Positions 1 through 64,000 of a stretch of DNA of 64,000 nucleotides are shown in pieces. Position numbers and translations under genes: made by a program. How positions within the stretch are numbered: position 1 is the first letter of the stretch; each line of letters opens with the position of its first letter. The notes beneath the pieces are model-generated. The model was given only the letters and a program-made list of their open reading frames with translations, had not been told where the DNA came from and ran no database searches. This stretch comes from a virus (Duplodnaviria > Caudoviricetes): the IMG/VR virus record IMGVR_UViG_3300024346_000004; one strand, written 5' to 3'.

Positions 1-904
1 ATTTCATTATTTTAGTGTAATCGTTTAAAGTGATATCTGTAAATTTAGCCACGTACTCTGCTGTAGTAAAATTATGTGGATTAAATGTATTGCCACTTAA
101 TATATCTTCTAAATAAGATAATGCTTTTTCTACAGTATCTCCATGCATAACATTATAAGTGTATTTGGAGTGTGACATTCTAAAAAATGGGTTTCTAGAA
201 TTAAAAGAGTCATGATTTAAAGATAGTGTTGGTGCTTTAATAATCTGACAATAATTATATAAATTATTTGGTACTGTAATTAAACATCTGGAATACTTTA
301 CTAGTTCAAAAAAGATCTCAGCACTATCTATCTCTCCCCTTAAATCCATGAAATTACTTGAAATAGGGGTGTTTTTGTTTTCTCCAATGACAACTATATC
401 TTTTCTGTCTGATATAGCGCTAATGAATGAATTCCAATGGGGATAATGACCATCTTGTTTATTAGTATGTAAACTTTGAGGTTGTAAAAGAATAAATTCT
501 AAAGGAAGCGATTTTATTATTTGTTCAGCTTTATCAATTGATTTTTTAGAAATGTTTACTTTGTCTGGTAATTGTGTTTCGTAATGAACACTAGTCCAGT
601 CTATAAGGCAATTTTTAATATCTTCTACATTACAAAAATCCATCTTATGATCTTTATGTAATTGAGATAAGTGATGTTGTTCATAAATTCTATTAGCTAA
701 GTTTGCTAATATTTTCATGTATTCAGCTTTATTACTATTATCATAATAATAGCACTTCACTTCTTTAATGAATGATTGCGCTTCTAAAAAATCTTTAATT
801 TCTGGATATGGACCAATATGAATAACTTTATCAATGTTATTTCTTTTCAATACATCCAAGGAAGCAATTGTATCTCCCCATGCAAATCCTATTAATCCCC
901 ACAT
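1..904 (-). CDS. Partial GT-B fold glycosyltransferase (GT9/heptosyltransferase-like), runs off the left edge
   Basis: Not in the ORF track; partly hand-translated from ATG 904: MWGLIGFAWGDTIAS...FLEAQSFIKEV...ILLQPQS...YPHWNSFI...VVIG...FMDLRG...LITVPNNL, the GT9-like motif order. Confidence 0.6.
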   Translation of the reverse strand, partial: MWGLIGFAWGDTIASLDVLKRNNIDKVIHIGPYPEIKDFLEAQSFIKEVKCYYYDNSNKAEYMKILANLANRIYEQHHLSQLHKDHKMDFCNVEDIKNCLIDWTSVHYETQLPDKVNISKKSIDKAEQIIKSLPLEFILLQPQSLHTNKQDGHYPHWNSFISAISDRKDIVVIGENKNTPISSNFMDLRGEIDSAEIFFELVKYSRCLITVPNNLYNYCQIIKAPTLSLNHDSFNSRNPFFRMSHSKYTYNVMHGDTVEKALSYLEDILSGNTFNPHNFTTAEYVAKFTDITLNDYTKIMK

Positions 905-921
905 AATAAGCATTGTAAAAG

Positions 922-947
922 AAAACCCTCCTTTTTAGGGGAGGGTT
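922..947 (-). terminator. Intrinsic terminator after nusG
   Basis: AACCCTCC/GGAGGGTT hairpin with a T-run on the minus strand. Confidence 0.7.
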
Positions 948-952
948 ATTAT

Positions 953-1486
953 TTAATTCTCTCTTGTTACTTGATGATACTCTAGTTCAATAGGTGTATC
1001 ACGTCCAAAGATTTGAATCATAACTTTCATCTTTTGCTTATCTTCAAAAATATCTTCCACTGTTCCCACAAGGTCGATAAATGGTCCTTTGGTGACACGG
1101 ATTTTATCGTTCTTATGCCATTTGAGCTTAGGCTTATTTTTCTCTGGATTCATAGCTTCTAGAATAACTTTGATATCAGCATCTTTGATAGGAGTAATTT
1201 TATTTGAAGCGGATGATACAAAACTTGCAACACCCGGTGTAGAACGAACAATATTTTGTGTATCTACATCAAGAATCATGTTAACAAATACATAACCAGG
1301 GTATATTTTTTTGTTAACTTGTACTTTCTTGCCGTTTCTGACTACTACATCAATTTCTTCTGGAGCGACAACCACCTTGAATAGACCACTTAGATTAGCG
1401 TGAGCCATTCTCTTTGTTAAGGTAGCACACACTGCTTTCTCTTTTTGAGGTAGAACATGAACAGCGTACCACTTAAAATCTGACAT
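953..1486 (-). CDS. nusG: Transcription termination/antitermination factor NusG
   Basis: NGN motifs WYAVHV, KKIYPGYVFVNM, TPGV; KOW motif IRVTKGPF; C-terminal IFGRDTPIELEY. Start moved to MSDFKWY. Confidence 0.95.
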   Translation of the reverse strand: MSDFKWYAVHVLPQKEKAVCATLTKRMAHANLSGLFKVVVAPEEIDVVVRNGKKVQVNKKIYPGYVFVNMILDVDTQNIVRSTPGVASFVSSASNKITPIKDADIKVILEAMNPEKNKPKLKWHKNDKIRVTKGPFIDLVGTVEDIFEDKQKMKVMIQIFGRDTPIELEYHQVTREN

Positions 1487-1487
1487 A

Positions 1488-1796
1488 TTACTTCTTTCTC
1501 TTAGGCAACTTATCGGAACTAATCCAGACCCAAGCGTGAACATAAGCTCCGTCCTTCATGATGGATACATTAGCATCATCATCAATTAGAACATTTTCTT
1601 CAGCGTTGGTGTACTTCTTACGAGCAACGGTGATATACTTTTCATTCAATTCATTAGTTTGGTAATTCTTCCAAACAGCAATTGAATCAGCAATGTCCCG
1701 CAACGAAGATTTGGATGTGTAGGTAAATTCCTTCAAAATAGTGTTAACCTGATTTACCGTAAGGCTAACATAACCACTAACAACATTATTGAGCAT
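1488..1796 (-). CDS. Hypothetical phage protein
   Basis: GGAG SD upstream; IDDDANVS..GAYVHAWVWI motif. Confidence 0.75.
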   Translation of the reverse strand: MLNNVVSGYVSLTVNQVNTILKEFTYTSKSSLRDIADSIAVWKNYQTNELNEKYITVARKKYTNAEENVLIDDDANVSIMKDGAYVHAWVWISSDKLPKRKK

Positions 1797-1857
1797 TTTG
1801 CTCCTCCATGCTATTAATGTACCATGATTTCAGGCAATCACAAATTTATTTTTAGAA

Positions 1858-3351
1858 CTATTTTGCGCCTGGGAATTCTGGAGTTGGTCTGTGTAAACCA
1901 TAGTCTTTGATGAACTTAAATCTCTTGCCTCTACTCTTAGGCATTCCTCTATAAACTTCATCCCAGTCACTATCATTACCAGTAAGCTTAGATATCTGGT
2001 GTAATCGGTCAATAAGTCCACGGTGAGCGACCATAGTAGGCATAGGTGTTTTCCCTACCTTACCTTTAGCTCTAGCTCCTGCCAAGAATTTAGCTCTAGA
2101 TCTAATAATTTTAGCAGCAAAATATTCGTCTAATTCTTGACTTGTAATTTTTTTGGACAACATTGCAATCATGTTGTCTATTTCAATTTTTTCTTGAGGA
2201 GTAGAAGTTAGGTTGAGAGGCTTTTGTTGTATACCTAAAGCGTCTCTGAGAATCATAGTAACCCAGCCTAAACCTGAATTAAACTTAATGTCTGCTAAAG
2301 CAATCGCTGTATTAGCTGGAAGTTTAGAAACACCTAATTCTTGCCAATCAACAAATGCTGCTTTTTCAGCTTCTTCTTTTGTTAATTTAAAGACTGATTT
2401 AGGTGGAAAGCCATAAGCTCTGACTAATCCATTATAATGTTTTTGTGTAATTCCAAAGTTTGTTTCCCCGCCTGGATCTGTTTTCATGTTAACAGCTCCA
2501 CCTTCTTGCTTGTTTCTGAAATCTTTGTAAATTTCATATACTTCTGCGGGATCAGTTTTAAATGGAAGACCTTTATTTTTCTTACTGTCAAATACTAACC
2601 AGTGTTTTTTGACTGATTTTCTTTCTCTGCCTGTTATTTTCCCAGAATCCAAATCTTCCATCATTTTGAGTTTGATTTTTCTTCTAGCTGGCATTTTAGC
2701 TTTAGGTCTAGCTATTTCTTTTTTGACAGGCTGCTTTATTTCTGGTTGTTCGATAATAGGTTGCGGAGCTGCTTGCTCTACTATAGGCTTATCGTACAAA
2801 GGATCCTGAACCATTTGCTCAGGTGTAGTTTCTTTTGGAGTTATTAGTTGTTCTATTTTAATTAAGTTTGAAAGATTTGGATCTTTAGGGTTATTTAGAA
2901 TAGCAGCTTTAAATGTTTGGCTATCTAAAACTCCAGTTGCAGATATGCTTTGAGCTCTTTGGAAAACTACAGTAGCATCCACGGTAGCTTGTCCGAAATC
3001 ATTATCTACATCAAGCCCGGCATTACTATTCGCATTTAGATAACTTTGCCACGCTCCAACAGCTGTATGTTTTGCGCCTTTACCAAAAGGTTTGAATTCT
3101 GTAATATTATAGTTTTGTAATATTTTTGCTGGATTTTCTAAATATGTTTGGATTAATTTAGTAGTTGTCCCAGCTACAACACCTGCTAATGTTAGAACTG
3201 CAAATAAAGTATTTTTATTATAGTACCAAGGCTCATTACCAGCTACTTTTGTAAATACATCATGTATTTTTGCAGCTTCTATGAGTTTACCTTGAGATTC
3301 TAAATCGCAGCAGATATTATTTAATTCAAGTAAAAGGGCATACCTATTCAT
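1858..3351 (-). CDS. Peptidoglycan hydrolase: leader peptide, hydrophobic segment, PG-binding domain and GH108-like lysozyme
   Basis: PG_binding_1-like DNDFGQATVDATVVFQ..TGVLD; GH108 motif EGG.VN..TDPGGETNFGIT. Confidence 0.8.
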   Translation of the reverse strand: MNRYALLLELNNICCDLESQGKLIEAAKIHDVFTKVAGNEPWYYNKNTLFAVLTLAGVVAGTTTKLIQTYLENPAKILQNYNITEFKPFGKGAKHTAVGAWQSYLNANSNAGLDVDNDFGQATVDATVVFQRAQSISATGVLDSQTFKAAILNNPKDPNLSNLIKIEQLITPKETTPEQMVQDPLYDKPIVEQAAPQPIIEQPEIKQPVKKEIARPKAKMPARRKIKLKMMEDLDSGKITGRERKSVKKHWLVFDSKKNKGLPFKTDPAEVYEIYKDFRNKQEGGAVNMKTDPGGETNFGITQKHYNGLVRAYGFPPKSVFKLTKEEAEKAAFVDWQELGVSKLPANTAIALADIKFNSGLGWVTMILRDALGIQQKPLNLTSTPQEKIEIDNMIAMLSKKITSQELDEYFAAKIIRSRAKFLAGARAKGKVGKTPMPTMVAHRGLIDRLHQISKLTGNDSDWDEVYRGMPKSRGKRFKFIKDYGLHRPTPEFPGAK

Positions 3352-3360
3352 GGATATATT

Positions 3361-3389
3361 TTTCTATCTAACAAGGAGGTTTACCCTTT
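3361..3389 (-). promoter_or_regulatory. Putative phage late-type promoter AAAGG-N18-TAGAAA
   Basis: Same bipartite motif upstream of several leader-bearing genes. Confidence 0.55.
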
Positions 3390-3627
3390 AGATTTTACGT
3401 ATTTCATCTAACAAAACATATGCCCCAATTAGATTAGAAGCAGAATCATTAATTTGTTGTACTAAACATTTTACTAAAATATATCTTTTTTGTGTATCTT
3501 CTTCAGACATAATAAGATTTTCAGCTTTTAAATCGCTGGCATATTTTTCCATAGCGTACATTGTTACTTTGAATTGTTTCGTAAGTAAATGTAAACTGTC
3601 GGTAAATTCTTTTTCTTTATCTTTCAT
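3388..3627 (-). CDS. Hypothetical protein
   Basis: 79 aa ORF coupled to the GT2 gene by an ATGA overlap. Confidence 0.65.
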   Translation of the reverse strand: MKDKEKEFTDSLHLLTKQFKVTMYAMEKYASDLKAENLIMSEEDTQKRYILVKCLVQQINDSASNLIGAYVLLDEIRKI

Positions 3628-4382
3628 TCTCTAATATTATGTCCAGGGTATGGATATTTTCTGTCCTTGTATGAAATAAAATATCCTATCTTTTCGTCAT
3701 TGAAAGGATAATTATATTTTACTGGTCTGCCATCACTATCCTTGGTAAATCCCCACTTATTATTGTAATATTCTCTTAATTTGGGGAAATATTTTTCTTC
3801 GTATGTATCTAATAGTCCATCAATAGAGTTCATACTAAAACTTCCAATATGTTTATGCTTGAATACAGTCTTAGATGGAACAAGATTTAATTTTTCTAAT
3901 CTAATCTCAAAATCAGTGTCTTCGTAATATGCTGGATATATATTTTCATCAAACATTCCAACAGTATCTAAGGCATATTGATTATAAATAAAACAAGCAA
4001 AATCCCATTCGCTTAATATAATAGGACAAGTATAATTCCTATGAGCGAATTTTATATAATCATTAAATCCAGTATCTACAAATGCAAAATCATCATTCAT
4101 AATAATGCAATGATCATATTTGTTCTCAATATAAGCAAATGAGATAGTGTCATTCCATGTTCTTGCTAATCCTCTATTTTGTCTATAATCAAAGCATCTA
4201 ATGTGTTTATATTTACTGGCTAAGGAATATATTTTTTTAGCTATTTCTCGATCTTCTGAATGATTAAATAACAATATTACTACTTCATGAGCTGCATTGT
4301 TAGAATTAATAATAGAAGTTACACATGTTTCTATTACTTCTGGATTACTAAAACAAGGTATACCTACAACAACATTTGCCAT
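3624..4382 (-). CDS. Glycosyltransferase family 2 (GT-A)
   Basis: VVVGIPCF, NRGLARTWN, IMNDD, VGMFDENIYPAYYEDTDF. Confidence 0.9.
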   Translation of the reverse strand: MANVVVGIPCFSNPEVIETCVTSIINSNNAAHEVVILLFNHSEDREIAKKIYSLASKYKHIRCFDYRQNRGLARTWNDTISFAYIENKYDHCIIMNDDFAFVDTGFNDYIKFAHRNYTCPIILSEWDFACFIYNQYALDTVGMFDENIYPAYYEDTDFEIRLEKLNLVPSKTVFKHKHIGSFSMNSIDGLLDTYEEKYFPKLREYYNNKWGFTKDSDGRPVKYNYPFNDEKIGYFISYKDRKYPYPGHNIRE

Positions 4383-4417
4383 AATAAAAATATACAGATT
4401 TCTTTTATAATAGGTCT

Positions 4418-4948
4418 ATGGATACTTTAAAATCATTGTGCGCTGATTTGAATTCTTTTACTGATAAAGATACTGTTCATTGTTATCTAGATGTTTATGA
4501 TCATCTTTTCTTACCATATAAAGATAAAGAAATTAATTTCTTGGAGATTGGGACAGATCGTGGTGGAAGTTTGATGTTGTGGGATAAATATTTCCCCAAT
4601 GCTAATATTTATGGATTAGATATTAAACATCCAGATCTTGAAATTCCATCCAGAGTAAACTTCTATCAATCAGACGCAACGGATTCTAATTGCTTAAATT
4701 TATTCCCAGAAAATATTAAATTTGATATTGTAATTGAAGATGCATCTCACTTATTAGAACATCAAATCCTTACATATTCGTTCATGAAAAATAGAATGAA
4801 CAATGGTGGATTATTTATTATTGAAGATATTCAGGAATATGGTATTGCTAAAATGAGAATGCAGCAATATTTTGGTGATTTTGATGTTTATGATCTAAGA
4901 TATATCAAAAATAGATATGATGATATCTTATTTGTTTTTAAACATTAA
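4418..4948 (+). CDS. Class I SAM-dependent methyltransferase (sugar O-methyltransferase-like)
   Basis: FLEIGTDRGGSL, IYGLDI, FDIVIEDASH, GGLFIIEDI. Confidence 0.85.
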   Translation: MDTLKSLCADLNSFTDKDTVHCYLDVYDHLFLPYKDKEINFLEIGTDRGGSLMLWDKYFPNANIYGLDIKHPDLEIPSRVNFYQSDATDSNCLNLFPENIKFDIVIEDASHLLEHQILTYSFMKNRMNNGGLFIIEDIQEYGIAKMRMQQYFGDFDVYDLRYIKNRYDDILFVFKH

Positions 4949-5496
4949 CCTCTTTGCACCATTTCGCACATAACATCAACTTCGTAGTCAGTGCAAATAT
5001 TACATAGTCTGTCTAGCTGATTTAAAATATTGATAGTAGATTTATTAACCTGCATCTGTTGATCTATTTTTTCTTCGGCTAGCATGATTTTAGATTTTAA
5101 GTATTTAGGGTGATAGTTTTTATTCTTGCTGATTTCCAGTATCCATAATAAAGCTAATATAAGTTCATTTTGCACTTCTACACAAAAATATTGCGATCTA
5201 ATATCTACTGCATGTAAATCTAATGTGTAACCAATTAAGTCTGATTCAACAATGATTATTTTCTTAAACAATACATCATCATATTCGTATTCATATTTGA
5301 TTGGAATGTTGTCAATTATGTCTACCCATTGTTTTAGTAGCATTCTATTATCATAGTTCAAGATTGCGTATGACAGACATTCCGATGCATCACTGCTATA
5401 ATTTGATGGTAAATGTAATGAAGATTTCCATAACACATTATCAATATTGTATTCATCGGATATTTTAGGTTCAAATTTTAAAATATTGTATGCCAT
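4945..5496 (-). CDS. Hypothetical protein
   Basis: 183 aa ORF; TATAAT 6 nt upstream of the ATG. Confidence 0.7.
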   Translation of the reverse strand: MAYNILKFEPKISDEYNIDNVLWKSSLHLPSNYSSDASECLSYAILNYDNRMLLKQWVDIIDNIPIKYEYEYDDVLFKKIIIVESDLIGYTLDLHAVDIRSQYFCVEVQNELILALLWILEISKNKNYHPKYLKSKIMLAEEKIDQQMQVNKSTINILNQLDRLCNICTDYEVDVMCEMVQRG

Positions 5497-5507
5497 AAAA
5501 CAATTAT

Positions 5508-5535
5508 AAAGGTTTCTTAAAATTTTTTATAAAAT
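5508..5535 (+). promoter_or_regulatory. Putative phage late-type promoter AAAGG-N17-TAAAAT
   Basis: Bipartite motif ending 8 nt upstream of ATG 5544. Confidence 0.55.
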
Positions 5536-5543
5536 ATATAAAT

Positions 5544-6386
5544 ATGAAAATAATTATTTCTAGTTGCAAATATCATGAATCTGTTGGAAATTTTCACCAA
5601 GCAGATATAAATGATAGGGTGTTACAAAAGATTGCTAAGACCCCTGAAGGCGAACCAATTATTGAAAAGTTAGATTGGGTCAATACTTCGCTCAAACCCA
5701 AGGACGTGATAAAAATGGAGTCAGATGTATATCCTCCTGATTTCCATGTATTTTCAGATCTGGAAGTACCATCTTATGTATATATGACTCCAGAACAACA
5801 AAAATTAATACCTAAACCTGCAAGAGACAAAATTTATAAAGAAATAAGAGAAAAAGCTGATGAATATCTTATAGAAGATGATAATGATAAATATATTGTA
5901 GATGGTATGAATGGGATATTCTATTTTATTTTATCTGTAAATAATAGAAAGAAAAAAATAGAAGTAGAAGATCTTACAGTTATTCCAGGTAACAGAAGAA
6001 CAAATTTGATGATAGCTTTAGACAGATTATATAAGCTTCTAATGCCTTATCAATCTCAAGGATTTTCAATTATAGGATCAGCTAGAAAAACAACATCTTG
6101 GCCTATGATTAAAAACATGGTCAAACAAGGATGGCTTATACCTGTTAGAGGCAAAAGAATAAAAAAAGTTGTCAAAGATGATCAAGGAAGAGTTGTTGAT
6201 ATGAAAACTAGCATGGATGATATTGGGGATGAAGAATTACATGAATTTGAATTCCAATTAAATCTTCCATCTGCTCTTCCAGATTATATTCAAAAAGCTG
6301 CTGCCGAGGCTTATGAAAAACTTAGTCCTAAAAAAACTTTTGTTAATAAAGGCATAGATAAGTTGAAAAGTTTTTTTGCAAGATAG
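5544..6386 (+). CDS. Leader-bearing protein, possible GNAT-like core
   Basis: N-terminal leader ..CKYHESVGNFHQADINDRVLQKIA; IEVEDLTVIP..ARKTTS pattern is weakly GNAT-like. Confidence 0.6.
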   Translation: MKIIISSCKYHESVGNFHQADINDRVLQKIAKTPEGEPIIEKLDWVNTSLKPKDVIKMESDVYPPDFHVFSDLEVPSYVYMTPEQQKLIPKPARDKIYKEIREKADEYLIEDDNDKYIVDGMNGIFYFILSVNNRKKKIEVEDLTVIPGNRRTNLMIALDRLYKLLMPYQSQGFSIIGSARKTTSWPMIKNMVKQGWLIPVRGKRIKKVVKDDQGRVVDMKTSMDDIGDEELHEFEFQLNLPSALPDYIQKAAAEAYEKLSPKKTFVNKGIDKLKSFFAR

Positions 6387-6422
6387 TAAACTAGTATAAA
6401 ATAAAATAGTTTAGGAGATATT

Positions 6423-6920
6423 ATGAATAGATCATTAGTAAAATTAGTAAAAATAGCTAATTTATTGGATTATAGAGGAATGCACGACGAAGCAGATAAA
6501 TTGACTCGTGTTGCTGTTAAAATGGCTCAAAATTTCGATAGTGAATACAGCAAGTATGAAATGCGTACTCAACGAGATCTTGATAAAAGTTTAGAAGATG
6601 GATTTGCTGGTGGAAACTATTCAAATGTATCATCTTTAGAAAATGACCCGATGTTGAAAAGATATAAAATGGAATATCAACAAGATCCAATGTCAGAGGG
6701 CGATCAAGAATTGGAAAATTCAGTTCAAGATAAACTAACGGTTGCATTATCAGGAACATATTTGGAAGACAGTGTTAAGAGTGGCGATACTTTATATATT
6801 TTAGAACCATGGCTTAATGATGAGATGTCTATTTCTGAAGCTTGTGAAAAATATGAATCTGATTTGAAAGAACAGAGAAATGATTTTGGAGATGATGGTT
6901 ACGATCCATTAGATGACTAA
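6423..6920 (+). CDS. Leader-bearing acidic protein
   Basis: Leader LVKIANLLDYRGMHDEADKLTRVAVKMAQ; AGGAG SD. Confidence 0.75.
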   Translation: MNRSLVKLVKIANLLDYRGMHDEADKLTRVAVKMAQNFDSEYSKYEMRTQRDLDKSLEDGFAGGNYSNVSSLENDPMLKRYKMEYQQDPMSEGDQELENSVQDKLTVALSGTYLEDSVKSGDTLYILEPWLNDEMSISEACEKYESDLKEQRNDFGDDGYDPLDD

Positions 6921-6926
6921 AATAAG

Positions 6927-6954
6927 AAAACCCCTCTGGAAAGAGGGGTTTTTT
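6927..6954. terminator. Bidirectional intrinsic terminator
   Basis: AAAACCCCTCT-GGAA-AGAGGGGTTTTTT between convergent genes. Confidence 0.85.
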
Positions 6955-6959
6955 AGTTA

Positions 6960-7523
6960 TTATTTATCAAAAATAAATTTCTGTTGTCCAGTATTTATGT
7001 TATCTAAAGCTTTACTATTATCAAATCCATAAAGAAAAATATTTCTCAAAGATCCCAAATCTTTTTTAGATAGTTCAAGCTTTAAAAATTTCACTAAAGC
7101 ATCAAATCTTTCTTCTAATTCATCTGGTGTAGAGATTGCGTTATGAAGAGCAAACATACCACTATCCATGCCTAAACTGTAAGCTTCAGGACTAAAACCA
7201 AACTTATCATAAAGCAAACCTCTATATGAGCTATTGTCTACAAAATAGTTTTTAAAGATAACATTTGTGATATAGAAGAATAACAATAATTGATTGTCCA
7301 TTTCTAAGGATTCAAAATATTCCTTAGCTTTTTGCTTATATTGCTCTAAAGCTTCTTCTTGACTTTTCAATATTTCTTTATGTTCATCTGAATTTGAATA
7401 TTCAGTGTAAGAATTATAAGTTTTGCCATTAAGCTCAAATGGATTAGAATTATTTGTCACTGGATTATTTGTACTTTCTCGAATTGATTCTTCTTTTCTT
7501 AGCTTTATATCATCCCAGTTCAT
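6960..7523 (-). CDS. Hypothetical phage protein
   Basis: 187 aa ORF overlapping the MTase stop; SYRGLLYDKFGF..AY..G..SG..ALHN motif. Confidence 0.7.
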   Translation of the reverse strand: MNWDDIKLRKEESIRESTNNPVTNNSNPFELNGKTYNSYTEYSNSDEHKEILKSQEEALEQYKQKAKEYFESLEMDNQLLLFFYITNVIFKNYFVDNSSYRGLLYDKFGFSPEAYSLGMDSGMFALHNAISTPDELEERFDALVKFLKLELSKKDLGSLRNIFLYGFDNSKALDNINTGQQKFIFDK

Positions 7524-8280
7524 TATTGTAAACCTTGCCTGTGAGAGTAGCGTATCTGCCTATTGATAACTGGTAATATTCTGAATCTAACTCACATCCA
7601 GCAAATTTTCTATTAAGATTATCACAGGCTATTAAAGTAGATGCAGTACCAGCGAAAATATCTAATACAACATCACCAGTATTAGTGTATGCGTTAATAA
7701 ATCTTTCCAGAATCATCACCGGCTTTTGAGTAGGATGCCAATTACAGTATTCTTTACTTGTAGTATGATTATTCTTTTCCCAAATACATGTAGGAATAGT
7801 GCCTTGAGCGTATTCATCACCAGTGCGAATATTTATCTTTTGCTTACGTTCTATCCTAATGCTGTCAGAATTAAATAAGAATGTTTTGCCTTTAGAATAA
7901 CACCAAATATATTCATGCTTTCTTGCAAAATTAGTCTTAGAACGCCCACCCCAATTATAATGCCAGACAATTTCATTCTGAGGAAGCATGTTAGGCATTT
8001 TATTCAAAATATCTAACTTATATTTTAAAAACGTATCATATTTTAGAGTACCAAAAACGCACATCATTCGGTCAGACTTTAATACTCTTACACATTCCTT
8101 AGTCCATTCTTCGCACCAATCTAAATAATCTTTTTCTGAAGACCATTGACTATCCCATCCTTTACCACCATCATAACCAATATAATATGGTGGGTCAGTG
8201 AGAATAAGGTCAACACTAGAATCAGGAAGAGATTTTAGGAAAGACATACAATCTTCATTTTTATAATTATGTTGCATCAA
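7510..8280 (-). CDS. Amino-DNA methyltransferase (N6A/N4C, beta class)
   Basis: LILTDPPY near the N-terminus, HPTQKP, VLDIFAGTAS SAM-binding motif near the C-terminus. Confidence 0.93.
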   Translation of the reverse strand: MMQHNYKNEDCMSFLKSLPDSSVDLILTDPPYYIGYDGGKGWDSQWSSEKDYLDWCEEWTKECVRVLKSDRMMCVFGTLKYDTFLKYKLDILNKMPNMLPQNEIVWHYNWGGRSKTNFARKHEYIWCYSKGKTFLFNSDSIRIERKQKINIRTGDEYAQGTIPTCIWEKNNHTTSKEYCNWHPTQKPVMILERFINAYTNTGDVVLDIFAGTASTLIACDNLNRKFAGCELDSEYYQLSIGRYATLTGKVYNNELG

Positions 8281-8285
8281 AATAC

Positions 8286-8822
8286 CTATTTACATTTTAC
8301 CATAGCTTGAATTGTTTTCTTACTAGTTTCATTCAATGCTTTTAACTGATTTAAAATATTATTACATTCGTTTTTTACATCAGAATATTCTTGAGTTTCA
8401 AACAATGTACACATGCTTTCCAATTTCTTGATAATAGTATCACGAGAGCAAATACATGTTTTAGGTATTGAATTTATTGATATTTGAGAACATTCAATAA
8501 CAACTTCATTATGTTGTCCTCTATTTTTAGATGCAGTGAGATTAAACACATCAAAAGGAGACAATACAGCCCATAATCCGCTTTTTCTAAAATAAACGAT
8601 TACTACTATACATTTAATCGCTCTAACTTGATTTATTCCACCTCTACTGTCAAGCTCTAAGTCTGTAGTTTTAACTTCATAAGTATAAGAAGAATTTTTA
8701 CCCTTATAAATACCATCGCCGTCTTTAGGGTGACACTTTTCATATTTAGGACCAAGTAATTTAAATAAAACTTCTTGACCTTTTGTACCAGTGGAATTTT
8801 GATCGTGCAGTCCGGTTAGCAT
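8286..8822 (-). CDS. PD-(D/E)xK nuclease, putative restriction endonuclease
   Basis: G..GQE..PKDGD..YEVKT motif; directly upstream of the MTase. Confidence 0.55.
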   Translation of the reverse strand: MLTGLHDQNSTGTKGQEVLFKLLGPKYEKCHPKDGDGIYKGKNSSYTYEVKTTDLELDSRGGINQVRAIKCIVVIVYFRKSGLWAVLSPFDVFNLTASKNRGQHNEVVIECSQISINSIPKTCICSRDTIIKKLESMCTLFETQEYSDVKNECNNILNQLKALNETSKKTIQAMVKCK

Positions 8823-8832
8823 AATGAAGCCT

Positions 8833-9417
8833 CTATAGTAAATCTAGATTACAAAAAGATTGACCAGTCCAATAATATTTTCTAAACTCATCAATCTCAT
8901 CATAATATTTGTGTCTATCAATGTAATAAATGATTCTAGCATCTTCGCCTAAATCATGCAATACTTTGTTGAAAATTAGTCTACCAGTGCGTCCATTACC
9001 ATCTATGAAAGGATGAATAATCTCAAACATATGATGTGAAATCCAAGCTGTATCAATTGGGTTTCTAGATTCATCATTCATTAGATTTTTAGTAGTTTTA
9101 AACCATGTATCAATCAATCCTGGAAACAAATATGGTTTTGGACATTCTTCATTGCCTATCCAAACATCTACTGTTCTATATTGACCTGAAGAATTATGAT
9201 TTTCAAAATAATCTATTCCTTTGGTCAAGAATCTATGAATATCTAATGGGGTCGATGAATTAATCTCCCATCCATCAGATAATACAAAATTCAAAGCATT
9301 CAAATGGTTATCATACATTTGACAACCTGGTTTAGCTCCATCATAACCTGGCTGCGGATCGATAGCATTTGATTGGACAATAAAAGCGTCTTTCCAACTC
9401 TTTGATAAATCTAACAT
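8833..9417 (-). CDS. Fic-domain protein (AMPylase)
   Basis: Canonical HPFIDGNGRTGR motif. Confidence 0.93.
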   Translation of the reverse strand: MLDLSKSWKDAFIVQSNAIDPQPGYDGAKPGCQMYDNHLNALNFVLSDGWEINSSTPLDIHRFLTKGIDYFENHNSSGQYRTVDVWIGNEECPKPYLFPGLIDTWFKTTKNLMNDESRNPIDTAWISHHMFEIIHPFIDGNGRTGRLIFNKVLHDLGEDARIIYYIDRHKYYDEIDEFRKYYWTGQSFCNLDLL

Positions 9418-9419
9418 AA

Positions 9420-9791
9420 TTAATAAGCCACTTCTACATCTTCGTCAAAGTAATAATCGCAATGACAATAATCTGAAAAAATCATAAATACATTCATCAT
9501 CAACGCATAGTCTTCTTTACTGTTACAATAGATTGAATATGATTGTAGAACTTTATCATAGCTTACTAAAAAAAAGTTCTTGTCATTCAATGCTACAGTA
9601 TAGTATGTATTTAGAGAAGCATCAATCTTAAATGCTTTGAATGTATTGATGCTTTTTTCCAATCTATTCCAATCAATATTCATTCTTATGTGAAAAGGGA
9701 ATACTGCATGAGAGATACATTTTAAGTGAAATACCTCTTTTACAGAAATAGATGTCTTGTTAGGTAAATTAAATATTTGTGACAACTTCAT
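9420..9791 (-). CDS. Hypothetical protein
   Basis: 123 aa ORF heading the Fic/R-M operon. Confidence 0.65.
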   Translation of the reverse strand: MKLSQIFNLPNKTSISVKEVFHLKCISHAVFPFHIRMNIDWNRLEKSINTFKAFKIDASLNTYYTVALNDKNFFLVSYDKVLQSYSIYCNSKEDYALMMNVFMIFSDYCHCDYYFDEDVEVAY

Positions 9792-9858
9792 GATTAATGA
9801 CCAATGTATTATATCATAAAAAAAAAGGGGTATATTTTTGTATACCCCTTTGAAAATT

Positions 9859-10494
9859 TTAGACTGTTTCTTCTAAATATTTTTCGTTATAGACAAAATG
9901 CTCATCAACTAGAGTGACTTTACCAGTTTTGATTAGGCGATTATTGATATTCTTCCAAAATTTAGCAATATATGCTGCGTTTTTATTGCCTGAAACTAAT
10001 CTTTCCTCAGAAGGGATATCATTTAGCATTTTATTATTGAATTCTTGCAATAGTTTATCTCTAGAAACCTTTTTCTTTGACTTAATATGATCAAGACTGA
10101 AATTCTCTATTCGATCAATTAAATCTCTCGACCACTTTTTGTTGACAAAGTTTTTGGACTTTGTATTACTATCTAGTTCAGATACTGAATCAAATACAGT
10201 TTCTTCTGATAAAACAATTTTATTATCTGTAAGATTGTCTTCTAATTCAGGTATATCTGAGTCAAGTGTATCTAAGACAAGTTGATGGTAAGTGGTAGTC
10301 GATTGAGTATTGATAGTCTCAAGAGCTGAAAAATCAGTTAGATTGTTCATAATATCTAATCTGGTTGTTAACAATAACGAGAAATCTGATGCTCCTTTAA
10401 TCTTAGAAGCTGTATCGAAGATAGAAGACGTTTCGTTATTACATACGTCTTTAATGTATTCTGATAGTAAAGTTTTTATTTGATGACTTAGCAT
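9859..10494 (-). CDS. Protein with C-terminal winged-helix (Mrr N-terminal-like) domain
   Basis: IPSEERLVSG..YIAKF..LIKTGKV pattern; resembles the C-terminus of 53505..54176. Confidence 0.5.
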   Translation of the reverse strand: MLSHQIKTLLSEYIKDVCNNETSSIFDTASKIKGASDFSLLLTTRLDIMNNLTDFSALETINTQSTTTYHQLVLDTLDSDIPELEDNLTDNKIVLSEETVFDSVSELDSNTKSKNFVNKKWSRDLIDRIENFSLDHIKSKKKVSRDKLLQEFNNKMLNDIPSEERLVSGNKNAAYIAKFWKNINNRLIKTGKVTLVDEHFVYNEKYLEETV

Positions 10495-10617
10495 ATTTCA
10501 TAATCCTTTTTTGTATTTGACATCTGACCACATTGCATAATCTTTTGATGTATATAAAATACAATCCAATATATCCTTATCTATAGCATTTGTCAATTAG
10601 GATTTTTAAAAATTTAC

Positions 10618-10720
10618 AAAAAAATGAACCTACAAGAAATTTACATTAGGCATGCTCGTAAGAACTTAAAATCTTATATTGTTCCAGTGTCTTTAATCTG
10701 CAAAAAATTTGAAGTTAATC
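10618..10720 (-). pseudogene. Decayed copy of the 3' end and half-terminator of the FN3-repeat gene
   Basis: 10641-10720 aligns without gaps to 13239-13318 and reads INFKFFAD*RHWNNIRF*VLTSMPNV; 10618-10640 matches 13155-13177 at 22/23. Confidence 0.85.
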
Positions 10721-10807
10721 TTTATTTAATAATACCATAAAAAAATAAATTGAAAAACACTTATAATAATATTGTCACATAAAGTTTTATAGCTTAAAGG
10801 AGCGCAT

Positions 10808-13150
10808 ATGTTTTTTAATAAGAAACTACCTACTGATTTTGACCAGGTGCAAGAAAAAGGCAGAGAAATTAGTGAAATTTTTTTCAAGCCAACACAAGAA
10901 TTACAACCAGATTTCAATTTGATTGATAAGGTAAACAAAAGCAAATTTGAAGATTTTCAAGCATCTTCATTAGCATCATTTTTTGAAAGACTTGAACTAA
11001 TCCCTACTGTAGATCTTGGAGATGTAAATTTAAAGATCAGAACTACAAATCCATCAGCTCCAATTGATGCTGATTTATGCCAAGTTTGGATGAGAAGAAC
11101 ATACACTAATCCAACAACAGGGCAAACAACAGAACAATGGCTTAATTGGGTTCCTAATGACGATGTAGCTAAAAAATATTTTAAGTTTAGTTTGTTTTCT
11201 GGAGAAACTCAAACATTTAACTTTGACATAAGTACATTTGATGTTGGAAAATATGATAGTTTTAGATTTATTTTCTTTACCAACCATTGGACAGTGCTTG
11301 CAGATCAAATGGCAGAAAATGTTTCATTTGAGATTACTACAAAACAAAAAAGAGTTAAGTCTCCATTTGTAGAAATTTTAGTTGATAAAATTCAAGATCC
11401 AGGTTCAGATGGCAAATTACATATTCCCTATGTAATCAAAATGCCACCTAAGACTTTTACTACTTGGGGTGGATGGTTCTTGTTAGGAAAAGGCGGATCA
11501 CTGTTTCAGCAGCCTTGGATTGCTTATGCTAAAAAAAATGGTTCTGATGTTCTTCCTGATGGTGCAACAAAAGTAGCTGATGGCCCAGACCCATATTGGT
11601 ATTCAGAGGGTGAACTAATATTTGATTATCCAAGTGTAAGTGGTATCCACAATTTACAGTTTGGTTTATTTGATTACAATTGGAAACTTCAAAACTGGGT
11701 TTGGCCAGGTATTAATATTCAAGTAGGTGGAGATAGCTGGGTTACAAAATGTCCAGATTCAAAATTACCACCAAGATTAAGAGTTAGTAATGGTCAGTTA
11801 GTTAAGCTTGATGGTACACCTTATAATATTTACGAAGGCACAACTGGAGCTAATGCAATCACAGCTATAAGAGGCGGTAATTACGGTAACCAATATTTAT
11901 GGTCAGAGGCACCAGATTATAATAGAACTGGATTCTTTAGCTCACTAAAATATCTTGGACATAAGTTCTTGAGATTTTTATTCAATCCAGACAAATATAT
12001 TGCTGATAAAATTTACAGAAATAGAATTCAAGACACAATTGGTAAAATGCTTAGTGCTGGCTGCCATGTTATTGTTGGGCCTCAGCATATTCCAACTGGA
12101 AATGATTTACATGATAAATCAGAAGGCTTCTATAAACTCGTTGAATTAATGGCAAATAACTGGAAGGGTTTACCAGTCTGGGTTTGTCTTACAAATGAGC
12201 CTAACGATATTGGCGATTGGAGTTTATGCAAGCCTATTCTTCAGAAAGCAGCAACAATTTATAGGTCTATTGATCCTGACGCTTTTCTCATTTGCCCAAC
12301 GTCTAAATGGTCAAAAGAAAATACTACCCCTGAAGCTAATGATTTAATTGATCCCCTATTAGTTGACGCATATGCTTACCATGCTTACAACGGTGCTACA
12401 GACGTTATTCCTAACCTTAAACCAATATTAGATAAGGGTGTTGCAGTGATTGTTGAAGAATATGGCTGCGGAGATGTTGAATGGCAAAAAGGCATTAACA
12501 TTGAGATGCAAAAGCTTTCAAAATTATATCCAAACCTTATAGCATTTGCTACTTGGGCTTGGACAAGAGCTGGAGAAGATGCTTGTCCAATGGTTGAAGA
12601 TGGGAATCTTGCTAATGTAAAATTAACTGCTACAGGCCAGATGCAAGCAAAGGATCTACAAACTTGGGACAGTGGTAATTTTATTAGTGAAGGAAGTGTT
12701 GTTCAGCCTACCCCTCAACCAAATCCACTACCTACACCATCTCCTGAGCCATCTCCTACACCTCAACCTGTTGATTCAATTTCTAAAACAGAAGTTGATA
12801 GCCTATTAGATACAAAGCTTAATCAATCATTAACTTTATTAAAAGAAGATTTGAAGATTTATATCAAAGACTCTATAGATGCTTATGATGTTCTTCAAGA
12901 TGCAGAAACAAAGCAATATTTTGATACTGCTGTAAGCAATTTAGAGTTAGTAGATATTATTGAAATTGATGCAAAATATACAGACGTAAGTGAAGTATCA
13001 GCATTGTCAGGTAAAGAAATTGTTAAGTTTAGAGCGGAACTATACAACAAGGTTCTTAGTGATTATAAACTTATGCTAAAGGCCCCAACAGTAGCAAAAT
13101 TATCTGCATATTTGGCCAAGTTTATTGAACACATTAAACCACCTGTCTAA
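10808..13150 (+). CDS. GH5-like (clan A) glycoside hydrolase with N-terminal beta domains, Pro/Thr linker and helical C-terminus
   Basis: LTNEP acid/base motif, AYHAY, VIVEEYG nucleophile, WAW; PTPQPNPLPTPSPEPSPTPQP linker; AAGGAG SD. Confidence 0.8.
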   Translation: MFFNKKLPTDFDQVQEKGREISEIFFKPTQELQPDFNLIDKVNKSKFEDFQASSLASFFERLELIPTVDLGDVNLKIRTTNPSAPIDADLCQVWMRRTYTNPTTGQTTEQWLNWVPNDDVAKKYFKFSLFSGETQTFNFDISTFDVGKYDSFRFIFFTNHWTVLADQMAENVSFEITTKQKRVKSPFVEILVDKIQDPGSDGKLHIPYVIKMPPKTFTTWGGWFLLGKGGSLFQQPWIAYAKKNGSDVLPDGATKVADGPDPYWYSEGELIFDYPSVSGIHNLQFGLFDYNWKLQNWVWPGINIQVGGDSWVTKCPDSKLPPRLRVSNGQLVKLDGTPYNIYEGTTGANAITAIRGGNYGNQYLWSEAPDYNRTGFFSSLKYLGHKFLRFLFNPDKYIADKIYRNRIQDTIGKMLSAGCHVIVGPQHIPTGNDLHDKSEGFYKLVELMANNWKGLPVWVCLTNEPNDIGDWSLCKPILQKAATIYRSIDPDAFLICPTSKWSKENTTPEANDLIDPLLVDAYAYHAYNGATDVIPNLKPILDKGVAVIVEEYGCGDVEWQKGINIEMQKLSKLYPNLIAFATWAWTRAGEDACPMVEDGNLANVKLTATGQMQAKDLQTWDSGNFISEGSVVQPTPQPNPLPTPSPEPSPTPQPVDSISKTEVDSLLDTKLNQSLTLLKEDLKIYIKDSIDAYDVLQDAETKQYFDTAVSNLELVDIIEIDAKYTDVSEVSALSGKEIVKFRAELYNKVLSDYKLMLKAPTVAKLSAYLAKFIEHIKPPV

Positions 13151-13159
13151 ATGAAAAAA

Positions 13160-13192
13160 AATGAACCGACAAGAAATACTTGTCGGTTCATT
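13160..13192. terminator. Hairpin terminator between convergent GH5 and FN3 genes
   Basis: AATGAACCGACAAG-AAATA-CTTGTCGGTTCATT, perfect 14-bp stem. Confidence 0.8.
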
Positions 13193-13227
13193 AATTCAAC
13201 TTGTAAGTAATCCTTACAAGTTCAAAA

Positions 13228-15921
13228 CTAAAACAATTTCACATTAGGGAAACTTGTCAATACTTCAAATCCCATATTGTCCCAGTGTCTTTCATCTGCA
13301 AAAGGTCTAAAGTTAATCCAATATGAGTTATCTGGTTGCCAAGTTCTTTGTTCACCAATTTCATTATAAGTGTGATAGATCAAGTGAGTATAGTTGACAT
13401 TGATTTCTTCAAATGGGAAATCAACAGGTAATGGAGAATCAGCAACTAAATATCCATCTTCTGTAACTACAACTCTGTTCTTTGAAACATATAAATCAAA
13501 CTTGACTCTTCTATCTAATCCCTGCCAAGTTCTATTTAAAGGATAATCTCTTCTTTCAACACTTGGTCTAAAGAAAATTTCACCTTCATATTTACCTGAA
13601 ACAGCATTCATAGTAGATCTATAAATAATTGCTCCTGAACGATTAGTGGAATAAACATCCATTAATTTATTTAACGATGCTTTTGATGTTTCTTTAATCC
13701 ACCAGTTATTAGGATTAAAATCAATGTCATCAATCATCTTAAATGTTTCAGGTGTCCATTCATATTCAGCAGCGCCACCAAATTCAGCAAATCTAATCCA
13801 GCCAGATTTTGGAGAATAATTTGACTCTAAATTGAAAGATGGAAACTTATTACCATCAAAAAACTTAGATGATAGCTTGACATTAACATCATTACCATTT
13901 TGAACTACAGAGTTAGCTACAAATGTACCTACCCTGTATTCAGTGAGATTATTGATGCTTCTATAAGGGGCTGGGTAAGAATAAATACTATGTCTATCAG
14001 CAAACTTCACTGGCACTGAATAAGATTTTCTTGAACCATCAGGATTATAACCAGTGTCAATGTTGATATTATGATGACCAGCACCAATCGCCCATCTAAA
14101 TAACTTACCAGACTTTGTGTTCATAGCAATTTTATCTGCTGCTTTACCTGAATAAACAGTTTCTCCAGCGGGTAATAAAAGTACATCACACCATCTTCTT
14201 CCAGAGAAATGCGGGTCAACTTCAAATGTAACGTGAAGAACTTTACCTCCACTTATATTTGCAGTTTTCTTAGGACTCATTAACATAACACCATTACTTA
14301 AGTGAGCCCAACCAGGAACAGGAAGTGAAGCACCATCATAAATAGTGTCCATAAAGTGAGAACCCATTAAGAACACAGTAGAATGGTTTGTATCTAAATC
14401 ATCTAAAAAGAAATTCCATTTGTCATTCTCAAACCATTTTAAAAATAAATGAGCTTCGTTTTTATATTGATTGTTTGGACCAAATCTAAAATCAAATATA
14501 TCTTGTTTTGTTGGCAATTGAACTATAGGCTGAAAATTTCTAAAGTTGTCAAAGAAAACTTGCTCTCCAGTTAGAACTCTTTGAAATGTAGTAACCTTAT
14601 ATGGATTAGATTTTGCAACAACATTAGGTTCATTAGAAGGATCTCCATGACCATTTACTGCTGCATGAATTTCTCCATTTGGCCCACTAGCCCCCGGCCC
14701 AATAATTCCATCAATTTTCTGATAAGGACCCATTTTATCAAGTGCTTCAACAATAATATTATATGATTGATTGCTTGTTAAACCATTCATTTCAATCATA
14801 TTAAATCCAGAAGAATATTTGACAGTATTTGAATTACCCTCAACATAAGCTCTGTAATCAATAGCACCCGGAACATAATCAAACTTTACAACTACACTGT
14901 CGTCATTAGGTTCGTTCCCAGTAATATTAATAGGAGTAGGAGATAAATCTTTAGGACCAAATGCTGTATTAATTTCAACAATTGGACCTAATGTTTCTTG
15001 AACTTTAAATTGATCCCTATTAACTGAACCAATTTGATATTTGTATGTCTTACCTGAAACAACATTTGTATCAATATAATATTGAGACCATAATCCAGAA
15101 CAAACTATGACTCCATCTCTATAGACATTGTAAGCATTTGGAGCATCTTGACCCCAAACTTGTTGATCTTGCCATTTGATGAAGTTTCTAGGTCTGCCTC
15201 TATTCCATTCAGGACTTACAACATATTTTCCAGGAGTTGACGGAGGATTTGTTCTCCAGCCAAAGTTGTAATTTGGTGCCCAACTTCCTCTTGCCATACC
15301 TAAATTTGATGGTAATGATTCTAATCCATATTTATCAACTGCTGTAACTGTATATGTCCAGTGATCTTGATAAATTAATTTACTTACAGTGAATGAGTTG
15401 GTCTTTGATGAACCAATTTTATTATCGTACCTGTAAATATTATAATAGGTAGCTTCGGGACTTGGTTCCCATTGCAGGATATCAAAAGGGCCATTATCCC
15501 AGAAACCAAATGTTCTTAAATTTGTAGGCGCTTCTGGATTCTTGAGAACTAATAACGGAATAGTAACAGTAGATTTCTCAGACATTTTAAGATATCCGCT
15601 TGGTACTAATCCTGCAACATAATAATCCCATTTTTGCTGATATTTGACGTTTCTATCAATGGTCATATTTTCGTTATTAGTCAATTTTGCAAAAGGTTTA
15701 TTATAATCAGGCTTAATTCCTTGTTGAACTCTGTATATATTATATCGAGTACATTTGGGTATTAAATCCCATTTGAGCTTTACATGATAATTTGACGGAG
15801 TGCCTACACAATAACACAATTCCACCTGCGTTGAGAAATTCTTCACTTGTGGTAGTTTTTGAGCATTTACTCCAGATATTATAATGTACAAGAGACACCA
15901 TAAAACAATAGCTTTCTTCAT
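13228..15921 (-). CDS. Secreted/surface protein with fibronectin type III repeats and a beta-rich C-terminal domain
   Basis: Signal peptide MKKAIVLWCLLYIIISGVNA; repeated W..YNIYR..Y.V.AV FN3 patterns; GGAGG SD. Confidence 0.8.
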   Translation of the reverse strand: MKKAIVLWCLLYIIISGVNAQKLPQVKNFSTQVELCYCVGTPSNYHVKLKWDLIPKCTRYNIYRVQQGIKPDYNKPFAKLTNNENMTIDRNVKYQQKWDYYVAGLVPSGYLKMSEKSTVTIPLLVLKNPEAPTNLRTFGFWDNGPFDILQWEPSPEATYYNIYRYDNKIGSSKTNSFTVSKLIYQDHWTYTVTAVDKYGLESLPSNLGMARGSWAPNYNFGWRTNPPSTPGKYVVSPEWNRGRPRNFIKWQDQQVWGQDAPNAYNVYRDGVIVCSGLWSQYYIDTNVVSGKTYKYQIGSVNRDQFKVQETLGPIVEINTAFGPKDLSPTPINITGNEPNDDSVVVKFDYVPGAIDYRAYVEGNSNTVKYSSGFNMIEMNGLTSNQSYNIIVEALDKMGPYQKIDGIIGPGASGPNGEIHAAVNGHGDPSNEPNVVAKSNPYKVTTFQRVLTGEQVFFDNFRNFQPIVQLPTKQDIFDFRFGPNNQYKNEAHLFLKWFENDKWNFFLDDLDTNHSTVFLMGSHFMDTIYDGASLPVPGWAHLSNGVMLMSPKKTANISGGKVLHVTFEVDPHFSGRRWCDVLLLPAGETVYSGKAADKIAMNTKSGKLFRWAIGAGHHNINIDTGYNPDGSRKSYSVPVKFADRHSIYSYPAPYRSINNLTEYRVGTFVANSVVQNGNDVNVKLSSKFFDGNKFPSFNLESNYSPKSGWIRFAEFGGAAEYEWTPETFKMIDDIDFNPNNWWIKETSKASLNKLMDVYSTNRSGAIIYRSTMNAVSGKYEGEIFFRPSVERRDYPLNRTWQGLDRRVKFDLYVSKNRVVVTEDGYLVADSPLPVDFPFEEINVNYTHLIYHTYNEIGEQRTWQPDNSYWINFRPFADERHWDNMGFEVLTSFPNVKLF

Positions 15922-16008
15922 AACATACCTCCCCAGGTTTATTTTTAAGTTGAGAGCTATTGTTTTATTCTTGTTTCACAGGTATACTTCTTTTAGAGGT
16001 ACGTGATA

Positions 16009-16374
16009 ATGCGATATGATAAGAATCAATTTCTTTGGAATTTTCTTTATGTTTGTATGACTAAAAATATTACTTTTAGTGATCAAGATTTTTATAATTT
16101 TTCCAAAGCATGCAATATTAAAGTTGATATGAATTATGCTATGGAAAACTTTTTTGATAATGGTGTATCAAAAACAGTAGTTGGGTCTACCTCAACTTTT
16201 GTAGCTAGTAAGTCTTTGCTGGGTCCTTGTTATATCCATCCCCAAGGAACAAATCCCAAAAATATTAAATATAATATTTCAAAGATTATTCACGAACTAA
16301 AGCTGTCTCAACAAAAACTAACTACAGATGAAAAACTAAAGAAAATTACAGATTACATTGATCTGTTAGGATAA
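16009..16374 (+). CDS. Hypothetical protein
   Basis: About 121 aa ORF, GAGG upstream, terminator downstream. Confidence 0.65.
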   Translation: MRYDKNQFLWNFLYVCMTKNITFSDQDFYNFSKACNIKVDMNYAMENFFDNGVSKTVVGSTSTFVASKSLLGPCYIHPQGTNPKNIKYNISKIIHELKLSQQKLTTDEKLKKITDYIDLLG

Positions 16375-16376
16375 AC

Positions 16377-16405
16377 AAAAACCCTCCATAAAGGAGGGTT
16401 TTTTT
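16377..16405. terminator. Bidirectional intrinsic terminator
   Basis: AAAAACCCTCC-ATAAA-GGAGGGTTTTTTT. Confidence 0.85.
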
Positions 16406-16637
16406 ATAACTTGTCTAATCCTAGATCATCATAAACTTCCCAAATTGGCCCAGCATTGTCTAATACTGTTTGATGCAATATAAAATAATCTTCCCAAGAA
16501 TTAAAAAACACATTTCCCATGCTGTCTATAATTTTTTCTTCATTCCGATATATATAATAGTCTTCAGGCCATCTTCTAGATCTAATTTTTAATCCTAAAT
16601 CTATCATTGGACGAGACATTTGACTAAATAATTTCAT
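16404..16637 (-). CDS. Divergent DUF2829/Tad2-like protein
   Basis: MKLFSQM..MIDLGLKIRSRRW..YYIY..WEVYD; GGGAG SD. Confidence 0.55.
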   Translation of the reverse strand: MKLFSQMSRPMIDLGLKIRSRRWPEDYYIYRNEEKIIDSMGNVFFNSWEDYFILHQTVLDNAGPIWEVYDDLGLDKL

Positions 16638-16730
16638 ATTATCTCCCACCAGTACATTATATCTTCTAAAGGTTATATCTTGTATAATTGACAAATAATA
16701 TCTATAATATTATTGCTTTTAGGTAACTTT

Positions 16731-19700
16731 ATGTCTCAAATCAAATTCGTCAACACATCTTCAATTGTAAGTATCAAAATAGCAAATATGTATGATTCTA
16801 TTGGTGATTATTCTTACTCAGATAAATTTGACAGATATGCGAATTTAATGCTCAAAATCGCACAACAAGAACAAAATGAAGAGACTGAAGATATTATTGA
16901 AGAAACACCTGAAAATGAACATGCGCAATATATTGTAGACCATCCTTTAGCTGATGAACAATCCTCTAAATTAAAATCTCAAATTAGTGAACAAGATCAT
17001 GATTTATTTGATGAATTTTATAATGCTTGGAGCTCAGGAAATACCATCAATGAATCTATCAAACAGCTATATGATCGAGTAAATAAACCGGAAAATAAGA
17101 GCCTTGGAAATTATTTAAGGGTTATAGTTGAAAATGTTATTCAAGCATTCTATAAAATTCCAGACTCATCATTGTATGAATTTACTGATCAATTTCTAAA
17201 AGGTAATCTTAAATTTGCTGAAGATGAGCTTTTATTATCTTTAAGATATTCAAAGCCAGAACAAATTATAAGATTTGACAAACAATATAAAATTGATTCA
17301 GCTGTTAAATATTTACCTGATGGTCATGCTAAAAAACTATTTTCAGAATATTTATATTATCATTCTAATCCAGAAAATTTAGGTCAAATATTTAATGATC
17401 TTATGAATCTTTATGATTTAGCTGATTATTTTGAAAATTCATCGGAACTTCAAGCTTACTTAAATGATGCGTCTGCATTTGATTCTAAAATTCCTGAAAT
17501 GAATAAAGAGGAAATTGTAAATTTCAAAAAAGCTGGATTATCTTTTTTACCTGGAAAAAATAACTACCAAGAACAACTTAACATCCGATGCCAAGATAAT
17601 AAGATATATTATTTTATAAAAAATATTATTTTTTTTAGAGGCATACAAGAACCTGTTCAAATCAGCAACAATGTGTTAGAACGATTGACTGCGCATTATT
17701 CTCCTGAACAAGTCAGAGTAATTTTTGATAATATTAAAAGTCTAATGAGAGATTCTGATGCAGAACATATCATCAGAATAAATACAATACTTCCATTTGA
17801 TCAAGCTATCGCTAAGTATAAAGAATTACAACATGATGGAACTGAACTAAACCTATATTACAAACAAGTTCTGGGCAAAGATTATGAATTATTTAATTTA
17901 GAGCCTGATCAAGTAAACCAGACCCTATATTTAGTTTTGATAGAAGCTGACAAAGAAAAAGCAGAAATATACATAGGATCATTATCTGATCTTTTAAATA
18001 ATTATGTTAGAAGTGCTATCACAAAATCTAATGCTAAATATTTCTTGGATTATATTACACAATTTGACAGAGACTATGTTCAACAATATTTAAAAACTTA
18101 TTATCTTTCTACTTACATCAAATTTCGCCCTGACAGATTACAAGAAATTCATCCTATTGAGATTCTGAAGCATAATAATCCTGACATTGTTTTAGCCTAT
18201 CATAAATCTAATCCAGAATTTTCAAGCTTAAGTGTAGATGATATTGAAAAGTATTCAGAATTTTATAAAAATAATTCAAATGCTGTAGATATTCCATATA
18301 AAGATTTAGAACCTCATATTGCAAATAAGAATGTTCAAAATTATATTTTGTTTGGTTCTACTGACCCTAATAAAGCTAAAATAGCTGACAAGATTTATAA
18401 AGCTAACAGTTATAGATCAAGAGAAATCGCAGCTCGTTTTAAAGACAGTGATATTATCGATATATCTAAGATAGGTTTACTAAATATAAGTAATCCAAGA
18501 TTTGCACATTTATCATTAACTGAATTAAATTTACTTTCTGATAAAGTAAACCATTTTGAGACATTAGAAAGAATTAAATTAGTTAAAGATAGTTTCAAGA
18601 ATCCTAGAAATACAGCATATCATAACTTTGAAGAAGGAAGTGCTGATTACAATAAGCTCTTATATATTTTATTTCATAATTATGATCTAAGAGGGCGAAA
18701 TCCTCAATTGCTTATCAAACTTTTAGATCTTCATGCAAAAGATGAAATGATAACAGAATTAGGACTAGATGATGTTAATCATATGATCCGTAATAGGGTT
18801 GCTTGTGATTTACCAAATATTAATGTTTCAGATGCAAAAATACATGTAAGAAATAGAAAAACTATTATACATGATATAGAAGTTAAAGTATACAATAAAT
18901 ACCATACAGCAATTAAAGCACAAAACACTGAGATCGCTAAATATCCTATAAATCAAATATTAGATTTCGTAACAAAATATGATAATGCTTTAAATACAGA
19001 TGAAGATGCTGAAAGTTATTTACCTAAAGGTGTAACAGCTAATCAAGCTGGTGATGCATTGCAAGCTATAAATGATGGGCATGGTTTATTAATTTATTTA
19101 AATAGAGAATCAATGATAAAATTTTATAAATTAATAATGGATAAAATTATTGGGATTAATCCTGATTATTCTGACTCTACTACTAAACTTATGCCTATAT
19201 ATGCAGCAACAGCTGCTACTGCAGATATAAATTATTATTTACCTGATGTCATAACAGAAGATTTTATAAAAGAAATTACAAGTACTCAAATTCCCAATAA
19301 ATTAAATATAGACTTTTCAAAAGCTGAAGTAAGGTTAAATTCAAATACACAACTAGAATATGTAAATGAATCTATGGCACTTCTCAGATTATTTAATAAA
19401 TCATTACCTAATTTTCTTGATAAATTTATTATCGCATCAGGAAAAGATTACGGTAAGATATTTAAATTTTCGGAAATGGATGATTATGTTCAAAGTATTG
19501 TAATACATTCTGCTGCGCAAAAGTTTGACAAAATTGATCCTGGTCCGGGTTTATCTGATTATATCATTCAGCAAATGAATAATAAAAATTTATTTCAACT
19601 TGCTAAAGTAGCGAGAATGTGGAATAAAGAAATAAATATTGCTGATGAAAAAATGAGTATAGCCTCCAAATCTCTCGTGTCTGAATTATCTAAAATGTAT

Positions 19701-20477
19701 GATGTAAGTGAACTCTCTGATTTAATTAAAACTTCATCATCATTAATTTTCTTCAGTAAGATTGAAGTGCAAGAACCTAGATTAGCAAAAGAATTTGATA
19801 AACATTTTGAATTTTCTGATAAACCGGATTTTCATGATCATTTAGGTATGGATGAAAATGATAGATTATTAAAAATGTATCAAAATATAGAAATATTATA
19901 CAAACATAGAACTAACTTTCCTCAGCCAGAGTGGTCAGATATTGAAGAAGAATATTACGGATATACAGCTAGATTCTTACACAGAAATGACACAAGAGGT
20001 ATGTTTATAGGAAATTATGCTGGATGCTGTCAACATCCAGATAGTTATGCTGCAACTCTTGCATTAGATGGTCAAATATCAGATAAATCTTCGTTCTTTA
20101 TAATAGAAGATCAAAAAGGTCAAATGATCCTGGGTAGTTATGTTTGGGAAGATGATAACGGCAATATCTGTTTTGATAGTTTTGAAACAATTGGAAGCAA
20201 ATTATTCGGTAGCGTAGAAGCACAAACAATAGTTGACAAACTTATTTATGATGTAGCAAAAAAAATGAACACTAATGTTAATTTTGGTTCTCAATCTAGC
20301 GGTGCATATAGACCAAGACAATTTAAGAAAGACACAAAAACACCATTTAAGAATAACGCTAGACCATGGGAAAATCCATACGTAAAAACTATATTAGATT
20401 TAAATTCAAAACAAATTAATACTAAGGACTTGTATGTAGCTGATTCTGAAAGCCAAATAATTATTATTCAACGATAA
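16731..20477 (+). CDS. Large leader-bearing protein with a C-terminal CCQ (PcfJ-related?) domain
   Basis: Leader IKIANMYDSIGDYSYSDKFD..LKIAQ; C-terminal YTARFL..IGNYAGCCQ..SYVW..CFDSFE shared with 34757..37132; AAAGG-N19-CAAAT upstream. Confidence 0.8.
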   Translation: MSQIKFVNTSSIVSIKIANMYDSIGDYSYSDKFDRYANLMLKIAQQEQNEETEDIIEETPENEHAQYIVDHPLADEQSSKLKSQISEQDHDLFDEFYNAWSSGNTINESIKQLYDRVNKPENKSLGNYLRVIVENVIQAFYKIPDSSLYEFTDQFLKGNLKFAEDELLLSLRYSKPEQIIRFDKQYKIDSAVKYLPDGHAKKLFSEYLYYHSNPENLGQIFNDLMNLYDLADYFENSSELQAYLNDASAFDSKIPEMNKEEIVNFKKAGLSFLPGKNNYQEQLNIRCQDNKIYYFIKNIIFFRGIQEPVQISNNVLERLTAHYSPEQVRVIFDNIKSLMRDSDAEHIIRINTILPFDQAIAKYKELQHDGTELNLYYKQVLGKDYELFNLEPDQVNQTLYLVLIEADKEKAEIYIGSLSDLLNNYVRSAITKSNAKYFLDYITQFDRDYVQQYLKTYYLSTYIKFRPDRLQEIHPIEILKHNNPDIVLAYHKSNPEFSSLSVDDIEKYSEFYKNNSNAVDIPYKDLEPHIANKNVQNYILFGSTDPNKAKIADKIYKANSYRSREIAARFKDSDIIDISKIGLLNISNPRFAHLSLTELNLLSDKVNHFETLERIKLVKDSFKNPRNTAYHNFEEGSADYNKLLYILFHNYDLRGRNPQLLIKLLDLHAKDEMITELGLDDVNHMIRNRVACDLPNINVSDAKIHVRNRKTIIHDIEVKVYNKYHTAIKAQNTEIAKYPINQILDFVTKYDNALNTDEDAESYLPKGVTANQAGDALQAINDGHGLLIYLNRESMIKFYKLIMDKIIGINPDYSDSTTKLMPIYAATAATADINYYLPDVITEDFIKEITSTQIPNKLNIDFSKAEVRLNSNTQLEYVNESMALLRLFNKSLPNFLDKFIIASGKDYGKIFKFSEMDDYVQSIVIHSAAQKFDKIDPGPGLSDYIIQQMNNKNLFQLAKVARMWNKEINIADEKMSIASKSLVSELSKMYDVSELSDLIKTSSSLIFFSKIEVQEPRLAKEFDKHFEFSDKPDFHDHLGMDENDRLLKMYQNIEILYKHRTNFPQPEWSDIEEEYYGYTARFLHRNDTRGMFIGNYAGCCQHPDSYAATLALDGQISDKSSFFIIEDQKGQMILGSYVWEDDNGNICFDSFETIGSKLFGSVEAQTIVDKLIYDVAKKMNTNVNFGSQSSGAYRPRQFKKDTKTPFKNNARPWENPYVKTILDLNSKQINTKDLYVADSESQIIIIQR

Positions 20478-20682
20478 TACATTCTGCTTCATCATGTCTT
20501 AAAATAATGTAATATCCTCTGATAAGTATTTCTATCGGGCCTTTATTATTTATATGTCTCACTATCATAACTATGGTATTTTTAGTAAATCCAAGTTCAG
20601 ACAATCTATTTCTAAAAGGCCCAACAACAGACGTTACTTTATATTCATGACCATCTGTCCCGCAGCATAATTTTGTAGACAT
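20464..20682 (-). CDS. feoA: FeoA (SH3-like) domain protein
   Basis: RNRLSELGF..GPIEILIRGYYIILRHDEAECI. Confidence 0.85.
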   Translation of the reverse strand: MSTKLCCGTDGHEYKVTSVVGPFRNRLSELGFTKNTIVMIVRHINNKGPIEILIRGYYIILRHDEAECIIVE

Positions 20683-20790
20683 ATTAGTATATTCTATTTT
20701 ATTGTGAGCTGTAGACGGTTTAGCAAGAAGAAAATCAAACACAGGTCTATAATATCATAATCCTGTAAAATATAGTAGGACAAAACAATT

Positions 20791-23304
20791 ATGTGGTATC
20801 AAAAAATAGTAGAAGCTGGTGCGTTAGATGAGTTGGCTGGTGGAATGGATACTAGTAAATCACCAGAAGATATATTATGGGAAATACGACATAATTATTC
20901 TATTTCAAAATTACCAAATTTTGAACATCTTTATAAATATCTTCTTGACTTGATTGACAACAAGTATACGAGTGATTATTTAACATCTGTTATAACACAC
21001 TTGATTTATATGTATTCGAAAGATGCTGAAACTGTACATAGAGCTAATAGATTAGTTCCGTTAATGATAAAGAATAATAAAATTTCTCAAAACGAAGAAA
21101 TGATGTTATTGCCTGACACTTTCTCACATATGGGTAGTACATTAGAGACACATAACACTGTATATAATTTCGGATATAATAAACTCTTAGCATACACAAA
21201 AGAAGGCATTGATCTTCCAAAGCGTGTTCGTATATATATAATGATGAATATGGACACACTATCTAGTTCAAGCATGCAACAGAGTGAAGCAAGAACAGAA
21301 ATTAAAAAATATATTACGGATAAAGATCCTATGTATGAATTTCTTAATGCTGATAAATATTCTGGAGAACAAATACTTAAAAATATTATTGATAACATAC
21401 AATCAGATGCTGGTAGGCAACTTTATTATGATGTTGTCCAATATTCTGGATTACCTATTGACGATTATTTATATTTATTAGATGAAGCTCACAATGAAAG
21501 AGTAATGGATGATCTACCCAAAGTTTATGATCTTTTAATAAATGATCAAAAATTTGATAAATATATAGAATATTTAGATAAAAATAAAAATAAATTTAGT
21601 CCAGAGCATTTTGAAAATAGATTCGTTGGTGCTTTCAAATACGGAATGACTTATTTTATGGGTGATTTTTGGTATGAAATATTTAAAAACAATAGACAAA
21701 TTATAAATGAAAAAATTTATCCTTCTTGTGAATATTATTACAAACCTTATTTACACAGATTAGGTGTTGGACCGAAAGAAGAAATAATCAAAGAATACAT
21801 AAAAGCTTCATTGGAAAATAAAGATTTAGCAAATAGGAAATTTAAAGAAATACCCACAAAAGAAGAAATTGATGCTTATGTGCAAAAAAACTCTGAAAAA
21901 CTTAATTCATATCAGTCTCAACGAGCTCAAAATACACAAACTCAAAATACAACACCACAAAGTGCTAATTCTCCTATACTCGATATATTTCAAAAAAATC
22001 TACAAAATGGATATATTGAAAAACATGATATTACTGGAGAATATGAAAAATTACTAAATGATATTCTAAATTCATTTGGATTCAATTCAGATGATCAAAA
22101 TATCATAAGTGATATTAAATCAAGATTAAAGATTTATGTATTTAAAAATTCTGAATTTTATAAAGATTTATTAAATACATCACTTCAAGAATATGGTTTT
22201 ATCACACCTACATTAATGAACTCTTGTGGATATTTTGTTCCTAGATTTTCGGATAACAATAATGGTCCTTCAATATTTATCAACGAATTTATATCTGAAG
22301 ACTATGTAAATAGTGACAATATTATTAACAATCTTGGAATAACCAAAGACATGATTAATATGTCTACAGCTGCTCATGAATTAGCCCATTTAGCAGATTA
22401 TGTTATCAAAGGCGGATCAGAAGTATTCAGTAATGTAGATCCTAAAACATCCTTAAAAGAAGGCGAAGCATACAATCAATCTAGATTGTATTTATCAGAC
22501 ATTAGAGAAATTGTTGCAAGAGTATATGGAAATACTTCTTATATGATTGAAATTCTGCATAAAAGAATTGAAGAAATGAGAACATCGGAAATCATTAGAA
22601 AAGCTGTTGTAGAAGAATTATCAGATATGCTGATGAGTAATGAAGCAAGCTGGTTGAATGCTACTCCTATGGTATCTGAACAAAAACTTCAAGAATGGGC
22701 AGAAAAAAGATTTGGACCTTATGAAAATTCTGAACAACCTTATACCCAAGCTACTGAAGATTACCTAAAACAAAAACAACTAGCAATTAAATTTTATGAA
22801 GAAGCTGGTAAGGTCAATCGAGAAGACATAAAAAAAGCTACTATCGAAGAAATACAATCATTAGAAGATCAAGCTGAAATATTAAAAACAAGAGTAAGTG
22901 AAGATAGCGAAGAATATAAAAAACTTCAAGAAGACATCAAAAAGTTAAAATTAAAAATCAGAAATATTGAAGCGGGTGCATTTGATCATGATATTTATAC
23001 TATCGTTAAATCTGTAGCGTCTTATATAGCATTTAAAGATATCAAAATAACTAATGAAATAGCTGCTGATCCTAATTATGTTTCTCCAATATCAATTAGA
23101 AAAGACCAGATGGCCGCAAATACAACGGGAGATACAACACCACTTTCAAATCAAGAACTTAAAACTATGAGAGATTTTGATTTAGGACAGGTCGCTCAAG
23201 GTACAGAAGGTGGTAAAACTTTAAAAGAACCTAAACCTTCATTTATGTCATATGATATCTATAATCCTAAATGGAGAGAAGAATATCCAGACACATTCAA
23301 ATAA
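20791..23304 (+). CDS. MWY-leader protein with a zincin metallopeptidase motif
   Basis: Starts MWYQKI; TAAHELAHLAD (HExxH) with a downstream E in REIVAR. Confidence 0.75.
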   Translation: MWYQKIVEAGALDELAGGMDTSKSPEDILWEIRHNYSISKLPNFEHLYKYLLDLIDNKYTSDYLTSVITHLIYMYSKDAETVHRANRLVPLMIKNNKISQNEEMMLLPDTFSHMGSTLETHNTVYNFGYNKLLAYTKEGIDLPKRVRIYIMMNMDTLSSSSMQQSEARTEIKKYITDKDPMYEFLNADKYSGEQILKNIIDNIQSDAGRQLYYDVVQYSGLPIDDYLYLLDEAHNERVMDDLPKVYDLLINDQKFDKYIEYLDKNKNKFSPEHFENRFVGAFKYGMTYFMGDFWYEIFKNNRQIINEKIYPSCEYYYKPYLHRLGVGPKEEIIKEYIKASLENKDLANRKFKEIPTKEEIDAYVQKNSEKLNSYQSQRAQNTQTQNTTPQSANSPILDIFQKNLQNGYIEKHDITGEYEKLLNDILNSFGFNSDDQNIISDIKSRLKIYVFKNSEFYKDLLNTSLQEYGFITPTLMNSCGYFVPRFSDNNNGPSIFINEFISEDYVNSDNIINNLGITKDMINMSTAAHELAHLADYVIKGGSEVFSNVDPKTSLKEGEAYNQSRLYLSDIREIVARVYGNTSYMIEILHKRIEEMRTSEIIRKAVVEELSDMLMSNEASWLNATPMVSEQKLQEWAEKRFGPYENSEQPYTQATEDYLKQKQLAIKFYEEAGKVNREDIKKATIEEIQSLEDQAEILKTRVSEDSEEYKKLQEDIKKLKLKIRNIEAGAFDHDIYTIVKSVASYIAFKDIKITNEIAADPNYVSPISIRKDQMAANTTGDTTPLSNQELKTMRDFDLGQVAQGTEGGKTLKEPKPSFMSYDIYNPKWREEYPDTFK

Positions 23305-23306
23305 AT

Positions 23307-23333
23307 AAAAGCCAGAGAATATTCTCTGGCTTT
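23307..23333. terminator. Bidirectional terminator
   Basis: Palindrome GCCAGAGAATATTCTCTGGC flanked by A and T runs. Confidence 0.8.
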
Positions 23334-23337
23334 CTTA

Positions 23338-23592
23338 TTATTCGTCAAATATTATCCAATCATCATTAACAATATCTTGAAGGTATGGACAATAAGCTTC
23401 AATACCATCCTGAAGATTGATTAAGAAAAATGTAGCATAATCAATCTCACTGGTATCTACAATAGTTTCATCAAATTCACCCTCATCATCTTGTTTTGTA
23501 TTACCTAAAGCAATCCAAGATACTTCATCCCAGCAAGTTCTACGAGCTTTGTATCCTTGCTTCAAATATTTAAGAGTCTGCACAAATTTCAT
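23338..23592 (-). CDS. DUF2829/Tad2-like protein
   Basis: MKFVQTLKYLKQGYKARRTCW..AYCPYLQDIVNDDWII. Confidence 0.8.
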   Translation of the reverse strand: MKFVQTLKYLKQGYKARRTCWDEVSWIALGNTKQDDEGEFDETIVDTSEIDYATFFLINLQDGIEAYCPYLQDIVNDDWIIFDE

Positions 23593-23660
23593 ATCTCACC
23601 TCTATGTATCTATTATATCATAGAAAGGTCATAAATGATTATATCTGTAAAAAAAGAACT

Positions 23661-24224
23661 ATGTGGTACAGATACGCAGCAATTACAATTAACAATAAAG
23701 AAATTCCAGAAGAAGATTTTTTTAATTCTTTTTCCAATGTTGCTTCTAATGAAAATGAACAACACTTCTGGATAGTAAATGGTGAGAAATATGCACCACC
23801 TAAAAATTATGGTCATCAACATACTTCAATGATGTTAAAATTAAAACATGGAATGATGCCAGGTGATGCAGATTTTGAAGAACATCCTATTGAATTTGTA
23901 GGGAGAGGCTTAGGACAATTTGCTCAAGGCGGAACAGTCAGAGTTACTAAAATGATAGATATGGCTGACATAACTATCTATGGCCCAACAAATGATCTCA
24001 CCCTAAATAATATTATAAAATTTGTTACTCCAGATTCAATCAACAAATGGGAAATATTAAATGTACCTAATAATCCGCATGGCAGAGGCTTTGATTCCTT
24101 AAAACAATCTATAAACAATCTCTCATTACAAAATACCACAAATGTAAAAGAAGATATTAATATTGCCCCTATACAAAGAGTTGATAATACACAATCTTTC
24201 TATAAAGGAAGATCAGGAGACTAA
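23661..24224 (+). CDS. MWY-leader hypothetical protein
   Basis: Start reassigned to MWYRYAA; AAAGG-N19-TAAAAA promoter at 23624-23653. Confidence 0.75.
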   Translation: MWYRYAAITINNKEIPEEDFFNSFSNVASNENEQHFWIVNGEKYAPPKNYGHQHTSMMLKLKHGMMPGDADFEEHPIEFVGRGLGQFAQGGTVRVTKMIDMADITIYGPTNDLTLNNIIKFVTPDSINKWEILNVPNNPHGRGFDSLKQSINNLSLQNTTNVKEDINIAPIQRVDNTQSFYKGRSGD

Positions 24225-24227
24225 GAT

Positions 24228-24926
24228 ATGTGGTACAGGACAGCAATTGATTTTGGAAAATTATTTGGTATTGAACAACCACAACAAACAAATACTCCTG
24301 AACCTATGGAAAAACCCGGAGTGCCTGATGATGTTTTTAGAGAAGTGGTGAGATCAAATATCCCTGATCCAGTAAATCAAATAGATCATTCCAAAGGCGA
24401 TTATCATTTAATTCTCACTGGAACTGGAGCTATTCATCAAGGTTCAAGCCATAGCAACTATATAGATAAAATATTAGATCAATCTCGTAAAAGTCTTCGT
24501 AATAATCCAGAAATATCAGAAAAATATAATATCAGAAACTTGCCAGACAAAGCTTATGGTCCAATGGATTATGCAGAAAGAATAAATTTTGATTCTGGAC
24601 CTGATCAACCTTTTTTAGCACAAGAAGATGCTGTCACTGAAATTCTACATGATTATTTTGACAAAGGTATAAGAATCAGTCACATGGGTTCAATGATGTC
24701 TGTAAATTCTGTACACGTTCCAACATATACACAAATGCAAAAGTTATTTGAAATTATTAATTTAATACAACCCGCAAATATAAGATTTAAAATTAATACT
24801 GGAAAAGGTTTGTTTGATAGAGTATATAATGTAAATAAAGTTGCTGATTTTAAAAATGACATTAAAGATTTTGAAATGAATAGAAAAAAAATACCATCTC
24901 TTATGAGTCAATGGAGAGATTATTAA
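24228..24926 (+). CDS. MWY-leader hypothetical protein
   Basis: Starts MWYRTA. Confidence 0.8.
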   Translation: MWYRTAIDFGKLFGIEQPQQTNTPEPMEKPGVPDDVFREVVRSNIPDPVNQIDHSKGDYHLILTGTGAIHQGSSHSNYIDKILDQSRKSLRNNPEISEKYNIRNLPDKAYGPMDYAERINFDSGPDQPFLAQEDAVTEILHDYFDKGIRISHMGSMMSVNSVHVPTYTQMQKLFEIINLIQPANIRFKINTGKGLFDRVYNVNKVADFKNDIKDFEMNRKKIPSLMSQWRDY

Positions 24927-24927
24927 T

Positions 24928-25287
24928 ATGTGGTATAGAATATCAGCAGACAATATAGATATCAAAAAAACATGGACAAAAACATCAAATAACCAAGAAT
25001 CAAATGAAGAATGGCTAGAAAGACATAAAGTAGATAGAGAAGGCGATAAATACGTTTTTTATCATGGCTCTAGATTAGACTTAGAAGAGCTTAGATCAGG
25101 CTCTTTATTAGCTACATCTCCACAAGAAGCTGAAGATTTTGGTAATACTAACTTTTGGAATGATAAAAGAAAAACATTCAAAGTATATAAAGTAGTAGTA
25201 AATGCGGATGAAATACACCCAGGATATTGGGCTAGTCTTGTAAATGATCATCCAGTAGAAATATTATATAAGAAAAGAAATATATAA
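24928..25287 (+). CDS. MWY-leader protein, ADP-ribosyltransferase-fold-like
   Basis: Starts MWYRISA; FYHGS..LLATSPQEAEDFG..VYKVVV resembles the ART strand motifs. Confidence 0.55.
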   Translation: MWYRISADNIDIKKTWTKTSNNQESNEEWLERHKVDREGDKYVFYHGSRLDLEELRSGSLLATSPQEAEDFGNTNFWNDKRKTFKVYKVVVNADEIHPGYWASLVNDHPVEILYKKRNI

Positions 25288-25288
25288 A

Positions 25289-25516
25289 ATGTGGTATTCA
25301 TTAGCTGCTAGAACTAAAACATATATCTACAATGAAGAAGAAAAAACATTGGCTGAACATTTAGAAGATATATTCCCTTATGCAAATTCGGTAGATATAT
25401 ATTATCTTAAATCAAATGTTCAAAAATTAGCTATGAATGATGAAGATGTAATTAGAATACTCAGAAAAGCAGATTACGGAGATATTTTTCCTACATATCA
25501 AAAAAGATGTAGATAG
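25289..25516 (+). CDS. MWY-leader small protein
   Basis: Starts MWYSLAA. Confidence 0.7.
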   Translation: MWYSLAARTKTYIYNEEEKTLAEHLEDIFPYANSVDIYYLKSNVQKLAMNDEDVIRILRKADYGDIFPTYQKRCR

Positions 25517-25519
25517 TAT

Positions 25520-25966
25520 TTACCACCAAAGTTCAAACCATAATTTAGAAAGATAGTCTACTGCTTTTCTAACATCATCAGTAAGTTGCTTTCTTTCTTC
25601 AATATCAGTAGATTCATAATATTTATTAGTAGTATAATAGTTTTCAAAAGCACTAATGATGAAATTTAGTTTTTCATTATAAGATTCTACTGTCTCACCA
25701 GTAGGGATACCATTATTAACTTCAATAAATCTCTTGAGTCTAGGAATAATAAATAATGCCATAGTGCGGTCAATATGCCACGTTTCAGTGTCGTCAAAAC
25801 CATTCTCAAATCTTTGTTGCTTGTACATTTCAAGTGTTGTAGGGTCCTTGCCATAACATTCTTCTGCAACACTGAAATTAATATTCTTAAGACCCTCTGG
25901 CTTTATAGATAATTGCAAGTAGTCTTTTGATTTCTTCAAGGTCGATTTTGATTTGTTTTCGCTCAT
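25520..25966 (-). CDS. Hypothetical phage protein
   Basis: GFDDTETWHIDRTMALFIIPRLKRF..FELWW pattern. Confidence 0.75.
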   Translation of the reverse strand: MSENKSKSTLKKSKDYLQLSIKPEGLKNINFSVAEECYGKDPTTLEMYKQQRFENGFDDTETWHIDRTMALFIIPRLKRFIEVNNGIPTGETVESYNEKLNFIISAFENYYTTNKYYESTDIEERKQLTDDVRKAVDYLSKLWFELWW

Positions 25967-26274
25967 CCAAGATCTTCCGCTTTTCTAAAATATGCTGATG
26001 CTGTACGAATAGCCCAAGCACATAATGCACCAAGAATAAAATCAGAAGTTAATCCACCAATCTTATTCCATGTAGAAATACCAATCATAATTCCACCAAC
26101 CATGAGAAGCCAGCCCATAGTACGTAGGTCATCGATTTTAGATTTTACTGTTTTTTCATGAACAACTAGCTTTTCAATTCTATCTTGTTCTTCAGGGGAT
26201 AACTGCAAAAAATCAGCTACAGAACCTACTTGAAATCCAGCTTCTTCTAATCGATTTTTCTTATCTTCATTCAT
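25963..26274 (-). CDS. Two-TM membrane protein with an antitoxin-like N-terminal peptide
   Basis: KKNRLEEAGFQVGSVADFLQLSPEE followed by two hydrophobic helices. Confidence 0.65.
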   Translation of the reverse strand: MNEDKKNRLEEAGFQVGSVADFLQLSPEEQDRIEKLVVHEKTVKSKIDDLRTMGWLLMVGGIMIGISTWNKIGGLTSDFILGALCAWAIRTASAYFRKAEDLG

Positions 26275-26677
26275 CTTCATTAGCCTCTTCAGAATCACCG
26301 TTAATAAAATCAATCAAATCTCCAGGAACCATATCCCACATTAGACCTTTTTCTTCAATCGTTTCTGTATCCCATTGGTCTAACTGGTCTAGCCAATCTG
26401 TATAGTCCTCATATTCTTCATCGAATTTTTCCTGAAGAGTATCAAAGTCTAATTGGAATTCTTTCTTGTAAAACTTCATAGCTTTATCAAAAATACCACA
26501 GTCAGAATCAATCTCCAAATAAGCATAACCCTCTTCGTTGAGAGTATCATTACTATTACCAAGATAAGAATATTCTGAAATAGCTTCGATAATATTAAGC
26601 TCGTTCAATAATTCTAAACTGACTTTCCAATAATCATGTCTATAGCAATCAATCGCCGGAATCGTAATCTTGCTCAT
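26267..26677 (-). CDS. Acidic hypothetical protein
   Basis: ISEYSY..AYLEIDSDCGIF motif; operonic. Confidence 0.7.
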   Translation of the reverse strand: MSKITIPAIDCYRHDYWKVSLELLNELNIIEAISEYSYLGNSNDTLNEEGYAYLEIDSDCGIFDKAMKFYKKEFQLDFDTLQEKFDEEYEDYTDWLDQLDQWDTETIEEKGLMWDMVPGDLIDFINGDSEEANEDE

Positions 26678-27102
26678 TAATCTTCCCATTTCTTTAGCAT
26701 ATCAATAATTACATGCTCAGGAACATTATGCGTTCTTTTTTGTCTTTCCGCAAGCTCTTTAATAAAATCATCTGAATAATTTGTAGGATCTAAAGTTTCA
26801 AATTTTACTTCATATCCTAATTCTTCAGCAGCATCAATATATTTTTCATATTGCCAACGCTGAACATTAGTATTATCGATTATTACAGGAGAAACACCAT
26901 CCTTCATAGATTGAATGGCTGCTTCTAAATTTTGCTGATGATAATCCTTAATTTTGTCAGGATTAAATTTGTATTCACCTGTATTTGGATCTGTTAAGAA
27001 AGAATCTGTAGAATGAATAACACCCTCTTCTAATAATTCTTTTGCTCTTGTTGATTTACCACTTCCAGGTAAACCTCTCATAATAATTAAAGTTTTATTC
27101 AT
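26677..27102 (-). CDS. P-loop kinase (AAA_33 / N4BP2-like polynucleotide kinase domain)
   Basis: LIIMRGLPGSGKST, STD, VIIDNTN, HNVP. Confidence 0.9.
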   Translation of the reverse strand: MNKTLIIMRGLPGSGKSTRAKELLEEGVIHSTDSFLTDPNTGEYKFNPDKIKDYHQQNLEAAIQSMKDGVSPVIIDNTNVQRWQYEKYIDAAEELGYEVKFETLDPTNYSDDFIKELAERQKRTHNVPEHVIIDMLKKWED

Positions 27103-27104
27103 AA

Positions 27105-27257
27105 TTATTCTTCTCTCTTTTTTGCCATTTTAACAAGCTTGATTATAATATTAACTAGTAAGGCAATTATTGCAACAGGTATTGCTAGCAAAACAATTAA
27201 AATAAAAGGTCCAAAAGGAATTATAAGCCAATGAGCAGTGTTAAGAAAATCTTCCAT
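27105..27257 (-). CDS. Small membrane protein (50 aa, below the ORF-track cutoff)
   Basis: MEDFLNTAHWLIIPFGPFILIVLLAIPVAIIALLVNIIIKLVKMAKKREE exactly fills the operon gap. Confidence 0.7.
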   Translation of the reverse strand: MEDFLNTAHWLIIPFGPFILIVLLAIPVAIIALLVNIIIKLVKMAKKREE

Positions 27258-27258
27258 A

Positions 27259-27471
27259 TTATTCGTCACTACATACTTTCTGTGGCTTGATTTCTAAACT
27301 ATAAGCCACTTTTTCTTCTTCAAAACAATATCTCAAAGCTTCAAGAAATTCTTTTCTATCATTGTAATAAAGGGATTGAAGCATCTTAACCATCTCTTCT
27401 TCTGGCACTTCTGAATCTTCATCAGCAGTAATATCAATATCAAAAGATAAGTTTAATCTGTACTTAGGCAT
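27259..27471 (-). CDS. Hypothetical protein
   Basis: Starts MPKYRL, overlapping the end of the upstream Tad2-like gene. Confidence 0.65.
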   Translation of the reverse strand: MPKYRLNLSFDIDITADEDSEVPEEEMVKMLQSLYYNDRKEFLEALRYCFEEEKVAYSLEIKPQKVCSDE

Positions 27472-27677
27472 TCTACTATTTCCCAATCATCACTCAAAAA
27501 TTCAGTAGCATCAACAACTTTACTAGTCCAAATAAGTCTTCCGCCAAAACCCCACCTTATTTCATTATGTTGATCTAAAACACCAAGCATCTGAAACAAA
27601 TACTCGCCTTTTTTCCAATGAATTCTTCGCACTTGATATCCTTTACGAATTGCTTTAAGTGCTTTTATTCCAGTCAT
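27453..27677 (-). CDS. DUF2829/Tad2-like protein
   Basis: MTGIKALKAIRKGYQVRRIHW..EFLSDDWEIVE. Confidence 0.8.
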   Translation of the reverse strand: MTGIKALKAIRKGYQVRRIHWKKGEYLFQMLGVLDQHNEIRWGFGGRLIWTSKVVDATEFLSDDWEIVECLSTD

Positions 27678-27952
27678 TCTACTATTTGCCAATCATCGTG
27701 TAAGAACTCACCCGCTTCTATCTTATCAAATAATCCAAAGAAATCATCAAAAGTAGTCTTAGTAAATGCAAAACTATTTTGAAATATTTTCTCTATTTCT
27801 TTATCTAAAATTTTATCATCCTGTACTTTTTCCAGATGTATAATCCATTTACCAAAGAAATCTAAGGCTTTACATTTTTCATGAGCTTCCCAGGATGTTC
27901 TTCTTAATGTTTTGCCATCTTTTAAAAGGGACAAAGCTTCGATTCCAGTCAT
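27674..27952 (-). CDS. DUF2829/Tad2-like protein
   Basis: MTGIEALSLLKDGKTLRRTSW..EFLHDDWQIVE. Confidence 0.8.
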   Translation of the reverse strand: MTGIEALSLLKDGKTLRRTSWEAHEKCKALDFFGKWIIHLEKVQDDKILDKEIEKIFQNSFAFTKTTFDDFFGLFDKIEAGEFLHDDWQIVE

Positions 27953-28167
27953 TCTACAACCTCCCAGAAGTCAGACATCAAATCTTTAGGAGTAAGATCT
28001 AGTGTTGAATAAAATTGTGTCCTACATACTTCTCCATCTAAGACTTCGTAGAAATCAAAAGTGTTATCTTCCTTGTCGTAGATTAAGAAAGCAGTAGTAC
28101 TTTCCCAATTGGTCTTACGCACACGCTTGCCAGACATTAATGAGTCAATGACATCAGCAAATTTCAT
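27949..28167 (-). CDS. DUF2829/Tad2-like protein
   Basis: MKFADVIDSLMSGKRVRKTNW..DLMSDFWEVVE. Confidence 0.8.
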   Translation of the reverse strand: MKFADVIDSLMSGKRVRKTNWESTTAFLIYDKEDNTFDFYEVLDGEVCRTQFYSTLDLTPKDLMSDFWEVVE

Positions 28168-28191
28168 TCTACTTCCTCCCAGTCCTGTCAT
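28164..28191 (-). pseudogene. Collapsed Tad2-like paralog (only the first and last codons remain)
   Basis: ATGACAGGACTGGGAGGAAGTAGAATGA reads MTGL in one frame and DWEEVE* in another. Confidence 0.6.
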
Positions 28192-28454
28192 TCTTCATCT
28201 ACCTTTTTGTTAGCGTCAACAATATGGTCTAAATCCCAAGTATCAATATCCCAATCTTCAGCAACAACATCACGGGGTTCTAAATCAAGACCGAATGTCC
28301 CTAATTCATAACCGTTTTCTGAATCATCTGCATAATATACATACACAAAAGAATCTTCTTCTTTGTCATAATACATATATTTGCCATTTTCCCAACCAGT
28401 GCGAGAAATTGGTTTACCTTCCATTAATGAATCAACTACTTCAGAGAATTTCAT
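28188..28454 (-). CDS. DUF2829/Tad2-like protein
   Basis: MKFSEVVDSLMEGKPISRTGW..DVVAEDWDI. Confidence 0.85.
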   Translation of the reverse strand: MKFSEVVDSLMEGKPISRTGWENGKYMYYDKEEDSFVYVYYADDSENGYELGTFGLDLEPRDVVAEDWDIDTWDLDHIVDANKKVDEE

Positions 28455-28669
28455 ATTAAAACATCCCAATCTTCAGCAATAATATCTTCTGGTTTTAAAT
28501 CAAGTCTATAGGTGATAAATTCGTAATCATCTTCTTCGTAATCTTCTTTGATATGATAAGCAAACCAATTTTGTTCTTTATCAAGATACAAAAATTTACC
28601 ATCAGGCCAAACGCTTCTCGATATTGGCTTGTATTGCATCAAAGAATCAATTACTTCAGAGAATTTCAT
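28451..28669 (-). CDS. DUF2829/Tad2-like protein
   Basis: MKFSEVIDSLMQYKPISRSVW..DIIAEDWDV. Confidence 0.85.
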   Translation of the reverse strand: MKFSEVIDSLMQYKPISRSVWPDGKFLYLDKEQNWFAYHIKEDYEEDDYEFITYRLDLKPEDIIAEDWDVLI

Positions 28670-28934
28670 CTACAACTTCCCAATCGTCTTCTAATAAATC
28701 CCCATTATCAATAACATCATAATAACTTACATAGCTGGAAAATTCAGGCTTTTCAGGAACCCATTGTGGAACTAAATGCGTGTCTAAAGCAAATAATATA
28801 GGGTCATCAATATTAATCTTAACAGACTTCATATCATCACTGAAATAAGCCTTACATTTTATATCAGGTTCCCAAGCTTTACGCCTAAGAATATATCCAG
28901 CTCGTAAAAGAGTTAATGCATCAGTTCCATTCAT
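28656..28934 (-). CDS. DUF2829/Tad2-like protein
   Basis: MNGTDALTLLRAGYILRRKAW..DLLEDDWEVVD. Confidence 0.8.
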   Translation of the reverse strand: MNGTDALTLLRAGYILRRKAWEPDIKCKAYFSDDMKSVKINIDDPILFALDTHLVPQWVPEKPEFSSYVSYYDVIDNGDLLEDDWEVVDEIL

Positions 28935-29154
28935 TTTTATTTTTTGTAACAGGCTCAAAACTATAAGAAGCATTAGGATCAAGAATCAATACATCTGCTG
29001 TAACCCAATTAGCCTCGATCAGATTCTCACCAAAAAAACAAGTCTCAAGCTTTTCGTCTAAGATTCTCCACTTAGAAATTCCATTATCATGTTTTTGAAC
29101 GACGATAAACCCCATTTTCAATTTATATGTAACATCAAAAGAAATATTAAACAT
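28921..29154 (-). CDS. Hypothetical protein inside the Tad2-like array, possibly a very divergent member
   Basis: KLKMGFIVV matches only the N-terminal half-pattern. Confidence 0.55.
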   Translation of the reverse strand: MFNISFDVTYKLKMGFIVVQKHDNGISKWRILDEKLETCFFGENLIEANWVTADVLILDPNASYSFEPVTKNKNEWN

Positions 29155-29403
29155 CTAATCCACTAGCTCCCATTCATTTTCAAATATATCACGCAAGAAT
29201 TCTTCTATAATTTCTTGATTATGTAAGTTAGTCCAAGGTGTAGAAGGATTCAAATTTGGAACCCTTGGAAACTCTTCTGACCTAACTGAAAAAGCATATC
29301 CAGAATAATCAGAATAATACAAATACCAATCCTTATTTTCCCAAGCTTTACATCTGATTTTACATCCTTTTTTAATAAATTGCAATGCTTCTAAACCATT
29401 CAT
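29155..29403 (-). CDS. DUF2829/Tad2-like protein
   Basis: MNGLEALQFIKKGCKIRCKAW..DIFENEWELVD. Confidence 0.8.
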   Translation of the reverse strand: MNGLEALQFIKKGCKIRCKAWENKDWYLYYSDYSGYAFSVRSEEFPRVPNLNPSTPWTNLHNQEIIEEFLRDIFENEWELVD

Positions 29404-29660
29404 TGATTTATATAATTCTCAATATTACCTTTGATATCTTTATCCCACAAATAACAAGCATCAAAGCCAAATTCACTATCTTCAAATGTCACCCAAATAA
29501 AATCACCTTTAGGATCAAGACGTACAGATTTAAAATCACCAAAATTTAATTCATCACATACAATTTTAGCAATAGATTCCATATACTTTTGAAACTTAAG
29601 ATAACTGTAAATTCTTCCACGGACAAAATCCTCAGAATAAATAAATTGTTCAGTACTCAT
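29400..29660 (-). CDS. Hypothetical protein
   Basis: 86 aa ORF overlapping both neighbours. Confidence 0.65.
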   Translation of the reverse strand: MSTEQFIYSEDFVRGRIYSYLKFQKYMESIAKIVCDELNFGDFKSVRLDPKGDFIWVTFEDSEFGFDACYLWDKDIKGNIENYINQ

Positions 29661-30348
29661 TTCTATCTTTCATAATCTGATCTTGCATTTCATCAACTTC
29701 AGCTACAACATCAACAACTTCCCAATCGTCTGCTAACAAATCTTCATATTTTATCATTAGTGAATTTGTATACATTCCAATACCCAAGTCAGAATGCCAA
29801 CTCTTACGTCTAATTGTTTTTCCAGCATACATATCATCTAATACATCCTTGAATGTTTTAAAATGAAAAATCTCCCAATCCTCAGCGAATAAATCTTCAG
29901 CAGTGATTTTAACATTAGAATTATCATAGTTATCAGGAGGAAATAAATAAATCTTTGGATTGCCTTCTCTTGTAACGATCTTCCCATGTTTAAGCATATC
30001 AAGAGCCCAATTAATATCTCTTTTCAACCTAATATCATTCTCTTCAGCAAAAGTATCAAAATCACTACCAACGAACTTATTATTAAATTTATTCTTAGGC
30101 ATAGGTAAAATCTTCCAATTATTATAGTTCTTCCAATGATCAAACCTTACAGGAATCAAAAAATCTTGTGTATTTAAATCGTACAGGTAGAAATCTTTAA
30201 ATTTACAAGCGATTACAGAGGATGAATGATTATCTTCACCAAAAGCAAAATATCTTCCAGAGAGTAGAATTCTTTTAGCTTCTTCAAAAGTAAAATTTCT
30301 TCCCTTATAATCTATCTCATTTAAATAACCAAAATATTTCTTTGACAT
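29650..30348 (-). CDS. Tandem multi-domain DUF2829/Tad2-like protein (two clear units and one degenerate)
   Basis: FTFEEAKRILLSG..NWKIL / INWALDMLKHGKIVTR..DLFAEDWEIF / FKDVLDDMYAGKTIRRKSW..DLLADDWEVV. Confidence 0.8.
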   Translation of the reverse strand: MSKKYFGYLNEIDYKGRNFTFEEAKRILLSGRYFAFGEDNHSSSVIACKFKDFYLYDLNTQDFLIPVRFDHWKNYNNWKILPMPKNKFNNKFVGSDFDTFAEENDIRLKRDINWALDMLKHGKIVTREGNPKIYLFPPDNYDNSNVKITAEDLFAEDWEIFHFKTFKDVLDDMYAGKTIRRKSWHSDLGIGMYTNSLMIKYEDLLADDWEVVDVVAEVDEMQDQIMKDRNEY

Positions 30349-30407
30349 TTAAGCCTCATAACATTCTACCACAAAAAAATAAAGGCCTGATTTCTCAAGC
30401 CTTTTTT

Positions 30408-30653
30408 TCACATATTCTTTTTAGCTTCTTGGAGAGCTTCAATAAGTAGATCAAGTTCTTCTTTATCTAAAACAACTAAATCTGAATAAGCAAATCCATC
30501 AAAAAGAATTTTCAATCTTTTCTTCCAATTTAACTTGCCATCATTGAAACCATAATTCCAAAGAGAAATGTCTACAGTTTTGGATTCTGTATCAGGACGT
30601 ATATGTAAAGAATGACATAAACAGTCACAATTAATAATAGTAGTTTTATCCAC
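30408..30653 (-). CDS. Small hypothetical protein with a CxCxxH motif
   Basis: INCDCLCH..NWKKRLK. Confidence 0.7.
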   Translation of the reverse strand: MDKTTIINCDCLCHSLHIRPDTESKTVDISLWNYGFNDGKLNWKKRLKILFDGFAYSDLVVLDKEELDLLIEALQEAKKNM

Positions 30654-31236
30654 TTGTATATCCTATGTTTAACCTACGAATAAGATGAGTGAATCTATAA
30701 TTAAGCACAAGATGATAAAGAAAATAAGCACGTCTACCTAATGAAAAAGCACGGAATTCTTCTTGTGTTTTAAATACCTGAGTTCCATCCTCATATTGAC
30801 TAGGAACTCTAATACCCTCTTTAGCCCAATCTTTCTGCTTATTAAATCTTTTTTCAATTACAGATAAAAGAAACTCCCATTCTTCTTGAGTATATCGTTT
30901 TTCTTTTGGCTCTAAAAACTCATCAAATTCAATCTTCTTGTGAGAAAATGAACTTCTATGAATTACTACATAAATTTCTTGTTTGTTAGCTTTTTCTACA
31001 GGAGGTAAACTAAGATTAAAACCAACATACTTGGATACACAATACTCAGGAGCAGAATGATTTTTTACTCTCATTTGACCTGTTACTAAATCTACTACCT
31101 GATCGATACAATAATGATCATGGAATTCAGGAACAGCATCAGAATCTGTTTCAATCGATTCTACAAATTTAAACTCAGATTTAAACTTTTCTGTACTAGG
31201 AACATATCGCCAAAAAGAATGCCTAAACTTTGACAT
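30646..31236 (-). CDS. Hypothetical protein
   Basis: GGAG SD before MSKFRH. Confidence 0.7.
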   Translation of the reverse strand: MSKFRHSFWRYVPSTEKFKSEFKFVESIETDSDAVPEFHDHYCIDQVVDLVTGQMRVKNHSAPEYCVSKYVGFNLSLPPVEKANKQEIYVVIHRSSFSHKKIEFDEFLEPKEKRYTQEEWEFLLSVIEKRFNKQKDWAKEGIRVPSQYEDGTQVFKTQEEFRAFSLGRRAYFLYHLVLNYRFTHLIRRLNIGYTSG

Positions 31237-31766
31237 TAAATCATCTCCAAAGAATAGGAACAAAGAGAAGACCAATAACTAAGAGCTTTTTCCAAATTAC
31301 TAAGATCAACTTCTTCATCCTTGTACTTCCATAACATTGCTTGAAATACACAATGAAAAGAAAGGTTAAATAAATCTTCCTGGGCTTTTTCAGATAAATC
31401 CCAATAATAAACTGAATGAGGTGGTTTAATCTCTTCAATTAAACAAGACATAAGAATAGCATAATTAGCCAAATCAATTACTGTATCTTCAGCCTTTTCA
31501 GAAATAACCAAATATTCTTTTTCTTTGAGGAAATTTTCAAGGCGGGACATCTTATCACCAATTCTAACTAAACATCCTCGCCAAGCATCAATACCAGCAT
31601 CCTCACACTTGCGCAAATTACCCATAGGAAGACCAGTAGCAGAATAATCATTATCCTTAGCCTCATAAACACTCTGCATGTTATCAAGAATATCTAAAGC
31701 TGTTTCATTAGTAAATTTAGCTTTCATATTACTTATTGTTTGATCATAAAATTTATTTCTTGACAT
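31236..31766 (-). CDS. DUF1599 / nucleotide-modification-associated domain 1 protein
   Basis: AKDNDYS..NL..RIGDKMSRL..DTVIDLANYAIL. Confidence 0.85.
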   Translation of the reverse strand: MSRNKFYDQTISNMKAKFTNETALDILDNMQSVYEAKDNDYSATGLPMGNLRKCEDAGIDAWRGCLVRIGDKMSRLENFLKEKEYLVISEKAEDTVIDLANYAILMSCLIEEIKPPHSVYYWDLSEKAQEDLFNLSFHCVFQAMLWKYKDEEVDLSNLEKALSYWSSLCSYSLEMI

Positions 31767-32220
31767 CTAATACCTCAATACTGTCTGCAAATTGTATCAT
31801 GCACTTTTGAATTTTATCTAATCCCACTTTACCTTGAGAAAAATAAAGATGCCAACTAATAACACAATAAATATCGTCTTCAACACCTTGCGAAATTCCA
31901 TACCAAAATCCATTACTATATATAGGGAACTTTAAATTAGCTTCTTTAGGGAATGAAAGATGAATTATATAAAATAATCTATCTAAATATTTCTTATCTA
32001 CAATGAAAGTAAAATAAGGGATTGAACCTTTTTCTCTTCCTAATAAATGACCCTGACAACTCCAAATAGTCCAAAGCCAACCACTACTATTAATCTTATA
32101 AATAGAATCTTTAATCTTTGGATCTAATTTTACTCTTTGTTTTTTAAGAGATCTAGGATCATACTTCGATGGATGATCTATGTAATTTAAAAAACTAGTT
32201 AAGTTGTCAGGGTTATTCAT
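31753..32220 (-). CDS. TYW3-like fold protein (paralog of 42572..43045)
   Basis: LDPKI..IN..WT..SCQGH..PY. Confidence 0.6.
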   Translation of the reverse strand: MNNPDNLTSFLNYIDHPSKYDPRSLKKQRVKLDPKIKDSIYKINSSGWLWTIWSCQGHLLGREKGSIPYFTFIVDKKYLDRLFYIIHLSFPKEANLKFPIYSNGFWYGISQGVEDDIYCVISWHLYFSQGKVGLDKIQKCMIQFADSIEVLDVKK

Positions 32221-32221
32221 G

Positions 32222-33202
32222 TTATCTCTTAGGTGGTAATGAATTTTGCTTTACTTCAAAAACACCATTACCAACAAAATCACCAAGCGTTTTATATCCA
32301 CTGTACGAAACTGCTGAAGATAGCCCACCCCAAAGCTCATCTACAAGAACTTCAAGAGGACGCAATTCATCAACAATAGCTACTTCTTTACCCTCAGAAT
32401 GACGATATACTTTACCAGTGGAGAGAATCTGTTGCTTATGAGATGCACCACCCCAATAGTTTCCGTCTCCTCTTAAATGAGTTTCTGCTTCAAACGCTCT
32501 AGCAAAATACCCACCCATCATAACATAATCCGCTCCAGCACCAAATGCCTTAGCAGCATATCCAGCATTCTTAATACCACCGTCAGCAATTACAAATGGA
32601 CCTGAATCATAAGTATATTCTTCAATTTCCATGATTTCAGTAATTGGACCACGATTGTATCCAGTAGAATCATTAGTAGCACAAGGACTTCCACCAGCAA
32701 TACCTACACGAATATATTTATCATGCTTGGAATTTAATTTAATTTTTGAAAGCAACTCAAATCCAAGAGCTGAATGAACATTACCCAACATTAAATCATA
32801 CACTGGAGCAATCTGTTCTAGCTTTTCAGTACATTCAGTAATTTCTTTGTGCATATAACCATTAGCCATATCAATTAGCCATTTATCAGCACCACAATCT
32901 TTTAATGCCTTGACCCTATCCCAATCATTCAAACCGATAGATACAAATACATTAGCTTTATTAGGTAAAGAATTATAAAGCTCAACCTGCTCCTCAATAG
33001 AACAAAAACGATGAAGACAAACTGTAAGACCAAGCTCATTAGCCTTTAGAGCAAATGTTTTACCAACAATAGCTTCCATAGGAGAAACTATGATTCTATT
33101 TAACTCTACAGGAATATCTTTACGAGACTTAACTTTACAAGGTTGAGCTACAAGATTTACATCATTATAATAAATAGACTTAGACTTGAGAATTTCTGCC
33201 AT
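32222..33202 (-). CDS. guaC: GMP reductase / IMPDH family protein
   Basis: IDMANGY, GNV, RVGIAGGSPCAT, IADGGI, GADYVMMG; no CBS domains. Confidence 0.85.
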   Translation of the reverse strand: MAEILKSKSIYYNDVNLVAQPCKVKSRKDIPVELNRIIVSPMEAIVGKTFALKANELGLTVCLHRFCSIEEQVELYNSLPNKANVFVSIGLNDWDRVKALKDCGADKWLIDMANGYMHKEITECTEKLEQIAPVYDLMLGNVHSALGFELLSKIKLNSKHDKYIRVGIAGGSPCATNDSTGYNRGPITEIMEIEEYTYDSGPFVIADGGIKNAGYAAKAFGAGADYVMMGGYFARAFEAETHLRGDGNYWGGASHKQQILSTGKVYRHSEGKEVAIVDELRPLEVLVDELWGGLSSAVSYSGYKTLGDFVGNGVFEVKQNSLPPKR

Positions 33203-33779
33203 TTTTCTTACTTTCAATTACACAATCAATAACACCATACGTTTTGGCTTCTTCCGCACTCATGTAATAATCTCTATCACAGTCTTTAGCAATCTGCTTC
33301 TTCGTTTTACCAGTGGAGAGAGAAAGAATATCGAATAATTGATCTTCCAACTTATTTGTCTCATTAACCTGAATACGAATGTCAGCAGATGTACCACGAA
33401 AACCAGAAGATACCTGATGAATCATAATACGAGAATGAGGCAAAGCAGATCGAGTACCAGTACCACCAGCTAAAAGAATAGCTCCCATACTAGCTGCCAT
33501 ACCTACACAAGTGGTATTAACAGGAGCAGAAATTGTATTAATAACATCATACAAAGCTAATCCCGCACTAACACTACCACCAGGACTATTAATATAAAAC
33601 TCAATCGGTCTATGACTATCTTCCTTGTCTAAAAATAACATCTGAGCGATAATCAAATTAATAATATAATCATCTACCTCTTGCCCTAAAAAGATAATTC
33701 GGTCTTTAAGTAATCTAGACCAAATATCATAAGCACGTTCACCGGTAGATGATTTTTCTAATACTGTAGGAATAATCAT
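33180..33779 (-). CDS. clpP: ATP-dependent Clp protease proteolytic subunit
   Basis: DIWSRLLKDRIIFL, INSPGG, GMAASMG, IMIHQ, DRDYYMSAEEA. Confidence 0.97.
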   Translation of the reverse strand: MIIPTVLEKSSTGERAYDIWSRLLKDRIIFLGQEVDDYIINLIIAQMLFLDKEDSHRPIEFYINSPGGSVSAGLALYDVINTISAPVNTTCVGMAASMGAILLAGGTGTRSALPHSRIMIHQVSSGFRGTSADIRIQVNETNKLEDQLFDILSLSTGKTKKQIAKDCDRDYYMSAEEAKTYGVIDCVIESKKNGRNSQV

Positions 33780-33848
33780 AAACCTATTTTACCACACACA
33801 AAAAAAGAGAGGCATAAAATACCTCTCTTCCTTAAGTAAAATTATGAT

Positions 33849-34340
33849 TTACTTAATTTTAATTTTCTTTACTGTTTCTTTAAGCTCTTCTTCTTTAAAA
33901 ACAATCTTCTTAAAAGCTAATTTAAGAATACCAGCTTCTAAATGACAAACTTCAGGGTCAAGCTCAAGATTGTCTGGTAATTGAATTGTTCTTGTAAAAG
34001 CAGATTGCTTCAATTCTTTAAGATGATAGAAATAACTCTTCTCTCTAAGGATTCTTGAATTTCCAGTGATTGTTAAAAGCTTAGTTTCTTTGACAACTTC
34101 AATGTCAAGATCTTTTTCTTCAACACCGGGTACAGCAAAGTCCAAACAGAAATAAGAATCATCTTCAAAGATATCCATTTTTGGATAAGAAGTGTTGGAA
34201 TGAATAAAGTTTTTACGATTACCTAAAAAATCGTCAAAAAACTTGTTGATAATCTGTTCATGTTGATCCATGATCACATTACGATTGGGCATTAAAATTC
34301 TACGCTGAGGTAGATTCAATACATCATCAATACTAGCCAT
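33849..34340 (-). CDS. Small heat-shock protein (Hsp20/alpha-crystallin)
   Basis: YPKMDI..AVPG..FTRTIQLP..GILKL; GGAG SD before MASID. Confidence 0.9.
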   Translation of the reverse strand: MASIDDVLNLPQRRILMPNRNVIMDQHEQIINKFFDDFLGNRKNFIHSNTSYPKMDIFEDDSYFCLDFAVPGVEEKDLDIEVVKETKLLTITGNSRILREKSYFYHLKELKQSAFTRTIQLPDNLELDPEVCHLEAGILKLAFKKIVFKEEELKETVKKIKIK

Positions 34341-34445
34341 ATAATTCTCCATTTGCGCCCATAAGGTACGCTCTAAAATAGGTGTCTAAAAGATCACCTT
34401 GGTTAATAACCTATATATATAATACAACAAATAACAAGATTTTAT

Positions 34446-34709
34446 TCACCAAGAACCCAAATGCTTAGTAATTACACCATCAGGATTTCTACTAATACTC
34501 GCAACCCACTCACTACCATCAAACACCATAGGAAAATAAACCCTACCCTTAGTCCAAAGAGTAAATGGCTCTCCCTCAATAGAACCATATGTATCATCAA
34601 ATAAATAATCTAACCACTTACCATCATCTGGAACATAACTAACTACATCTTCCCATTTCTCATTATATTCAGACATACAATAAACTATCAAATCTCTCCA
34701 TCTAACCAT
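34446..34709 (-). CDS. Hypothetical phage protein
   Basis: FDDTYGSIEGEPFTLWT..VYFP..DGSEWVASISRNP. Confidence 0.75.
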   Translation of the reverse strand: MVRWRDLIVYCMSEYNEKWEDVVSYVPDDGKWLDYLFDDTYGSIEGEPFTLWTKGRVYFPMVFDGSEWVASISRNPDGVITKHLGSW

Positions 34710-34756
34710 AACACACCCCCAAGGATAATATACCTTTTATAAATAAATTAAAGATT

Positions 34757-37132
34757 ATGAACAGATATAGCCAGATGCAAAATAAACTAGTAAATCTACA
34801 CACGATGATTCAAGGTTTTGATTTCCAAATTAGAGACCTTAATATATCTCAAGAACAAAAAGAAATTGCTAAACAAACAATAAGAAAAATAGAAGATAAA
34901 TTATCACAAGCAAAATATGTATTCTCTATATCAAGCCAGGTATCTATTCATCATATATTACTAGACGGTATTGCTAACCCAGAACAAGAAATAACAGACC
35001 TACTATCCCCAGATGAATTGTCAGCAGCATTATTACTAGATATTAATAAAATGGGTATAACTGACCTAATAACACAAAAATATAATCCTAGAGAAACATA
35101 CACGAATAATAAAATACAAGATGCAAAAAAATTAACATTAGAATTCTTTAATCACATAAAAGAAATAAATAAAGGCAAAGAAAAATATCTACCTGAATTC
35201 CTTATCCTAGCATCTACATTAACAAAAGATATAAACGAAAAATATACAGAAGAAAATAAAAACCACATATTCTTCAACTCACCAATAATACCAGAATTGT
35301 TTAACGTATTACAAGAACAAAATTTATCTGGAGCAAGTGTACCAGAAGATATGGGATACCTAATCAAAACAGCTAAAACACTAAACACCGATACAAAAGA
35401 AATATGGGAAAATCCTTACAGCCCTTACTATAACACAAGACCATATACCGCTGTTCACTTCTTTGGAGCTAATATAAAAGATAATAATTTCTCATTTAAC
35501 AAAGAAAGAAAAAAATATGTGCTCGATAACTTAAAAGCACCTGTACCCCTAAAAGAAATTAAAGATAAATTAATCCGCCAAGGAATAAATTACCCAGATC
35601 TACAACCAGATGAAAAACAAATAAAAGAATATACTGCTAGAATAAAAAAAGAAACACTGAGAAGCACACTAACAACATCACAACATTTAGACGAAATTAT
35701 AAATGTCATTAAAGATGGACAAGTGAAAAAAATAGCTGTAAGAGACCTAATAAGAACATCAACACCCAAAGCTACAGAAGAAGCTATAGCTATGGACAAA
35801 TTAATAAAAGAATTAAAACCAGAAGATATAAAAGATCAAACATTCTTCAAAATGTATTATAACTATACTAAACCATATTTTAATGCTAAAAACTTCATCA
35901 GCTTACAAAATCTATACCTAGAAAATAAAAATCAAATACCTATAAGAGATATTAATATAATATACCCAGATACAAAAAACGATAAAGTATACACAGCTAA
36001 ATTATTACCTAAAAATAATCCTACATATCTCTTTGCTGGAAATATAACCGACTGCTGCCAAAAAATAAATGGAGAAGCTGAATCCGTGGTTTGGGACACT
36101 GCACAAAATATGGACTCCTGGATATTCGCTATCTTCGACGACTCTAATAAAATAATCGTGCAATCCTATATATGGAAATCTGAAGATACATACACAATAG
36201 ACAGCATAGAATCACAAATAAAAACTGTAGCTGAAGACAATATAATATTACAAGACTTCTTTAAAATACATCTAGCAAATATATATAAACAATTTGCAGC
36301 AGAATTAGGTGACCTCGTATTTATAGGAAATAATAATACACCAGCTACAAATATTAAAACATTATCACCAAAAGTATACGAAAGAGAATTCAAAAACCAA
36401 ACCGGAATATATAAAGGCGACTCAAGTAAGAAAAAACTATTCCATATGGACTATTCTAGTATAAACCTAAACGATAAACCAGATAACACAAAAGATAAAG
36501 AATTGTACCTATATAAATTATTCGCCGCATTTAGAAATTCAAATTATCAACAAGGCAAATATATATATGAACTAGGTAAAACTAAAACTGACTTTACAAG
36601 CATGGATCGAATTACACTAGAAATAGATCTATTCCAAAAAGCACTTAAAGAAGAATTCAATACAGAACAATTAAAACAAACAGACCTCTACCAAAACTTT
36701 ACACCTAACGCTGACCAAAAAATATATGATGAAATTATGAGATTGATTATAAATGACATAGAAACAAATTATCTATATGAACTAATCAACCTATATATAA
36801 GAACAGACGCAAAACAAAGATTACTTAAAATATTACGAGAATGCTTTGAATGGGGTCAAGAAAATCAAATATCCACTAATATCAAAACTAAATATCAAGA
36901 CATAATACAAGATCCAAAAATAACAATATATCAATACCTAAAAGATAATAATATCAAATACGTAGCAACATCAGGAAATATACACATACTCGATACAAGA
37001 CCAATAACACTAAGCCAAAGAATACTAGACATAGCTTACTTTAATAAAATCAATATCACACAAAGATCCGGCGACATAGAAAACCCAATAGAACATAAAA
37101 AAATATTACCTAACAAAATAGAAATAGAATAA
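34757..37132 (+). CDS. Large protein with a CCQ domain (paralog of 16731..20477)
   Basis: YTAKLL..AGNITDCCQ..QSYIW..IDSIE; AAGG-N19-TAAATT upstream; extreme A/C-ending codons. Confidence 0.8.
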   Translation: MNRYSQMQNKLVNLHTMIQGFDFQIRDLNISQEQKEIAKQTIRKIEDKLSQAKYVFSISSQVSIHHILLDGIANPEQEITDLLSPDELSAALLLDINKMGITDLITQKYNPRETYTNNKIQDAKKLTLEFFNHIKEINKGKEKYLPEFLILASTLTKDINEKYTEENKNHIFFNSPIIPELFNVLQEQNLSGASVPEDMGYLIKTAKTLNTDTKEIWENPYSPYYNTRPYTAVHFFGANIKDNNFSFNKERKKYVLDNLKAPVPLKEIKDKLIRQGINYPDLQPDEKQIKEYTARIKKETLRSTLTTSQHLDEIINVIKDGQVKKIAVRDLIRTSTPKATEEAIAMDKLIKELKPEDIKDQTFFKMYYNYTKPYFNAKNFISLQNLYLENKNQIPIRDINIIYPDTKNDKVYTAKLLPKNNPTYLFAGNITDCCQKINGEAESVVWDTAQNMDSWIFAIFDDSNKIIVQSYIWKSEDTYTIDSIESQIKTVAEDNIILQDFFKIHLANIYKQFAAELGDLVFIGNNNTPATNIKTLSPKVYEREFKNQTGIYKGDSSKKKLFHMDYSSINLNDKPDNTKDKELYLYKLFAAFRNSNYQQGKYIYELGKTKTDFTSMDRITLEIDLFQKALKEEFNTEQLKQTDLYQNFTPNADQKIYDEIMRLIINDIETNYLYELINLYIRTDAKQRLLKILRECFEWGQENQISTNIKTKYQDIIQDPKITIYQYLKDNNIKYVATSGNIHILDTRPITLSQRILDIAYFNKINITQRSGDIENPIEHKKILPNKIEIE

Positions 37133-38606
37133 AACAATAACACCCCTACATAAAAATATAGGGGTGTTTCTTTTTTAATACCACTAACAAAAACATATAG
37201 ATAAAATAAACATCACTGAGAAGAATAATACATCCAAAAAATAACCTGAAATCTTTACAATAGAGCAATAAAATATACCAAAGAATACAAATACCCTAAA
37301 CGAATAAAATGTTGCTAGAGATACCCCTTTTTTATACTTAACACCTATAATTACCCCCGTAGTATAAATGAAATAATAAAAAATCACATAAGGAAATATA
37401 ACAAGAGACCGTAAACGAAATATAATAAAAAAATTATACAGATTAGCTTTAGGATTAGAAAGGAGCTGGGAAGTATGAAAAATAAGATAATTAGACTAAA
37501 CGTAAAAATATAATTCTTATATAGGATAATTAATAAAATTACAGTGGATAGTAAATGACATAGATAACCCAAATTCAAAATACTATATAGAAAAAAAGAA
37601 TAAAAATAAAAATCACAATGGAGACTGAGTGGAGACTAAAACCCAATTACATAAGAAAGAAACAAAATAACCCATATAACAAAAAACAAAAATTCGAGCA
37701 ATTACAATATAACAATAATTAATTTCCCTATATAAGAAAATAAAAGAAATTCACTTGGTTCTCTACTAATAACAATAAAACACATTACTACTAACTAATC
37801 ACATAGGAAACGATTGATAATAGCTATTGATACATTTTAGCTTATGAGGATAAAGATTTTCGAGTGATTATAAGATTTTCGAGCAATTATAAGAGAAGAA
37901 TAAATAATTACATATAAGGGAGAATATTTAATTTACTATATAGAAGAAATACAAATTAACCTATATGAGAAAAAGAATATTCTAAAAGATTATATTTATT
38001 ACCTAAGAACGAATAATAACTAATAGACAATAAAATAAAATCTATCCAATACTACAAAACAAAAAACAATATACTACAAATGAAGAAAAAAAAATAAATT
38101 AATACAATAGAGAAAAAACAAATAATAGAATAAATAAGAACAAATAAATATCTATGAAATAATACAATAATAACGAATAAGTGGCTTTTTAATACGGGAC
38201 GGTTAATCAGCACACATTCAAACGTCAAACAATAATCGACAGTTAAACTATAAAATTAACTGTAATTGTTAACATTCTGTGTAGCTTCAAATAATTCCTC
38301 TAAGCTTTATGTATATTTCCGAACCTATTCTTCAATACTTACTTATATGTTGTTCCGCCTTATGTTTATTTTTATTTACGTTCGATTAAAATATCCACTA
38401 ATCTTATAGAATTTCGAAGCTAAATCATAAGCCCTATTCTTCTTCTATATATTTTTGTATTCTTTTAATGTCCCTTATTATATATTATTATTTCTACACT
38501 GTATATTCTAGATACCTGCTAGACATATTTTGTATAATATTGTTACCTATGTAGAAGTGTCTATATATGTATTCTATCCTAATTTGTTTTATACCTGCAA
38601 CTTTTT
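37133..38606. other. Non-coding strand-skew switch: putative replication origin or genome-end junction
   Basis: A-rich left half and T-rich right half; gene polarity inverts here; central hairpin at 38228-38270; 19-bp tandem repeats near 37853-37893. Confidence 0.65.
37853..37893 (+). repeat. Iteron-like tandem repeat AAGATTTTCGAG(TG/CA)ATTAT x2
   Basis: 19-bp period; related copy AATTCGAGCAATTAC at 37691. Confidence 0.75.
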
Positions 38607-39173
38607 ATGTTAACCGGCAATATCCATTCTTATATTTCGAGTTCTTTTGTTAATGGTCCTGGAAATCGTTTTGTATTATGGTTTCAGGGTTGTTCTAAAG
38701 GTTGTCTCGGTTGTTTTAATCCTGAGACTTGGAACGATAGACCTGTTTCTCTTTATACTGTTCAAAGTTTAATTACCATAATAGAAAAGATTAATCCTAC
38801 TGGCATTACTATTTCTGGTGGTGATCCTTTCGAGCAATCTGAATTCCTATTAGAATTATTAAAAGAGTTATATAAGAAAGATTATAAGGATGGGATTATT
38901 GTATTTTCTGGTTTTACTATAGATGAGATTAATAGTGATAATACTATGAGGGATTGTTTAAATTATCTAGACGTTTTGATAGACGGTAGATTTGTTAAGG
39001 ATTGTATAACTAAAGATGGTTTAAGAGGCAGTAGTAATCAGAATATAATTTATTTTTCGAGTAAGGTTAAAGATCTTTTAATTGATCAAGAAGTAGAAGT
39101 AGGTTTTGATTACGTTACTGGTTTTCCTCTTATAAATAGTGAATTAATAAAGTTAGGAATTCGAGTAAAGTGA
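38607..39173 (+). CDS. Radical SAM protein, anaerobic RNR activase (NrdG)-like
   Basis: NGPGNRFVLWFQGCSKGCLGC, ISGGDP, DVLIDGRF, RGSSNQ. Confidence 0.88.
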   Translation: MLTGNIHSYISSSFVNGPGNRFVLWFQGCSKGCLGCFNPETWNDRPVSLYTVQSLITIIEKINPTGITISGGDPFEQSEFLLELLKELYKKDYKDGIIVFSGFTIDEINSDNTMRDCLNYLDVLIDGRFVKDCITKDGLRGSSNQNIIYFSSKVKDLLIDQEVEVGFDYVTGFPLINSELIKLGIRVK

Positions 39174-39745
39174 CTGAAACAAGTAAGAGTTATAATTTAA
39201 GAATTAGAGAGTGTCATTTCGAGAAGTATTTAAATGGTAAGGGAATTGATATTGGTTCTGGTCCTGATCCTTTAGTAGTATTAGATGGCACTGTTAAGAG
39301 TTATGATTTTAAGCAGGGTGATGCGAATTTTATGGAAGATCAGAAAGACAACATTTATGATTTTGTTTATTCGAGTCATTGTTTAGAGCATATGAAGAGT
39401 GTTAGAACAAGTTTATTTAATTGGTGTAGAATTTTAAAGCCTGGTGGATATTTATATATTACAATTCCAGATTTCGAGTTATATGAGAAATGTAATTGGC
39501 CGAGTAATTTTAATCTAGATCACAAATTTTCTTTTTCGAGTAATTATAAGAGAAGTGATGTTAATAGAATTAATCATTATAATATCTCCGAGGATTTAGA
39601 GCCGTTATTAAATTCGTATAATGTTAATCTAATAGAAGCTGTATTACAAGATGAAGGTTATGATTATTCTTTACCAGCTAAGATAGATCAAACTTTAAAT
39701 GGTGCTTTGGTGCAGATTAATATTATTGGACAAAAAAGATTATAA
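39170..39745 (+). CDS. Class I SAM-dependent methyltransferase
   Basis: GIDIGSG, YDFVYSSHCLEH, RILKPGGYL. Confidence 0.9.
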   Translation: MTETSKSYNLRIRECHFEKYLNGKGIDIGSGPDPLVVLDGTVKSYDFKQGDANFMEDQKDNIYDFVYSSHCLEHMKSVRTSLFNWCRILKPGGYLYITIPDFELYEKCNWPSNFNLDHKFSFSSNYKRSDVNRINHYNISEDLEPLLNSYNVNLIEAVLQDEGYDYSLPAKIDQTLNGALVQINIIGQKRL

Positions 39746-39755
39746 GGGGGATAAT

Positions 39756-40253
39756 ATGGGTAGATTAAAGAAAGTTGTTGAAGAGACTACTGTAGAAGCT
39801 GTGGAAGTTTTCGAAGATGTTGAAACTGTAGAAAACGTAGAAGTAATGGAAGATACAGTAGAAGCGTTAAGGGAGCCTGTTAATATTAGTACAGGTGAGT
39901 TTTATGCTGTTTTCGAGGATGATAGATTAATTGGATATGCTAGGGAAAATTCGAGTAGTTTAGCAAGATATCAAGAATCTAATTATAATGAGTTAAGTGA
40001 TATGTTAGAGAGATATAGTATTCCTTTCGAGAATGAGAAGGATATTTTATTTGCTAACCTTGGATCTGATGCTAATTTATATCAATCATGGGCACAGTAT
40101 CAGCATCAAACGGGAGTAGCGCCTTCTGTTCCACCTATTGTTAACTTACTAGGGTATCACGGTAAGAGACTTAATATCCAGGATCCAGAAGAAATTGTTG
40201 TTAGATCACATGCTTTTAAATATGTGTTCCAGGTTATTGAAGAACTTGATTAA
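39756..40253 (+). CDS. Hypothetical protein with a Glu/Val-rich N-terminus
   Basis: GGGGG SD before MGRLKK. Confidence 0.7.
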   Translation: MGRLKKVVEETTVEAVEVFEDVETVENVEVMEDTVEALREPVNISTGEFYAVFEDDRLIGYARENSSSLARYQESNYNELSDMLERYSIPFENEKDILFANLGSDANLYQSWAQYQHQTGVAPSVPPIVNLLGYHGKRLNIQDPEEIVVRSHAFKYVFQVIEELD

Positions 40254-40263
40254 TATAGTAGAG

Positions 40264-40470
40264 ATGACTGTTTATAGTTATAGTATTAAATTAAAATACT
40301 ATAACTATACTAATGAGTTTTTCGAGTATTTAAAAGGTAAAGAAGATAAGAATGATATTTATGATTTGCGATTTGATAACCATACAATATTTTTCTTTTC
40401 GAAGAGTAAATATACCGGCAATAAATTAATTCAAGAATTCGAGAAGAACAAATTAGAAGACATGGTATAA
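40264..40470 (+). CDS. Hypothetical protein
   Basis: Start reassigned to MTVYSY. Confidence 0.55.
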   Translation: MTVYSYSIKLKYYNYTNEFFEYLKGKEDKNDIYDLRFDNHTIFFFSKSKYTGNKLIQEFEKNKLEDMV

Positions 40471-40478
40471 TGTGTTAG

Positions 40479-40934
40479 ATGAAGCCAGATTATTTAGAAC
40501 ATAGAAATTATTTGGTTAATTATCTTTCTCTTATTTCGAGGGATAGATTATTAGCTGAAGATTTAGTTCAAAGTGTTTTAATTAATTATTGGATTAATAA
40601 ACCTGTAGTAAATAATGTTCGAGGTTATCTTAAAATGATGGCTAAAAACTCTTATATAGATTATTACAGGATTAAGAAACTTAGCATTGTAGATTTAGAG
40701 CAAGCTTATCTTATAAATAATGATGTAAATATTTCGAGAGAAGTGGAAGCTAAGGAAACGTTAAGATCTTTAAAAATCGAGATTGAAAAATTCGAGTCTA
40801 TAGATCGTGATATAATGTTATGTTTGTTAGAGGGATATAGTCTTAACGAAATAGCTGTTAATATGAATCTTAATTATAATACAGTTAAGGTTAAAGTATT
40901 TCGAGCTAGGAAGAAGTTAAGTGCTATATTATAA
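40479..40934 (+). CDS. ECF-type (group 4) RNA polymerase sigma factor
   Basis: Region 2 AEDLVQ..AKNSYIDYYR; region 4 GYSLNEIA..NTVKVKVFRARKKL. Confidence 0.88.
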   Translation: MKPDYLEHRNYLVNYLSLISRDRLLAEDLVQSVLINYWINKPVVNNVRGYLKMMAKNSYIDYYRIKKLSIVDLEQAYLINNDVNISREVEAKETLRSLKIEIEKFESIDRDIMLCLLEGYSLNEIAVNMNLNYNTVKVKVFRARKKLSAIL

Positions 40935-40945
40935 AAGGAAAAAAT

Positions 40946-41398
40946 ATGAAGATCTTTTTATCTATTGCAGCTTTATTGGCTGTTTCTAATTGTTATGCTT
41001 TAGAGTATGGTCCAGCAGCTCCACCTAAGGCACAATCATTTTTTGTCAAGCCTGGTTTTAAGGACGGCAAGATTCAGAGTGTTTCCATGGGTGTATCTTT
41101 AGATGGCCGAAACAGTAATGCTCTTCTTGTTACTAATCTTGATTCTTACAAGGTTTTTAATCGTACAGTAGAAACCGTAGCTACCGTTAGTACAGATCGC
41201 TATGGTAATAAGGCTGCTGTTGGTGCTGGTCTATTACTTCCATTAGGTGAGCATTTCGGTGTATCTCTTAAAGCTGGGGCCTATTTCGAAGGTACAGATT
41301 TAGCTGATAAGGGTCGTATTAGTAATCGTGTCGTTCCCGCAGTTACATGTAGAATCGATTTGAATAAGACACTATCCGTATTAGGTGTTCGTCTCTAA
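40946..41398 (+). CDS. Exported beta-rich protein (possible outer-membrane protein)
   Basis: Signal peptide MKIFLSIAALLAVSNCYA; amphipathic strands; ends SVLGVRL. Confidence 0.6.
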   Translation: MKIFLSIAALLAVSNCYALEYGPAAPPKAQSFFVKPGFKDGKIQSVSMGVSLDGRNSNALLVTNLDSYKVFNRTVETVATVSTDRYGNKAAVGAGLLLPLGEHFGVSLKAGAYFEGTDLADKGRISNRVVPAVTCRIDLNKTLSVLGVRL

Positions 41399-41432
41399 AG
41401 TGTAACCGTACTTAATCTGGAAATTATTATAT

Positions 41433-41747
41433 ATGATAATTTCCAGTTACACATTAAAATCTAAATGGGATCTCTGCAAAATTTGTGGAGATCCTTTTCT
41501 TACATGTACGTTTAGTAACATTTGTAAAAACTGTGAAAAATATGAAAAAGACAGAATAATAATAATAGCTAAATTAAAATTCATCTTATTATTATTTATT
41601 ATTATATATCCGATATTTGCTACAGGATTATTTTTCTTATTAGATTATTTTAAATCTAGTCTTATTCACAAGCTGGCCGGTCTATTATTTTTAATTCCGC
41701 CATTTGGATATATATTAAACAAGAAAATAAATAATACAACATTATGA
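41433..41747 (+). CDS. Zn-finger membrane protein
   Basis: CKIC..CKNC followed by two TM helices. Confidence 0.6.
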   Translation: MIISSYTLKSKWDLCKICGDPFLTCTFSNICKNCEKYEKDRIIIIAKLKFILLLFIIIYPIFATGLFFLLDYFKSSLIHKLAGLLFLIPPFGYILNKKINNTTL

Positions 41748-42358
41748 ATATTATCGTTTTATATACTCAAGCGAAATTATTAGCCCATATTGTAGGATCT
41801 TTTAAAAACGTAATAAAAGGAGATTTAATTTCTATTATCCCTTTATTAGAACAAAACATTACCGCAGCTGTTAATGAAGGTGAACTGGAAGAGATATTCA
41901 TTTTAAGATTACATAACTTAAAATATAATCTATACACAATACAAAAAGAAATAAAATATCTAAATGTATTACAGGAGAATAAAGTTATATTAGATCTTAA
42001 ACATAGATTAATACAATTCTCTAATAAGAATAAAAATAATCCTAATGTTGGTGAATCTTTTTATATAACATTAGAGGAACTGGACATTATAAGGGATTCA
42101 TTAAATTTCTATATTAATATTATGCTGGGAGATTTAGGTTCTGCTTTTAATATAGTAAAACCTTATAGAGATTTCTTCGTTGATTTTTCTATATATAATA
42201 ATCTCGCAAGTGGTTTTTTAGACAACGTTACCTTCCATAAAATAACATCAAAAAAGATATTCCGCAAAGTTAGATGGGGGTATGATATATATAGAGGATT
42301 ACTTCAGGAAGACCATAAATTAATTGGAACCTTACCTGGAATAAAAATAACAAGATGA
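41744..42358 (+). CDS. Hypothetical protein
   Basis: 204 aa, ATGA overlaps at both ends. Confidence 0.7.
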   Translation: MNIIVLYTQAKLLAHIVGSFKNVIKGDLISIIPLLEQNITAAVNEGELEEIFILRLHNLKYNLYTIQKEIKYLNVLQENKVILDLKHRLIQFSNKNKNNPNVGESFYITLEELDIIRDSLNFYINIMLGDLGSAFNIVKPYRDFFVDFSIYNNLASGFLDNVTFHKITSKKIFRKVRWGYDIYRGLLQEDHKLIGTLPGIKITR

Positions 42359-42579
42359 CATTATTAGATTTGACCGCTATTGATAGATTAATAGATTTAT
42401 ATGGAGATGACCAGTTAGTACGATTTTTAGAAAATGATAATGTGTACAGCCTTGAAGATTTCAGATTATTGTGTGAAGATAATAACTGGAATTTCTCTAT
42501 TGATGAGTTCCAAGTATCTGTCTCTGATTTCCCATTATCCCAAGAAGAACCAATTTTAGCCCTTGTAAAAAATGACTAG
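42355..42579 (+). CDS. Hypothetical protein
   Basis: 74 aa acidic ORF, operonic. Confidence 0.65.
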   Translation: MTLLDLTAIDRLIDLYGDDQLVRFLENDNVYSLEDFRLLCEDNNWNFSIDEFQVSVSDFPLSQEEPILALVKND

Positions 42580-43045
42580 CGATCTTTATCAACACGAATA
42601 TAATAACTTAAATCATTACAACCATAATCACTTGTCTAGATTTTTAGATAAGATTAATTACCCAGACCCAAGAAATGTAAACCCAAAAAACATAGATAAA
42701 AAGATTAGAGACGGTATAGTAAGAATCAATAAAAGCAATTGGGTTTGGACTGTATACTCATGTTCAGGTCATATGAATAAATTTTCTCATCCTTATATCG
42801 TATTTATTGTAGATAATAAATATAAAGGACTACTGTTAGAGAATATATATAATTCATTTAATAAAGACATTGATGATATTAACTTTCCTCTATTTGGCGG
42901 AAGAACATTTGAAATCTCTACCGGCTATTCTGATAATAAATTCTCTATGCTTTCTCTACATATATCTGGTTACAAACGAAGCCGACTAAAAGAATACCAA
43001 TCTATACTAAATAATATACTTTTGAACATTCTCCTTTCACCATAG
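42572..43045 (+). CDS. TYW3-like fold protein (paralog of 31753..32220)
   Basis: IDKKI..IN..WT..SCSGH..PY. Confidence 0.6.
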   Translation: MTSDLYQHEYNNLNHYNHNHLSRFLDKINYPDPRNVNPKNIDKKIRDGIVRINKSNWVWTVYSCSGHMNKFSHPYIVFIVDNKYKGLLLENIYNSFNKDIDDINFPLFGGRTFEISTGYSDNKFSMLSLHISGYKRSRLKEYQSILNNILLNILLSP

Positions 43046-43047
43046 AT

Positions 43048-43075
43048 ATATTATCATATGCTACATAGGATGCAA
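43048..43075 (-). promoter_or_regulatory. Inverted copy of the early sigma70 promoter family
   Basis: Minus strand TTGCAT-cctatgtagcatatga-TAATAT. Confidence 0.65.
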
Positions 43076-43191
43076 TATAATCCCTAATTTATTTTAGGGA
43101 TTTTTTGTTTTAATCCACAAGCCTAACCTCCAGTGTAACATAATAGAAATTTAGTGTTGCTAGTGTTATAGTAAATGTGATATATTAGGGC

Positions 43192-43443
43192 ATGAGAAAA
43201 ATGCGAGTGGTTTTTACAGCAGAGTTTGAAATACCAGATAATGTTGTAATTCATGACGGCGGAATATTCGAATGTGAAGGCGTAGTATTTGAACCTGAAT
43301 TAAACTTTAATTGTGTCGAAGTGGATGTTAATAATCCAGAAGAATTGATTCAGTTTCCTAATGATATCTGGTCTGTTAGTGAATATGAAATTAAACATAT
43401 TCGAGTAAATTCAACAATAGAGGTAGAGAATAATGAAGATTAA
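43192..43443 (+). CDS. Early hypothetical protein
   Basis: ATG 5 nt after TATATT; resembles the next gene (F...EIPD..V.H). Confidence 0.7.
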   Translation: MRKMRVVFTAEFEIPDNVVIHDGGIFECEGVVFEPELNFNCVEVDVNNPEELIQFPNDIWSVSEYEIKHIRVNSTIEVENNED

Positions 43444-43669
43444 TTTTTCAGTTACCGGCACTATGGAAATTCCTGATGATGCAGTTTTTCATCAAGATAT
43501 TTTAAATCAATTATATGCAGTTGAGTTTAATAATAAAATGTATATGCTTCAGGTATGTTTAGTTGCTGAAAGTCCTAATGGTGAATATGAAATGTTACAC
43601 CAATATGACGACATGGAAAAACATGATATTAAAAATGTTCGTTATGATTCAGCAGAGTTTAGCGAATAA
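43433..43669 (+). CDS. Early hypothetical protein
   Basis: GAGG SD; MKINFSVTGTMEIPDD. Confidence 0.7.
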   Translation: MKINFSVTGTMEIPDDAVFHQDILNQLYAVEFNNKMYMLQVCLVAESPNGEYEMLHQYDDMEKHDIKNVRYDSAEFSE

Positions 43670-43701
43670 AATATAGCCCAGAAAATAATCTGGGCTTTTT
43701 C

Positions 43702-43730
43702 TTGCTATCGTATGTAACAGGTGATACTAT
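43702..43730 (+). promoter_or_regulatory. Early sigma70 promoter
   Basis: TTGCTA-17-TACTAT with TG extension and TGTAACAGGTG spacer. Confidence 0.75.
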
Positions 43731-43762
43731 TCTTTGTTGGTGATTTTGATTAGGAGAATAAA

Positions 43763-44416
43763 ATGCCGAACTGGGTAATGAACGAACTAACCTGCATCTT
43801 CCAAACTAAGGAAGAGTGCGATTCTTTTATGAGCAAGGTAGATGAAGATAATTTATATCATTCTTTCTTCCCTATGCCTGAGATTTTGAGCGAAACACAA
43901 AGTCCTGATGTTAATGTAAATGCATTGATTCTTGATTACAATCGGGAAACAAATTCTACAGCAATGGGTCTCACTGAAATTATCAACAGTGGTCATTCTT
44001 TGTTTACAAGTATTGCACAACAGGCTCTCAAGAATCAACAAGCACAAATCGCTACTGGATTCACTAACTGGTACGATTGGTCTGTTGATAATTGGGGTGT
44101 CAAGTGGGATGCTTCTCAAGTTATAGTAAAAAAACTACCTGATTTCAATACAGTAATTTATTCTTTCAATAGTCCTTGGGATACTCCAGAGAAATTTGTA
44201 GAAGGATTGTCTAAACTGTATCCTAATGTTGTATTCGAGATGGTATCGGGTTCTATTGAAAATGATAACCATTATGAGTTTACCTGTAAGGATGGCAAAC
44301 TTGAAATAACCTGTTGCTATGGTTCATTTCGAGAAGCCGTAGAATGTGGTAAATGGGGCGGTATGGCTGAATGGGCTGAAGTATTTGAGGAGAGTGAAGA
44401 AAGTGACGCTGAGTAA
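43763..44416 (+). CDS. DUF1281 / YubB ferredoxin-like protein
   Basis: MPNWVMNEL..WYDWSVDNWGVKWDA..FNSPWDTP. Confidence 0.85.
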   Translation: MPNWVMNELTCIFQTKEECDSFMSKVDEDNLYHSFFPMPEILSETQSPDVNVNALILDYNRETNSTAMGLTEIINSGHSLFTSIAQQALKNQQAQIATGFTNWYDWSVDNWGVKWDASQVIVKKLPDFNTVIYSFNSPWDTPEKFVEGLSKLYPNVVFEMVSGSIENDNHYEFTCKDGKLEITCCYGSFREAVECGKWGGMAEWAEVFEESEESDAE

Positions 44417-44612
44417 ACTTATCGCAGAACTCCAGAAAATTAAAAAAGAGTATGGAGACGTTGATTGTGTCCTCTCTATTGACACATCTGATGCTTTTAA
44501 TGAGACTAACCTTCTTGATGTTGTAGTAAATAAATATGAAGCAATGGACACTAATGATGGTTATGTCTATAGTGTATGTCTTCACGGTGAACTGACCCAA
44601 CAAGAAGACTAA
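44403..44612 (+). CDS. Hypothetical protein
   Basis: GTG start; TLSKLIAELQKIKKEYGDV. Confidence 0.65.
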   Translation: MTLSKLIAELQKIKKEYGDVDCVLSIDTSDAFNETNLLDVVVNKYEAMDTNDGYVYSVCLHGELTQQED

Positions 44613-44620
44613 AAGATATT

Positions 44621-44659
44621 GGGGAGATGCTTGCATCTCCCCTTATCATATGTTATAAT
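44621..44659 (+). promoter_or_regulatory. Hairpin-embedded sigma70 promoter
   Basis: GGGGAGATGC-TT-GCATCTCCCC contains TTGCAT; 17 nt to TATAAT. Confidence 0.75.
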
Positions 44660-44664
44660 AAGCC

Positions 44665-44862
44665 ATGGAAAACCTTAAGTGGATATCAGCAATGTCAGAA
44701 CGATTGAGAGATGAACTTTCAAAAGAGTATGATGACGAAACTAAAGATTTAATTATTAGAGCATTTCGTAACGGGCTATTCCAAAATCCCGGTATTGTGG
44801 AAGAATTAAAATCTTCTTCTCTAATTGAATCAGATTATTTCGAGGATGCAGATGAAGATTGA
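44665..44862 (+). CDS. Hypothetical protein (leaderless candidate)
   Basis: ATG 5 nt after TATAAT. Confidence 0.65.
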   Translation: MENLKWISAMSERLRDELSKEYDDETKDLIIRAFRNGLFQNPGIVEELKSSSLIESDYFEDADED

Positions 44863-45073
44863 AAAATTTATCTATATGGCTGATGGCTTCTATGTTTATA
44901 AAATGGAAGATGGATATGCAGTCAAAGACCAATTCGGCTATACATTAAAAACAGCCAAGACAGTTAAGACTTGCGAGAGATATGTCCAACTACAATTACA
45001 AACAAGAAGAGTAGCAGAAAGATATGCAATTGAAAAAATTAATGACGAACACAAAAAAAATCGAGCAAGTTAA
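44852..45073 (+). CDS. Hypothetical protein
   Basis: GAGG SD before MKIEKF. Confidence 0.65.
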   Translation: MKIEKFIYMADGFYVYKMEDGYAVKDQFGYTLKTAKTVKTCERYVQLQLQTRRVAERYAIEKINDEHKKNRAS

Positions 45074-45103
45074 AGAACTAAAAGAACAAGGTATAATTTA
45101 AAT

Positions 45104-45352
45104 ATGTTGCCTATAATCAGTGTATTAATTTTATCTTCCTTAAACCCGATTAAGAATTTCGTATCATTAAAAACTTATATCTCTGAGAATGCTAAGATTC
45201 ATTGTCAAGTATATTTTATTGATGAAAATATCGCAGACTATCCTAGAGTAAATATAATCGAAAAATCCAAAGATGATTTTTTTATATATCTAGATTCTAT
45301 TGGGGTAGAACACAAACAACTAGGCGGATACTATTTTTTTAAGAAGAAATAA
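45104..45352 (+). CDS. Small exported protein
   Basis: Hydrophobic N-terminus; ATG 6 nt after TATAAT. Confidence 0.55.
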   Translation: MLPIISVLILSSLNPIKNFVSLKTYISENAKIHCQVYFIDENIADYPRVNIIEKSKDDFFIYLDSIGVEHKQLGGYYFFKKK

Positions 45353-45453
45353 TTCACAATGATGTATATTATTTTATTTGATATTATTGTAACAATTGTT
45401 ATACTTTTTGTTATTACTAGGTTGAAATCTAGATTGCGGTGATATAATACCTT

Positions 45454-46350
45454 ATGAACCTCTCCTTGTGTTGTATATCTAATGTCTTGGCTGAACAGGG
45501 ATATAAATTCCGCACCATGACATATAAATCTTTTTCTTCCAAACCGAGAGAGGAATCATTAGAAAAGTTATCTTCTATAATAAGTAATAATTTTTCTGTT
45601 GCTGAGAAGATAGTAAAGCATTGTTCTTCTTCTGGTATTAAAGGTTATCGTTTGTCTTCTGATTTATGTCCAGTAATTAAGCATCCTGATGTTATGTTAA
45701 ATTTAGAAGATTTGCCTAACTATGGATTTATTAAGTATGAGATAGATAAATTAAAAAGAACTATTAAAGAAACAGGTATTCGTGTTTCTGCTCATCCATC
45801 AGAATATATTACTCTTACTTCTGATGACCCTGTGAAAGTAAATCATTCTATTGTTGATTTGGAATTTCATGGGGAGATATTTGATAGATTAGAATTATCC
45901 CAAACGTATTATAATCCACTTAATATCCATGTACGAAAAGAAGGCGAAGCAGATGCATTAGCCAAAACATTCATGGATAATTATAATAAGTTATCTGACA
46001 GTGTAAAGAATAGACTTGTATTAGAAAATAATGATACAGGTAATACTTGGACTGTTGCTAATCTAAAGAAATATTTTTATTCTTCTCACGGTATTCCAGT
46101 AACATTTGATAATTTACATCACGAAATGTTAAATCATGGAACATCTTATTATGATGCTTTTTATGATGCTCTTTCTACTTGGACAGTTCAGCCTTTATTC
46201 CATTACAGTGAAGGAAAGAACGGTACAAGAGCGCACAAGGATATGGCGGAGCATTTACCTACACATTATGATGAAGATGTAATGTTTGATGTAGAGCTTA
46301 AGAGTAAAGACTATGCTATACTGGATATGTTGAGGAAAAACAATGGATAA
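45454..46350 (+). CDS. uvsE: UV DNA damage endonuclease (UvdE/UvsE)
   Basis: LCCI, YRLSSDL, RVSAHPSEY, RLVLENND, FDNLHH, HYSE, RAHKD, ELKSKD. Confidence 0.93.
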   Translation: MNLSLCCISNVLAEQGYKFRTMTYKSFSSKPREESLEKLSSIISNNFSVAEKIVKHCSSSGIKGYRLSSDLCPVIKHPDVMLNLEDLPNYGFIKYEIDKLKRTIKETGIRVSAHPSEYITLTSDDPVKVNHSIVDLEFHGEIFDRLELSQTYYNPLNIHVRKEGEADALAKTFMDNYNKLSDSVKNRLVLENNDTGNTWTVANLKKYFYSSHGIPVTFDNLHHEMLNHGTSYYDAFYDALSTWTVQPLFHYSEGKNGTRAHKDMAEHLPTHYDEDVMFDVELKSKDYAILDMLRKNNG

Positions 46351-46564
46351 AGTAATCTCGCAGTTAAAATCTTTTGATATCGTAAATAAGAATGAAGGTT
46401 TACAGACACAATCTATTTCATTCAGAGACAAAGATAATAATCTCCATATGATGATTCGAAATAGGATGACTTTTGATTCCTGTTCTCTTTATAGCAATGT
46501 GGATGGTGAGAATGTTAATATTGTAATTCCTAGAATCCATTTTGACACATATTGGAATTTCTAA
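46343..46564 (+). CDS. Hypothetical protein
   Basis: Overlaps the uvsE stop; GAGG SD. Confidence 0.6.
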   Translation: MDKVISQLKSFDIVNKNEGLQTQSISFRDKDNNLHMMIRNRMTFDSCSLYSNVDGENVNIVIPRIHFDTYWNF

Positions 46565-47078
46565 TGTGGATATTACATTAAAAGAATTATATGATAGATT
46601 AAATAATGAACCTTGGGGATGGGCAGTCTCTCCTATTTTAAATACAATAGGCGGGTCAGGCTTATTCCCCACTGTTGCTTTCTTCTTGTTAAAAGAACAT
46701 AAAGCAATATTAGGTTTAGGCGATAGAAATGAATCATCTGTCTTCGCATTACCAGATTTAGATTTGTCATCCACAGAAGCAACAAAATTATCTGTAAATA
46801 TGATGCAGTTAACCGCATTTGAAAAAGAAGCAGACGGTGTTGCTATTATTGGTGTGGGATACAAAGACGATGATACAGAAGAATATACCGCTTATTGTAG
46901 AATAGAAATGCCTAACAAACATTATTTATCTAAAACAAACAGCAATATAAAGAATAATAAATTAATATTCAACTTATCTAATCTATTCAATTTTATCGAA
47001 TATGATAATTTAAACTTAGATATGACATACTCCAGAATATTACCAAATAACTATATTGAAATAAATCCAGAAATTTGA
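46542..47078 (+). CDS. Hypothetical protein
   Basis: 178 aa ORF, TTG start. Confidence 0.6.
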   Translation: MTHIGISNVDITLKELYDRLNNEPWGWAVSPILNTIGGSGLFPTVAFFLLKEHKAILGLGDRNESSVFALPDLDLSSTEATKLSVNMMQLTAFEKEADGVAIIGVGYKDDDTEEYTAYCRIEMPNKHYLSKTNSNIKNNKLIFNLSNLFNFIEYDNLNLDMTYSRILPNNYIEINPEI

Positions 47079-47084
47079 TACACT

Positions 47085-47321
47085 ATGCAAGAATACAAAT
47101 TCTTAGTGGCTGGAACTATGAAGTCTAATCTAAAACCTCATAAAGACGAAAATGGGAATGTTATGTTAGAAGATGAATGTGGGAATTTATATCTCCCATG
47201 CTTAGGTGTAGTAAAATTAGATTCAAATAATAAAGAACATTTTATTAATGAATCTATACTAAACTCTATTGGTCTTGAATCAATAGAATATAATCAGAAA
47301 ACAGGAATCTATGGGAAATAA
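47085..47321 (+). CDS. Hypothetical protein
   Basis: 78 aa; weakly similar to 43433..43669 (F.V.GTM..Y..CL). Confidence 0.6.
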   Translation: MQEYKFLVAGTMKSNLKPHKDENGNVMLEDECGNLYLPCLGVVKLDSNNKEHFINESILNSIGLESIEYNQKTGIYGK

Positions 47322-47673
47322 TTATATCACTTACAATTCAAAAGGTGCTAAACCACAACCTGAAAGAATCGGAACTCATGCTAAACTAAATAGAGTAAGA
47401 TTAATTTATAACCAAAGAGTTCGTGAATTAAATTATAATAACGTTTCTGTATGCGATGTTATTACACAGAATGGCTACGTTATATCTTATCATAATCTAC
47501 TAACAATTTTATCAAGAGGAACGATGAACGCAAATCATATTAAACAATTGGCAAAAGCAATACAAGTAGATGAACATATGCTAGCAGAAGCCTGTATTAA
47601 AACATACAATAATTGGAAAAATAAAATAGTAGAAGACTATGGTGATGTTGACCAGTTTATAGATAACTTTTAA
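47311..47673 (+). CDS. Putative HTH DNA-binding protein
   Basis: ISYHNLLTILSRG..IKQLAKAIQV, XRE-like pattern. Confidence 0.55.
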   Translation: MGNNYITYNSKGAKPQPERIGTHAKLNRVRLIYNQRVRELNYNNVSVCDVITQNGYVISYHNLLTILSRGTMNANHIKQLAKAIQVDEHMLAEACIKTYNNWKNKIVEDYGDVDQFIDNF

Positions 47674-47718
47674 ATTATAAGAGAGACAATAATATGTCTC
47701 TCTTTTTTTGTCCCTACC

Positions 47719-47746
47719 TTGCAATGTGTAGCATATGTGGTAATAT
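47719..47746 (+). promoter_or_regulatory. Early sigma70 promoter
   Basis: TTGCAA-tgtgtagcatatgtgg-TAATAT; near-identical copy at 51517. Confidence 0.75.
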
Positions 47747-47766
47747 ATGTGTGAAGGGATTTTATT

Positions 47767-49767
47767 ATGATAGCAGAAACAACCAACAATGTTATTATTC
47801 GTAGTAACAATAGCGTAGAGACATTTTTCTCCATTAAAGAAGAGAATACAGCGCATATTTTCTCAATTCTCAGGGGACAACTATATTCTGATAAGATAAT
47901 GGCTATTATTCGTGAATACAGCACGAATGCCTTAGATGCTCATGTTGCTTCTGGTATTACAAAGCCTATCAACATTAGCCTACCGTCTTATTGGGGCGAT
48001 GGTAAGTTTGTAGTTCGTGATTATGGCACTGGTTTGTCCGATGATGATATTAAAAATGTCTTTGCATCCTATGGCGAATCTACAAAGCGAAATACAAATA
48101 ATCAAGTAGGTATGCTTGGTCTGGGTAGTAAATCCGCTTTTGCATATACTAGCACATTCCTTATTACCTCTTATCACAATGGTATTAAAAATGTATACAA
48201 TGCTTTTATCGATGAATCCAATAAAGGTGTAGTATCGCTCGTTTCATCTTCCGAAACAGATGAAACTGGATTAGAAATTACAATCCCAATAAAAGCACAA
48301 GACGCTAAAATATTATCTGATAAATGTTATTTCTTCTTCCGATATTGGGATAATATTCCTACCTTCAATAATGATAATATCGTCCGGCAGATTAACACAT
48401 TCAAGTCTTCATTCAAAACCCTAGAAGGCAATAACTGGTATATTGTTAAAAAGCACTATGGTGAACCGACTCTTATCGTTCATATGGGAAATATCGCTTA
48501 TCCTGTATCTACTGAAAATATTAATCTAGAATCTGATGATAGAAAAATATTAGACCAAAACGGTTACACTATTCATCTTAAAGCAGAAATTGGTGATGTT
48601 ACAAATTCAGCGTCTAGGGAATCATTAGAATTAAATGATAAAACCCAAAAATGGATTATCAACGCTATCAATAATATCAACGTGGAAGTGCAAAAAGTAA
48701 TACAGCAGAAGGTTACTAAATGCCGTAGTATCTTTGAAGCAAAATCAATCTATTATGATGTTTCGTTTGCAAGTATGGGAATTCCGTCTTATAAATATAA
48801 TGCTCATACTATAACAAATAATAATCTTTCATTAGACGGAGCGAAAGTAAAAGTATATTATAGTACTCTTGCTAATCGGGCTAGAATTCAAAAATATATT
48901 ATTTGCCAATCGAATACAGTCTATTATGTTGCTAGTCCTTGTACTCCAGAATATACTATTAAACAAAGATTAATCCAACATCTAGGTGATAGTGAAAAGC
49001 CTACATTAATATATTTCTCATCTGATGCAAAAGCGCAAGAATTTATTAATAGTCCAGATATGATTGGAGCAAATCTAGTTCATGTCAAAACCTTACCTGC
49101 TGTTCAATCGGTCAAATCCAAAACACCGAGAGTAGCAATGGCAGATGCAGAATATTATTCTTTCAATAGATATGGTAGTACTAACAGCGACCATTGGAAA
49201 GTTGCGAAAGAAGTAGACTTGGATGAACAGCGAATTTATGTTGTTATTTCCAGATTCTCCCCTGAACGCAACGGATTGAAATTTGATATCACTAACAGCA
49301 CTATTAACGATTTAGAACAATATGGTATTAAAAATATCATCGGTGTTAAACCAAAACATATTAAATCTGTAGGTGATTCTTGGCTTAGTCTTACAGAAGC
49401 GTTAAAGAAAAGTGCAGACGAACTATATTATAATAATGAACAGGAGATTAATAAACTCTTAGAAGCAGAACGTGTAGATGATTTATTCAAGTCCATTCAT
49501 AGATATAAAACGTCAAATACTAGTATCACAAATCCTGAATTGAAATATATTATGGAATTGCTTGATTTCGCTGATAATGATTACAAAAGCGCAAATGCTC
49601 TTCATAATATTAAAATGATAAAAGCGTATATTAATTATAATATTCCATACGAACCTTACATTGTTAAAGAAAAACAAGAAGTTCTAATGAAGGATGAAAA
49701 GATTAATATTATCTCCCAATACATTAGAAGCCCATTTTCAATATATAATCAAATAATGGAAATGTAA
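47767..49767 (+). CDS. rIIA: rIIA-like protein (GHKL ATPase)
   Basis: LYSDKIMAIIREYSTNALDAH, RDYGTGL, STK, GMLGLGSKSAFAY, MGNIAYP, SRESLE. Confidence 0.9.
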   Translation: MIAETTNNVIIRSNNSVETFFSIKEENTAHIFSILRGQLYSDKIMAIIREYSTNALDAHVASGITKPINISLPSYWGDGKFVVRDYGTGLSDDDIKNVFASYGESTKRNTNNQVGMLGLGSKSAFAYTSTFLITSYHNGIKNVYNAFIDESNKGVVSLVSSSETDETGLEITIPIKAQDAKILSDKCYFFFRYWDNIPTFNNDNIVRQINTFKSSFKTLEGNNWYIVKKHYGEPTLIVHMGNIAYPVSTENINLESDDRKILDQNGYTIHLKAEIGDVTNSASRESLELNDKTQKWIINAINNINVEVQKVIQQKVTKCRSIFEAKSIYYDVSFASMGIPSYKYNAHTITNNNLSLDGAKVKVYYSTLANRARIQKYIICQSNTVYYVASPCTPEYTIKQRLIQHLGDSEKPTLIYFSSDAKAQEFINSPDMIGANLVHVKTLPAVQSVKSKTPRVAMADAEYYSFNRYGSTNSDHWKVAKEVDLDEQRIYVVISRFSPERNGLKFDITNSTINDLEQYGIKNIIGVKPKHIKSVGDSWLSLTEALKKSADELYYNNEQEINKLLEAERVDDLFKSIHRYKTSNTSITNPELKYIMELLDFADNDYKSANALHNIKMIKAYINYNIPYEPYIVKEKQEVLMKDEKINIISQYIRSPFSIYNQIMEM

Positions 49768-49773
49768 CAAATG

Positions 49774-49816
49774 ATGACAGGAGGGCTTGCATCCCTCCTG
49801 TCATATGATATACTAT
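49774..49816 (+). promoter_or_regulatory. Hairpin-embedded sigma70 promoter
   Basis: ATGACAGGAGGG-CTTGCAT-CCCTCCTGTCAT, then TATACT. Confidence 0.75.
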
Positions 49817-49834
49817 TCTTGAAAGGAAATTAGT

Positions 49835-51106
49835 ATGGAACCTTCATTCACTTGTAATCCCGCCCCATCATCCGGATTCCTCACCGTGTTCATTGATTCT
49901 GAACAGTACACCATTACAGCGGAGAACGTAAACTTTCGTAATGCTATCAAGTTTCTCTCCGAAAAGAATTGGGAGGAACTGAAATTCGTTCTCAACCCTA
50001 CTCTTAAGTTTAATTCCCTCTACGCACAATATGAGAATATTATTGTTAAAGACGGCAATGTAACAATCGATGGGGAAATGGTAAACGGCATTATCGCATC
50101 TCGTATTATTAATCTCATGGCTAATAATATCGACTGTACACCGATTTTCAAGTTCATGACCCGACTACAATTAAATCCTAGCAAAAGAGCAGTGGATGAA
50201 TTGTATACATTCTTAGAGCATAGGAATTTGCCCATTACATCCAATGGCACAATTCAAGCCTACAAAGCAGTGAGAGCAAATTACACCGATTGTCATACTG
50301 GAACGTTTAATAATACGGTTGGTAATACTCTTCAAATGCCTCGTAACAAGGTCGATGATAACAAGGACGTAGGATGCTCCCACGGCTTCCATGCAGGGAC
50401 ATTTGATTACGCCAAAGACTTTATGCCTGAAGGCGGTCATCTGCTCATCGTGGAAATCGACCCTGCTGATGTTGTAAGTATTCCAACAGATTGTAATTTC
50501 CAGAAATTGCGTACCTGTAAATATAAGGTTACACAAGAATATAATGTAACCTTGGATGAAAATAAAATTCAGGATTCATATCTGGAAACAGACAATGATA
50601 CTTATGTTAATCAGAAATGGGAAAACAAACCATTAATGATGGATGTAATATCTGTATCCGATGTTGTTAATCTTCTTGACAAATGGGGAGAAGATGAAGC
50701 AGTACAAGATATTAAAAAAATATCCCCGACAGAAGATGTAATGCCTCTGGGTGTATTAAAAGATACTATATCTGAAAACCTCTTTGATGAACTAATGGAA
50801 GAATTCGAGGAGCAAGACCCTGAAGAATTCGAGCCGGAAGAACAAGACTCCGAGGAATTCGAGGATGATGAGGATGAGGATTCTTACGAGGAGATTACTG
50901 TAGACCTATCATCTCATATTGATATGAAGGCTACATTAAAGAACCTTGATGAAGCACAATATGTTAAGCTGAAGAACGCATTGGAAAAGGAATACAAAGA
51001 TTTCGAGTCTGTTCAAATGGGAGAAGTATTAAAATATATTGATTCCATCTATGACGATTCAGATTATATTTTCGATATCCTTCTGCAATATAAAGTAGAC
51101 GCATAA
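49835..51106 (+). CDS. rIIB: rIIB-like protein with an acidic C-terminal extension
   Basis: NPSKRAVDELYTFL, AYKAV, MPRNKVDD, CSHGFHAG, DVVSIPTD, KLRTCKY; adjacent to rIIA. Confidence 0.9.
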   Translation: MEPSFTCNPAPSSGFLTVFIDSEQYTITAENVNFRNAIKFLSEKNWEELKFVLNPTLKFNSLYAQYENIIVKDGNVTIDGEMVNGIIASRIINLMANNIDCTPIFKFMTRLQLNPSKRAVDELYTFLEHRNLPITSNGTIQAYKAVRANYTDCHTGTFNNTVGNTLQMPRNKVDDNKDVGCSHGFHAGTFDYAKDFMPEGGHLLIVEIDPADVVSIPTDCNFQKLRTCKYKVTQEYNVTLDENKIQDSYLETDNDTYVNQKWENKPLMMDVISVSDVVNLLDKWGEDEAVQDIKKISPTEDVMPLGVLKDTISENLFDELMEEFEEQDPEEFEPEEQDSEEFEDDEDEDSYEEITVDLSSHIDMKATLKNLDEAQYVKLKNALEKEYKDFESVQMGEVLKYIDSIYDDSDYIFDILLQYKVDA

Positions 51107-51114
51107 AGAATTTC

Positions 51115-51155
51115 GAGGGAGATTGCTTGCAGTCTCCCTCTTTCCATGTTACACT
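51115..51155 (+). promoter_or_regulatory. Hairpin-embedded sigma70 promoter
   Basis: GAGGGAGATTGC-TT-GCAGTCTCCCTC; TTGCAG-17-TACACT. Confidence 0.7.
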
Positions 51156-51160
51156 ACATT

Positions 51161-51529
51161 ATGATTCACTACCTCAAGAACTATGATACTAGCCTTGAAG
51201 AACGCAAGGATGATATAGAATATTTAAAATCTTATGTTCTAGACACATCCAAGTTGTATCATGTAGCGTCAGGTAATATAGCCTTCCCTGAGAACGACAT
51301 CATATCCCCGAAGAGATTGTGGATTGAATCACTATGCCTCTTCACCGATTCAGACATCCCGTTCTATGAAAGAAATATAATCACCCTATACCATTCCAAC
51401 CCAATAGGAATTAAATATGGTGATGTGATTGGGAATAATAAAATAGGATACGCTCTACGAATCCCATACCCAAATATATTCTTCCCAATTAAAATGATAG
51501 ATTTCTCATTCGACCCTTGCAACCTGTAG
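51161..51529 (+). CDS. Hypothetical protein (leaderless candidate)
   Basis: Start moved to the ATG 5 nt after the -10 box. Confidence 0.6.
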   Translation: MIHYLKNYDTSLEERKDDIEYLKSYVLDTSKLYHVASGNIAFPENDIISPKRLWIESLCLFTDSDIPFYERNIITLYHSNPIGIKYGDVIGNNKIGYALRIPYPNIFFPIKMIDFSFDPCNL

Positions 51530-51560
51530 CATATGTGATAATATATGTGTGGAGGAAATA

Positions 51561-52250
51561 ATGGAACCAAATCAAAACATCATCGAGAAGATTAAGAAAC
51601 TACTCGCCCTTTCAGCATCCCCTAATGAGAACGAAGCATCCACCGCCCTGAGAATGGCAATGGATATGCTCTCTAAACATAACCTCTCTATGACAGAAAT
51701 CAACGTAGAGAAAAAAGAATCTGTAGAACACGAAGAAGTAAAGTTCACCGGCAAGAGATTTTCTACATGGCGAACAGAATTGCTTAACTCTGTATCTGAT
51801 GCTCACTATTGTCACATCCTAAAAGTATCTGGCACTGGAGTATATTATATTATCGGCAAGCAAACGAACAGACAAGCAACTATCTTGATGTTTACATACT
51901 TAGCCAATGTTGTAGAATTTGAATGCAAAAGTCATATGGCTAGCCTGTCCCTTACCAAACAAGAAGGCAAGACATATGCTAACAGTTTCAAACTAGGCAT
52001 GGTTCATAGACTACGACAAAGATTGATGGAAAAGAAGAATTCTATTATCTTAGAGTCAAAGTCCAATGCTCTTATTAAAGTAGACCCATATACGCTTTCT
52101 AAGGCTGAAAACAACGACTACATAAGAAGCAAGTTTAGAGTAACACAACAGCAGGAGAGCAACAGTAGAATCAACGGTAGTGCTTATGCTCAAGGCGATA
52201 GAGCAGGTAATAGAGTTGGGCTTAATGGCTCTAGAGCGATAACAGCTTAA
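51561..52250 (+). CDS. DUF2786-domain protein
   Basis: IIEKIKKLLALSASPNENEA..A..MLSKHNL; GGAGG SD. Confidence 0.85.
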   Translation: MEPNQNIIEKIKKLLALSASPNENEASTALRMAMDMLSKHNLSMTEINVEKKESVEHEEVKFTGKRFSTWRTELLNSVSDAHYCHILKVSGTGVYYIIGKQTNRQATILMFTYLANVVEFECKSHMASLSLTKQEGKTYANSFKLGMVHRLRQRLMEKKNSIILESKSNALIKVDPYTLSKAENNDYIRSKFRVTQQQESNSRINGSAYAQGDRAGNRVGLNGSRAITA

Positions 52251-52360
52251 TAATAAAAACCTAATAGAAGGAGAGGCTAATACCCTCTCCTTATTTTTTT
52301 TAAAGGATTATTCCCTAAGCAACAGCCAAAAATAACAATATTACTCTTTGGAGATTACAT

Positions 52361-53317
52361 ATGGCTTTTGTATATGACCCGGCAACAATATTATCAATCA
52401 CTACAAATATAGGTAATGCGGATGCGACATTACAGGCAGAGGTTAATACTCTTCCTTCTACTTATATCATTGGAACTGTATCTGTTAGTAATACAGTAGT
52501 AACAGGAACAGGAACAACATGGCAAGTATCACCCTTTTTATCAGGGGCTAGAATTGGATTCGGTAGTACTAACCCAGATTTAATTTCTACTTGGTATGAT
52601 GTAACAGTGATTAATACAAATACACAAATCACATTATTATCCTCTGCTGGTATTATTGGTTCTGGTTCCTCCTATGTATTACAACAGAAAAGAAGCGGAT
52701 TAAAGCTTGGAACTGAAAATAGATTAACAGTAGCAGATTGTATTGCTGATAATAATATTGTTAATGCTGATTTTGATAGTAGCACAATATTAGCACAGAG
52801 CATGAGAACATCAGAAAACGCATTGTCCAGCACTTTGTCTTCTGTTTACGCATCTTATCAAACAGCATTAGATACATATGTTAACGCTAATAAATCAGCA
52901 ACAGTAAGAAATTATTATAATTCCTTATCCGTAGAAAGATCAGTAGCATTTACAGAAAATTATCGTAGTTTCTATAGAAGAATTAAATCAGAAGAATTGA
53001 TTGTAAAATTATATTCTAATACCAAATCCGTAGGTGTCTGGGGTTCTACTGTTAACCACTACTCTACTACTAATATGCTTGCTACTCTGCTGGAAGTTAG
53101 AACAGGGTCTCTCATCGGTGCTTCTGATGTTGTTGTTACCCTAGTGCCAATCAAATCAGATGGAACTAACGATTCACCAAAGACTTTAAATATACCAGCA
53201 ACAACAGCAAATAAAACTCAATACGCAATCAATGATACTACAAAATATAAAGGAATATTTTCTATTGGAATCACAGGCGGAACCAATGGAGATATTATTG
53301 AAGTTTGGATTAAATAA
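52361..53317 (+). CDS. Probable virion structural / fibre-like protein
   Basis: T/S/G-rich GTVSVSNTVVTGTGTTW; AAAGG-N20-CAAAAA late-type promoter. Confidence 0.6.
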   Translation: MAFVYDPATILSITTNIGNADATLQAEVNTLPSTYIIGTVSVSNTVVTGTGTTWQVSPFLSGARIGFGSTNPDLISTWYDVTVINTNTQITLLSSAGIIGSGSSYVLQQKRSGLKLGTENRLTVADCIADNNIVNADFDSSTILAQSMRTSENALSSTLSSVYASYQTALDTYVNANKSATVRNYYNSLSVERSVAFTENYRSFYRRIKSEELIVKLYSNTKSVGVWGSTVNHYSTTNMLATLLEVRTGSLIGASDVVVTLVPIKSDGTNDSPKTLNIPATTANKTQYAINDTTKYKGIFSIGITGGTNGDIIEVWIK

Positions 53318-53504
53318 AATAATATAGTATTACATCCTAAACCCTTATATTATTTTTAATATAGGGGTTTTTCTTTACCTAACCACCAGCACAAAATAAT
53401 ACGAATATCTCAAAATATCTGCTAATTGTCCTTGCATTGTCTGTAGCATTTGATACTATAGGACATCCAACCAATCTGGGCGGAGAACTTTGGGAGAAAA
53501 AAAG

Positions 53505-54176
53505 ATGAGTAATATTTTGAGCGAAATGACTGCTCTTGTGGACTATAAGAAAAAAGTCCAAGACACGACGAAGAAGGCTGTAACTGAGATTAACACATTG
53601 GCTAGTGTTAACACAAATCTTTCACGTAGTCTTGATAAAATCCAGAGCAAAGCAGACAAGAAGAAGCAGACTATTCAACGGAACTACGAAAAGCAACTGT
53701 TGAATATTGATAGCGAATTCAAAACCAAAATCCAGACCATCAGCAAGCAGATTGAAGAAAATAAACTTACAATCACTTCCCTCTATTCTGGTATTGAAAA
53801 TCTCAACGGCAGTATTGGTTTCGTTACTAGCGTAGAACCAGCATCTGATACTACAGAAGCCAAGCCCCGCCAAAAGTATGTCCGATATCAGTCTCAACTA
53901 ACAACACAAATGATTAAAAATATTATCATTGAACTTGTCAACAATGAAGAGAAAGGTGCTATCAAGATTAAGGTTGTTATGACCCAACTTGAAAAACGAC
54001 ACGGCAATATTATCACACATGAAGAACGTACGGGTGGTAGTAATAGCAGGTTGTATGGTCGTGTATATGCCATTCTGGGCAAAATGAGGAAAGATGGCGA
54101 ACTATACAAGGGAACTGGCGATGGTATTGTTGTCCGGAAAGTTTCTTCATTGGAACCCTTGACAGAGACAGCCTAG
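53505..54176 (+). CDS. Coiled-coil plus winged-helix (Mrr_N-like) protein
   Basis: Long heptad region, then IT.EERTGGS..LYGRV..LGKMRKDG. Confidence 0.6.
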   Translation: MSNILSEMTALVDYKKKVQDTTKKAVTEINTLASVNTNLSRSLDKIQSKADKKKQTIQRNYEKQLLNIDSEFKTKIQTISKQIEENKLTITSLYSGIENLNGSIGFVTSVEPASDTTEAKPRQKYVRYQSQLTTQMIKNIIIELVNNEEKGAIKIKVVMTQLEKRHGNIITHEERTGGSNSRLYGRVYAILGKMRKDGELYKGTGDGIVVRKVSSLEPLTETA

Positions 54177-54188
54177 TCTGGTAATATT

Positions 54189-54269
54189 AGTTGTCGCTGA
54201 TATACAAAATACTAAAAGAAAGTAAACCTTGCTTTAAAAGTTTTGTGCGATAAAATATCAGCGACAACT
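54189..54269 (+). ncRNA. Putative hairpin ncRNA
   Basis: 15-bp closing stem AGTTGTCGCTGATAT/ATATCAGCGACAACT immediately after a TTGACA..TAATAT promoter. Confidence 0.5.
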
Positions 54270-54306
54270 TTGGAATGATGGTATAATAGATATGTAAGTT
54301 TGGTGA

Positions 54307-54388
54307 GGCACCTTGGCGAAATTGGCATATGCGACAGCCTTAAAAGTTGTTGGGGCAACCCATGAGAGTTCGACCCTCTCAGGTGCTA
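54307..54388 (+). tRNA. tRNA-Leu(TAA)
   Basis: Cloverleaf; ACAGC-CTTAAAA-GTTGT anticodon arm; long variable arm; GTTCGAC. Confidence 0.85.
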
Positions 54389-54394
54389 TGGTTT

Positions 54395-54467
54395 GGGACG
54401 GTAACTCAGTGGCTAGAGTAGTCGCCTTTTAAGCGATTTGTCGTGGTTTCGAATACCACCCGTCCCA
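54395..54467 (+). tRNA. tRNA-Lys(TTT)
   Basis: GGGACGG/CCGTCCC acceptor; GTCGC-CTTTTAA-GCGAT anticodon arm. Confidence 0.9.
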
Positions 54468-54497
54468 TTGTTTGATTAAATTCTTTGGGAGATTAAA

Positions 54498-54794
54498 ATG
54501 GAAGTTTCTTTTAGTACTTTGGAAGATTTAAATACAGGATTACAAGGAAAGATGGATGAAGCGAAACGTCTTCATAAATCAGATGGCTTGTATAATGCTG
54601 AAGATATTAAAGTATACGTTGATATGTATCGCAAGTCAATTGTAAAGCATCAAGGTTCTGACTTTGCTTCTGGAAGAGTCAATCCTAATCAACTTGTTAG
54701 TGGAGCCAACTCTTACTTTGGTAAGGTCTTTGAGGTTACTAGGGTAGATGAATTTGATGCCTATCCTACAGTATGGCTTAAAGAAGTAAAATAA
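54498..54794 (+). CDS. Hypothetical protein
   Basis: GGGAG SD; 98 aa. Confidence 0.7.
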   Translation: MEVSFSTLEDLNTGLQGKMDEAKRLHKSDGLYNAEDIKVYVDMYRKSIVKHQGSDFASGRVNPNQLVSGANSYFGKVFEVTRVDEFDAYPTVWLKEVK

Positions 54795-54909
54795 TATCCC
54801 ACTTTCGTTTGGTTTACTCTTTTTCCAAACGAATAAAAAATCCCCCATTTTGTGTATGTGATGGGGGATTTTTTCTTGACATCATTGTAGCAGATGATAT
54901 ACTATAGCC

Positions 54910-55176
54910 ATGAACACAAAACACCGCCTGACAGATGAGATGATTGGTTTGCTTCTCGTCTCCTCTATCACTCTCGTCTCTATTATTCTTTTGTCTTTAG
55001 AGATTAAGAAGACACAATCTATCGCCAGAGCATATTATTATAAATATACTTTGGAAACATCTGAGAATCGATATATGCCGCAGATTGAAGATGCTCAAGT
55101 TATCAAATATCTTGATATCGAGAACCGAAAACAATTGGAAAATGATATCAAAAACTTGCAAGAGAACTATAGATAG
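54910..55176 (+). CDS. Membrane-anchored hypothetical protein (leaderless candidate)
   Basis: One TM helix; ATG 6 nt after TATACT of a TTGACA promoter. Confidence 0.7.
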   Translation: MNTKHRLTDEMIGLLLVSSITLVSIILLSLEIKKTQSIARAYYYKYTLETSENRYMPQIEDAQVIKYLDIENRKQLENDIKNLQENYR

Positions 55177-55190
55177 GATAAGATTAGCAT

Positions 55191-55676
55191 ATGACAAACA
55201 CCCCTACCTATAAAGTTGAAGTAGAGTTTGCTTGGAGTTATCCAAGCAAACCTATTCGAGTTATTAATAAATCAGGTTTACTACAGACAACAGAAACCGA
55301 AGATAGATTAATCGCTGAGAAGTTTATTAATTCTTTTATCAATGACTACAAGCATGGAATCTGTGAAGTTCGTGATTTGAGAATCTTGTCCATTAAAAGA
55401 ATATATACTTTTGATGACTGGATTGAAAAATATAATCCTGTTAAGAATGAATTTGAAAATACTAGTACATTGCAAGGCTTTGTGTTTGATTACACAGAGG
55501 AAGACCAATGGAAGTATATTAAAAAACAGAAAGCAGAAAACGTCTGGACTCTGGTTTGTACTGGAGACGATGATTATATTATTCCCGGTCTTCATTGGGT
55601 AAATAGAGAAAATTATCTTATCTCAAACGTCCCTGTAAAAGACGAAGATAAATATCAGGAATTCCTTGTAATCTGA
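55191..55676 (+). CDS. Hypothetical phage protein
   Basis: Y.PVKN..VWTLV..I.PGLHWVNR..Y motif. Confidence 0.75.
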   Translation: MTNTPTYKVEVEFAWSYPSKPIRVINKSGLLQTTETEDRLIAEKFINSFINDYKHGICEVRDLRILSIKRIYTFDDWIEKYNPVKNEFENTSTLQGFVFDYTEEDQWKYIKKQKAENVWTLVCTGDDDYIIPGLHWVNRENYLISNVPVKDEDKYQEFLVI

Positions 55677-55716
55677 TTAGCATATGATATACTACTCTTG
55701 AAAGGTTGGATAGACG

Positions 55717-56043
55717 ATGCAAACTTTTGTTAGAGGTATTGTTACTGTTCATTTTGAGTTAGAAATTGATACAGATAAGTTTGAAGAGATTTGTGAAATT
55801 TTTTCATTAAAAGCCGAGAATCATCAATCATTTACAGCAGACGATTGGGTGAAGATTCGTAAAGAATTCTTAGATACCTGTATTGATAATGAACTGCACC
55901 TTTCATACAACGACATTCACGACTATTCTAGGATGAGTGTAGACGAGGTTGCTATTGAACTAAAAGGCGATGTTACAGCAGTTCAATACGATGTAGAAAA
56001 TAAAGTAGATTCTGTTTACATTAACGACGAACAGATTATATAG
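55717..56043 (+). CDS. Hypothetical protein
   Basis: Own early promoter and AAAGG SD. Confidence 0.7.
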   Translation: MQTFVRGIVTVHFELEIDTDKFEEICEIFSLKAENHQSFTADDWVKIRKEFLDTCIDNELHLSYNDIHDYSRMSVDEVAIELKGDVTAVQYDVENKVDSVYINDEQII

Positions 56044-56046
56044 GAT

Positions 56047-56110
56047 TTACAAGAGGAACCGCTCATAGCCTCTTGTAACGCCCCCTTCTTCCGCTCATAA
56101 GGAAGGGGGC
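56047..56110 (+). ncRNA. Twin hairpins sharing the loop CCGCTCATA
   Basis: TTACAAGAGG/CCTCTTGTAA and GCCCCCTTC/GAAGGGGGC stems. Confidence 0.55.
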
Positions 56111-56262
56111 AACCCTTTCTCATCCTGTATTGCCTTTGGGGTAGGATATTAATATTTTAAAACAGGATGAGTATATCCCCTTATAGATTTATTTTCTATA
56201 AGGGTTTTTTATGAAAGATAGTTTGAAATTCACCTTGACATCTTCAGTAGACATGATAATAT

Positions 56263-56389
56263 AAGGGTGTTCAAGATGACTACAGCATCAAGAACAAAAT
56301 CCAGAATGTGGTGATTCTGGTATCAATGTGAGAAGAATGGTTATACTCCTTTCCGGTTGTGTTTTCCGCCCCATTCTTCTCACACCCTT
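56263..56389 (+). ncRNA. Putative multi-hairpin ncRNA with a pyrimidine (anti-SD-like) loop
   Basis: Follows TTGACA-16-TAATAT; three hairpins including a 14-bp TGTGAGAAGAATGG/CCATTCTTCTCACA stem. Confidence 0.5.
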
Positions 56390-56459
56390 AGGTGGTTAGC
56401 TTAATAGTAGAGCAAAGGAACATAAGCCTTCTGTATGGGTGCGAATCCTATACCACCTT
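56390..56459 (+). tRNA. Degenerate tRNA-like element (CAT in an aberrant loop)
   Basis: AGGTGGT/ACCACCT acceptor, D and T arms present; 4-bp anticodon stem with 8-nt loop AACATAAG; TGCGAAT T-loop. Confidence 0.55.
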
Positions 56460-56525
56460 TTTCCTGATTGATGGTTTGAAAATTTACTTGTAGGGGTATG
56501 AGTAAGGTCAATCAGGAAGGCAATT

Positions 56526-57020
56526 TTATAATATTAAGTCTGGATTGTGTCTTTCTCTATGGCAATTCGCACAGACTAATACACACTTGTTTACTTCTTC
56601 TACTAACCTATCCCATTTTGAACAAGAACATTTTCTTAAGTCAATACCAAATGATTTTTCTTCTGGATTAAGATGGTGAAATTCAAGGGCTGATATATTT
56701 TTATTATATCCGCAATCGCAACATTTTCCTCCAGCAATTTCAATCAATTGTTTTTTTCTTTCCAATCCTCTTGCTTGTTGTGCAGTATATACTTGATGTT
56801 TATGATTAGTGCTTTTTACTTTGCATTTAACTGAACAAAATTTAGTTTGATTTCCTGTTAGAGGAGTTTTACATATCTCGCAATTAATATTATTGATTTT
56901 TCCTAATTCATATTTTGCTACCCAATATCTGATAGAGGTCAGACTTTTGCCTGTGATTTTTGATATTTGAATTAAGGATTTATTTTCTCTTATCATGTTT
57001 ACTAATAATTCTTTTTCCAT
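56526..57020 (-). CDS. HNH (homing) endonuclease with N-terminal HTH and Zn-finger
   Basis: CCDCGY..ALEFHH..KCVLVCANCHRERH; free-standing, antisense within the tRNA region. Confidence 0.88.
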   Translation of the reverse strand: MEKELLVNMIRENKSLIQISKITGKSLTSIRYWVAKYELGKINNINCEICKTPLTGNQTKFCSVKCKVKSTNHKHQVYTAQQARGLERKKQLIEIAGGKCCDCGYNKNISALEFHHLNPEEKSFGIDLRKCSCSKWDRLVEEVNKCVLVCANCHRERHNPDLIL

Positions 57021-57125
57021 TTGTTTTCCTTTTACATAGATTATGAACATTGTCATAATTTTTTATACAAAAAAGTTAATTGATATTCCTTGCATTCAGT
57101 TTTAGATATGGTAATATATTGATAT

Positions 57126-57203
57126 GGCAGTTTAGCTTAGTTGTCCTAAAGCACTCGACTCATAATCGAAATATCGTAGGTTAGAATCCTACAACTGCCA
57201 CCA
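57126..57203 (+). tRNA. tRNA with CAT anticodon (Ile2-like or elongator Met), CCA encoded
   Basis: GGCAGTT/AACTGCC-A-CCA; TCGA-CTCATAA-TCGA arm resembles Ile2. Confidence 0.88.
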
Positions 57204-57228
57204 ATTTTTGTTAGAAAGATATAAAAAA

Positions 57229-57432
57229 ATGCCAAACGATACTCTCTCATATCTAGAAAATAAATCAGAACATGATTTACTGGTGATTCTTGAAGGTTTT
57301 AAAATGCTGTTGGCTGATTCAGAATTATTTGATATTTTGGCTGAGAAGTTAGATTATCCTGATGAGATGTTGTTGGAATTACGTGAGGATGTTAATAATT
57401 TTATTTCAGATATTCCTGATTCTGAACTATAA
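57229..57432 (+). CDS. Acidic hypothetical protein
   Basis: Start MPNDTL. Confidence 0.6.
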   Translation: MPNDTLSYLENKSEHDLLVILEGFKMLLADSELFDILAEKLDYPDEMLLELREDVNNFISDIPDSEL

Positions 57433-57556
57433 AAGATTTGTTTCTGGTTGGTGTTTGTTCTAATCTCCTTTCACTCATCCCCATATTAATTACTACAGAG
57501 ATAGTAAATATGGGGATTTTTTTTGACAACTACAATAACATATGATACATTAGATT

Positions 57557-57775
57557 ATGAAACTTGAACAAGTACTACCGATGCTTAGAAATGGTGAAAC
57601 GATTACTAGGACTAGGCTTTGGAACGGTCGTAGCAGAGTAGTTTATTTTGTCAAGATTATGGATGAACAACTAAAATTCAAGTTCATCGCTAGAGACGGA
57701 ACAACTACTTCTTGGCATATGTACAGTATGCGAGAACAAGATATTTTAGCAGAAGACTGGGAGATAGCAGGATGA
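57557..57775 (+). CDS. DUF2829/Tad2-like protein (early-region copy)
   Basis: MKLEQVLPMLRNGETITRTRLWNG..QDILAEDWEI. Confidence 0.82.
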   Translation: MKLEQVLPMLRNGETITRTRLWNGRSRVVYFVKIMDEQLKFKFIARDGTTTSWHMYSMREQDILAEDWEIAG

Positions 57776-58092
57776 CACAAGAGATTATTCAAAGAGCAAT
57801 GCAGGTTTTTCTATACACTGGTGGATTTCTAGCGTTTTGGCAGATTACAAAGAATATGCCAAAAGTACTATTTAACCTATTGGAATTCCTGATTGTTACT
57901 CCATTTTATCTTTTATGGATGTTTCCAATTGCAGGTTTGATAGAATACATCTTGGGTGGAAACTTTGACATGACATTCAATTTTGTCGGATGTCTTTGTG
58001 GAGTTAGTTTATTATCTGCTTTGTGGTTAGTATTTGTAGTTCTCTCCCGTGAATGGCAAGGCAAGAAACAATACAAATATAATCTGTTGTAA
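57772..58092 (+). CDS. Membrane protein
   Basis: About three TM helices; ATGA-coupled, SD formed by the DWE codons. Confidence 0.7.
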   Translation: MTQEIIQRAMQVFLYTGGFLAFWQITKNMPKVLFNLLEFLIVTPFYLLWMFPIAGLIEYILGGNFDMTFNFVGCLCGVSLLSALWLVFVVLSREWQGKKQYKYNLL

Positions 58093-58103
58093 AGGCGATA
58101 GAG

Positions 58104-58451
58104 ATGACAATAAAAGAATTGTGGGAATCGTCACCTATTAAATATAATCCTTGGCGATATGTTTATGAGAGAAATACACCATCTTTTAAAATAGAATGGA
58201 ATGGATTTCTTTTTCATAGTCCAAAAGTTCTAAGACATGAATCAGGTACGTTTATTTTAAAAGTACATTGTAGAGACGGAAGAACAGCATTAGTAAAAAT
58301 ATCTTCTAATCATCCTGTCCTACCATATAGTTTTAATTTCTATGATGAGGAACCAATCATACCTGAATCTGTTTTCCATAGTTTAGGAATATTAAAAAAA
58401 GAAGACGCTCCTAAATTTCAATATCAAGAAAATACTATCTGCGTCTTGTAA
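58104..58451 (+). CDS. Hypothetical protein
   Basis: 115 aa ORF. Confidence 0.65.
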   Translation: MTIKELWESSPIKYNPWRYVYERNTPSFKIEWNGFLFHSPKVLRHESGTFILKVHCRDGRTALVKISSNHPVLPYSFNFYDEEPIIPESVFHSLGILKKEDAPKFQYQENTICVL

Positions 58452-58479
58452 TCCCTGTAGCATATGGTATACTACATAC

Positions 58480-58671
58480 ATGAACAAAGTAGAGATTAGA
58501 TACGTTACCAACTTCCCTAAGATGAAGTTTACTGCACATTATAATGGATTGCTTCTTTCCTCTGGTTCCAATGCTCAAGAACTAGGTGAGATGTATGCTA
58601 AGAAATATAATACAGAATGGGTTCTTTGTGATAATAATAATATTTATTCACAAAGAGGAGTAAATAAATAA
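58480..58671 (+). CDS. Hypothetical protein (leaderless candidate)
   Basis: ATG 6 nt after TATACT. Confidence 0.65.
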   Translation: MNKVEIRYVTNFPKMKFTAHYNGLLLSSGSNAQELGEMYAKKYNTEWVLCDNNNIYSQRGVNK

Positions 58672-59072
58672 TGTCCACTAGAAGCCGAATTGGAATGATG
58701 TTGTCAGATGGTACTATTAAAAGTATTTATTGCCATCATGACGGAGATGTAGAATCTGTTGGTGAAGCACTTTTAAATCATTATAGTGATGAAGATAAAG
58801 TAAAAGAATTATTACTCTTTGGTAATCTTAGTGTATTAGAACAGAATATCTATCCAGAGGGTGAACATTCTTTTGATAACCCAGAACCAGATGTATGTAT
58901 TTTTTATAGCAGAGATAGAGGCGATGTAGATGAAGATGCTAGTATCCGCTCTATAGATGAATATTTAAATAATACAATGATTGAATATTTATATTTATAT
59001 TCTGGTAATGAATGGTCTGTCTACGATTGTTATGAAAAAGACGGTTGGAAAAAAGTAGAAGATTTGTTGTAA
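58671..59072 (+). CDS. Conserved phage early protein
   Basis: MSTRSRIG..SIYCHHDG..G..LL.HY..GNLS.L..Y.RDRG..EY.YLY pattern. Confidence 0.8.
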   Translation: MSTRSRIGMMLSDGTIKSIYCHHDGDVESVGEALLNHYSDEDKVKELLLFGNLSVLEQNIYPEGEHSFDNPEPDVCIFYSRDRGDVDEDASIRSIDEYLNNTMIEYLYLYSGNEWSVYDCYEKDGWKKVEDLL

Positions 59073-59115
59073 ATCTTCTTGCATTCTTCCCAGAGATGGC
59101 GTATTATATTGATGT

Positions 59116-59392
59116 GAGGTTGGAGCCGAGAGTACAACCTCCACCCAGTAAGAGTCCAGAACGGCTAGAATCTATTGCGAGATTCAAATAAGGGTAGCAA
59201 CCTTGGAGTAGTTAAATCTACAATCTCTTACTGATTCCTTGGCAGGGACTGACGCAAACTGTTATGTCAAGGCAAATAATTTGTGGTTGGATACTATGCT
59301 CTCTTAGGAGACACGGGTATCATCGGAGGCAGAGACCATCGAAAGAACTGCCCTAGTGTTCCGTACTGGTTGAAATCCAGCCAACCACAAAT
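59116..59392 (+). ncRNA. Cluster of structured, partly tRNA-like RNAs
   Basis: Promoter at 59079-59107; four closed domains, two with T-arm-like hairpins. Confidence 0.6.
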
Positions 59393-59465
59393 CCAATCTT
59401 TTCCAAAATATTTCTTGCTTCCATTTTAATACGTGATACAATGTTCTGTAAGAGAGGTAATAATC

Positions 59466-59795
59466 ATGTTGTCATTTAGAAAAGATTTCAAAGTATTTGA
59501 AACTACAGAAGAATTTGTCAAAGAAGCAATTTGGACAAAAAATGATTTGCTACTAAGGATTGAACACAACTACGGTCTCATTGATATTAAATTCAATCCT
59601 ATCACTTGCCTTTTAGAAGGTGTTGTTTACGCTGATATTACAGATGCAAAAGAAATGGTATTATCGGTAAAATCTGTAGATATTGCTGATTGTATGTTAT
59701 CTGCTTTACACATCTCATCAGCCCTTCATTCTTTTATTTCTGATGCTTATAAGATGGCTGGATTATTAAACGGTATACTCGTACAACCCAAATAA
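59466..59795 (+). CDS. Hypothetical protein
   Basis: GAGGT SD before MLSFRK. Confidence 0.65.
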   Translation: MLSFRKDFKVFETTEEFVKEAIWTKNDLLLRIEHNYGLIDIKFNPITCLLEGVVYADITDAKEMVLSVKSVDIADCMLSALHISSALHSFISDAYKMAGLLNGILVQPK

Positions 59796-59920
59796 TCCAA
59801 TCAAATCCCCCAAGTTTAGTGGTGTTTTCTTGGGGGATTTTTATTATTGGAGATATAAATATATTTTCTTGACATACAGTTCCACTTACTATATACTATT
59901 GGTGTAAGGGAGATAGGACA

Positions 59921-60211
59921 ATGACAGTAGAATGTTGGAAACTGACAGATATCTTTCATGACTGTGGTATTGATACAAAGTTCGCAGAGTCTTTTGTTAC
60001 TTGGGCTGATTGGGAATTTTGTGAAGGTGAACACGTATTGGTGTATGCACGTACAGTAATTCCACAGTTGATTTCTTATGTAGTGTATAATTTTTCAGAA
60101 ATCGTAGACACTAATGGCGAACAAATTGATGATACCGTAGTTCGCAAAGAAATTGAAAACTATTATGCTCAACATTTGTATGAAGGTTCACTAATCGACA
60201 TTGCAAACTAA
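59921..60211 (+). CDS. Hypothetical protein
   Basis: TTGACA..TATACT promoter, GGGAG SD. Confidence 0.7.
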   Translation: MTVECWKLTDIFHDCGIDTKFAESFVTWADWEFCEGEHVLVYARTVIPQLISYVVYNFSEIVDTNGEQIDDTVVRKEIENYYAQHLYEGSLIDIAN

Positions 60212-60291
60212 AAAGAACCCCAAGTGAAAATCTGGGGATTCCTATTGACAAGATTGTAGCATATGATATACTTAATCCAAGGAGATAGGGT

Positions 60292-60447
60292 ATGAAGAAT
60301 GCATACGGTAAGAAGTGTTGTTACTGTTCTTGCTGGGTAGAGCCAGAAGAGGGACGATGCTGGAGATGGGAAGAAGCGAAGCGTTGGATAGTAGCCTGTG
60401 AAGATTGCTACCAAGAGAAAAAAGAAGAACGCAAGAAACAAAAATAA
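60292..60447 (+). CDS. Small Cys-rich Zn-finger protein (51 aa, below the ORF-track cutoff)
   Basis: MKNAYGKKCCYCSCWVEPEEGRCWRWEEAKRWIVACEDCYQEKKEERKKQK; own promoter and AAGGAG SD. Confidence 0.8.
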   Translation: MKNAYGKKCCYCSCWVEPEEGRCWRWEEAKRWIVACEDCYQEKKEERKKQK

Positions 60448-60515
60448 TATACAGGGGAGACTAATCATCTCCCCTATTTTCTTGACATCATTGTAGCAGG
60501 TGATATACTAAAGAT

Positions 60516-60758
60516 ATGAAAGACTACAACGGCTGGAAGAACCAAGAGACGTGGTGTGTGAGTATGTTTCATATGCTCCACGTTGAAGAAGCGGTGAGAC
60601 GGAATATGGATATTGATGATATTAAATATTATATTATCAGCAAGAACAAAATGGATAAGATGAATATATTTGAAAGAGATATGTTTCAAATCGCTCTCGC
60701 TAATGTTGACTGGGAAACCTTAGCAAATCGAGCAAAGGAAAATATCGAGCAAAAATAA
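60516..60758 (+). CDS. Conserved phage protein (YNGWxNxETW motif)
   Basis: MKDYNGWKNQETW..VDWETLA. Confidence 0.75.
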   Translation: MKDYNGWKNQETWCVSMFHMLHVEEAVRRNMDIDDIKYYIISKNKMDKMNIFERDMFQIALANVDWETLANRAKENIEQK

Positions 60759-60803
60759 TATAGGTTTAGGATATAATAGATTATCTTACTTTGAGAGAAC
60801 TAT

Positions 60804-61661
60804 ATGTCCAAACCTTTATTCATATGGGCTGGCGGTAAAAATAAAATGTTAAAACATTATAAGCCGTGGATGCCTAAAACAGTAGATAAATATTTCGAGC
60901 CTTTCTTCGGTGGTGGCGCAATGTTTATCCACGTATTTAATAATTATAAACCTGATGAAATGGTGATTAATGATATAAATACAGATATAGTTAGAATATA
61001 CAAAACGATTAAATCAGATTGTAATTCTTTTATTAAAATATTAGACAATCTATCCCAACAATATTTACCATTAGATAAAGAAAATCGAAAAGAATTTTAT
61101 TATTCCTTACGACATACACACGCTTATGATTATTTAAAATGGGACGCAACAGAAGAAGCGGCTAATTTATATTTCTTAATGAAGACTGGATTCAACGGTA
61201 TATTCCAAGTTAATATAAATACAAATAATCGTTTCGGAACACCATCAGGATTATTAAACCAAAAAGATAAGGTGTTCGATAAGGATGTTGTTCTCTGGTG
61301 GAATAAAGCACTACAAAATACCACCATTCTTTCTGGAGACTGGAAAGAAACAACATCACTAGTAAAAGATATCCCTGACACATTTGTATTCTTAGACCCA
61401 CCGTATAGAGGCTCGTTTACTTCTTATGGTCAAACATTCAATGACAATGACCAAACAAACTTAGTAGAGTTCGCAAAGAAATTCGAGCATACTAGAGTGT
61501 TCTTATGTAATCGAGATATAGAAGATAATTTTTATGAAAATATCTTAGAGGACTTATTAATAAATAAATATCCTGTTACCTATACAGCAGGAAGAAGAAA
61601 AAAGACAGAAGATGGGTTTGAAGCGAAGAAAGCAACAGAAGTATTGATTAGAAATATGTAG
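60804..61661 (+). CDS. Dam-family (D12 class) N6-adenine DNA methyltransferase
   Basis: KPLFIWAGGK, YFEPFFGGG, INDIN, FNG, FLDPPY. Confidence 0.93.
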   Translation: MSKPLFIWAGGKNKMLKHYKPWMPKTVDKYFEPFFGGGAMFIHVFNNYKPDEMVINDINTDIVRIYKTIKSDCNSFIKILDNLSQQYLPLDKENRKEFYYSLRHTHAYDYLKWDATEEAANLYFLMKTGFNGIFQVNINTNNRFGTPSGLLNQKDKVFDKDVVLWWNKALQNTTILSGDWKETTSLVKDIPDTFVFLDPPYRGSFTSYGQTFNDNDQTNLVEFAKKFEHTRVFLCNRDIEDNFYENILEDLLINKYPVTYTAGRRKKTEDGFEAKKATEVLIRNM

Positions 61662-61690
61662 AATTATATTTACATGAAGGGAGGATTATA

Positions 61691-62332
61691 ATGATATTAC
61701 AAGTTAATCCTACAATCAATGTTTCTTTCAATGTGGCTCCCGGTTTGCTCATTAAACCTGAAGAAGTAATGGAGATTCCTCACACTGTTTATGTTAATAA
61801 CTTTGATGAGGAATCTTCTAAATTATTTTTAGAAGACTTTACTAGAGCAAGCAATTCATTTCAACCAATTATTCCTATTATTATTGATTCTTACGGCGGA
61901 GATGTTTACTCATTATTATCTATGATTGATGTTATAGAAAATTCGAGTAAACCAGTAGCAACCGTATGTGTCGGTAAAGCAATGTCCTGTGGTGCTATTC
62001 TGCTGTCTTGTGGGCATAAAGGACATAGATACATAGGTAATCATGCAACAGTTATGATTCACGATGTATCAGCTTATTCTGACGGTAAATTTGAAGAAGT
62101 AAAATCGAACGCTAGAGAAACTACTAGACTGCAAAAAGAAATGTTTAATATATTAGACAAAAACGCAGACAAGTTTACTGGCTATTTCGATAGATTAGTT
62201 TTTCGAAGAGGCAGAAGTGATTGGTATATGAAAGCAGAAGACGCACTAAAACATGGAATAGCAGACCACATAGGCGTTCCAAAGTTTACCGTAGATATTC
62301 TTACTGTTTGCAAATTCTCCCTTGACAAATAA
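61691..62332 (+). CDS. Divergent ClpP-family protease
   Basis: IDSYGG, GKAMSCG, VMIHD, DWYMKAEDALKHGIAD. Confidence 0.88.
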   Translation: MILQVNPTINVSFNVAPGLLIKPEEVMEIPHTVYVNNFDEESSKLFLEDFTRASNSFQPIIPIIIDSYGGDVYSLLSMIDVIENSSKPVATVCVGKAMSCGAILLSCGHKGHRYIGNHATVMIHDVSAYSDGKFEEVKSNARETTRLQKEMFNILDKNADKFTGYFDRLVFRRGRSDWYMKAEDALKHGIADHIGVPKFTVDILTVCKFSLDK

Positions 62333-62380
62333 AAAATACAAAGATACAATACAACATACCAACCCTTATAAGGAAATCGA

Positions 62381-62584
62381 ATGAAGAGCCAACACTTTTC
62401 ACACATTAAAAAAACAGTGGGAGAAGACGAATATAAGAAATTGAGAACTATTGTTTTGCAGCAACCTCTCAACGTCGCAATCCCAGGAAATAAAATCGCC
62501 ACTCATAGATTACTGCATATTCTTAAAGAACACACAGCATCTAAAATTATCAAATCTTGGAACGTTGATTTTATTGTTATGTAG
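62381..62584 (+). CDS. Hypothetical protein
   Basis: Promoter at 62322; AAGGA SD. Confidence 0.6.
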   Translation: MKSQHFSHIKKTVGEDEYKKLRTIVLQQPLNVAIPGNKIATHRLLHILKEHTASKIIKSWNVDFIVM

Positions 62585-62675
62585 GAATTAAATCCTAACA
62601 TATATAATAAAAATAATAAGCGACGAAGCCTATTAGAATTATCTAGTAGGCTTTTTGTCTTTTAAGGTGAAAACA

Positions 62676-62930
62676 ATGAATAAAAATCTAAAAGCGATTG
62701 ATGTATTACTTGGACTATTTTTCTTGTCTATTGGCTGTTTTTCAGGCTATTCTTTTGCTAATATCGAGCAACCAATTGAAAATAATAAACCATCTGTAGA
62801 AGCAATGGAATGTTATCGAGCAATGCATACATATTATAATAAAGAATATTTTGATAAATCGAGAAATGTTAAGACTCATATTACGAAGAAACAACCTTTA
62901 TTAAGCGACAAATATACTCAACGCAATTGA
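62676..62930 (+). CDS. Membrane-anchored or exported hypothetical protein
   Basis: AAGGTG SD; N-terminal hydrophobic helix. Confidence 0.65.
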   Translation: MNKNLKAIDVLLGLFFLSIGCFSGYSFANIEQPIENNKPSVEAMECYRAMHTYYNKEYFDKSRNVKTHITKKQPLLSDKYTQRN

Positions 62931-63153
62931 CACACACATATATTACAGGTAATATTAAGAGGATACTTGAAAATCTTATCGAGCCTAAGACAGAGTAAAG
63001 TATCATGGGGAAGAGGTAGAGCAATAGTTCCTTCTTCCCCTTTTTTCGAGTATAGATTATTTTCGAGTATTATTTCTCAATGTTTTCGAATATATAGTTT
63101 TCAAAATATGTCTTGACAACAGATTATTTGTGGTATAATATAGACGTAAATAA

Positions 63154-63225
63154 TCCAACTTAGCTCAGAGGTAGAGCAAACGGCTGTTAACCGTTCGGTC
63201 GATGGTTCGATCCCATCAGTTGGAG
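63154..63225 (+). tRNA. tRNA-Asn(GTT)
   Basis: TCCAACT/AGTTGGA acceptor; AACGG-CTGTTAA-CCGTT arm; GGTTCGATCC. Confidence 0.93.
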
Positions 63226-63480
63226 TTTTTCTTTCGGTAGTGTAATCGTAGCACAAAGGTAACAATGGATACCTTTAGATAGAGCCAGAGAATATGCTTG
63301 ATTAGTGCGGAATCTATATCAGGCTAGGGCAGAATGAGGTAGAATTCCTCTTTATCAACAGTGGTATTAATAACCCACTTGCGCTTTATGGTGAACTCAA
63401 GCCATCAAAACAAGATTGAATTGGTTTTGCCTTTTCCCCATAGTAAAATATGGGGATTTATTATTTAAAAAGATAATCCT

Positions 63481-63789
63481 ATGACAGAATTTCAAACTAG
63501 AATAATAAAAGATAAGGTGGAAGAAATAAATAATCTTTACTCACCTATCACTCTGCACTTTGATGCCGCCTGTATTAGAAAAGTGGAACAAGAAGATAAT
63601 TGGTTCGTCACAATAATACATCTCATAACAGAAGAAGATTGGATTCAATTCGCATCTTTAGAATATAATTATCATACTGTTATTGATAAACTAAAAGGCT
63701 GGGCTGATGCTTTAGAGGCAACCAAAGAATATATTAATATACATGGTTCCCTAAAAATAAATCCCAAGTCTGAAAGAAATGTGATATAA
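63481..63789 (+). CDS. Hypothetical protein
   Basis: 102 aa ORF. Confidence 0.65.
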   Translation: MTEFQTRIIKDKVEEINNLYSPITLHFDAACIRKVEQEDNWFVTIIHLITEEDWIQFASLEYNYHTVIDKLKGWADALEATKEYINIHGSLKINPKSERNVI

Positions 63790-63796
63790 TAATAAT

Positions 63797-63928
63797 ATGA
63801 ACAACCTTTACATTTATATTATCGGCGGAGTTTTATTTATGATGTATATTCCAGTCTTTTATGAAATTTATATGTTGCGAAAAATAATCAAATCAATCGC
63901 AAAAAAGACGGAAAAACTCGTAGACTAG
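63797..63928 (+). CDS. Small membrane protein (43 aa)
   Basis: MNNLYIYIIGGVLFMMYIPVFYEIYMLRKIIKSIAKKTEKLVD; ATG 6 nt after TATAAT. Confidence 0.55.
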   Translation: MNNLYIYIIGGVLFMMYIPVFYEIYMLRKIIKSIAKKTEKLVD

Positions 63929-63967
63929 TGGTATAATAGATTTGTAAGTTTGAAGAGACTTACATAC

Positions 63968-64000
63968 GCACCAGTAACTCAGTGGATTAGAGTAACAAGC
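63968..64000 (+). tRNA. 5' part of a tRNA truncated by the window edge (identity not visible)
   Basis: GCACCAG-TA-ACTCAGTGGATTAGAGT D-arm. Confidence 0.7.

What the first reader, a model, noticed from the sequence alone, without database searches (positions are those of the whole stretch)
37693..40905. Strand-polarised TTCGAG hexamer written through five genes next to the switch
Seen: 21 plus-strand TTCGAG counted by eye in 3.2 kb (37693, 37859, 37878, 38636, 38829, 39056, 39160, 39218, 39370, 39473, 39535, 39912, 39950, 40026, 40321, 40438, 40535, 40618, 40733, 40791, 40900) and no CTCGAA, versus about 0.5 expected at 30% GC. It occurs in different reading frames (TTC-GAG, TCG-AGT, CGA), so it is a DNA-level signal. 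It starts as tandem iterons in the core, recurs in smaller clusters (50.8-51.1, 60.9-63.1 kb), and I noticed none left of 37.6 kb. Inference: oriented binding sites for an initiator, terminase or translocase (KOPS/Chi-like), or methylation sites (TCGA core) analogous to GATC at oriC.
Basis: seen in the sequence. Interest (0 to 1): 0.8.

Follow-up and report, generated by a model that had tools for sequence, protein, structure and literature searches.

The report
One-way DNA word marks phage end
A widespread family of uncultured freshwater jumbo phages writes one six-letter DNA word (TTCGAG), on one strand only and straight through its genes, most densely at what appears to be the physical end of the genome; it looks like a directional landmark for handling that end, and the protein that reads it is unknown.

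Summary
Confirmed and wider than reported. There are 21 plus-strand TTCGAG and no reverse copy in 37,693-40,905; 18 of 25 synonymous opportunities are used, against about 1% outside. The window is part of a ~360-kb jumbo phage. 44 relatives show the same field beside the same radical-SAM gene (758 vs 14 copies). Sites turn over, and polarity follows the DNA strand, not the mRNA (54 vs 0 in minus-strand genes). Contig depth roughly doubles at ~38.0-38.1 kb in three studies, which points to a genome end starting a terminal repeat of at least 10 kb. The field peaks just inside it. Not supported: TCGA methylation, TTCGAG as iterons (the conserved iterons are AGTGGAGAC), and host Chi/KOPS mimicry (no polarity in three candidate Armatimonadota hosts). 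Best reading (0.45): an orientation signal for the phage's own end-processing or packaging machinery; an entry role is the main rival. The scan noted a like gradient on other DNA (CGGGAG, Streptomyces phages; e1-5404545), which I verified in phage Satis.

The parts
37693..40905 (+). Dense core of the polar TTCGAG field (21 copies, no reverse copy)
40906..63067 (+). Tail of the field: 15 more plus-strand copies in clusters (43.4-44.8, 50.8-51.1, 55.3, 60.9-63.1 kb); continues beyond the window to 68.2 kb
   Evidence: 17 of 94 synonymous opportunities used
37618..37637 (+). Two (A/G)TGGAGACT repeats 11 bp apart; 1-5 copies, often 11 or 22 bp apart, 0.5-1.4 kb upstream of the radical-SAM gene in most relatives; GC skew flips here
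37893..38372 (.). Inferred physical genome end / left boundary of a long terminal repeat (interpolated at about 38,000-38,080)
   Evidence: per-contig depth step in runs X7, X8, X10; interpolation
37851..37893 (+). 19-bp tandem pair, each unit carrying TTCGAG; not seen as a conserved element in relatives
38607..39173 (+). NrdG-like radical-SAM gene (4 sites), first gene after the core in the four longer relatives examined and the anchor gene for the clade survey
   Evidence: Pfam Fer4_12 1e-33; phrog_626
39170..39745 (+). SAM-dependent methyltransferase (class I fold; 4 sites)
   Evidence: Pfam Methyltransf_11/23
39699..40253 (+). Unknown protein (probable start 39,756; 3 sites); 41% homologue in relative L007
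40195..40470 (+). Small unknown ORF (2 sites)
40479..40934 (+). ECF-type sigma factor (5 of 5 possible sites used)
   Evidence: Pfam Sigma70_r2/r4_2; phrog_1740

Best explanation
TTCGAG (context WWTTCGAG, weaker variant TTAGAG) is an asymmetric DNA landmark laid as a density gradient around the left physical end of a jumbo-phage genome with a long direct terminal repeat. SHOWN: DNA-level polarity, selection, clade-wide conservation with site turnover, a peak just right of the conserved iteron core. INFERRED from read depth: the genome end and the repeat. INFERRED, untested: a phage-encoded protein of the end-processing machinery (small terminase or a repeat-duplication factor) binds the word in one orientation on concatemer junctions. 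Rising site density then marks for a directional motor where the repeat boundary is to be copied and cut, with the phased GTGGAGAC repeats setting the exact position.
For: Depth of near-identical contigs left vs right of ~38 kb: X10 53-63 vs 106-131, X7 12-15 vs 22-27, X8 7-8.5 vs 11-15. The relative's TerL is closest (22-28%) to enzymes that include Stanwilliamsviridae, whose records carry DTRs of 11,214 and 734 bp. Aligned on the iterons, density peaks at +500 to +1,250 (5-9/kb) with a same-orientation shoulder of ~1/kb out to -4 kb. If the end lies at the same place in those relatives, these sites are outside the first-entering end, which suits a junction-acting reader. The field strand is depleted outside the field (19 vs 44 expected, P=1e-5; other strand 37 vs 48; between strands P=0.04). 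The same word is kept at 41-95% protein identity and in a 44%-GC relative, which fits a phage-encoded reader. Sites are kept above neutral (15/20 vs 6.7; 10/13 vs 3.4).
Against: No reader identified and no binding shown. The end is inferred from assembled-contig depth, not raw reads; two strains that differ left of 38 kb could mimic it, and the right boundary of the repeat was not seen. The end was not located in the relatives that have the left shoulder. Known terminase sites (cosB, pac; own knowledge) are short and local, not spread over 30 kb. TerL relatives Wofford and Comrade have DTRs but no such field. During packaging the motor would cross one copy of the field early without cutting, which needs headful coupling (inference).
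Confidence: 0.45

Rival explanations
1. Entry signal: the field marks the first-injected DNA and is read by a virion-delivered protein (translocase or protective coat) moving inward, analogous to T5 first-step transfer.
For: The densest sites lie just inside the inferred end, in small early-type genes (rIIA/rIIB, UvdE), and the motif points inward. In this genome and G002 there is almost no left shoulder. Satis has the same inward geometry at its small-gene end. T5-like phages inject the terminal repeat first (PMC10644984).
Against: Many relatives carry 10-23 same-orientation sites up to 9 kb left of the core. No FtsK in G001. A loading signal predicts depletion of the opposite orientation, not of the same one.
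Confidence: 0.25
2. Host-motif mimicry: CTCGAA/TTCGAG is the host's Chi or KOPS, accumulated at the end to tame AddAB or to recruit FtsK, as Chi is in phages LLS and MD8.
For: Terminal, one-orientation Chi clusters are published (PMC12315714). A fixed word across the clade suits a conserved host factor. Candidate hosts have FtsK.
Against: In 400-kb samples of three Armatimonadota genomes the word is 50%, 58% and 61% on the G-rich strand, against 50, 53 and 58% expected (z <= 1.3). The small (2.3-2.9 Mb) candidate genomes show only ~750-800-aa UvrD-size hits to AddA. The phage relative encodes its own RecA-like protein (by motif only). The true host is not known.
Confidence: 0.12
3. Replication-origin accessory: the iteron core is an origin, and TTCGAG sites load or orient replication proteins; the depth step reflects unidirectional replication.
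For: 11-bp-phased repeats and a conserved GC-skew flip at the core; sites on both sides of it.
Against: Skew largely follows gene direction. No phasing of TTCGAG (vector strength <= 0.06). A flat ~2x step in three environments fits a terminal repeat better. An origin and an end may coincide.
Confidence: 0.1
4. Target of an asymmetric methyltransferase, restriction system (type III/IIG/BREX-like) or nicking enzyme, as decoy or as programmed one-strand nicks like those of T5.
For: A non-palindromic 6-mer with A at position 5 resembles BREX/IIG sites (own knowledge). T5/BF23 carry nicks in one strand, and strand bias evades type III systems (PMC10644984). DNA methyltransferases lie in or near the field.
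Against: Restriction specificities are highly variable (own knowledge), but the word is fixed across 44 relatives. The neighbouring methyltransferases differ between lineages (24% identity). Avoidance explains polarity, not enrichment.
Confidence: 0.05
5. RNA-level signal (endoribonuclease site or UUCG-like element) in early transcripts.
For: In this genome all 18 coding copies are on the sense strand.
Against: In minus-strand ORFs of relatives, 54 copies are antisense and 0 sense; copies also lie in the non-coding core.
Confidence: 0.03

Closest known systems
Terminally clustered Chi sites of lambdoid phages LLS and MD8, and of P1 (PMC12315714)
   Same: Short word, one orientation, inside genes, concentrated near one genome end, under positive selection (LLS 20 vs 3; MD8 32 vs 0).
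   Different: [quoted passage not shown] Here the density is about ten times higher (1 per 150 bp vs 1 per 1.9 kb), no host polarity was found, and the phage is a jumbo with its own replication genes.
KOPS / SRS read by FtsK / SpoIIIE (own knowledge)
   Same: Asymmetric short word, orientation matters, density gradient toward a target site.
   Different: KOPS flip orientation at dif and are strongly leading-strand biased on chromosomes. Here orientation does not flip across the core, no host bias was found, and no phage FtsK was found.
Terminase recognition repeats: lambda cosB/cosQ, P1 pac hexamers, T7 CCTAAAG arrays beside the terminal repeat (own knowledge; a literature search for the T7 word found nothing usable)
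   Same: Oriented short repeats beside the cut site of a phage genome.
   Different: Those are confined to about 0.2 kb of mostly non-coding DNA at fixed positions. This field runs for up to 30 kb through genes and its sites turn over.
Polar CGGGAG gradient of Streptomyces phage Satis (MH576962; scan note e1-5404545, checked here)
   Same: Hexamer ending in GAG, pointing inward from a DTR end, 20-44 copies per 10 kb near the end vs 0-3 elsewhere on that strand.
   Different: Different word, 1,049-bp DTR, unrelated phage (only sugar epimerases and one small protein shared). It encodes an FtsK-like protein, which this clade lacks. Undescribed in the papers searched.

Membership tests
Chi site (RecBCD/AddAB) | Over-represented and leading-strand polarised on the host chromosome | tested here: not met
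   Three candidate Armatimonadota genomes, z <= 1.3, observed/expected 1.0-1.3; the true host is unverified
Chi site (RecBCD/AddAB) | One orientation near a dsDNA end of the phage | tested here: met
   (end inferred from depth)
Chi site (RecBCD/AddAB) | Attenuates the host helicase-nuclease | not testable with these tools
   needs biochemistry; AddA-size hit in G004, not in the three small genomes
KOPS/SRS | Strong leading-strand skew on the host chromosome | tested here: not met
   50-61%
KOPS/SRS | Orientation inverts at the target site | tested here: not met
   same strand on both sides of the core
KOPS/SRS | Cognate FtsK-type translocase | tested here: inconclusive
   none in G001 or G002, present in candidate hosts
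Iteron origin | Tandem, helically phased repeats in a non-coding AT-rich core | tested here: not met
   TTCGAG unphased and dispersed (median gap 142 bp); met instead by GTGGAGAC
Dam-like palindromic methylation cluster (GATC at oriC, P1 pac) | Palindromic core enriched whatever the flanks | tested here: not met
   TTCGAA 2/20, ATCGAG 1/12, TTAGAG 6/14 vs TTCGAG 18/26
Terminase recognition repeats (cosB/pac type) | Located at the physical genome end | tested here: met
   depth step in three studies; inferred, not read-level
Terminase recognition repeats (cosB/pac type) | Few sites at fixed positions within a few hundred bp | tested here: not met
   184 sites at 21 aligned positions in 43 orthologous genes; field up to 30 kb
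Terminase recognition repeats (cosB/pac type) | Bound by the small terminase | not testable with these tools
   TerS not identified; a 226-aa Cys-rich ORF precedes TerL in G001, not examined
Long direct terminal repeat phage (T5/SPO1/Wofford type) | About 2x coverage over a bounded multi-kb block | tested here: inconclusive
   left boundary seen, doubled to at least 48 kb; right boundary beyond the stretch laid

The most novel reading that the evidence does not exclude
Large DTR phages from unrelated lineages (this probable Armatimonadota-infecting jumbo clade with TTCGAG; Streptomyces phage Satis with CGGGAG) independently use a kilobase-scale, gene-overwriting polar code read by a phage-encoded DNA-tracking machine to find or handle one genome end. 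This would be a phage-internal counterpart of KOPS/Chi that has not been described.
Probability: 0.35. Interest if true: 0.85.

Novelty: new variant of a known kind. Interest (0 to 1): 0.68.

Why it matters
How phages with long terminal repeats define, duplicate and deliver their ends is a long-standing open question. A strongly selected, one-way word that peaks at the end and constrains the codons of early genes gives a concrete cis-element to test. Satis, a cultured phage with the same geometry, makes the test practical. The pattern also lets one predict termini and the first-entering region of uncultured jumbo phages from sequence alone.

Tried and rejected
1. Host polarity first looked strong in the match list (long all-plus runs). 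The fetched sequence showed this was a listing artefact (G004 first 20 kb: 17 plus, 14 minus). 2. One octamer containing the word (AGTTCGAG, 23:2) tops the list in G005 only. It does not match the phage context (WWTTCGAG) and is one of thousands tested, so it was not pursued. 3. A triple-TTCGAG pattern scan of viral contigs returned mostly unrelated repeats. 4. Polar hexamers in other UvdE-bearing phages (GAATCC, AGGTTT, CGAGCC) were protein tandem repeats. 5. No helical periodicity of sites. 6. Promoter scan at chance level (30 vs 27.9). 7. Pfam terminase models missed the TerL; it was found by motif and PHROGs. 8. No FtsK and no candidate reader shared with Satis. 9. G001 is broken at a tandem repeat in a long gene, so its contig ends say nothing about termini. 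10. More metagenome contigs end within 700 bp upstream of the radical-SAM gene than downstream (15 vs 6); this is weak, since AT-rich variable DNA also breaks contigs. 11. The RNA run X18 gave only short low-depth pieces and was not used. 12. Literature searches for TTCGAG, Armatimonadota jumbo phages, and polar terminal motifs found no description. 13. L368, a relative with the radical-SAM gene but no field and no core, may be a relocation; unresolved.
Full report
OBSERVATION. All 21 listed positions are exact. The window holds 36 plus-strand TTCGAG, all at or right of 37,693, and one CTCGAA. The window lies in a 165,921-bp virus record estimated 46% complete. 42 of its 45 plus-strand copies fall in window 37.7-68.2 kb. 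The five genes (radical SAM, methyltransferase, two unknowns, ECF sigma) carry 18 copies in all three frames. Synonymous-codon shuffling gives 2.3 +/- 1.4 (maximum 8 in 5,000) and genome-wide codon usage gives 0.5. 18 of 25 positions where the protein sequence allows the word use it, against 5 of 524 outside. The signal is real and is not a codon or skew effect.

THE PHAGE. Related contigs include a 358-kb near-complete genome, G001. It has portal, head protease, major head protein and TerL genes and, by sequence inspection, DnaE, DnaB, RecA and gyrase genes. G001 and G002 carry a prepilin-type protein whose best matches in GTDB genomes are Armatimonadota, 44-49% over the full length. The host is therefore probably in that phylum; this is an inference, and the gene is not in the half-genome that holds the window. 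Holders are lake, estuary and marine metagenomes.

CONSERVATION. Every close relative carries the field. G001 has 46 plus vs 1 minus copy in the 21-kb locus, and G002/G003 have 24 vs 0. 44 distinct metagenomic relatives sum to 758 vs 14 within -2 to +3.5 kb of the radical-SAM gene, and a 44%-GC relative has 27 vs 5. More distant radical-SAM homologues in other gene contexts lack it. Positions turn over: 184 sites at 21 aligned positions in 43 orthologous genes. Yet sites are kept above neutral expectation in 79-91% identical relatives. The context is WWTTCGAG (position -1: T 77%, A 21%, C 0%). TTAGAG is a second polar variant (446 vs 67; 6/14 opportunities vs 18% background), whereas TTCGAA and ATCGAG are not saturated. 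The palindrome TCGA is therefore not the unit.

DNA, NOT RNA. In 45 minus-strand ORFs of 120 aa or more inside the fields of relatives, 54 copies lie on the field strand (antisense) and none on the sense strand. Outside the field the same strand is depleted: 19 vs 44 expected in three genomes, other strand 37 vs 48; the difference between strands is modest, P=0.04.

WHERE IT SITS. I laid contigs of three independent DNA studies on 28-48 kb. Near-identical contigs left of ~38 kb had depths 53-63, 12-15 and 7-8.5; those to the right had 106-131, 22-27 and 11-15 (table 8). Bridging contigs interpolate the step to about 38,000-38,080. A flat step of 1.6-2.1x in three studies is the usual signature of a terminal repeat present twice per virion (established knowledge). 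It is contig-level evidence, and strain mixture is not excluded. The relative's TerL is most like a group that includes Stanwilliamsviridae, whose records show DTRs of 11,214 bp (Wofford) and 734 bp (Comrade), though without a polar field. Aligned on it, GC skew flips from about -0.3 to +0.3. TTCGAG peaks at +500 to +1,250 (5-9 per kb), with a same-orientation left shoulder of about 1 per kb in many lineages but not in this one.

HOST TEST. A Chi protecting the left end predicts CTCGAA on the host leading strand; a KOPS pulling it in predicts TTCGAG there. In 400-kb samples of three Armatimonadota genomes, TTCGAG was 50, 58 and 61% on the G-rich strand, against 50, 53 and 58% expected from composition. 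Neither prediction is met, with the caveat that none of the three is known to be the host. G001 has no FtsK.

MECHANISM. Shown: an asymmetric, selected, clade-wide DNA word forming a one-way gradient centred on a conserved non-coding core. Inferred: the core holds the left genome end. Most likely (0.45), a phage-encoded component of the end-processing or packaging machinery reads the word on concatemer junctions. That accounts for a fixed word, for sites on both sides of the boundary, and for depletion of that strand elsewhere. An entry role for a virion-delivered protein (0.25) fits the inward orientation and the sharp left edge in this genome. Host mimicry (0.12), origin accessory (0.10), modification or nicking (0.05) and RNA (0.03) are weaker. 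No reader was identified.

COMPARISON. The nearest published case is the terminal, one-orientation Chi cluster of lambdoid phages LLS and MD8 (PMC12315714). This field resembles it in geometry but fails the host-polarity criterion, so it is not filed as Chi. It also fails the KOPS, iteron and Dam-cluster tests, and it is far larger than known terminase sites. An earlier scan note on very large Streptomyces phages (e1-5404545) was checked in Satis: CGGGAG points inward from the right end at 20-44 copies per 10 kb over the last 40 kb, against 0-3 elsewhere on that strand. Avoidance of Shine-Dalgarno-like words could contribute to the depletion there. The two phages share no candidate reader. No paper describing either field was found.

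VERDICT. Observation confirmed; interpretation partly supported; new variant of a known kind (oriented terminal motif clusters) with an unknown, probably phage-encoded reader. Interest 0.68.

Noticed in passing
genome G000 149.9-160.1 kb (window coordinates 65.2-75.4 kb, beyond the window; L006): About 15 copies of a ~70-bp cassette (palindromic core, A-rich tract, terminator-like hairpin) between small genes, changing orientation near 155.9 kb; core not found in G001 or G002.
   Followed up: partly
window 37618-37637 and relatives L341-L401: Conserved 11-bp-period (A/G)TGGAGAC repeats at the GC-skew flip: candidate origin or terminase site in its own right.
   Followed up: partly
L053:2193-3086 (G001) and G002: Phage-borne prepilin-type protein of the Armatimonadota family, the main host clue.
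   Followed up: partly
G000, G001, G002 genome-wide: GTCGAC is absent from all three genomes (8 expected in G001) and GATC is under-represented (713 vs 1,182 in G001), although D12-class adenine methyltransferases are encoded.
   Followed up: no
L055:16951-18235 and L054:13855-15139 (G001): Two methyltransferase-nuclease-like gene pairs (D12 MTase with PD-(D/E)XK; N6/N4 MTase with IceA-family protein) at the edges of the field.
   Followed up: no
window 47767-51106: rIIA/rIIB pair inside the putative terminal repeat, conserved in the longer relatives.
   Followed up: no
L368: A relative with MWY-leader genes and the radical-SAM gene but no TTCGAG field and no iteron core; TAGGTT 7:0 in 4.5 kb, possibly chance.
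   Followed up: partly
L552:12001-14000 (Streptomyces phage Wofford): Local cluster of TGTCAC (16 plus, 7 minus) just inside the unique region next to the 11.2-kb DTR.
   Followed up: no
L428:17389-18339: An unrelated 26%-GC phage with UvdE carries a prepilin-type protein that looks like the Planctomycete form (from memory).
   Followed up: no

What the first reader, a model, noticed from the sequence alone, without database searches (positions are those of the whole stretch)
42590..64000. Abrupt GATC (and AGCT) desert covering the whole early arm
Seen: after GATC at 42581 I find only two more in 21.4 kb (52938 inside the late-type structural gene, 63209 in a tRNA T-arm), versus roughly 60 expected and dozens in the left arm. 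AGCT, very common on the left, drops to about seven, three of them in tRNA-like D-stems. The boundary coincides with the start of the early promoter array. Established analogy: the first-transferred DNA of T5 avoids restriction sites. Inference: staged injection in which this arm is exposed to host nucleases before phage MTases or other shields act.
Basis: partly seen in the sequence, partly recalled or inferred. Interest (0 to 1): 0.8.

Follow-up and report, generated by a model that had tools for sequence, protein, structure and literature searches.

The report
Restriction-site-free early block, jumbo phage
A contiguous block of about 32 kb of early genes in an uncultured freshwater jumbo phage has been almost completely cleared of six short palindromes of the kind bacterial restriction enzymes cut, while the rest of the genome keeps them; distant relatives show the same, so this block is probably the DNA that meets host nucleases before the phage's protection is in place.

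Summary
It is an island, not an arm that runs to the genome end.

**Extent.** In the 165.9-kb contig the desert runs from window 42,582 to about 75,100, roughly 11 kb past the window. Normal density then returns.

**Depletion.** GATC, AGCT, GGCC, GGNCC, GCWGC and CCWGG together occur 32 times against 402 expected from the bulk density. A synonymous-codon shuffle confirms this (GATC 5 vs 67, AGCT 8 vs 69). CGCG is absent from the whole contig.

**Not a chimera.** At least nine independent assemblies cross the left edge.

**Selection is ongoing.** A strain about 9% diverged gained only 3 sites, and 5 sites differ between the two strains, where random substitutions would create about 39.

**Conservation.** Two relatives of 316-358 kb (rIIA 33-38% identical) have the same island of roughly 27-31 kb.

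**Position decides.** UvdE and Dam orthologues are site-free inside an island and site-rich outside it.

**Content.** rIIA/rIIB, small ORFs, promoter/terminator cassettes and tRNAs.

**Reading.** I read this as restriction-site avoidance confined to first-exposed early DNA, as in the T5 first-step-transfer region. Staged entry itself is unproven, because no genome ends or read depths could be obtained. The scan has noted comparable early-region purges in other phages.

The parts
42582..64000 (.). The part of the site-free island that lies in the window. The island continues to about 75,100 in window numbering (genome about 159,780; L008 about 11,780).
   Evidence: 13 sites of the six words in 21.4 kb (0.61 per kb), against 12.3 per kb in the bulk.
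42355..42600 (+). Left edge. The stop of the 74-aa gene (42,355-42,579) overlaps the start of the 157-aa gene (42,572-43,045). The last flank GATC is at 42,581.
   Evidence: The same junction and the same step occur in strain L012, about 90% identical, and in at least nine other assemblies.
43079..43190 (+). First terminator-hairpin and promoter-like cassette of the island. It is related to the cassettes of the small-gene array at the island's far end.
43192..44416 (+). Three acidic proteins at the leading edge (83 aa, pI 4.2; 78 aa, pI 4.4; 217 aa, pI 4.2). Function unknown. Conserved in the island of G001.
   Evidence: Weak DUF1281_C match and PHROG families of unknown function.
45454..46350 (+). 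UvdE UV-damage endonuclease. It has 1 site here. Its 76%-identical orthologue lies just outside the island in G001 and carries 14 sites.
47767..49767 (+). rIIA homologue (HATPase_c_3).
49835..51106 (+). rIIB homologue.
   Evidence: (PF26926).
51549..52250 (+). DUF2786/DUF7168 protein.
54307..54468 (+). tRNA-Leu(taa) and tRNA-Lys(ttt).
56390..56459 (+). tRNA (CAT anticodon loop) missed by ARAGORN. It holds the residual AGCT at 56,398.
56526..57056 (-). HNH homing-endonuclease gene. The stretch 56,336-57,220 does not align in strains L009 and L010.
57126..57203 (+). tRNA-Met. It holds the residual AGCT at 57,134.
60804..61661 (+). Dam-family (D12) N6-adenine DNA methyltransferase. It has 0 sites here. 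Its 67%-identical orthologue lies outside the island in G002 and carries 9 sites.
61691..62332 (+). ClpP-like protease.
63154..63225 (+). tRNA-Asn. It holds the residual AGCT at 63,162 and GATC at 63,209.
37693..40900 (+). Flanking polar TTCGAG array: 21 copies on the + strand and none on the - strand. It runs through NrdG, a methyltransferase-like gene and an ECF sigma factor gene. It is not part of the desert, but it adjoins its edge in this phage and in G001.

Best explanation
**Shown.** The roughly 32-kb block is the phage's early, host-takeover region. It holds rIIA/rIIB, many small genes behind repeated promoter/terminator cassettes, tRNAs and a Dam methylase. Continuing selection removes recognition sites of Type II-like restriction enzymes (GATC, AGCT, GGCC, GGNCC, GCWGC, CCWGG) from this block only. 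Words the whole genome must avoid are purged everywhere: CGCG in all three phages, CTAG or CATG in single lineages. The island's avoided set therefore includes the bulk's set plus six more words.

**Inferred.** The block is the only phage DNA that host restriction enzymes can reach before an early phage function makes the cell safe for the rest. The most likely way to achieve this is stepwise genome delivery, as in phage T5. The block enters first and is expressed, and only then does the remaining ~90% follow. The block may be, or may lie in, a long terminal repeat that assemblers collapse.
For: - **Specificity.** Depletion is specific to short palindromes, not to strand-specific or asymmetric words. 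It survives a synonymous-codon null.
- **Shape.** Both edges are sharp and the block is single and contiguous.
- **Ongoing selection.** Between G000 and strain L012 the island has 1,160 substitutions but only 5 strain-specific sites. The same substitutions placed at random would create 39 ± 6 new sites (minimum 26 in 300 trials). The flank has 283 substitutions and 17 strain-specific sites.
- **Conservation.** The same island of about 27-31 kb (about 8-9% of the genome) occurs in G001 (358 kb) and G002 (316 kb), whose rIIA is only 33-38% identical. L014-L017 also show it.
- **Position, not ancestry.** UvdE has 1 site inside the island against 14 outside. Dam has 0 against 9.
- **Superset relation.** The island avoids everything the bulk avoids, plus six more words.
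- **Methylation is an unlikely shield for the bulk.** There is no C5 methyltransferase and only 2-3 methyltransferases per genome.
- **Early-type content.**. Median gene size is 108 aa against 184 aa in the bulk.
- **Precedents.**
  - T5-like phages are restricted only through first-step-transfer sites (PMC10644984).
  - Sensitivity of T7-like phages is set by the early-injected region (PMC12455610).
  - The 22.5-kb terminal repeat of CBB alone avoids GAATTC (1 vs 186), ACATGT, TCTAGA and AAGCTT, while GCGC and CTTAAG are absent genome-wide.
  - The 66-kb terminal repeat of XacN1 carries rIIA and tRNAs.
Against: - No physical genome end, terminal repeat or doubled read depth could be examined. 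IMG/VR classes G000-G002 as linear without end repeats.
- The left edge sits between two overlapping, co-directional genes, and at least nine assemblies read through it. A collapsed terminal repeat would allow this, but it gives no positive sign of an end.
- A strict sigma-70 consensus scan does not clearly separate island from bulk: 0.18 against 0.10 hits per kb. 'Early' therefore rests on gene content.
- No homologues of T5 A1, A2 or dmp were found.
- Earlier notes of this scan call these phages distant relatives of phage G. Phage G shows no such island.
- A jumbo phage of another lineage (G007) has a patchwork of deserts that includes large genes, so regional avoidance can arise in other ways.
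Confidence: 0.5

Rival explanations
1. **Early-class exposure without staged entry.** The whole genome enters at once. Only the early block is accessible to, or must survive, host nucleases. The bulk might arrive coated or condensed by co-injected head proteins. Alternatively, cuts in the bulk might be tolerated once early proteins (end-protection, ligase, recombination) are made. Selection would then act only on the early transcription units.
For: - The right edge coincides with the outermost cassette of a leftward small-gene array, that is, with a transcription-unit border.
- In the L015 lineage the left edge lies at a divergent intergenic region.
- No terminus has been demonstrated.
- Earlier notes of this scan (e1-5482698 and others, not checked here) describe many proteins of this phage that carry capsid-targeting leaders and could be co-injected.
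Against: - A single cut anywhere in an unreplicated genome is normally lethal, so avoidance confined to early genes gives little benefit unless the bulk is shielded. No such shield is known.
- In G000 the left edge is not at a visible promoter or terminator. It lies between translationally coupled genes.
- One contiguous block of about 8-9% of the genome in three genomes fits a physical segment better than a temporal class, which in T4-like phages is scattered (the latter from general knowledge).
Confidence: 0.25
2. **Self-inflicted constraint.** The block avoids words recognised by the phage's own early enzymes, meaning its own restriction endonucleases used against host or rival DNA, or its own methyltransferases whose marks would disturb host RNA polymerase or attract methyl-dependent nucleases.
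For: - The islands of G001, G002 and L018 each carry an N6_N4 methyltransferase next to an IceA/NlaIII-family gene. G001 and L018 purge CATG.
- A Dam-family methylase is encoded in the island of G000.
Against: - Where a phage-borne R-M pair is present, the matching purge (CATG in G001) is genome-wide, not confined to the island.
- G000 has no such pair and only two adenine methyltransferases, which cannot account for AGCT, GGCC, GGNCC, GCWGC and CCWGG.
- The bulk keeps GATC at near-normal frequency although Dam would methylate it too.
Confidence: 0.08
3. **Mosaic ancestry.** The block is a module acquired from, or exchanged with, phages that rely on site avoidance. Its composition would then be inherited rather than maintained in place.
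For: - The island differs from the bulk in GC (+3%) and in CpG observed/expected (0.75 vs 0.47).
- Its gene content turns over between strains: L009 has different genes upstream of window 44,651.
- Another lineage (G007) is a patchwork of deserts.
Against: - The island, its core genes and its compositional offset are shared by three genomes whose rIIA is 33-38% identical, so it is ancient.
- CGCG avoidance is shared by island and bulk.
- Orthologues take on the site content of their current location.
- New sites are still being rejected.
Confidence: 0.05
4. **Assembly chimera** joining two different phages at window about 42.58 kb.
For: The step is abrupt and the source is a metagenomic contig.
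Against: - At least nine contigs from different samples and assemblers carry the same gene order across the junction. One of them is a strain about 90% identical that shows the same step.
- Normal density returns on the far side of the island in the same contig.
Confidence: 0.01

Closest known systems
[quoted passage not shown]
   Same: - It is a contiguous block of about 8% of the genome, with small host-takeover genes in two oppositely oriented units.
- Restriction acts on the phage only through sites in this block, so sites are selected against there and tolerated elsewhere (PMC10644984; annotation).
- A repeat-rich cis element adjoins the block (the T5 injection stop signal, 10.1101/866236). 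Here a polar TTCGAG array and a 1.5-kb non-coding core adjoin it (the core is from note e1-5482708, not checked here).
   Different: - There are no A1, A2 or dmp homologues, and no demonstrated terminal repeat or two-step transfer.
- The block is three times longer.
- The purge is far stronger and targets 4-5-bp words. In my count the T5 block shows only mild 4-mer depletion (observed/expected 0.5-0.6 for GGCC, CGCG, CCGG, AGCT) and lacks 12 six-base palindromes that are each expected about 3 times.
- The repeat array here lies inside coding genes that carry normal site density.
Early-injected region of T7-like phages (Autographiviridae), where the position of sites decides sensitivity to restriction
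   Same: Only motifs in the first-entering early region matter for restriction. Motifs further in are harmless because early proteins act before they enter (PMC12455610).
   Different: - That work concerns Type I motifs in 40-kb podoviruses with known ends and transcription-driven entry.
- Here the words are Type II-like, the phage is about 360 kb, and entry order is unknown.
Long direct terminal repeats of jumbo phages (vB_PcaM_CBB 22.5 kb, XacN1 66 kb) and the SPO1 host-takeover terminal repeat
   Same: - They are tens of kilobases of small early genes and tRNAs. In XacN1 rIIA lies inside the repeat.
- In CBB the repeat alone avoids several palindromes on top of a genome-wide set.
- Such repeats collapse in assemblies and look internal (PMC5852040, PMC5259590).
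   Different: - The terminal-repeat status of the present block is untested.
- XacN1 purges its words genome-wide rather than locally.
- In CBB the locally avoided words are 6-mers and the effect is smaller.
Leading region of conjugative plasmids (first DNA to enter the recipient)
   Same: - It is first-entering DNA enriched in anti-defence genes and somewhat GC-richer than the rest (PMC11541004, PMC13478746).
- The island is also about 3% GC-richer and carries an orphan Dam methylase together with DUF932 and DUF2786 proteins. I could not confirm any link between those two DUF families and plasmid leading regions.
   Different: - Plasmid leading regions are reported as not consistently depleted in short palindromes (PMC13478746). 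This island is extremely depleted.
- Plasmid transfer is as single-stranded DNA.
Genome-wide restriction-site (palindrome) avoidance in phages
   Same: The same kind of words and the same presumed selective agent. Seen here genome-wide for CGCG, for CTAG in G002, for CATG in G001, for GATC in XacN1 and for CCGG in LR756511.
   Different: Six of the words are purged only in one block of about 32 kb and are at or above chance elsewhere.

Membership tests
Restriction-site (palindrome) avoidance | The depleted words are short palindromes of Type II recognition-site type | tested here: met
   The lowest Markov observed/expected 4-mers in the island are all palindromes. After these are removed, no asymmetric 5- or 6-mer is consistently depleted.
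Restriction-site (palindrome) avoidance | Depletion exceeds what base composition, amino-acid sequence and codon usage give | tested here: met
   Synonymous-codon shuffle: GATC 5 vs 67 (z -10.5), AGCT 8 vs 69 (z -8.9), GGCC 1 vs 18, CCWGG 2 vs 15.
Restriction-site (palindrome) avoidance | Maintained by selection, with new sites rejected | tested here: met
   5 strain-specific sites for 1,160 substitutions, against 39 ± 6 new sites simulated. The flank has 17 for 283. Orthologues outside the island regain sites.
Restriction-site (palindrome) avoidance | The avoided words match the host's restriction enzymes | not testable with these tools
   The host is unknown and no REBASE copy is available.
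T5-type first-step-transfer region | Lies at a physical genome end inside a long direct terminal repeat | not testable with these tools
Contigs are classed linear without end repeats. Assemblies read through the left edge, which a collapsed repeat would also give.
T5-type first-step-transfer region | Enters the cell alone, and transfer of the rest needs its gene products | not testable with these tools
   The phage is uncultured.
T5-type first-step-transfer region | Restriction-relevant sites are selected against in this segment only | tested here: met
T5-type first-step-transfer region | Pre-early genes A1, A2 and dmp | tested here: not met
   No tblastn hit at E<=1 in G000, G001 or G002.
T5-type first-step-transfer region | Non-coding, repeat-rich injection stop signal at the inner border | tested here: inconclusive
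   A conserved polar TTCGAG array adjoins or overlaps the edge in G000 and G001. However, it lies in coding genes with normal site density, 1.7 kb outside the edge in G000. Single copies are not more conserved than chance (15 of 19 against 13 expected).
Long terminal repeat of jumbo phages (CBB/XacN1 type) | Twofold read depth over the segment and defined ends | not testable with these tools
Contig-name coverages did not yield an island-only and a bulk-only contig from one sample.
Long terminal repeat of jumbo phages (CBB/XacN1 type) | Tens of kilobases of small early genes with tRNAs (rIIA inside in XacN1) | tested here: met
Promoter/stem-loop gene cassettes of phage hyperplastic early regions (PeSL type) | Small genes separated by near-identical promoter-hairpin/terminator units | tested here: met
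   Ten copies of an 88-133-nt unit at L008 7,230-12,115, spaced 350-1,050 nt apart. Sequence homology to published PeSLs was not tested.

The most novel reading that the evidence does not exclude
A family of freshwater jumbo phages of about 360-400 kb delivers its genome in two steps, like T5. First comes a segment of about 30 kb, perhaps a long terminal repeat collapsed in assemblies, that has been cleared of restriction sites. A conserved polar TTCGAG array at the segment's inner border would serve as the stop or translocation signal. If so, a local palindrome desert is a sequence-only marker of the first-entering DNA in uncultured phages.
Probability: 0.3. Interest if true: 0.8.

Novelty: new variant of a known kind. 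Interest (0 to 1): 0.62.

Why it matters
**Scale of the case.** Position-dependent restriction-site avoidance is known experimentally from T5-like and T7-like coliphages. Surveys of site avoidance have mostly treated phage genomes as uniform, and PMC12455610 notes this gap. This is a very clean case at a much larger scale:
- about 32 kb and six words;
- roughly 12-fold lower site density, with edges sharp to a few hundred bases at most;
- conserved across a family of uncultured jumbo phages;
- demonstrably maintained by present-day selection.

**What it offers.**
1. A testable prediction that these giant phages expose only about 8-9% of their DNA at first.
2. A sequence-only way to delimit the earliest-exposed region, and possibly the genome ends, of uncultured phages.
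3. A two-tier read-out of the host's defences. Some enzymes the phage can neutralise after early expression (GATC, AGCT, GGCC, GGNCC, GCWGC, CCWGG). Others it cannot (CGCG). This could help identify the host.
4. A place to look for new anti-restriction genes, namely the conserved acidic proteins at the block's leading edge.

Tried and rejected
**Searches that found nothing**
- Megablast of 10-14 kb stretches against GenBank phages: no match.
- Single-protein scans of IMG/VR with the two genes at the edge: no relatives. An rIIA alignment was needed to find them.
- Large terminase search with Pfam Terminase_6N and with phage G gp1 in G000-G002: no match, so the packaging type could not be inferred.

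**Read-based tests that could not be done**
- I tried to compare SPAdes coverages written in contig names for an island-only and a bulk-only contig from one sample. No such pair turned up.
- The record behind L009 is not held, so its 12 kb further upstream could not be read.

**Tests that did not discriminate**
- A strict sigma-70 promoter scan does not separate island from bulk.

**Readings considered and rejected**
- RNA-level, strand-specific avoidance, as in note e1-5320964 (mRNA strand free of ATC). Rejected because ATC and GAT are common and the depleted words are palindromes.
- 7-deazaguanine modification genes in the left flank. Rejected because the radical-SAM gene is NrdG.

**Comparisons without an island**
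- Phage G and the 595-kb LR756511 show no island.
- G007 shows a patchwork of deserts, not a single island.

Full report
**1.

The window is positions 84,646-148,645 of a 165,921-bp IMG/VR viral contig, G000. CheckV estimates it as 46% complete, which implies a genome of about 360 kb. Earlier notes of this scan describe it as an uncultured freshwater or estuarine jumbo phage.

GATC occurs 135 times up to 42,581 and afterwards only at 52,938 and 63,209. AGCT falls from 200 to 8 and GGCC from 22 to 0.
- Three of the remaining AGCT and one GATC lie in tRNA genes. One of these tRNAs is detected only by Rfam, at 56,390-56,459.

**2. It is an island, and the avoided set is larger**

On the whole contig the desert starts at genome 127,227 and ends at about 159,780. 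Site density is normal on both sides.

- The six words GATC, AGCT, GGCC, GGNCC, GCWGC and CCWGG together have 12.3 sites per kb in the 127 kb to the left.
- The island has 0.98 per kb, which is 32 sites against 402 expected (P about 1e-127).
- The 6 kb to the right have 10.1 per kb.
- GDGCHC is also absent from the island.
- CGCG is absent from island and bulk alike.
- An unbiased ranking shows that the most depleted 4-mers in the island are all palindromes. Trinucleotides such as ATC stay common.
- Once these words are set aside, no other 5- or 6-mer is consistently depleted.
- A shuffle of synonymous codons within each gene gives expectations of 67 GATC, 69 AGCT, 18 GGCC and 15 CCWGG for island genes. 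Observed counts are 5, 8, 1 and 2. The same test finds no depletion of these words in the bulk.

The effect is therefore at DNA level, specific to restriction-type palindromes, and not a by-product of composition or coding.

**3. Not an artefact, not foreign**

- *Independent assemblies.* An 18-kb contig from another sample (L012, about 90% identical) spans the left edge with the same genes. It has 18 GATC in its first 4.55 kb and none in the next 13.8 kb. Eight further contigs found through NrdG, and one Logan contig, cross the same junction.
- *Ongoing selection.* Between G000 and L012 the island carries 1,160 substitutions in 12.9 kb but only five strain-specific sites. Placing the same substitutions at random would create 39 ± 6 new sites (minimum 26 in 300 trials). 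The flank has 283 substitutions and 17 strain-specific sites.
- *Distant relatives.* Two nearly complete relatives have rIIA proteins only 33-38% identical to this one. G001 (358 kb) has the feature at 157.3-188.5 kb. G002 (316 kb) has it over the first 26.8 kb of the contig.

Observed/expected in island against bulk, for G000 / G001 / G002:

| Word | Island | Bulk |
|---|---|---|
| GATC | 0.11 / 0.02 / 0.06 | 0.79 / 0.62 / 0.83 |
| GGCC | 0.03 / 0.15 / 0.14 | about 0.8 |
| GGNCC | 0 / 0.09 / 0.11 | about 0.9 |
| CCWGG | 0.15 / 0.33 / 0.33 | 1.6-1.9 |
| GCWGC | 0.05 / 0.6 / 0.22 | about 3 |
| AGCT | 0.16 / 0.58 / 0.59 | about 1 |

- *Genome-wide purges.* These also hold inside the island: CGCG in all three genomes, CTAG in G002 (0 copies in 316 kb) and CATG in G001. 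The island's avoided set is thus a superset of the bulk's.
- *Core genes.* Seventeen island genes of G000 have their homologue in the G001 island and thirteen in the G002 island. No bulk gene of G000 has its homologue inside a relative's island.
- *Genes that changed sides.* UvdE has 1 site in 897 nt inside the G000 island. Its 76%-identical orthologue has 14 sites in 891 nt, about 100 nt outside the G001 island. Dam has 0 sites in 858 nt inside (G000) and 9 in 846 nt outside (G002, 67% identical).

Position, not gene ancestry, therefore decides site content.

**4. What the block contains**

- Within the window nearly all genes are on the + strand. They include:
  - a 157-aa protein, followed by three acidic proteins;
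  - UvdE, rIIA and rIIB;
  - a DUF2786/DUF7168 protein;
  - five tRNAs;
  - an HNH homing endonuclease in a stretch that strains L009 and L010 do not align to;
  - a Dam-family methylase and a ClpP-like protease.
- Beyond the window come tRNA-Arg, a DUF932 protein and a TPR protein. Then follows a leftward-transcribed array of about ten very small genes, separated by 88-133-nt promoter-hairpin/terminator cassettes. This array ends at the right edge.
- Median gene length is 108 aa, against 184 aa in the bulk.
- The island is about 3% richer in G+C and less CpG-depleted than the bulk in all three genomes.
- It diverges faster than the flank: 9.0% against 6.0% between G000 and L012.
- Its gene content turns over between strains. 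L009 has other, equally site-free genes upstream of window 44,651.
- This is the profile of a host-takeover early region. However, a strict sigma-70 scan does not separate it clearly from the bulk, and no expression data were available.

**5. Why only here**

- Methylation is an unlikely shield for the bulk. The 166 kb of G000 encode only two DNA methyltransferases, both of adenine type. G001 and G002 encode three each. None is a C5 enzyme.
- Methylation would in any case protect the island as well, because incoming DNA already carries it.
- The simplest reading is that host Type II enzymes can reach only this block before an early phage function makes the cell safe for the rest.
- This is the established logic of T5-like phages, which are restricted only through sites in their first-step-transfer DNA, by a mechanism still unknown (PMC10644984). 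It is also the logic of T7-like phages (PMC12455610).
- My counts put the comparison in proportion.
  - The 9-kb T5 block shows only mild 4-mer depletion and lacks twelve 6-bp palindromes, each expected about 3 times.
  - CBB is a cultured jumbo phage. Its 22.5-kb terminal repeat was inferred from doubled read depth and checked by PFGE (PMC5259590). It shows the same two-tier pattern. GAATTC occurs 1 time in the repeat against 186 in the unique part, ACATGT 1 against 93, TCTAGA 1 against 83 and AAGCTT 1 against 63. GCGC and CTTAAG are absent genome-wide.
  - The 66-kb terminal repeat of XacN1 collapsed in its first assembly (PMC5852040). It carries rIIA and tRNAs.
- A block of about 30 kb, about 8-9% of the genome, that is a collapsed terminal repeat and enters first is therefore plausible. 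It would also explain why assemblies read through its edges.

**6. What is not shown**

- I could not map ends or read depth (some searches were unsuccessful work-arounds).
- I could not type the terminase.
- No T5 A1, A2 or dmp homologues exist.
- The left edge falls at two overlapping co-directional genes.
- Phage G and a 595-kb uncultured phage have no island. G007, from another lineage, has a patchwork of deserts that includes large genes.
- A rival therefore remains open. The whole genome may enter at once, with only the early transcription units accessible or indispensable.
- My estimates: about 0.5 for exposure-limited avoidance through staged entry, about 0.25 for the early-class rival, and small values for self-inflicted constraints, mosaic ancestry or chimera.

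**7. Comparison and novelty**

- The thing works like the T5 first-step-transfer region, but it cannot be filed as a member. Terminal location and two-step transfer are untestable here, and A1/A2 are absent.
- It is a new and extreme variant of positional restriction-site avoidance, in a family of uncultured jumbo phages.
- In the papers I searched I found no description of such an island in jumbo phages, nor of the pattern in the CBB repeat.
- For plasmid leading regions a recent survey found GC enrichment but no consistent palindrome depletion (PMC13478746).
- Earlier notes of this scan report related early-region purges in other phages (e1-519090, e1-5320964, e1-226834). The general phenomenon has therefore been seen before in this scan on other DNA.

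Noticed in passing
window 37693-40900 (+ strand); G001 185,051-197,542: There is a polar TTCGAG array of 21 copies on the + strand and none on the - strand, in all reading frames and in intergenic DNA. It runs through NrdG, a methyltransferase-like gene and an ECF sigma factor gene, next to the island's left edge. G001 has 46 co-oriented copies straddling its island edge. Single copies are not more conserved between strains than chance (15 of 19 against 13 expected). Its function is unknown; it could be Chi-like, or a stop or translocation signal.
   Followed up: partly
L008 8276-8506 (genome 156,276-156,506): Nine GATC lie within 230 bp inside the otherwise GATC-free island. Six of them are in 52 bp of a promoter-like spacer that contains a twice-repeated TGATCGGATC, upstream of a 68-aa gene. 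This may be a Dam-sensitive control site or a recently inserted cassette.
   Followed up: no
L105 13852-15139 (G001 173,852-175,139); L115 14199-15510 (G002); L018 16251-17538: The islands of three relatives carry an N6_N4 methyltransferase next to an IceA/NlaIII-family gene, which looks like a phage-borne Type II R-M pair. G001 purges CATG genome-wide and the 22-kb L018 locus is nearly free of it (3 against 73 expected). G002 instead has no CTAG at all in 316 kb. G000 lacks the pair.
   Followed up: partly
whole contig G000; G001; G002: CGCG is completely absent from 166 kb of G000 and 358 kb of G001, and occurs 7 times in 316 kb of G002. GRCGYC, CTCGAG, GTCGAC, GACGTC and CACGTG are also absent from G000.
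   Followed up: partly
KU574722 (vB_PcaM_CBB), terminal repeat 1-22,456: The terminal repeat alone avoids GAATTC (1 against 186 in the unique part), ACATGT (1 against 93), TCTAGA (1 against 83) and AAGCTT (1 against 63). GCGC and CTTAAG are absent genome-wide. The CBB paper does not mention this (PMC5259590).
   Followed up: partly
AP018399 (XacN1): GATC and 24 of the 64 six-base palindromes are entirely absent from the 385-kb genome. TACGTA is avoided only in the 66-kb terminal repeat (2 against 64 in the unique part). rIIA lies inside the repeat.
   Followed up: no
G007 = IMGVR_UViG_3300025715_000009 (388 kb): This jumbo phage of another lineage has more than 40 tRNAs. It shows a patchwork of separate AGCT, GATC, CTAG and GTNAC deserts, some of them over very large genes (one of 4,755 aa).
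   Followed up: partly
L009 1-6885 versus window 37,767-44,650: A strain whose rIIA protein is identical, and whose DNA is 99% identical from window 44,651 onward, has a different and equally site-free set of genes upstream, including an HNH protein and a second DUF2786/DUF7168 protein. This suggests cassette-wise gene replacement inside the island.
   Followed up: partly
window 56336-57220: The stretch that holds the HNH endonuclease gene and adjoins two CAT-anticodon tRNAs does not align in strains L009 and L010.
   Followed up: no
L215 and L216 (P0028 lineage): Two contigs of 16 and 22 kb, from different samples and assemblers, end within 2 nt of each other, about 235 nt inside the first island gene. 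This is a recurrent assembly breakpoint at the island edge in that lineage. The cause is unknown.
   Followed up: no
island versus bulk in G000, G001, G002: In all three genomes the island is about 3% richer in G+C and has higher CpG observed/expected (0.75/0.63/0.48 against 0.47/0.48/0.33). It also diverges faster between strains (9.0% against 6.0%).
   Followed up: partly
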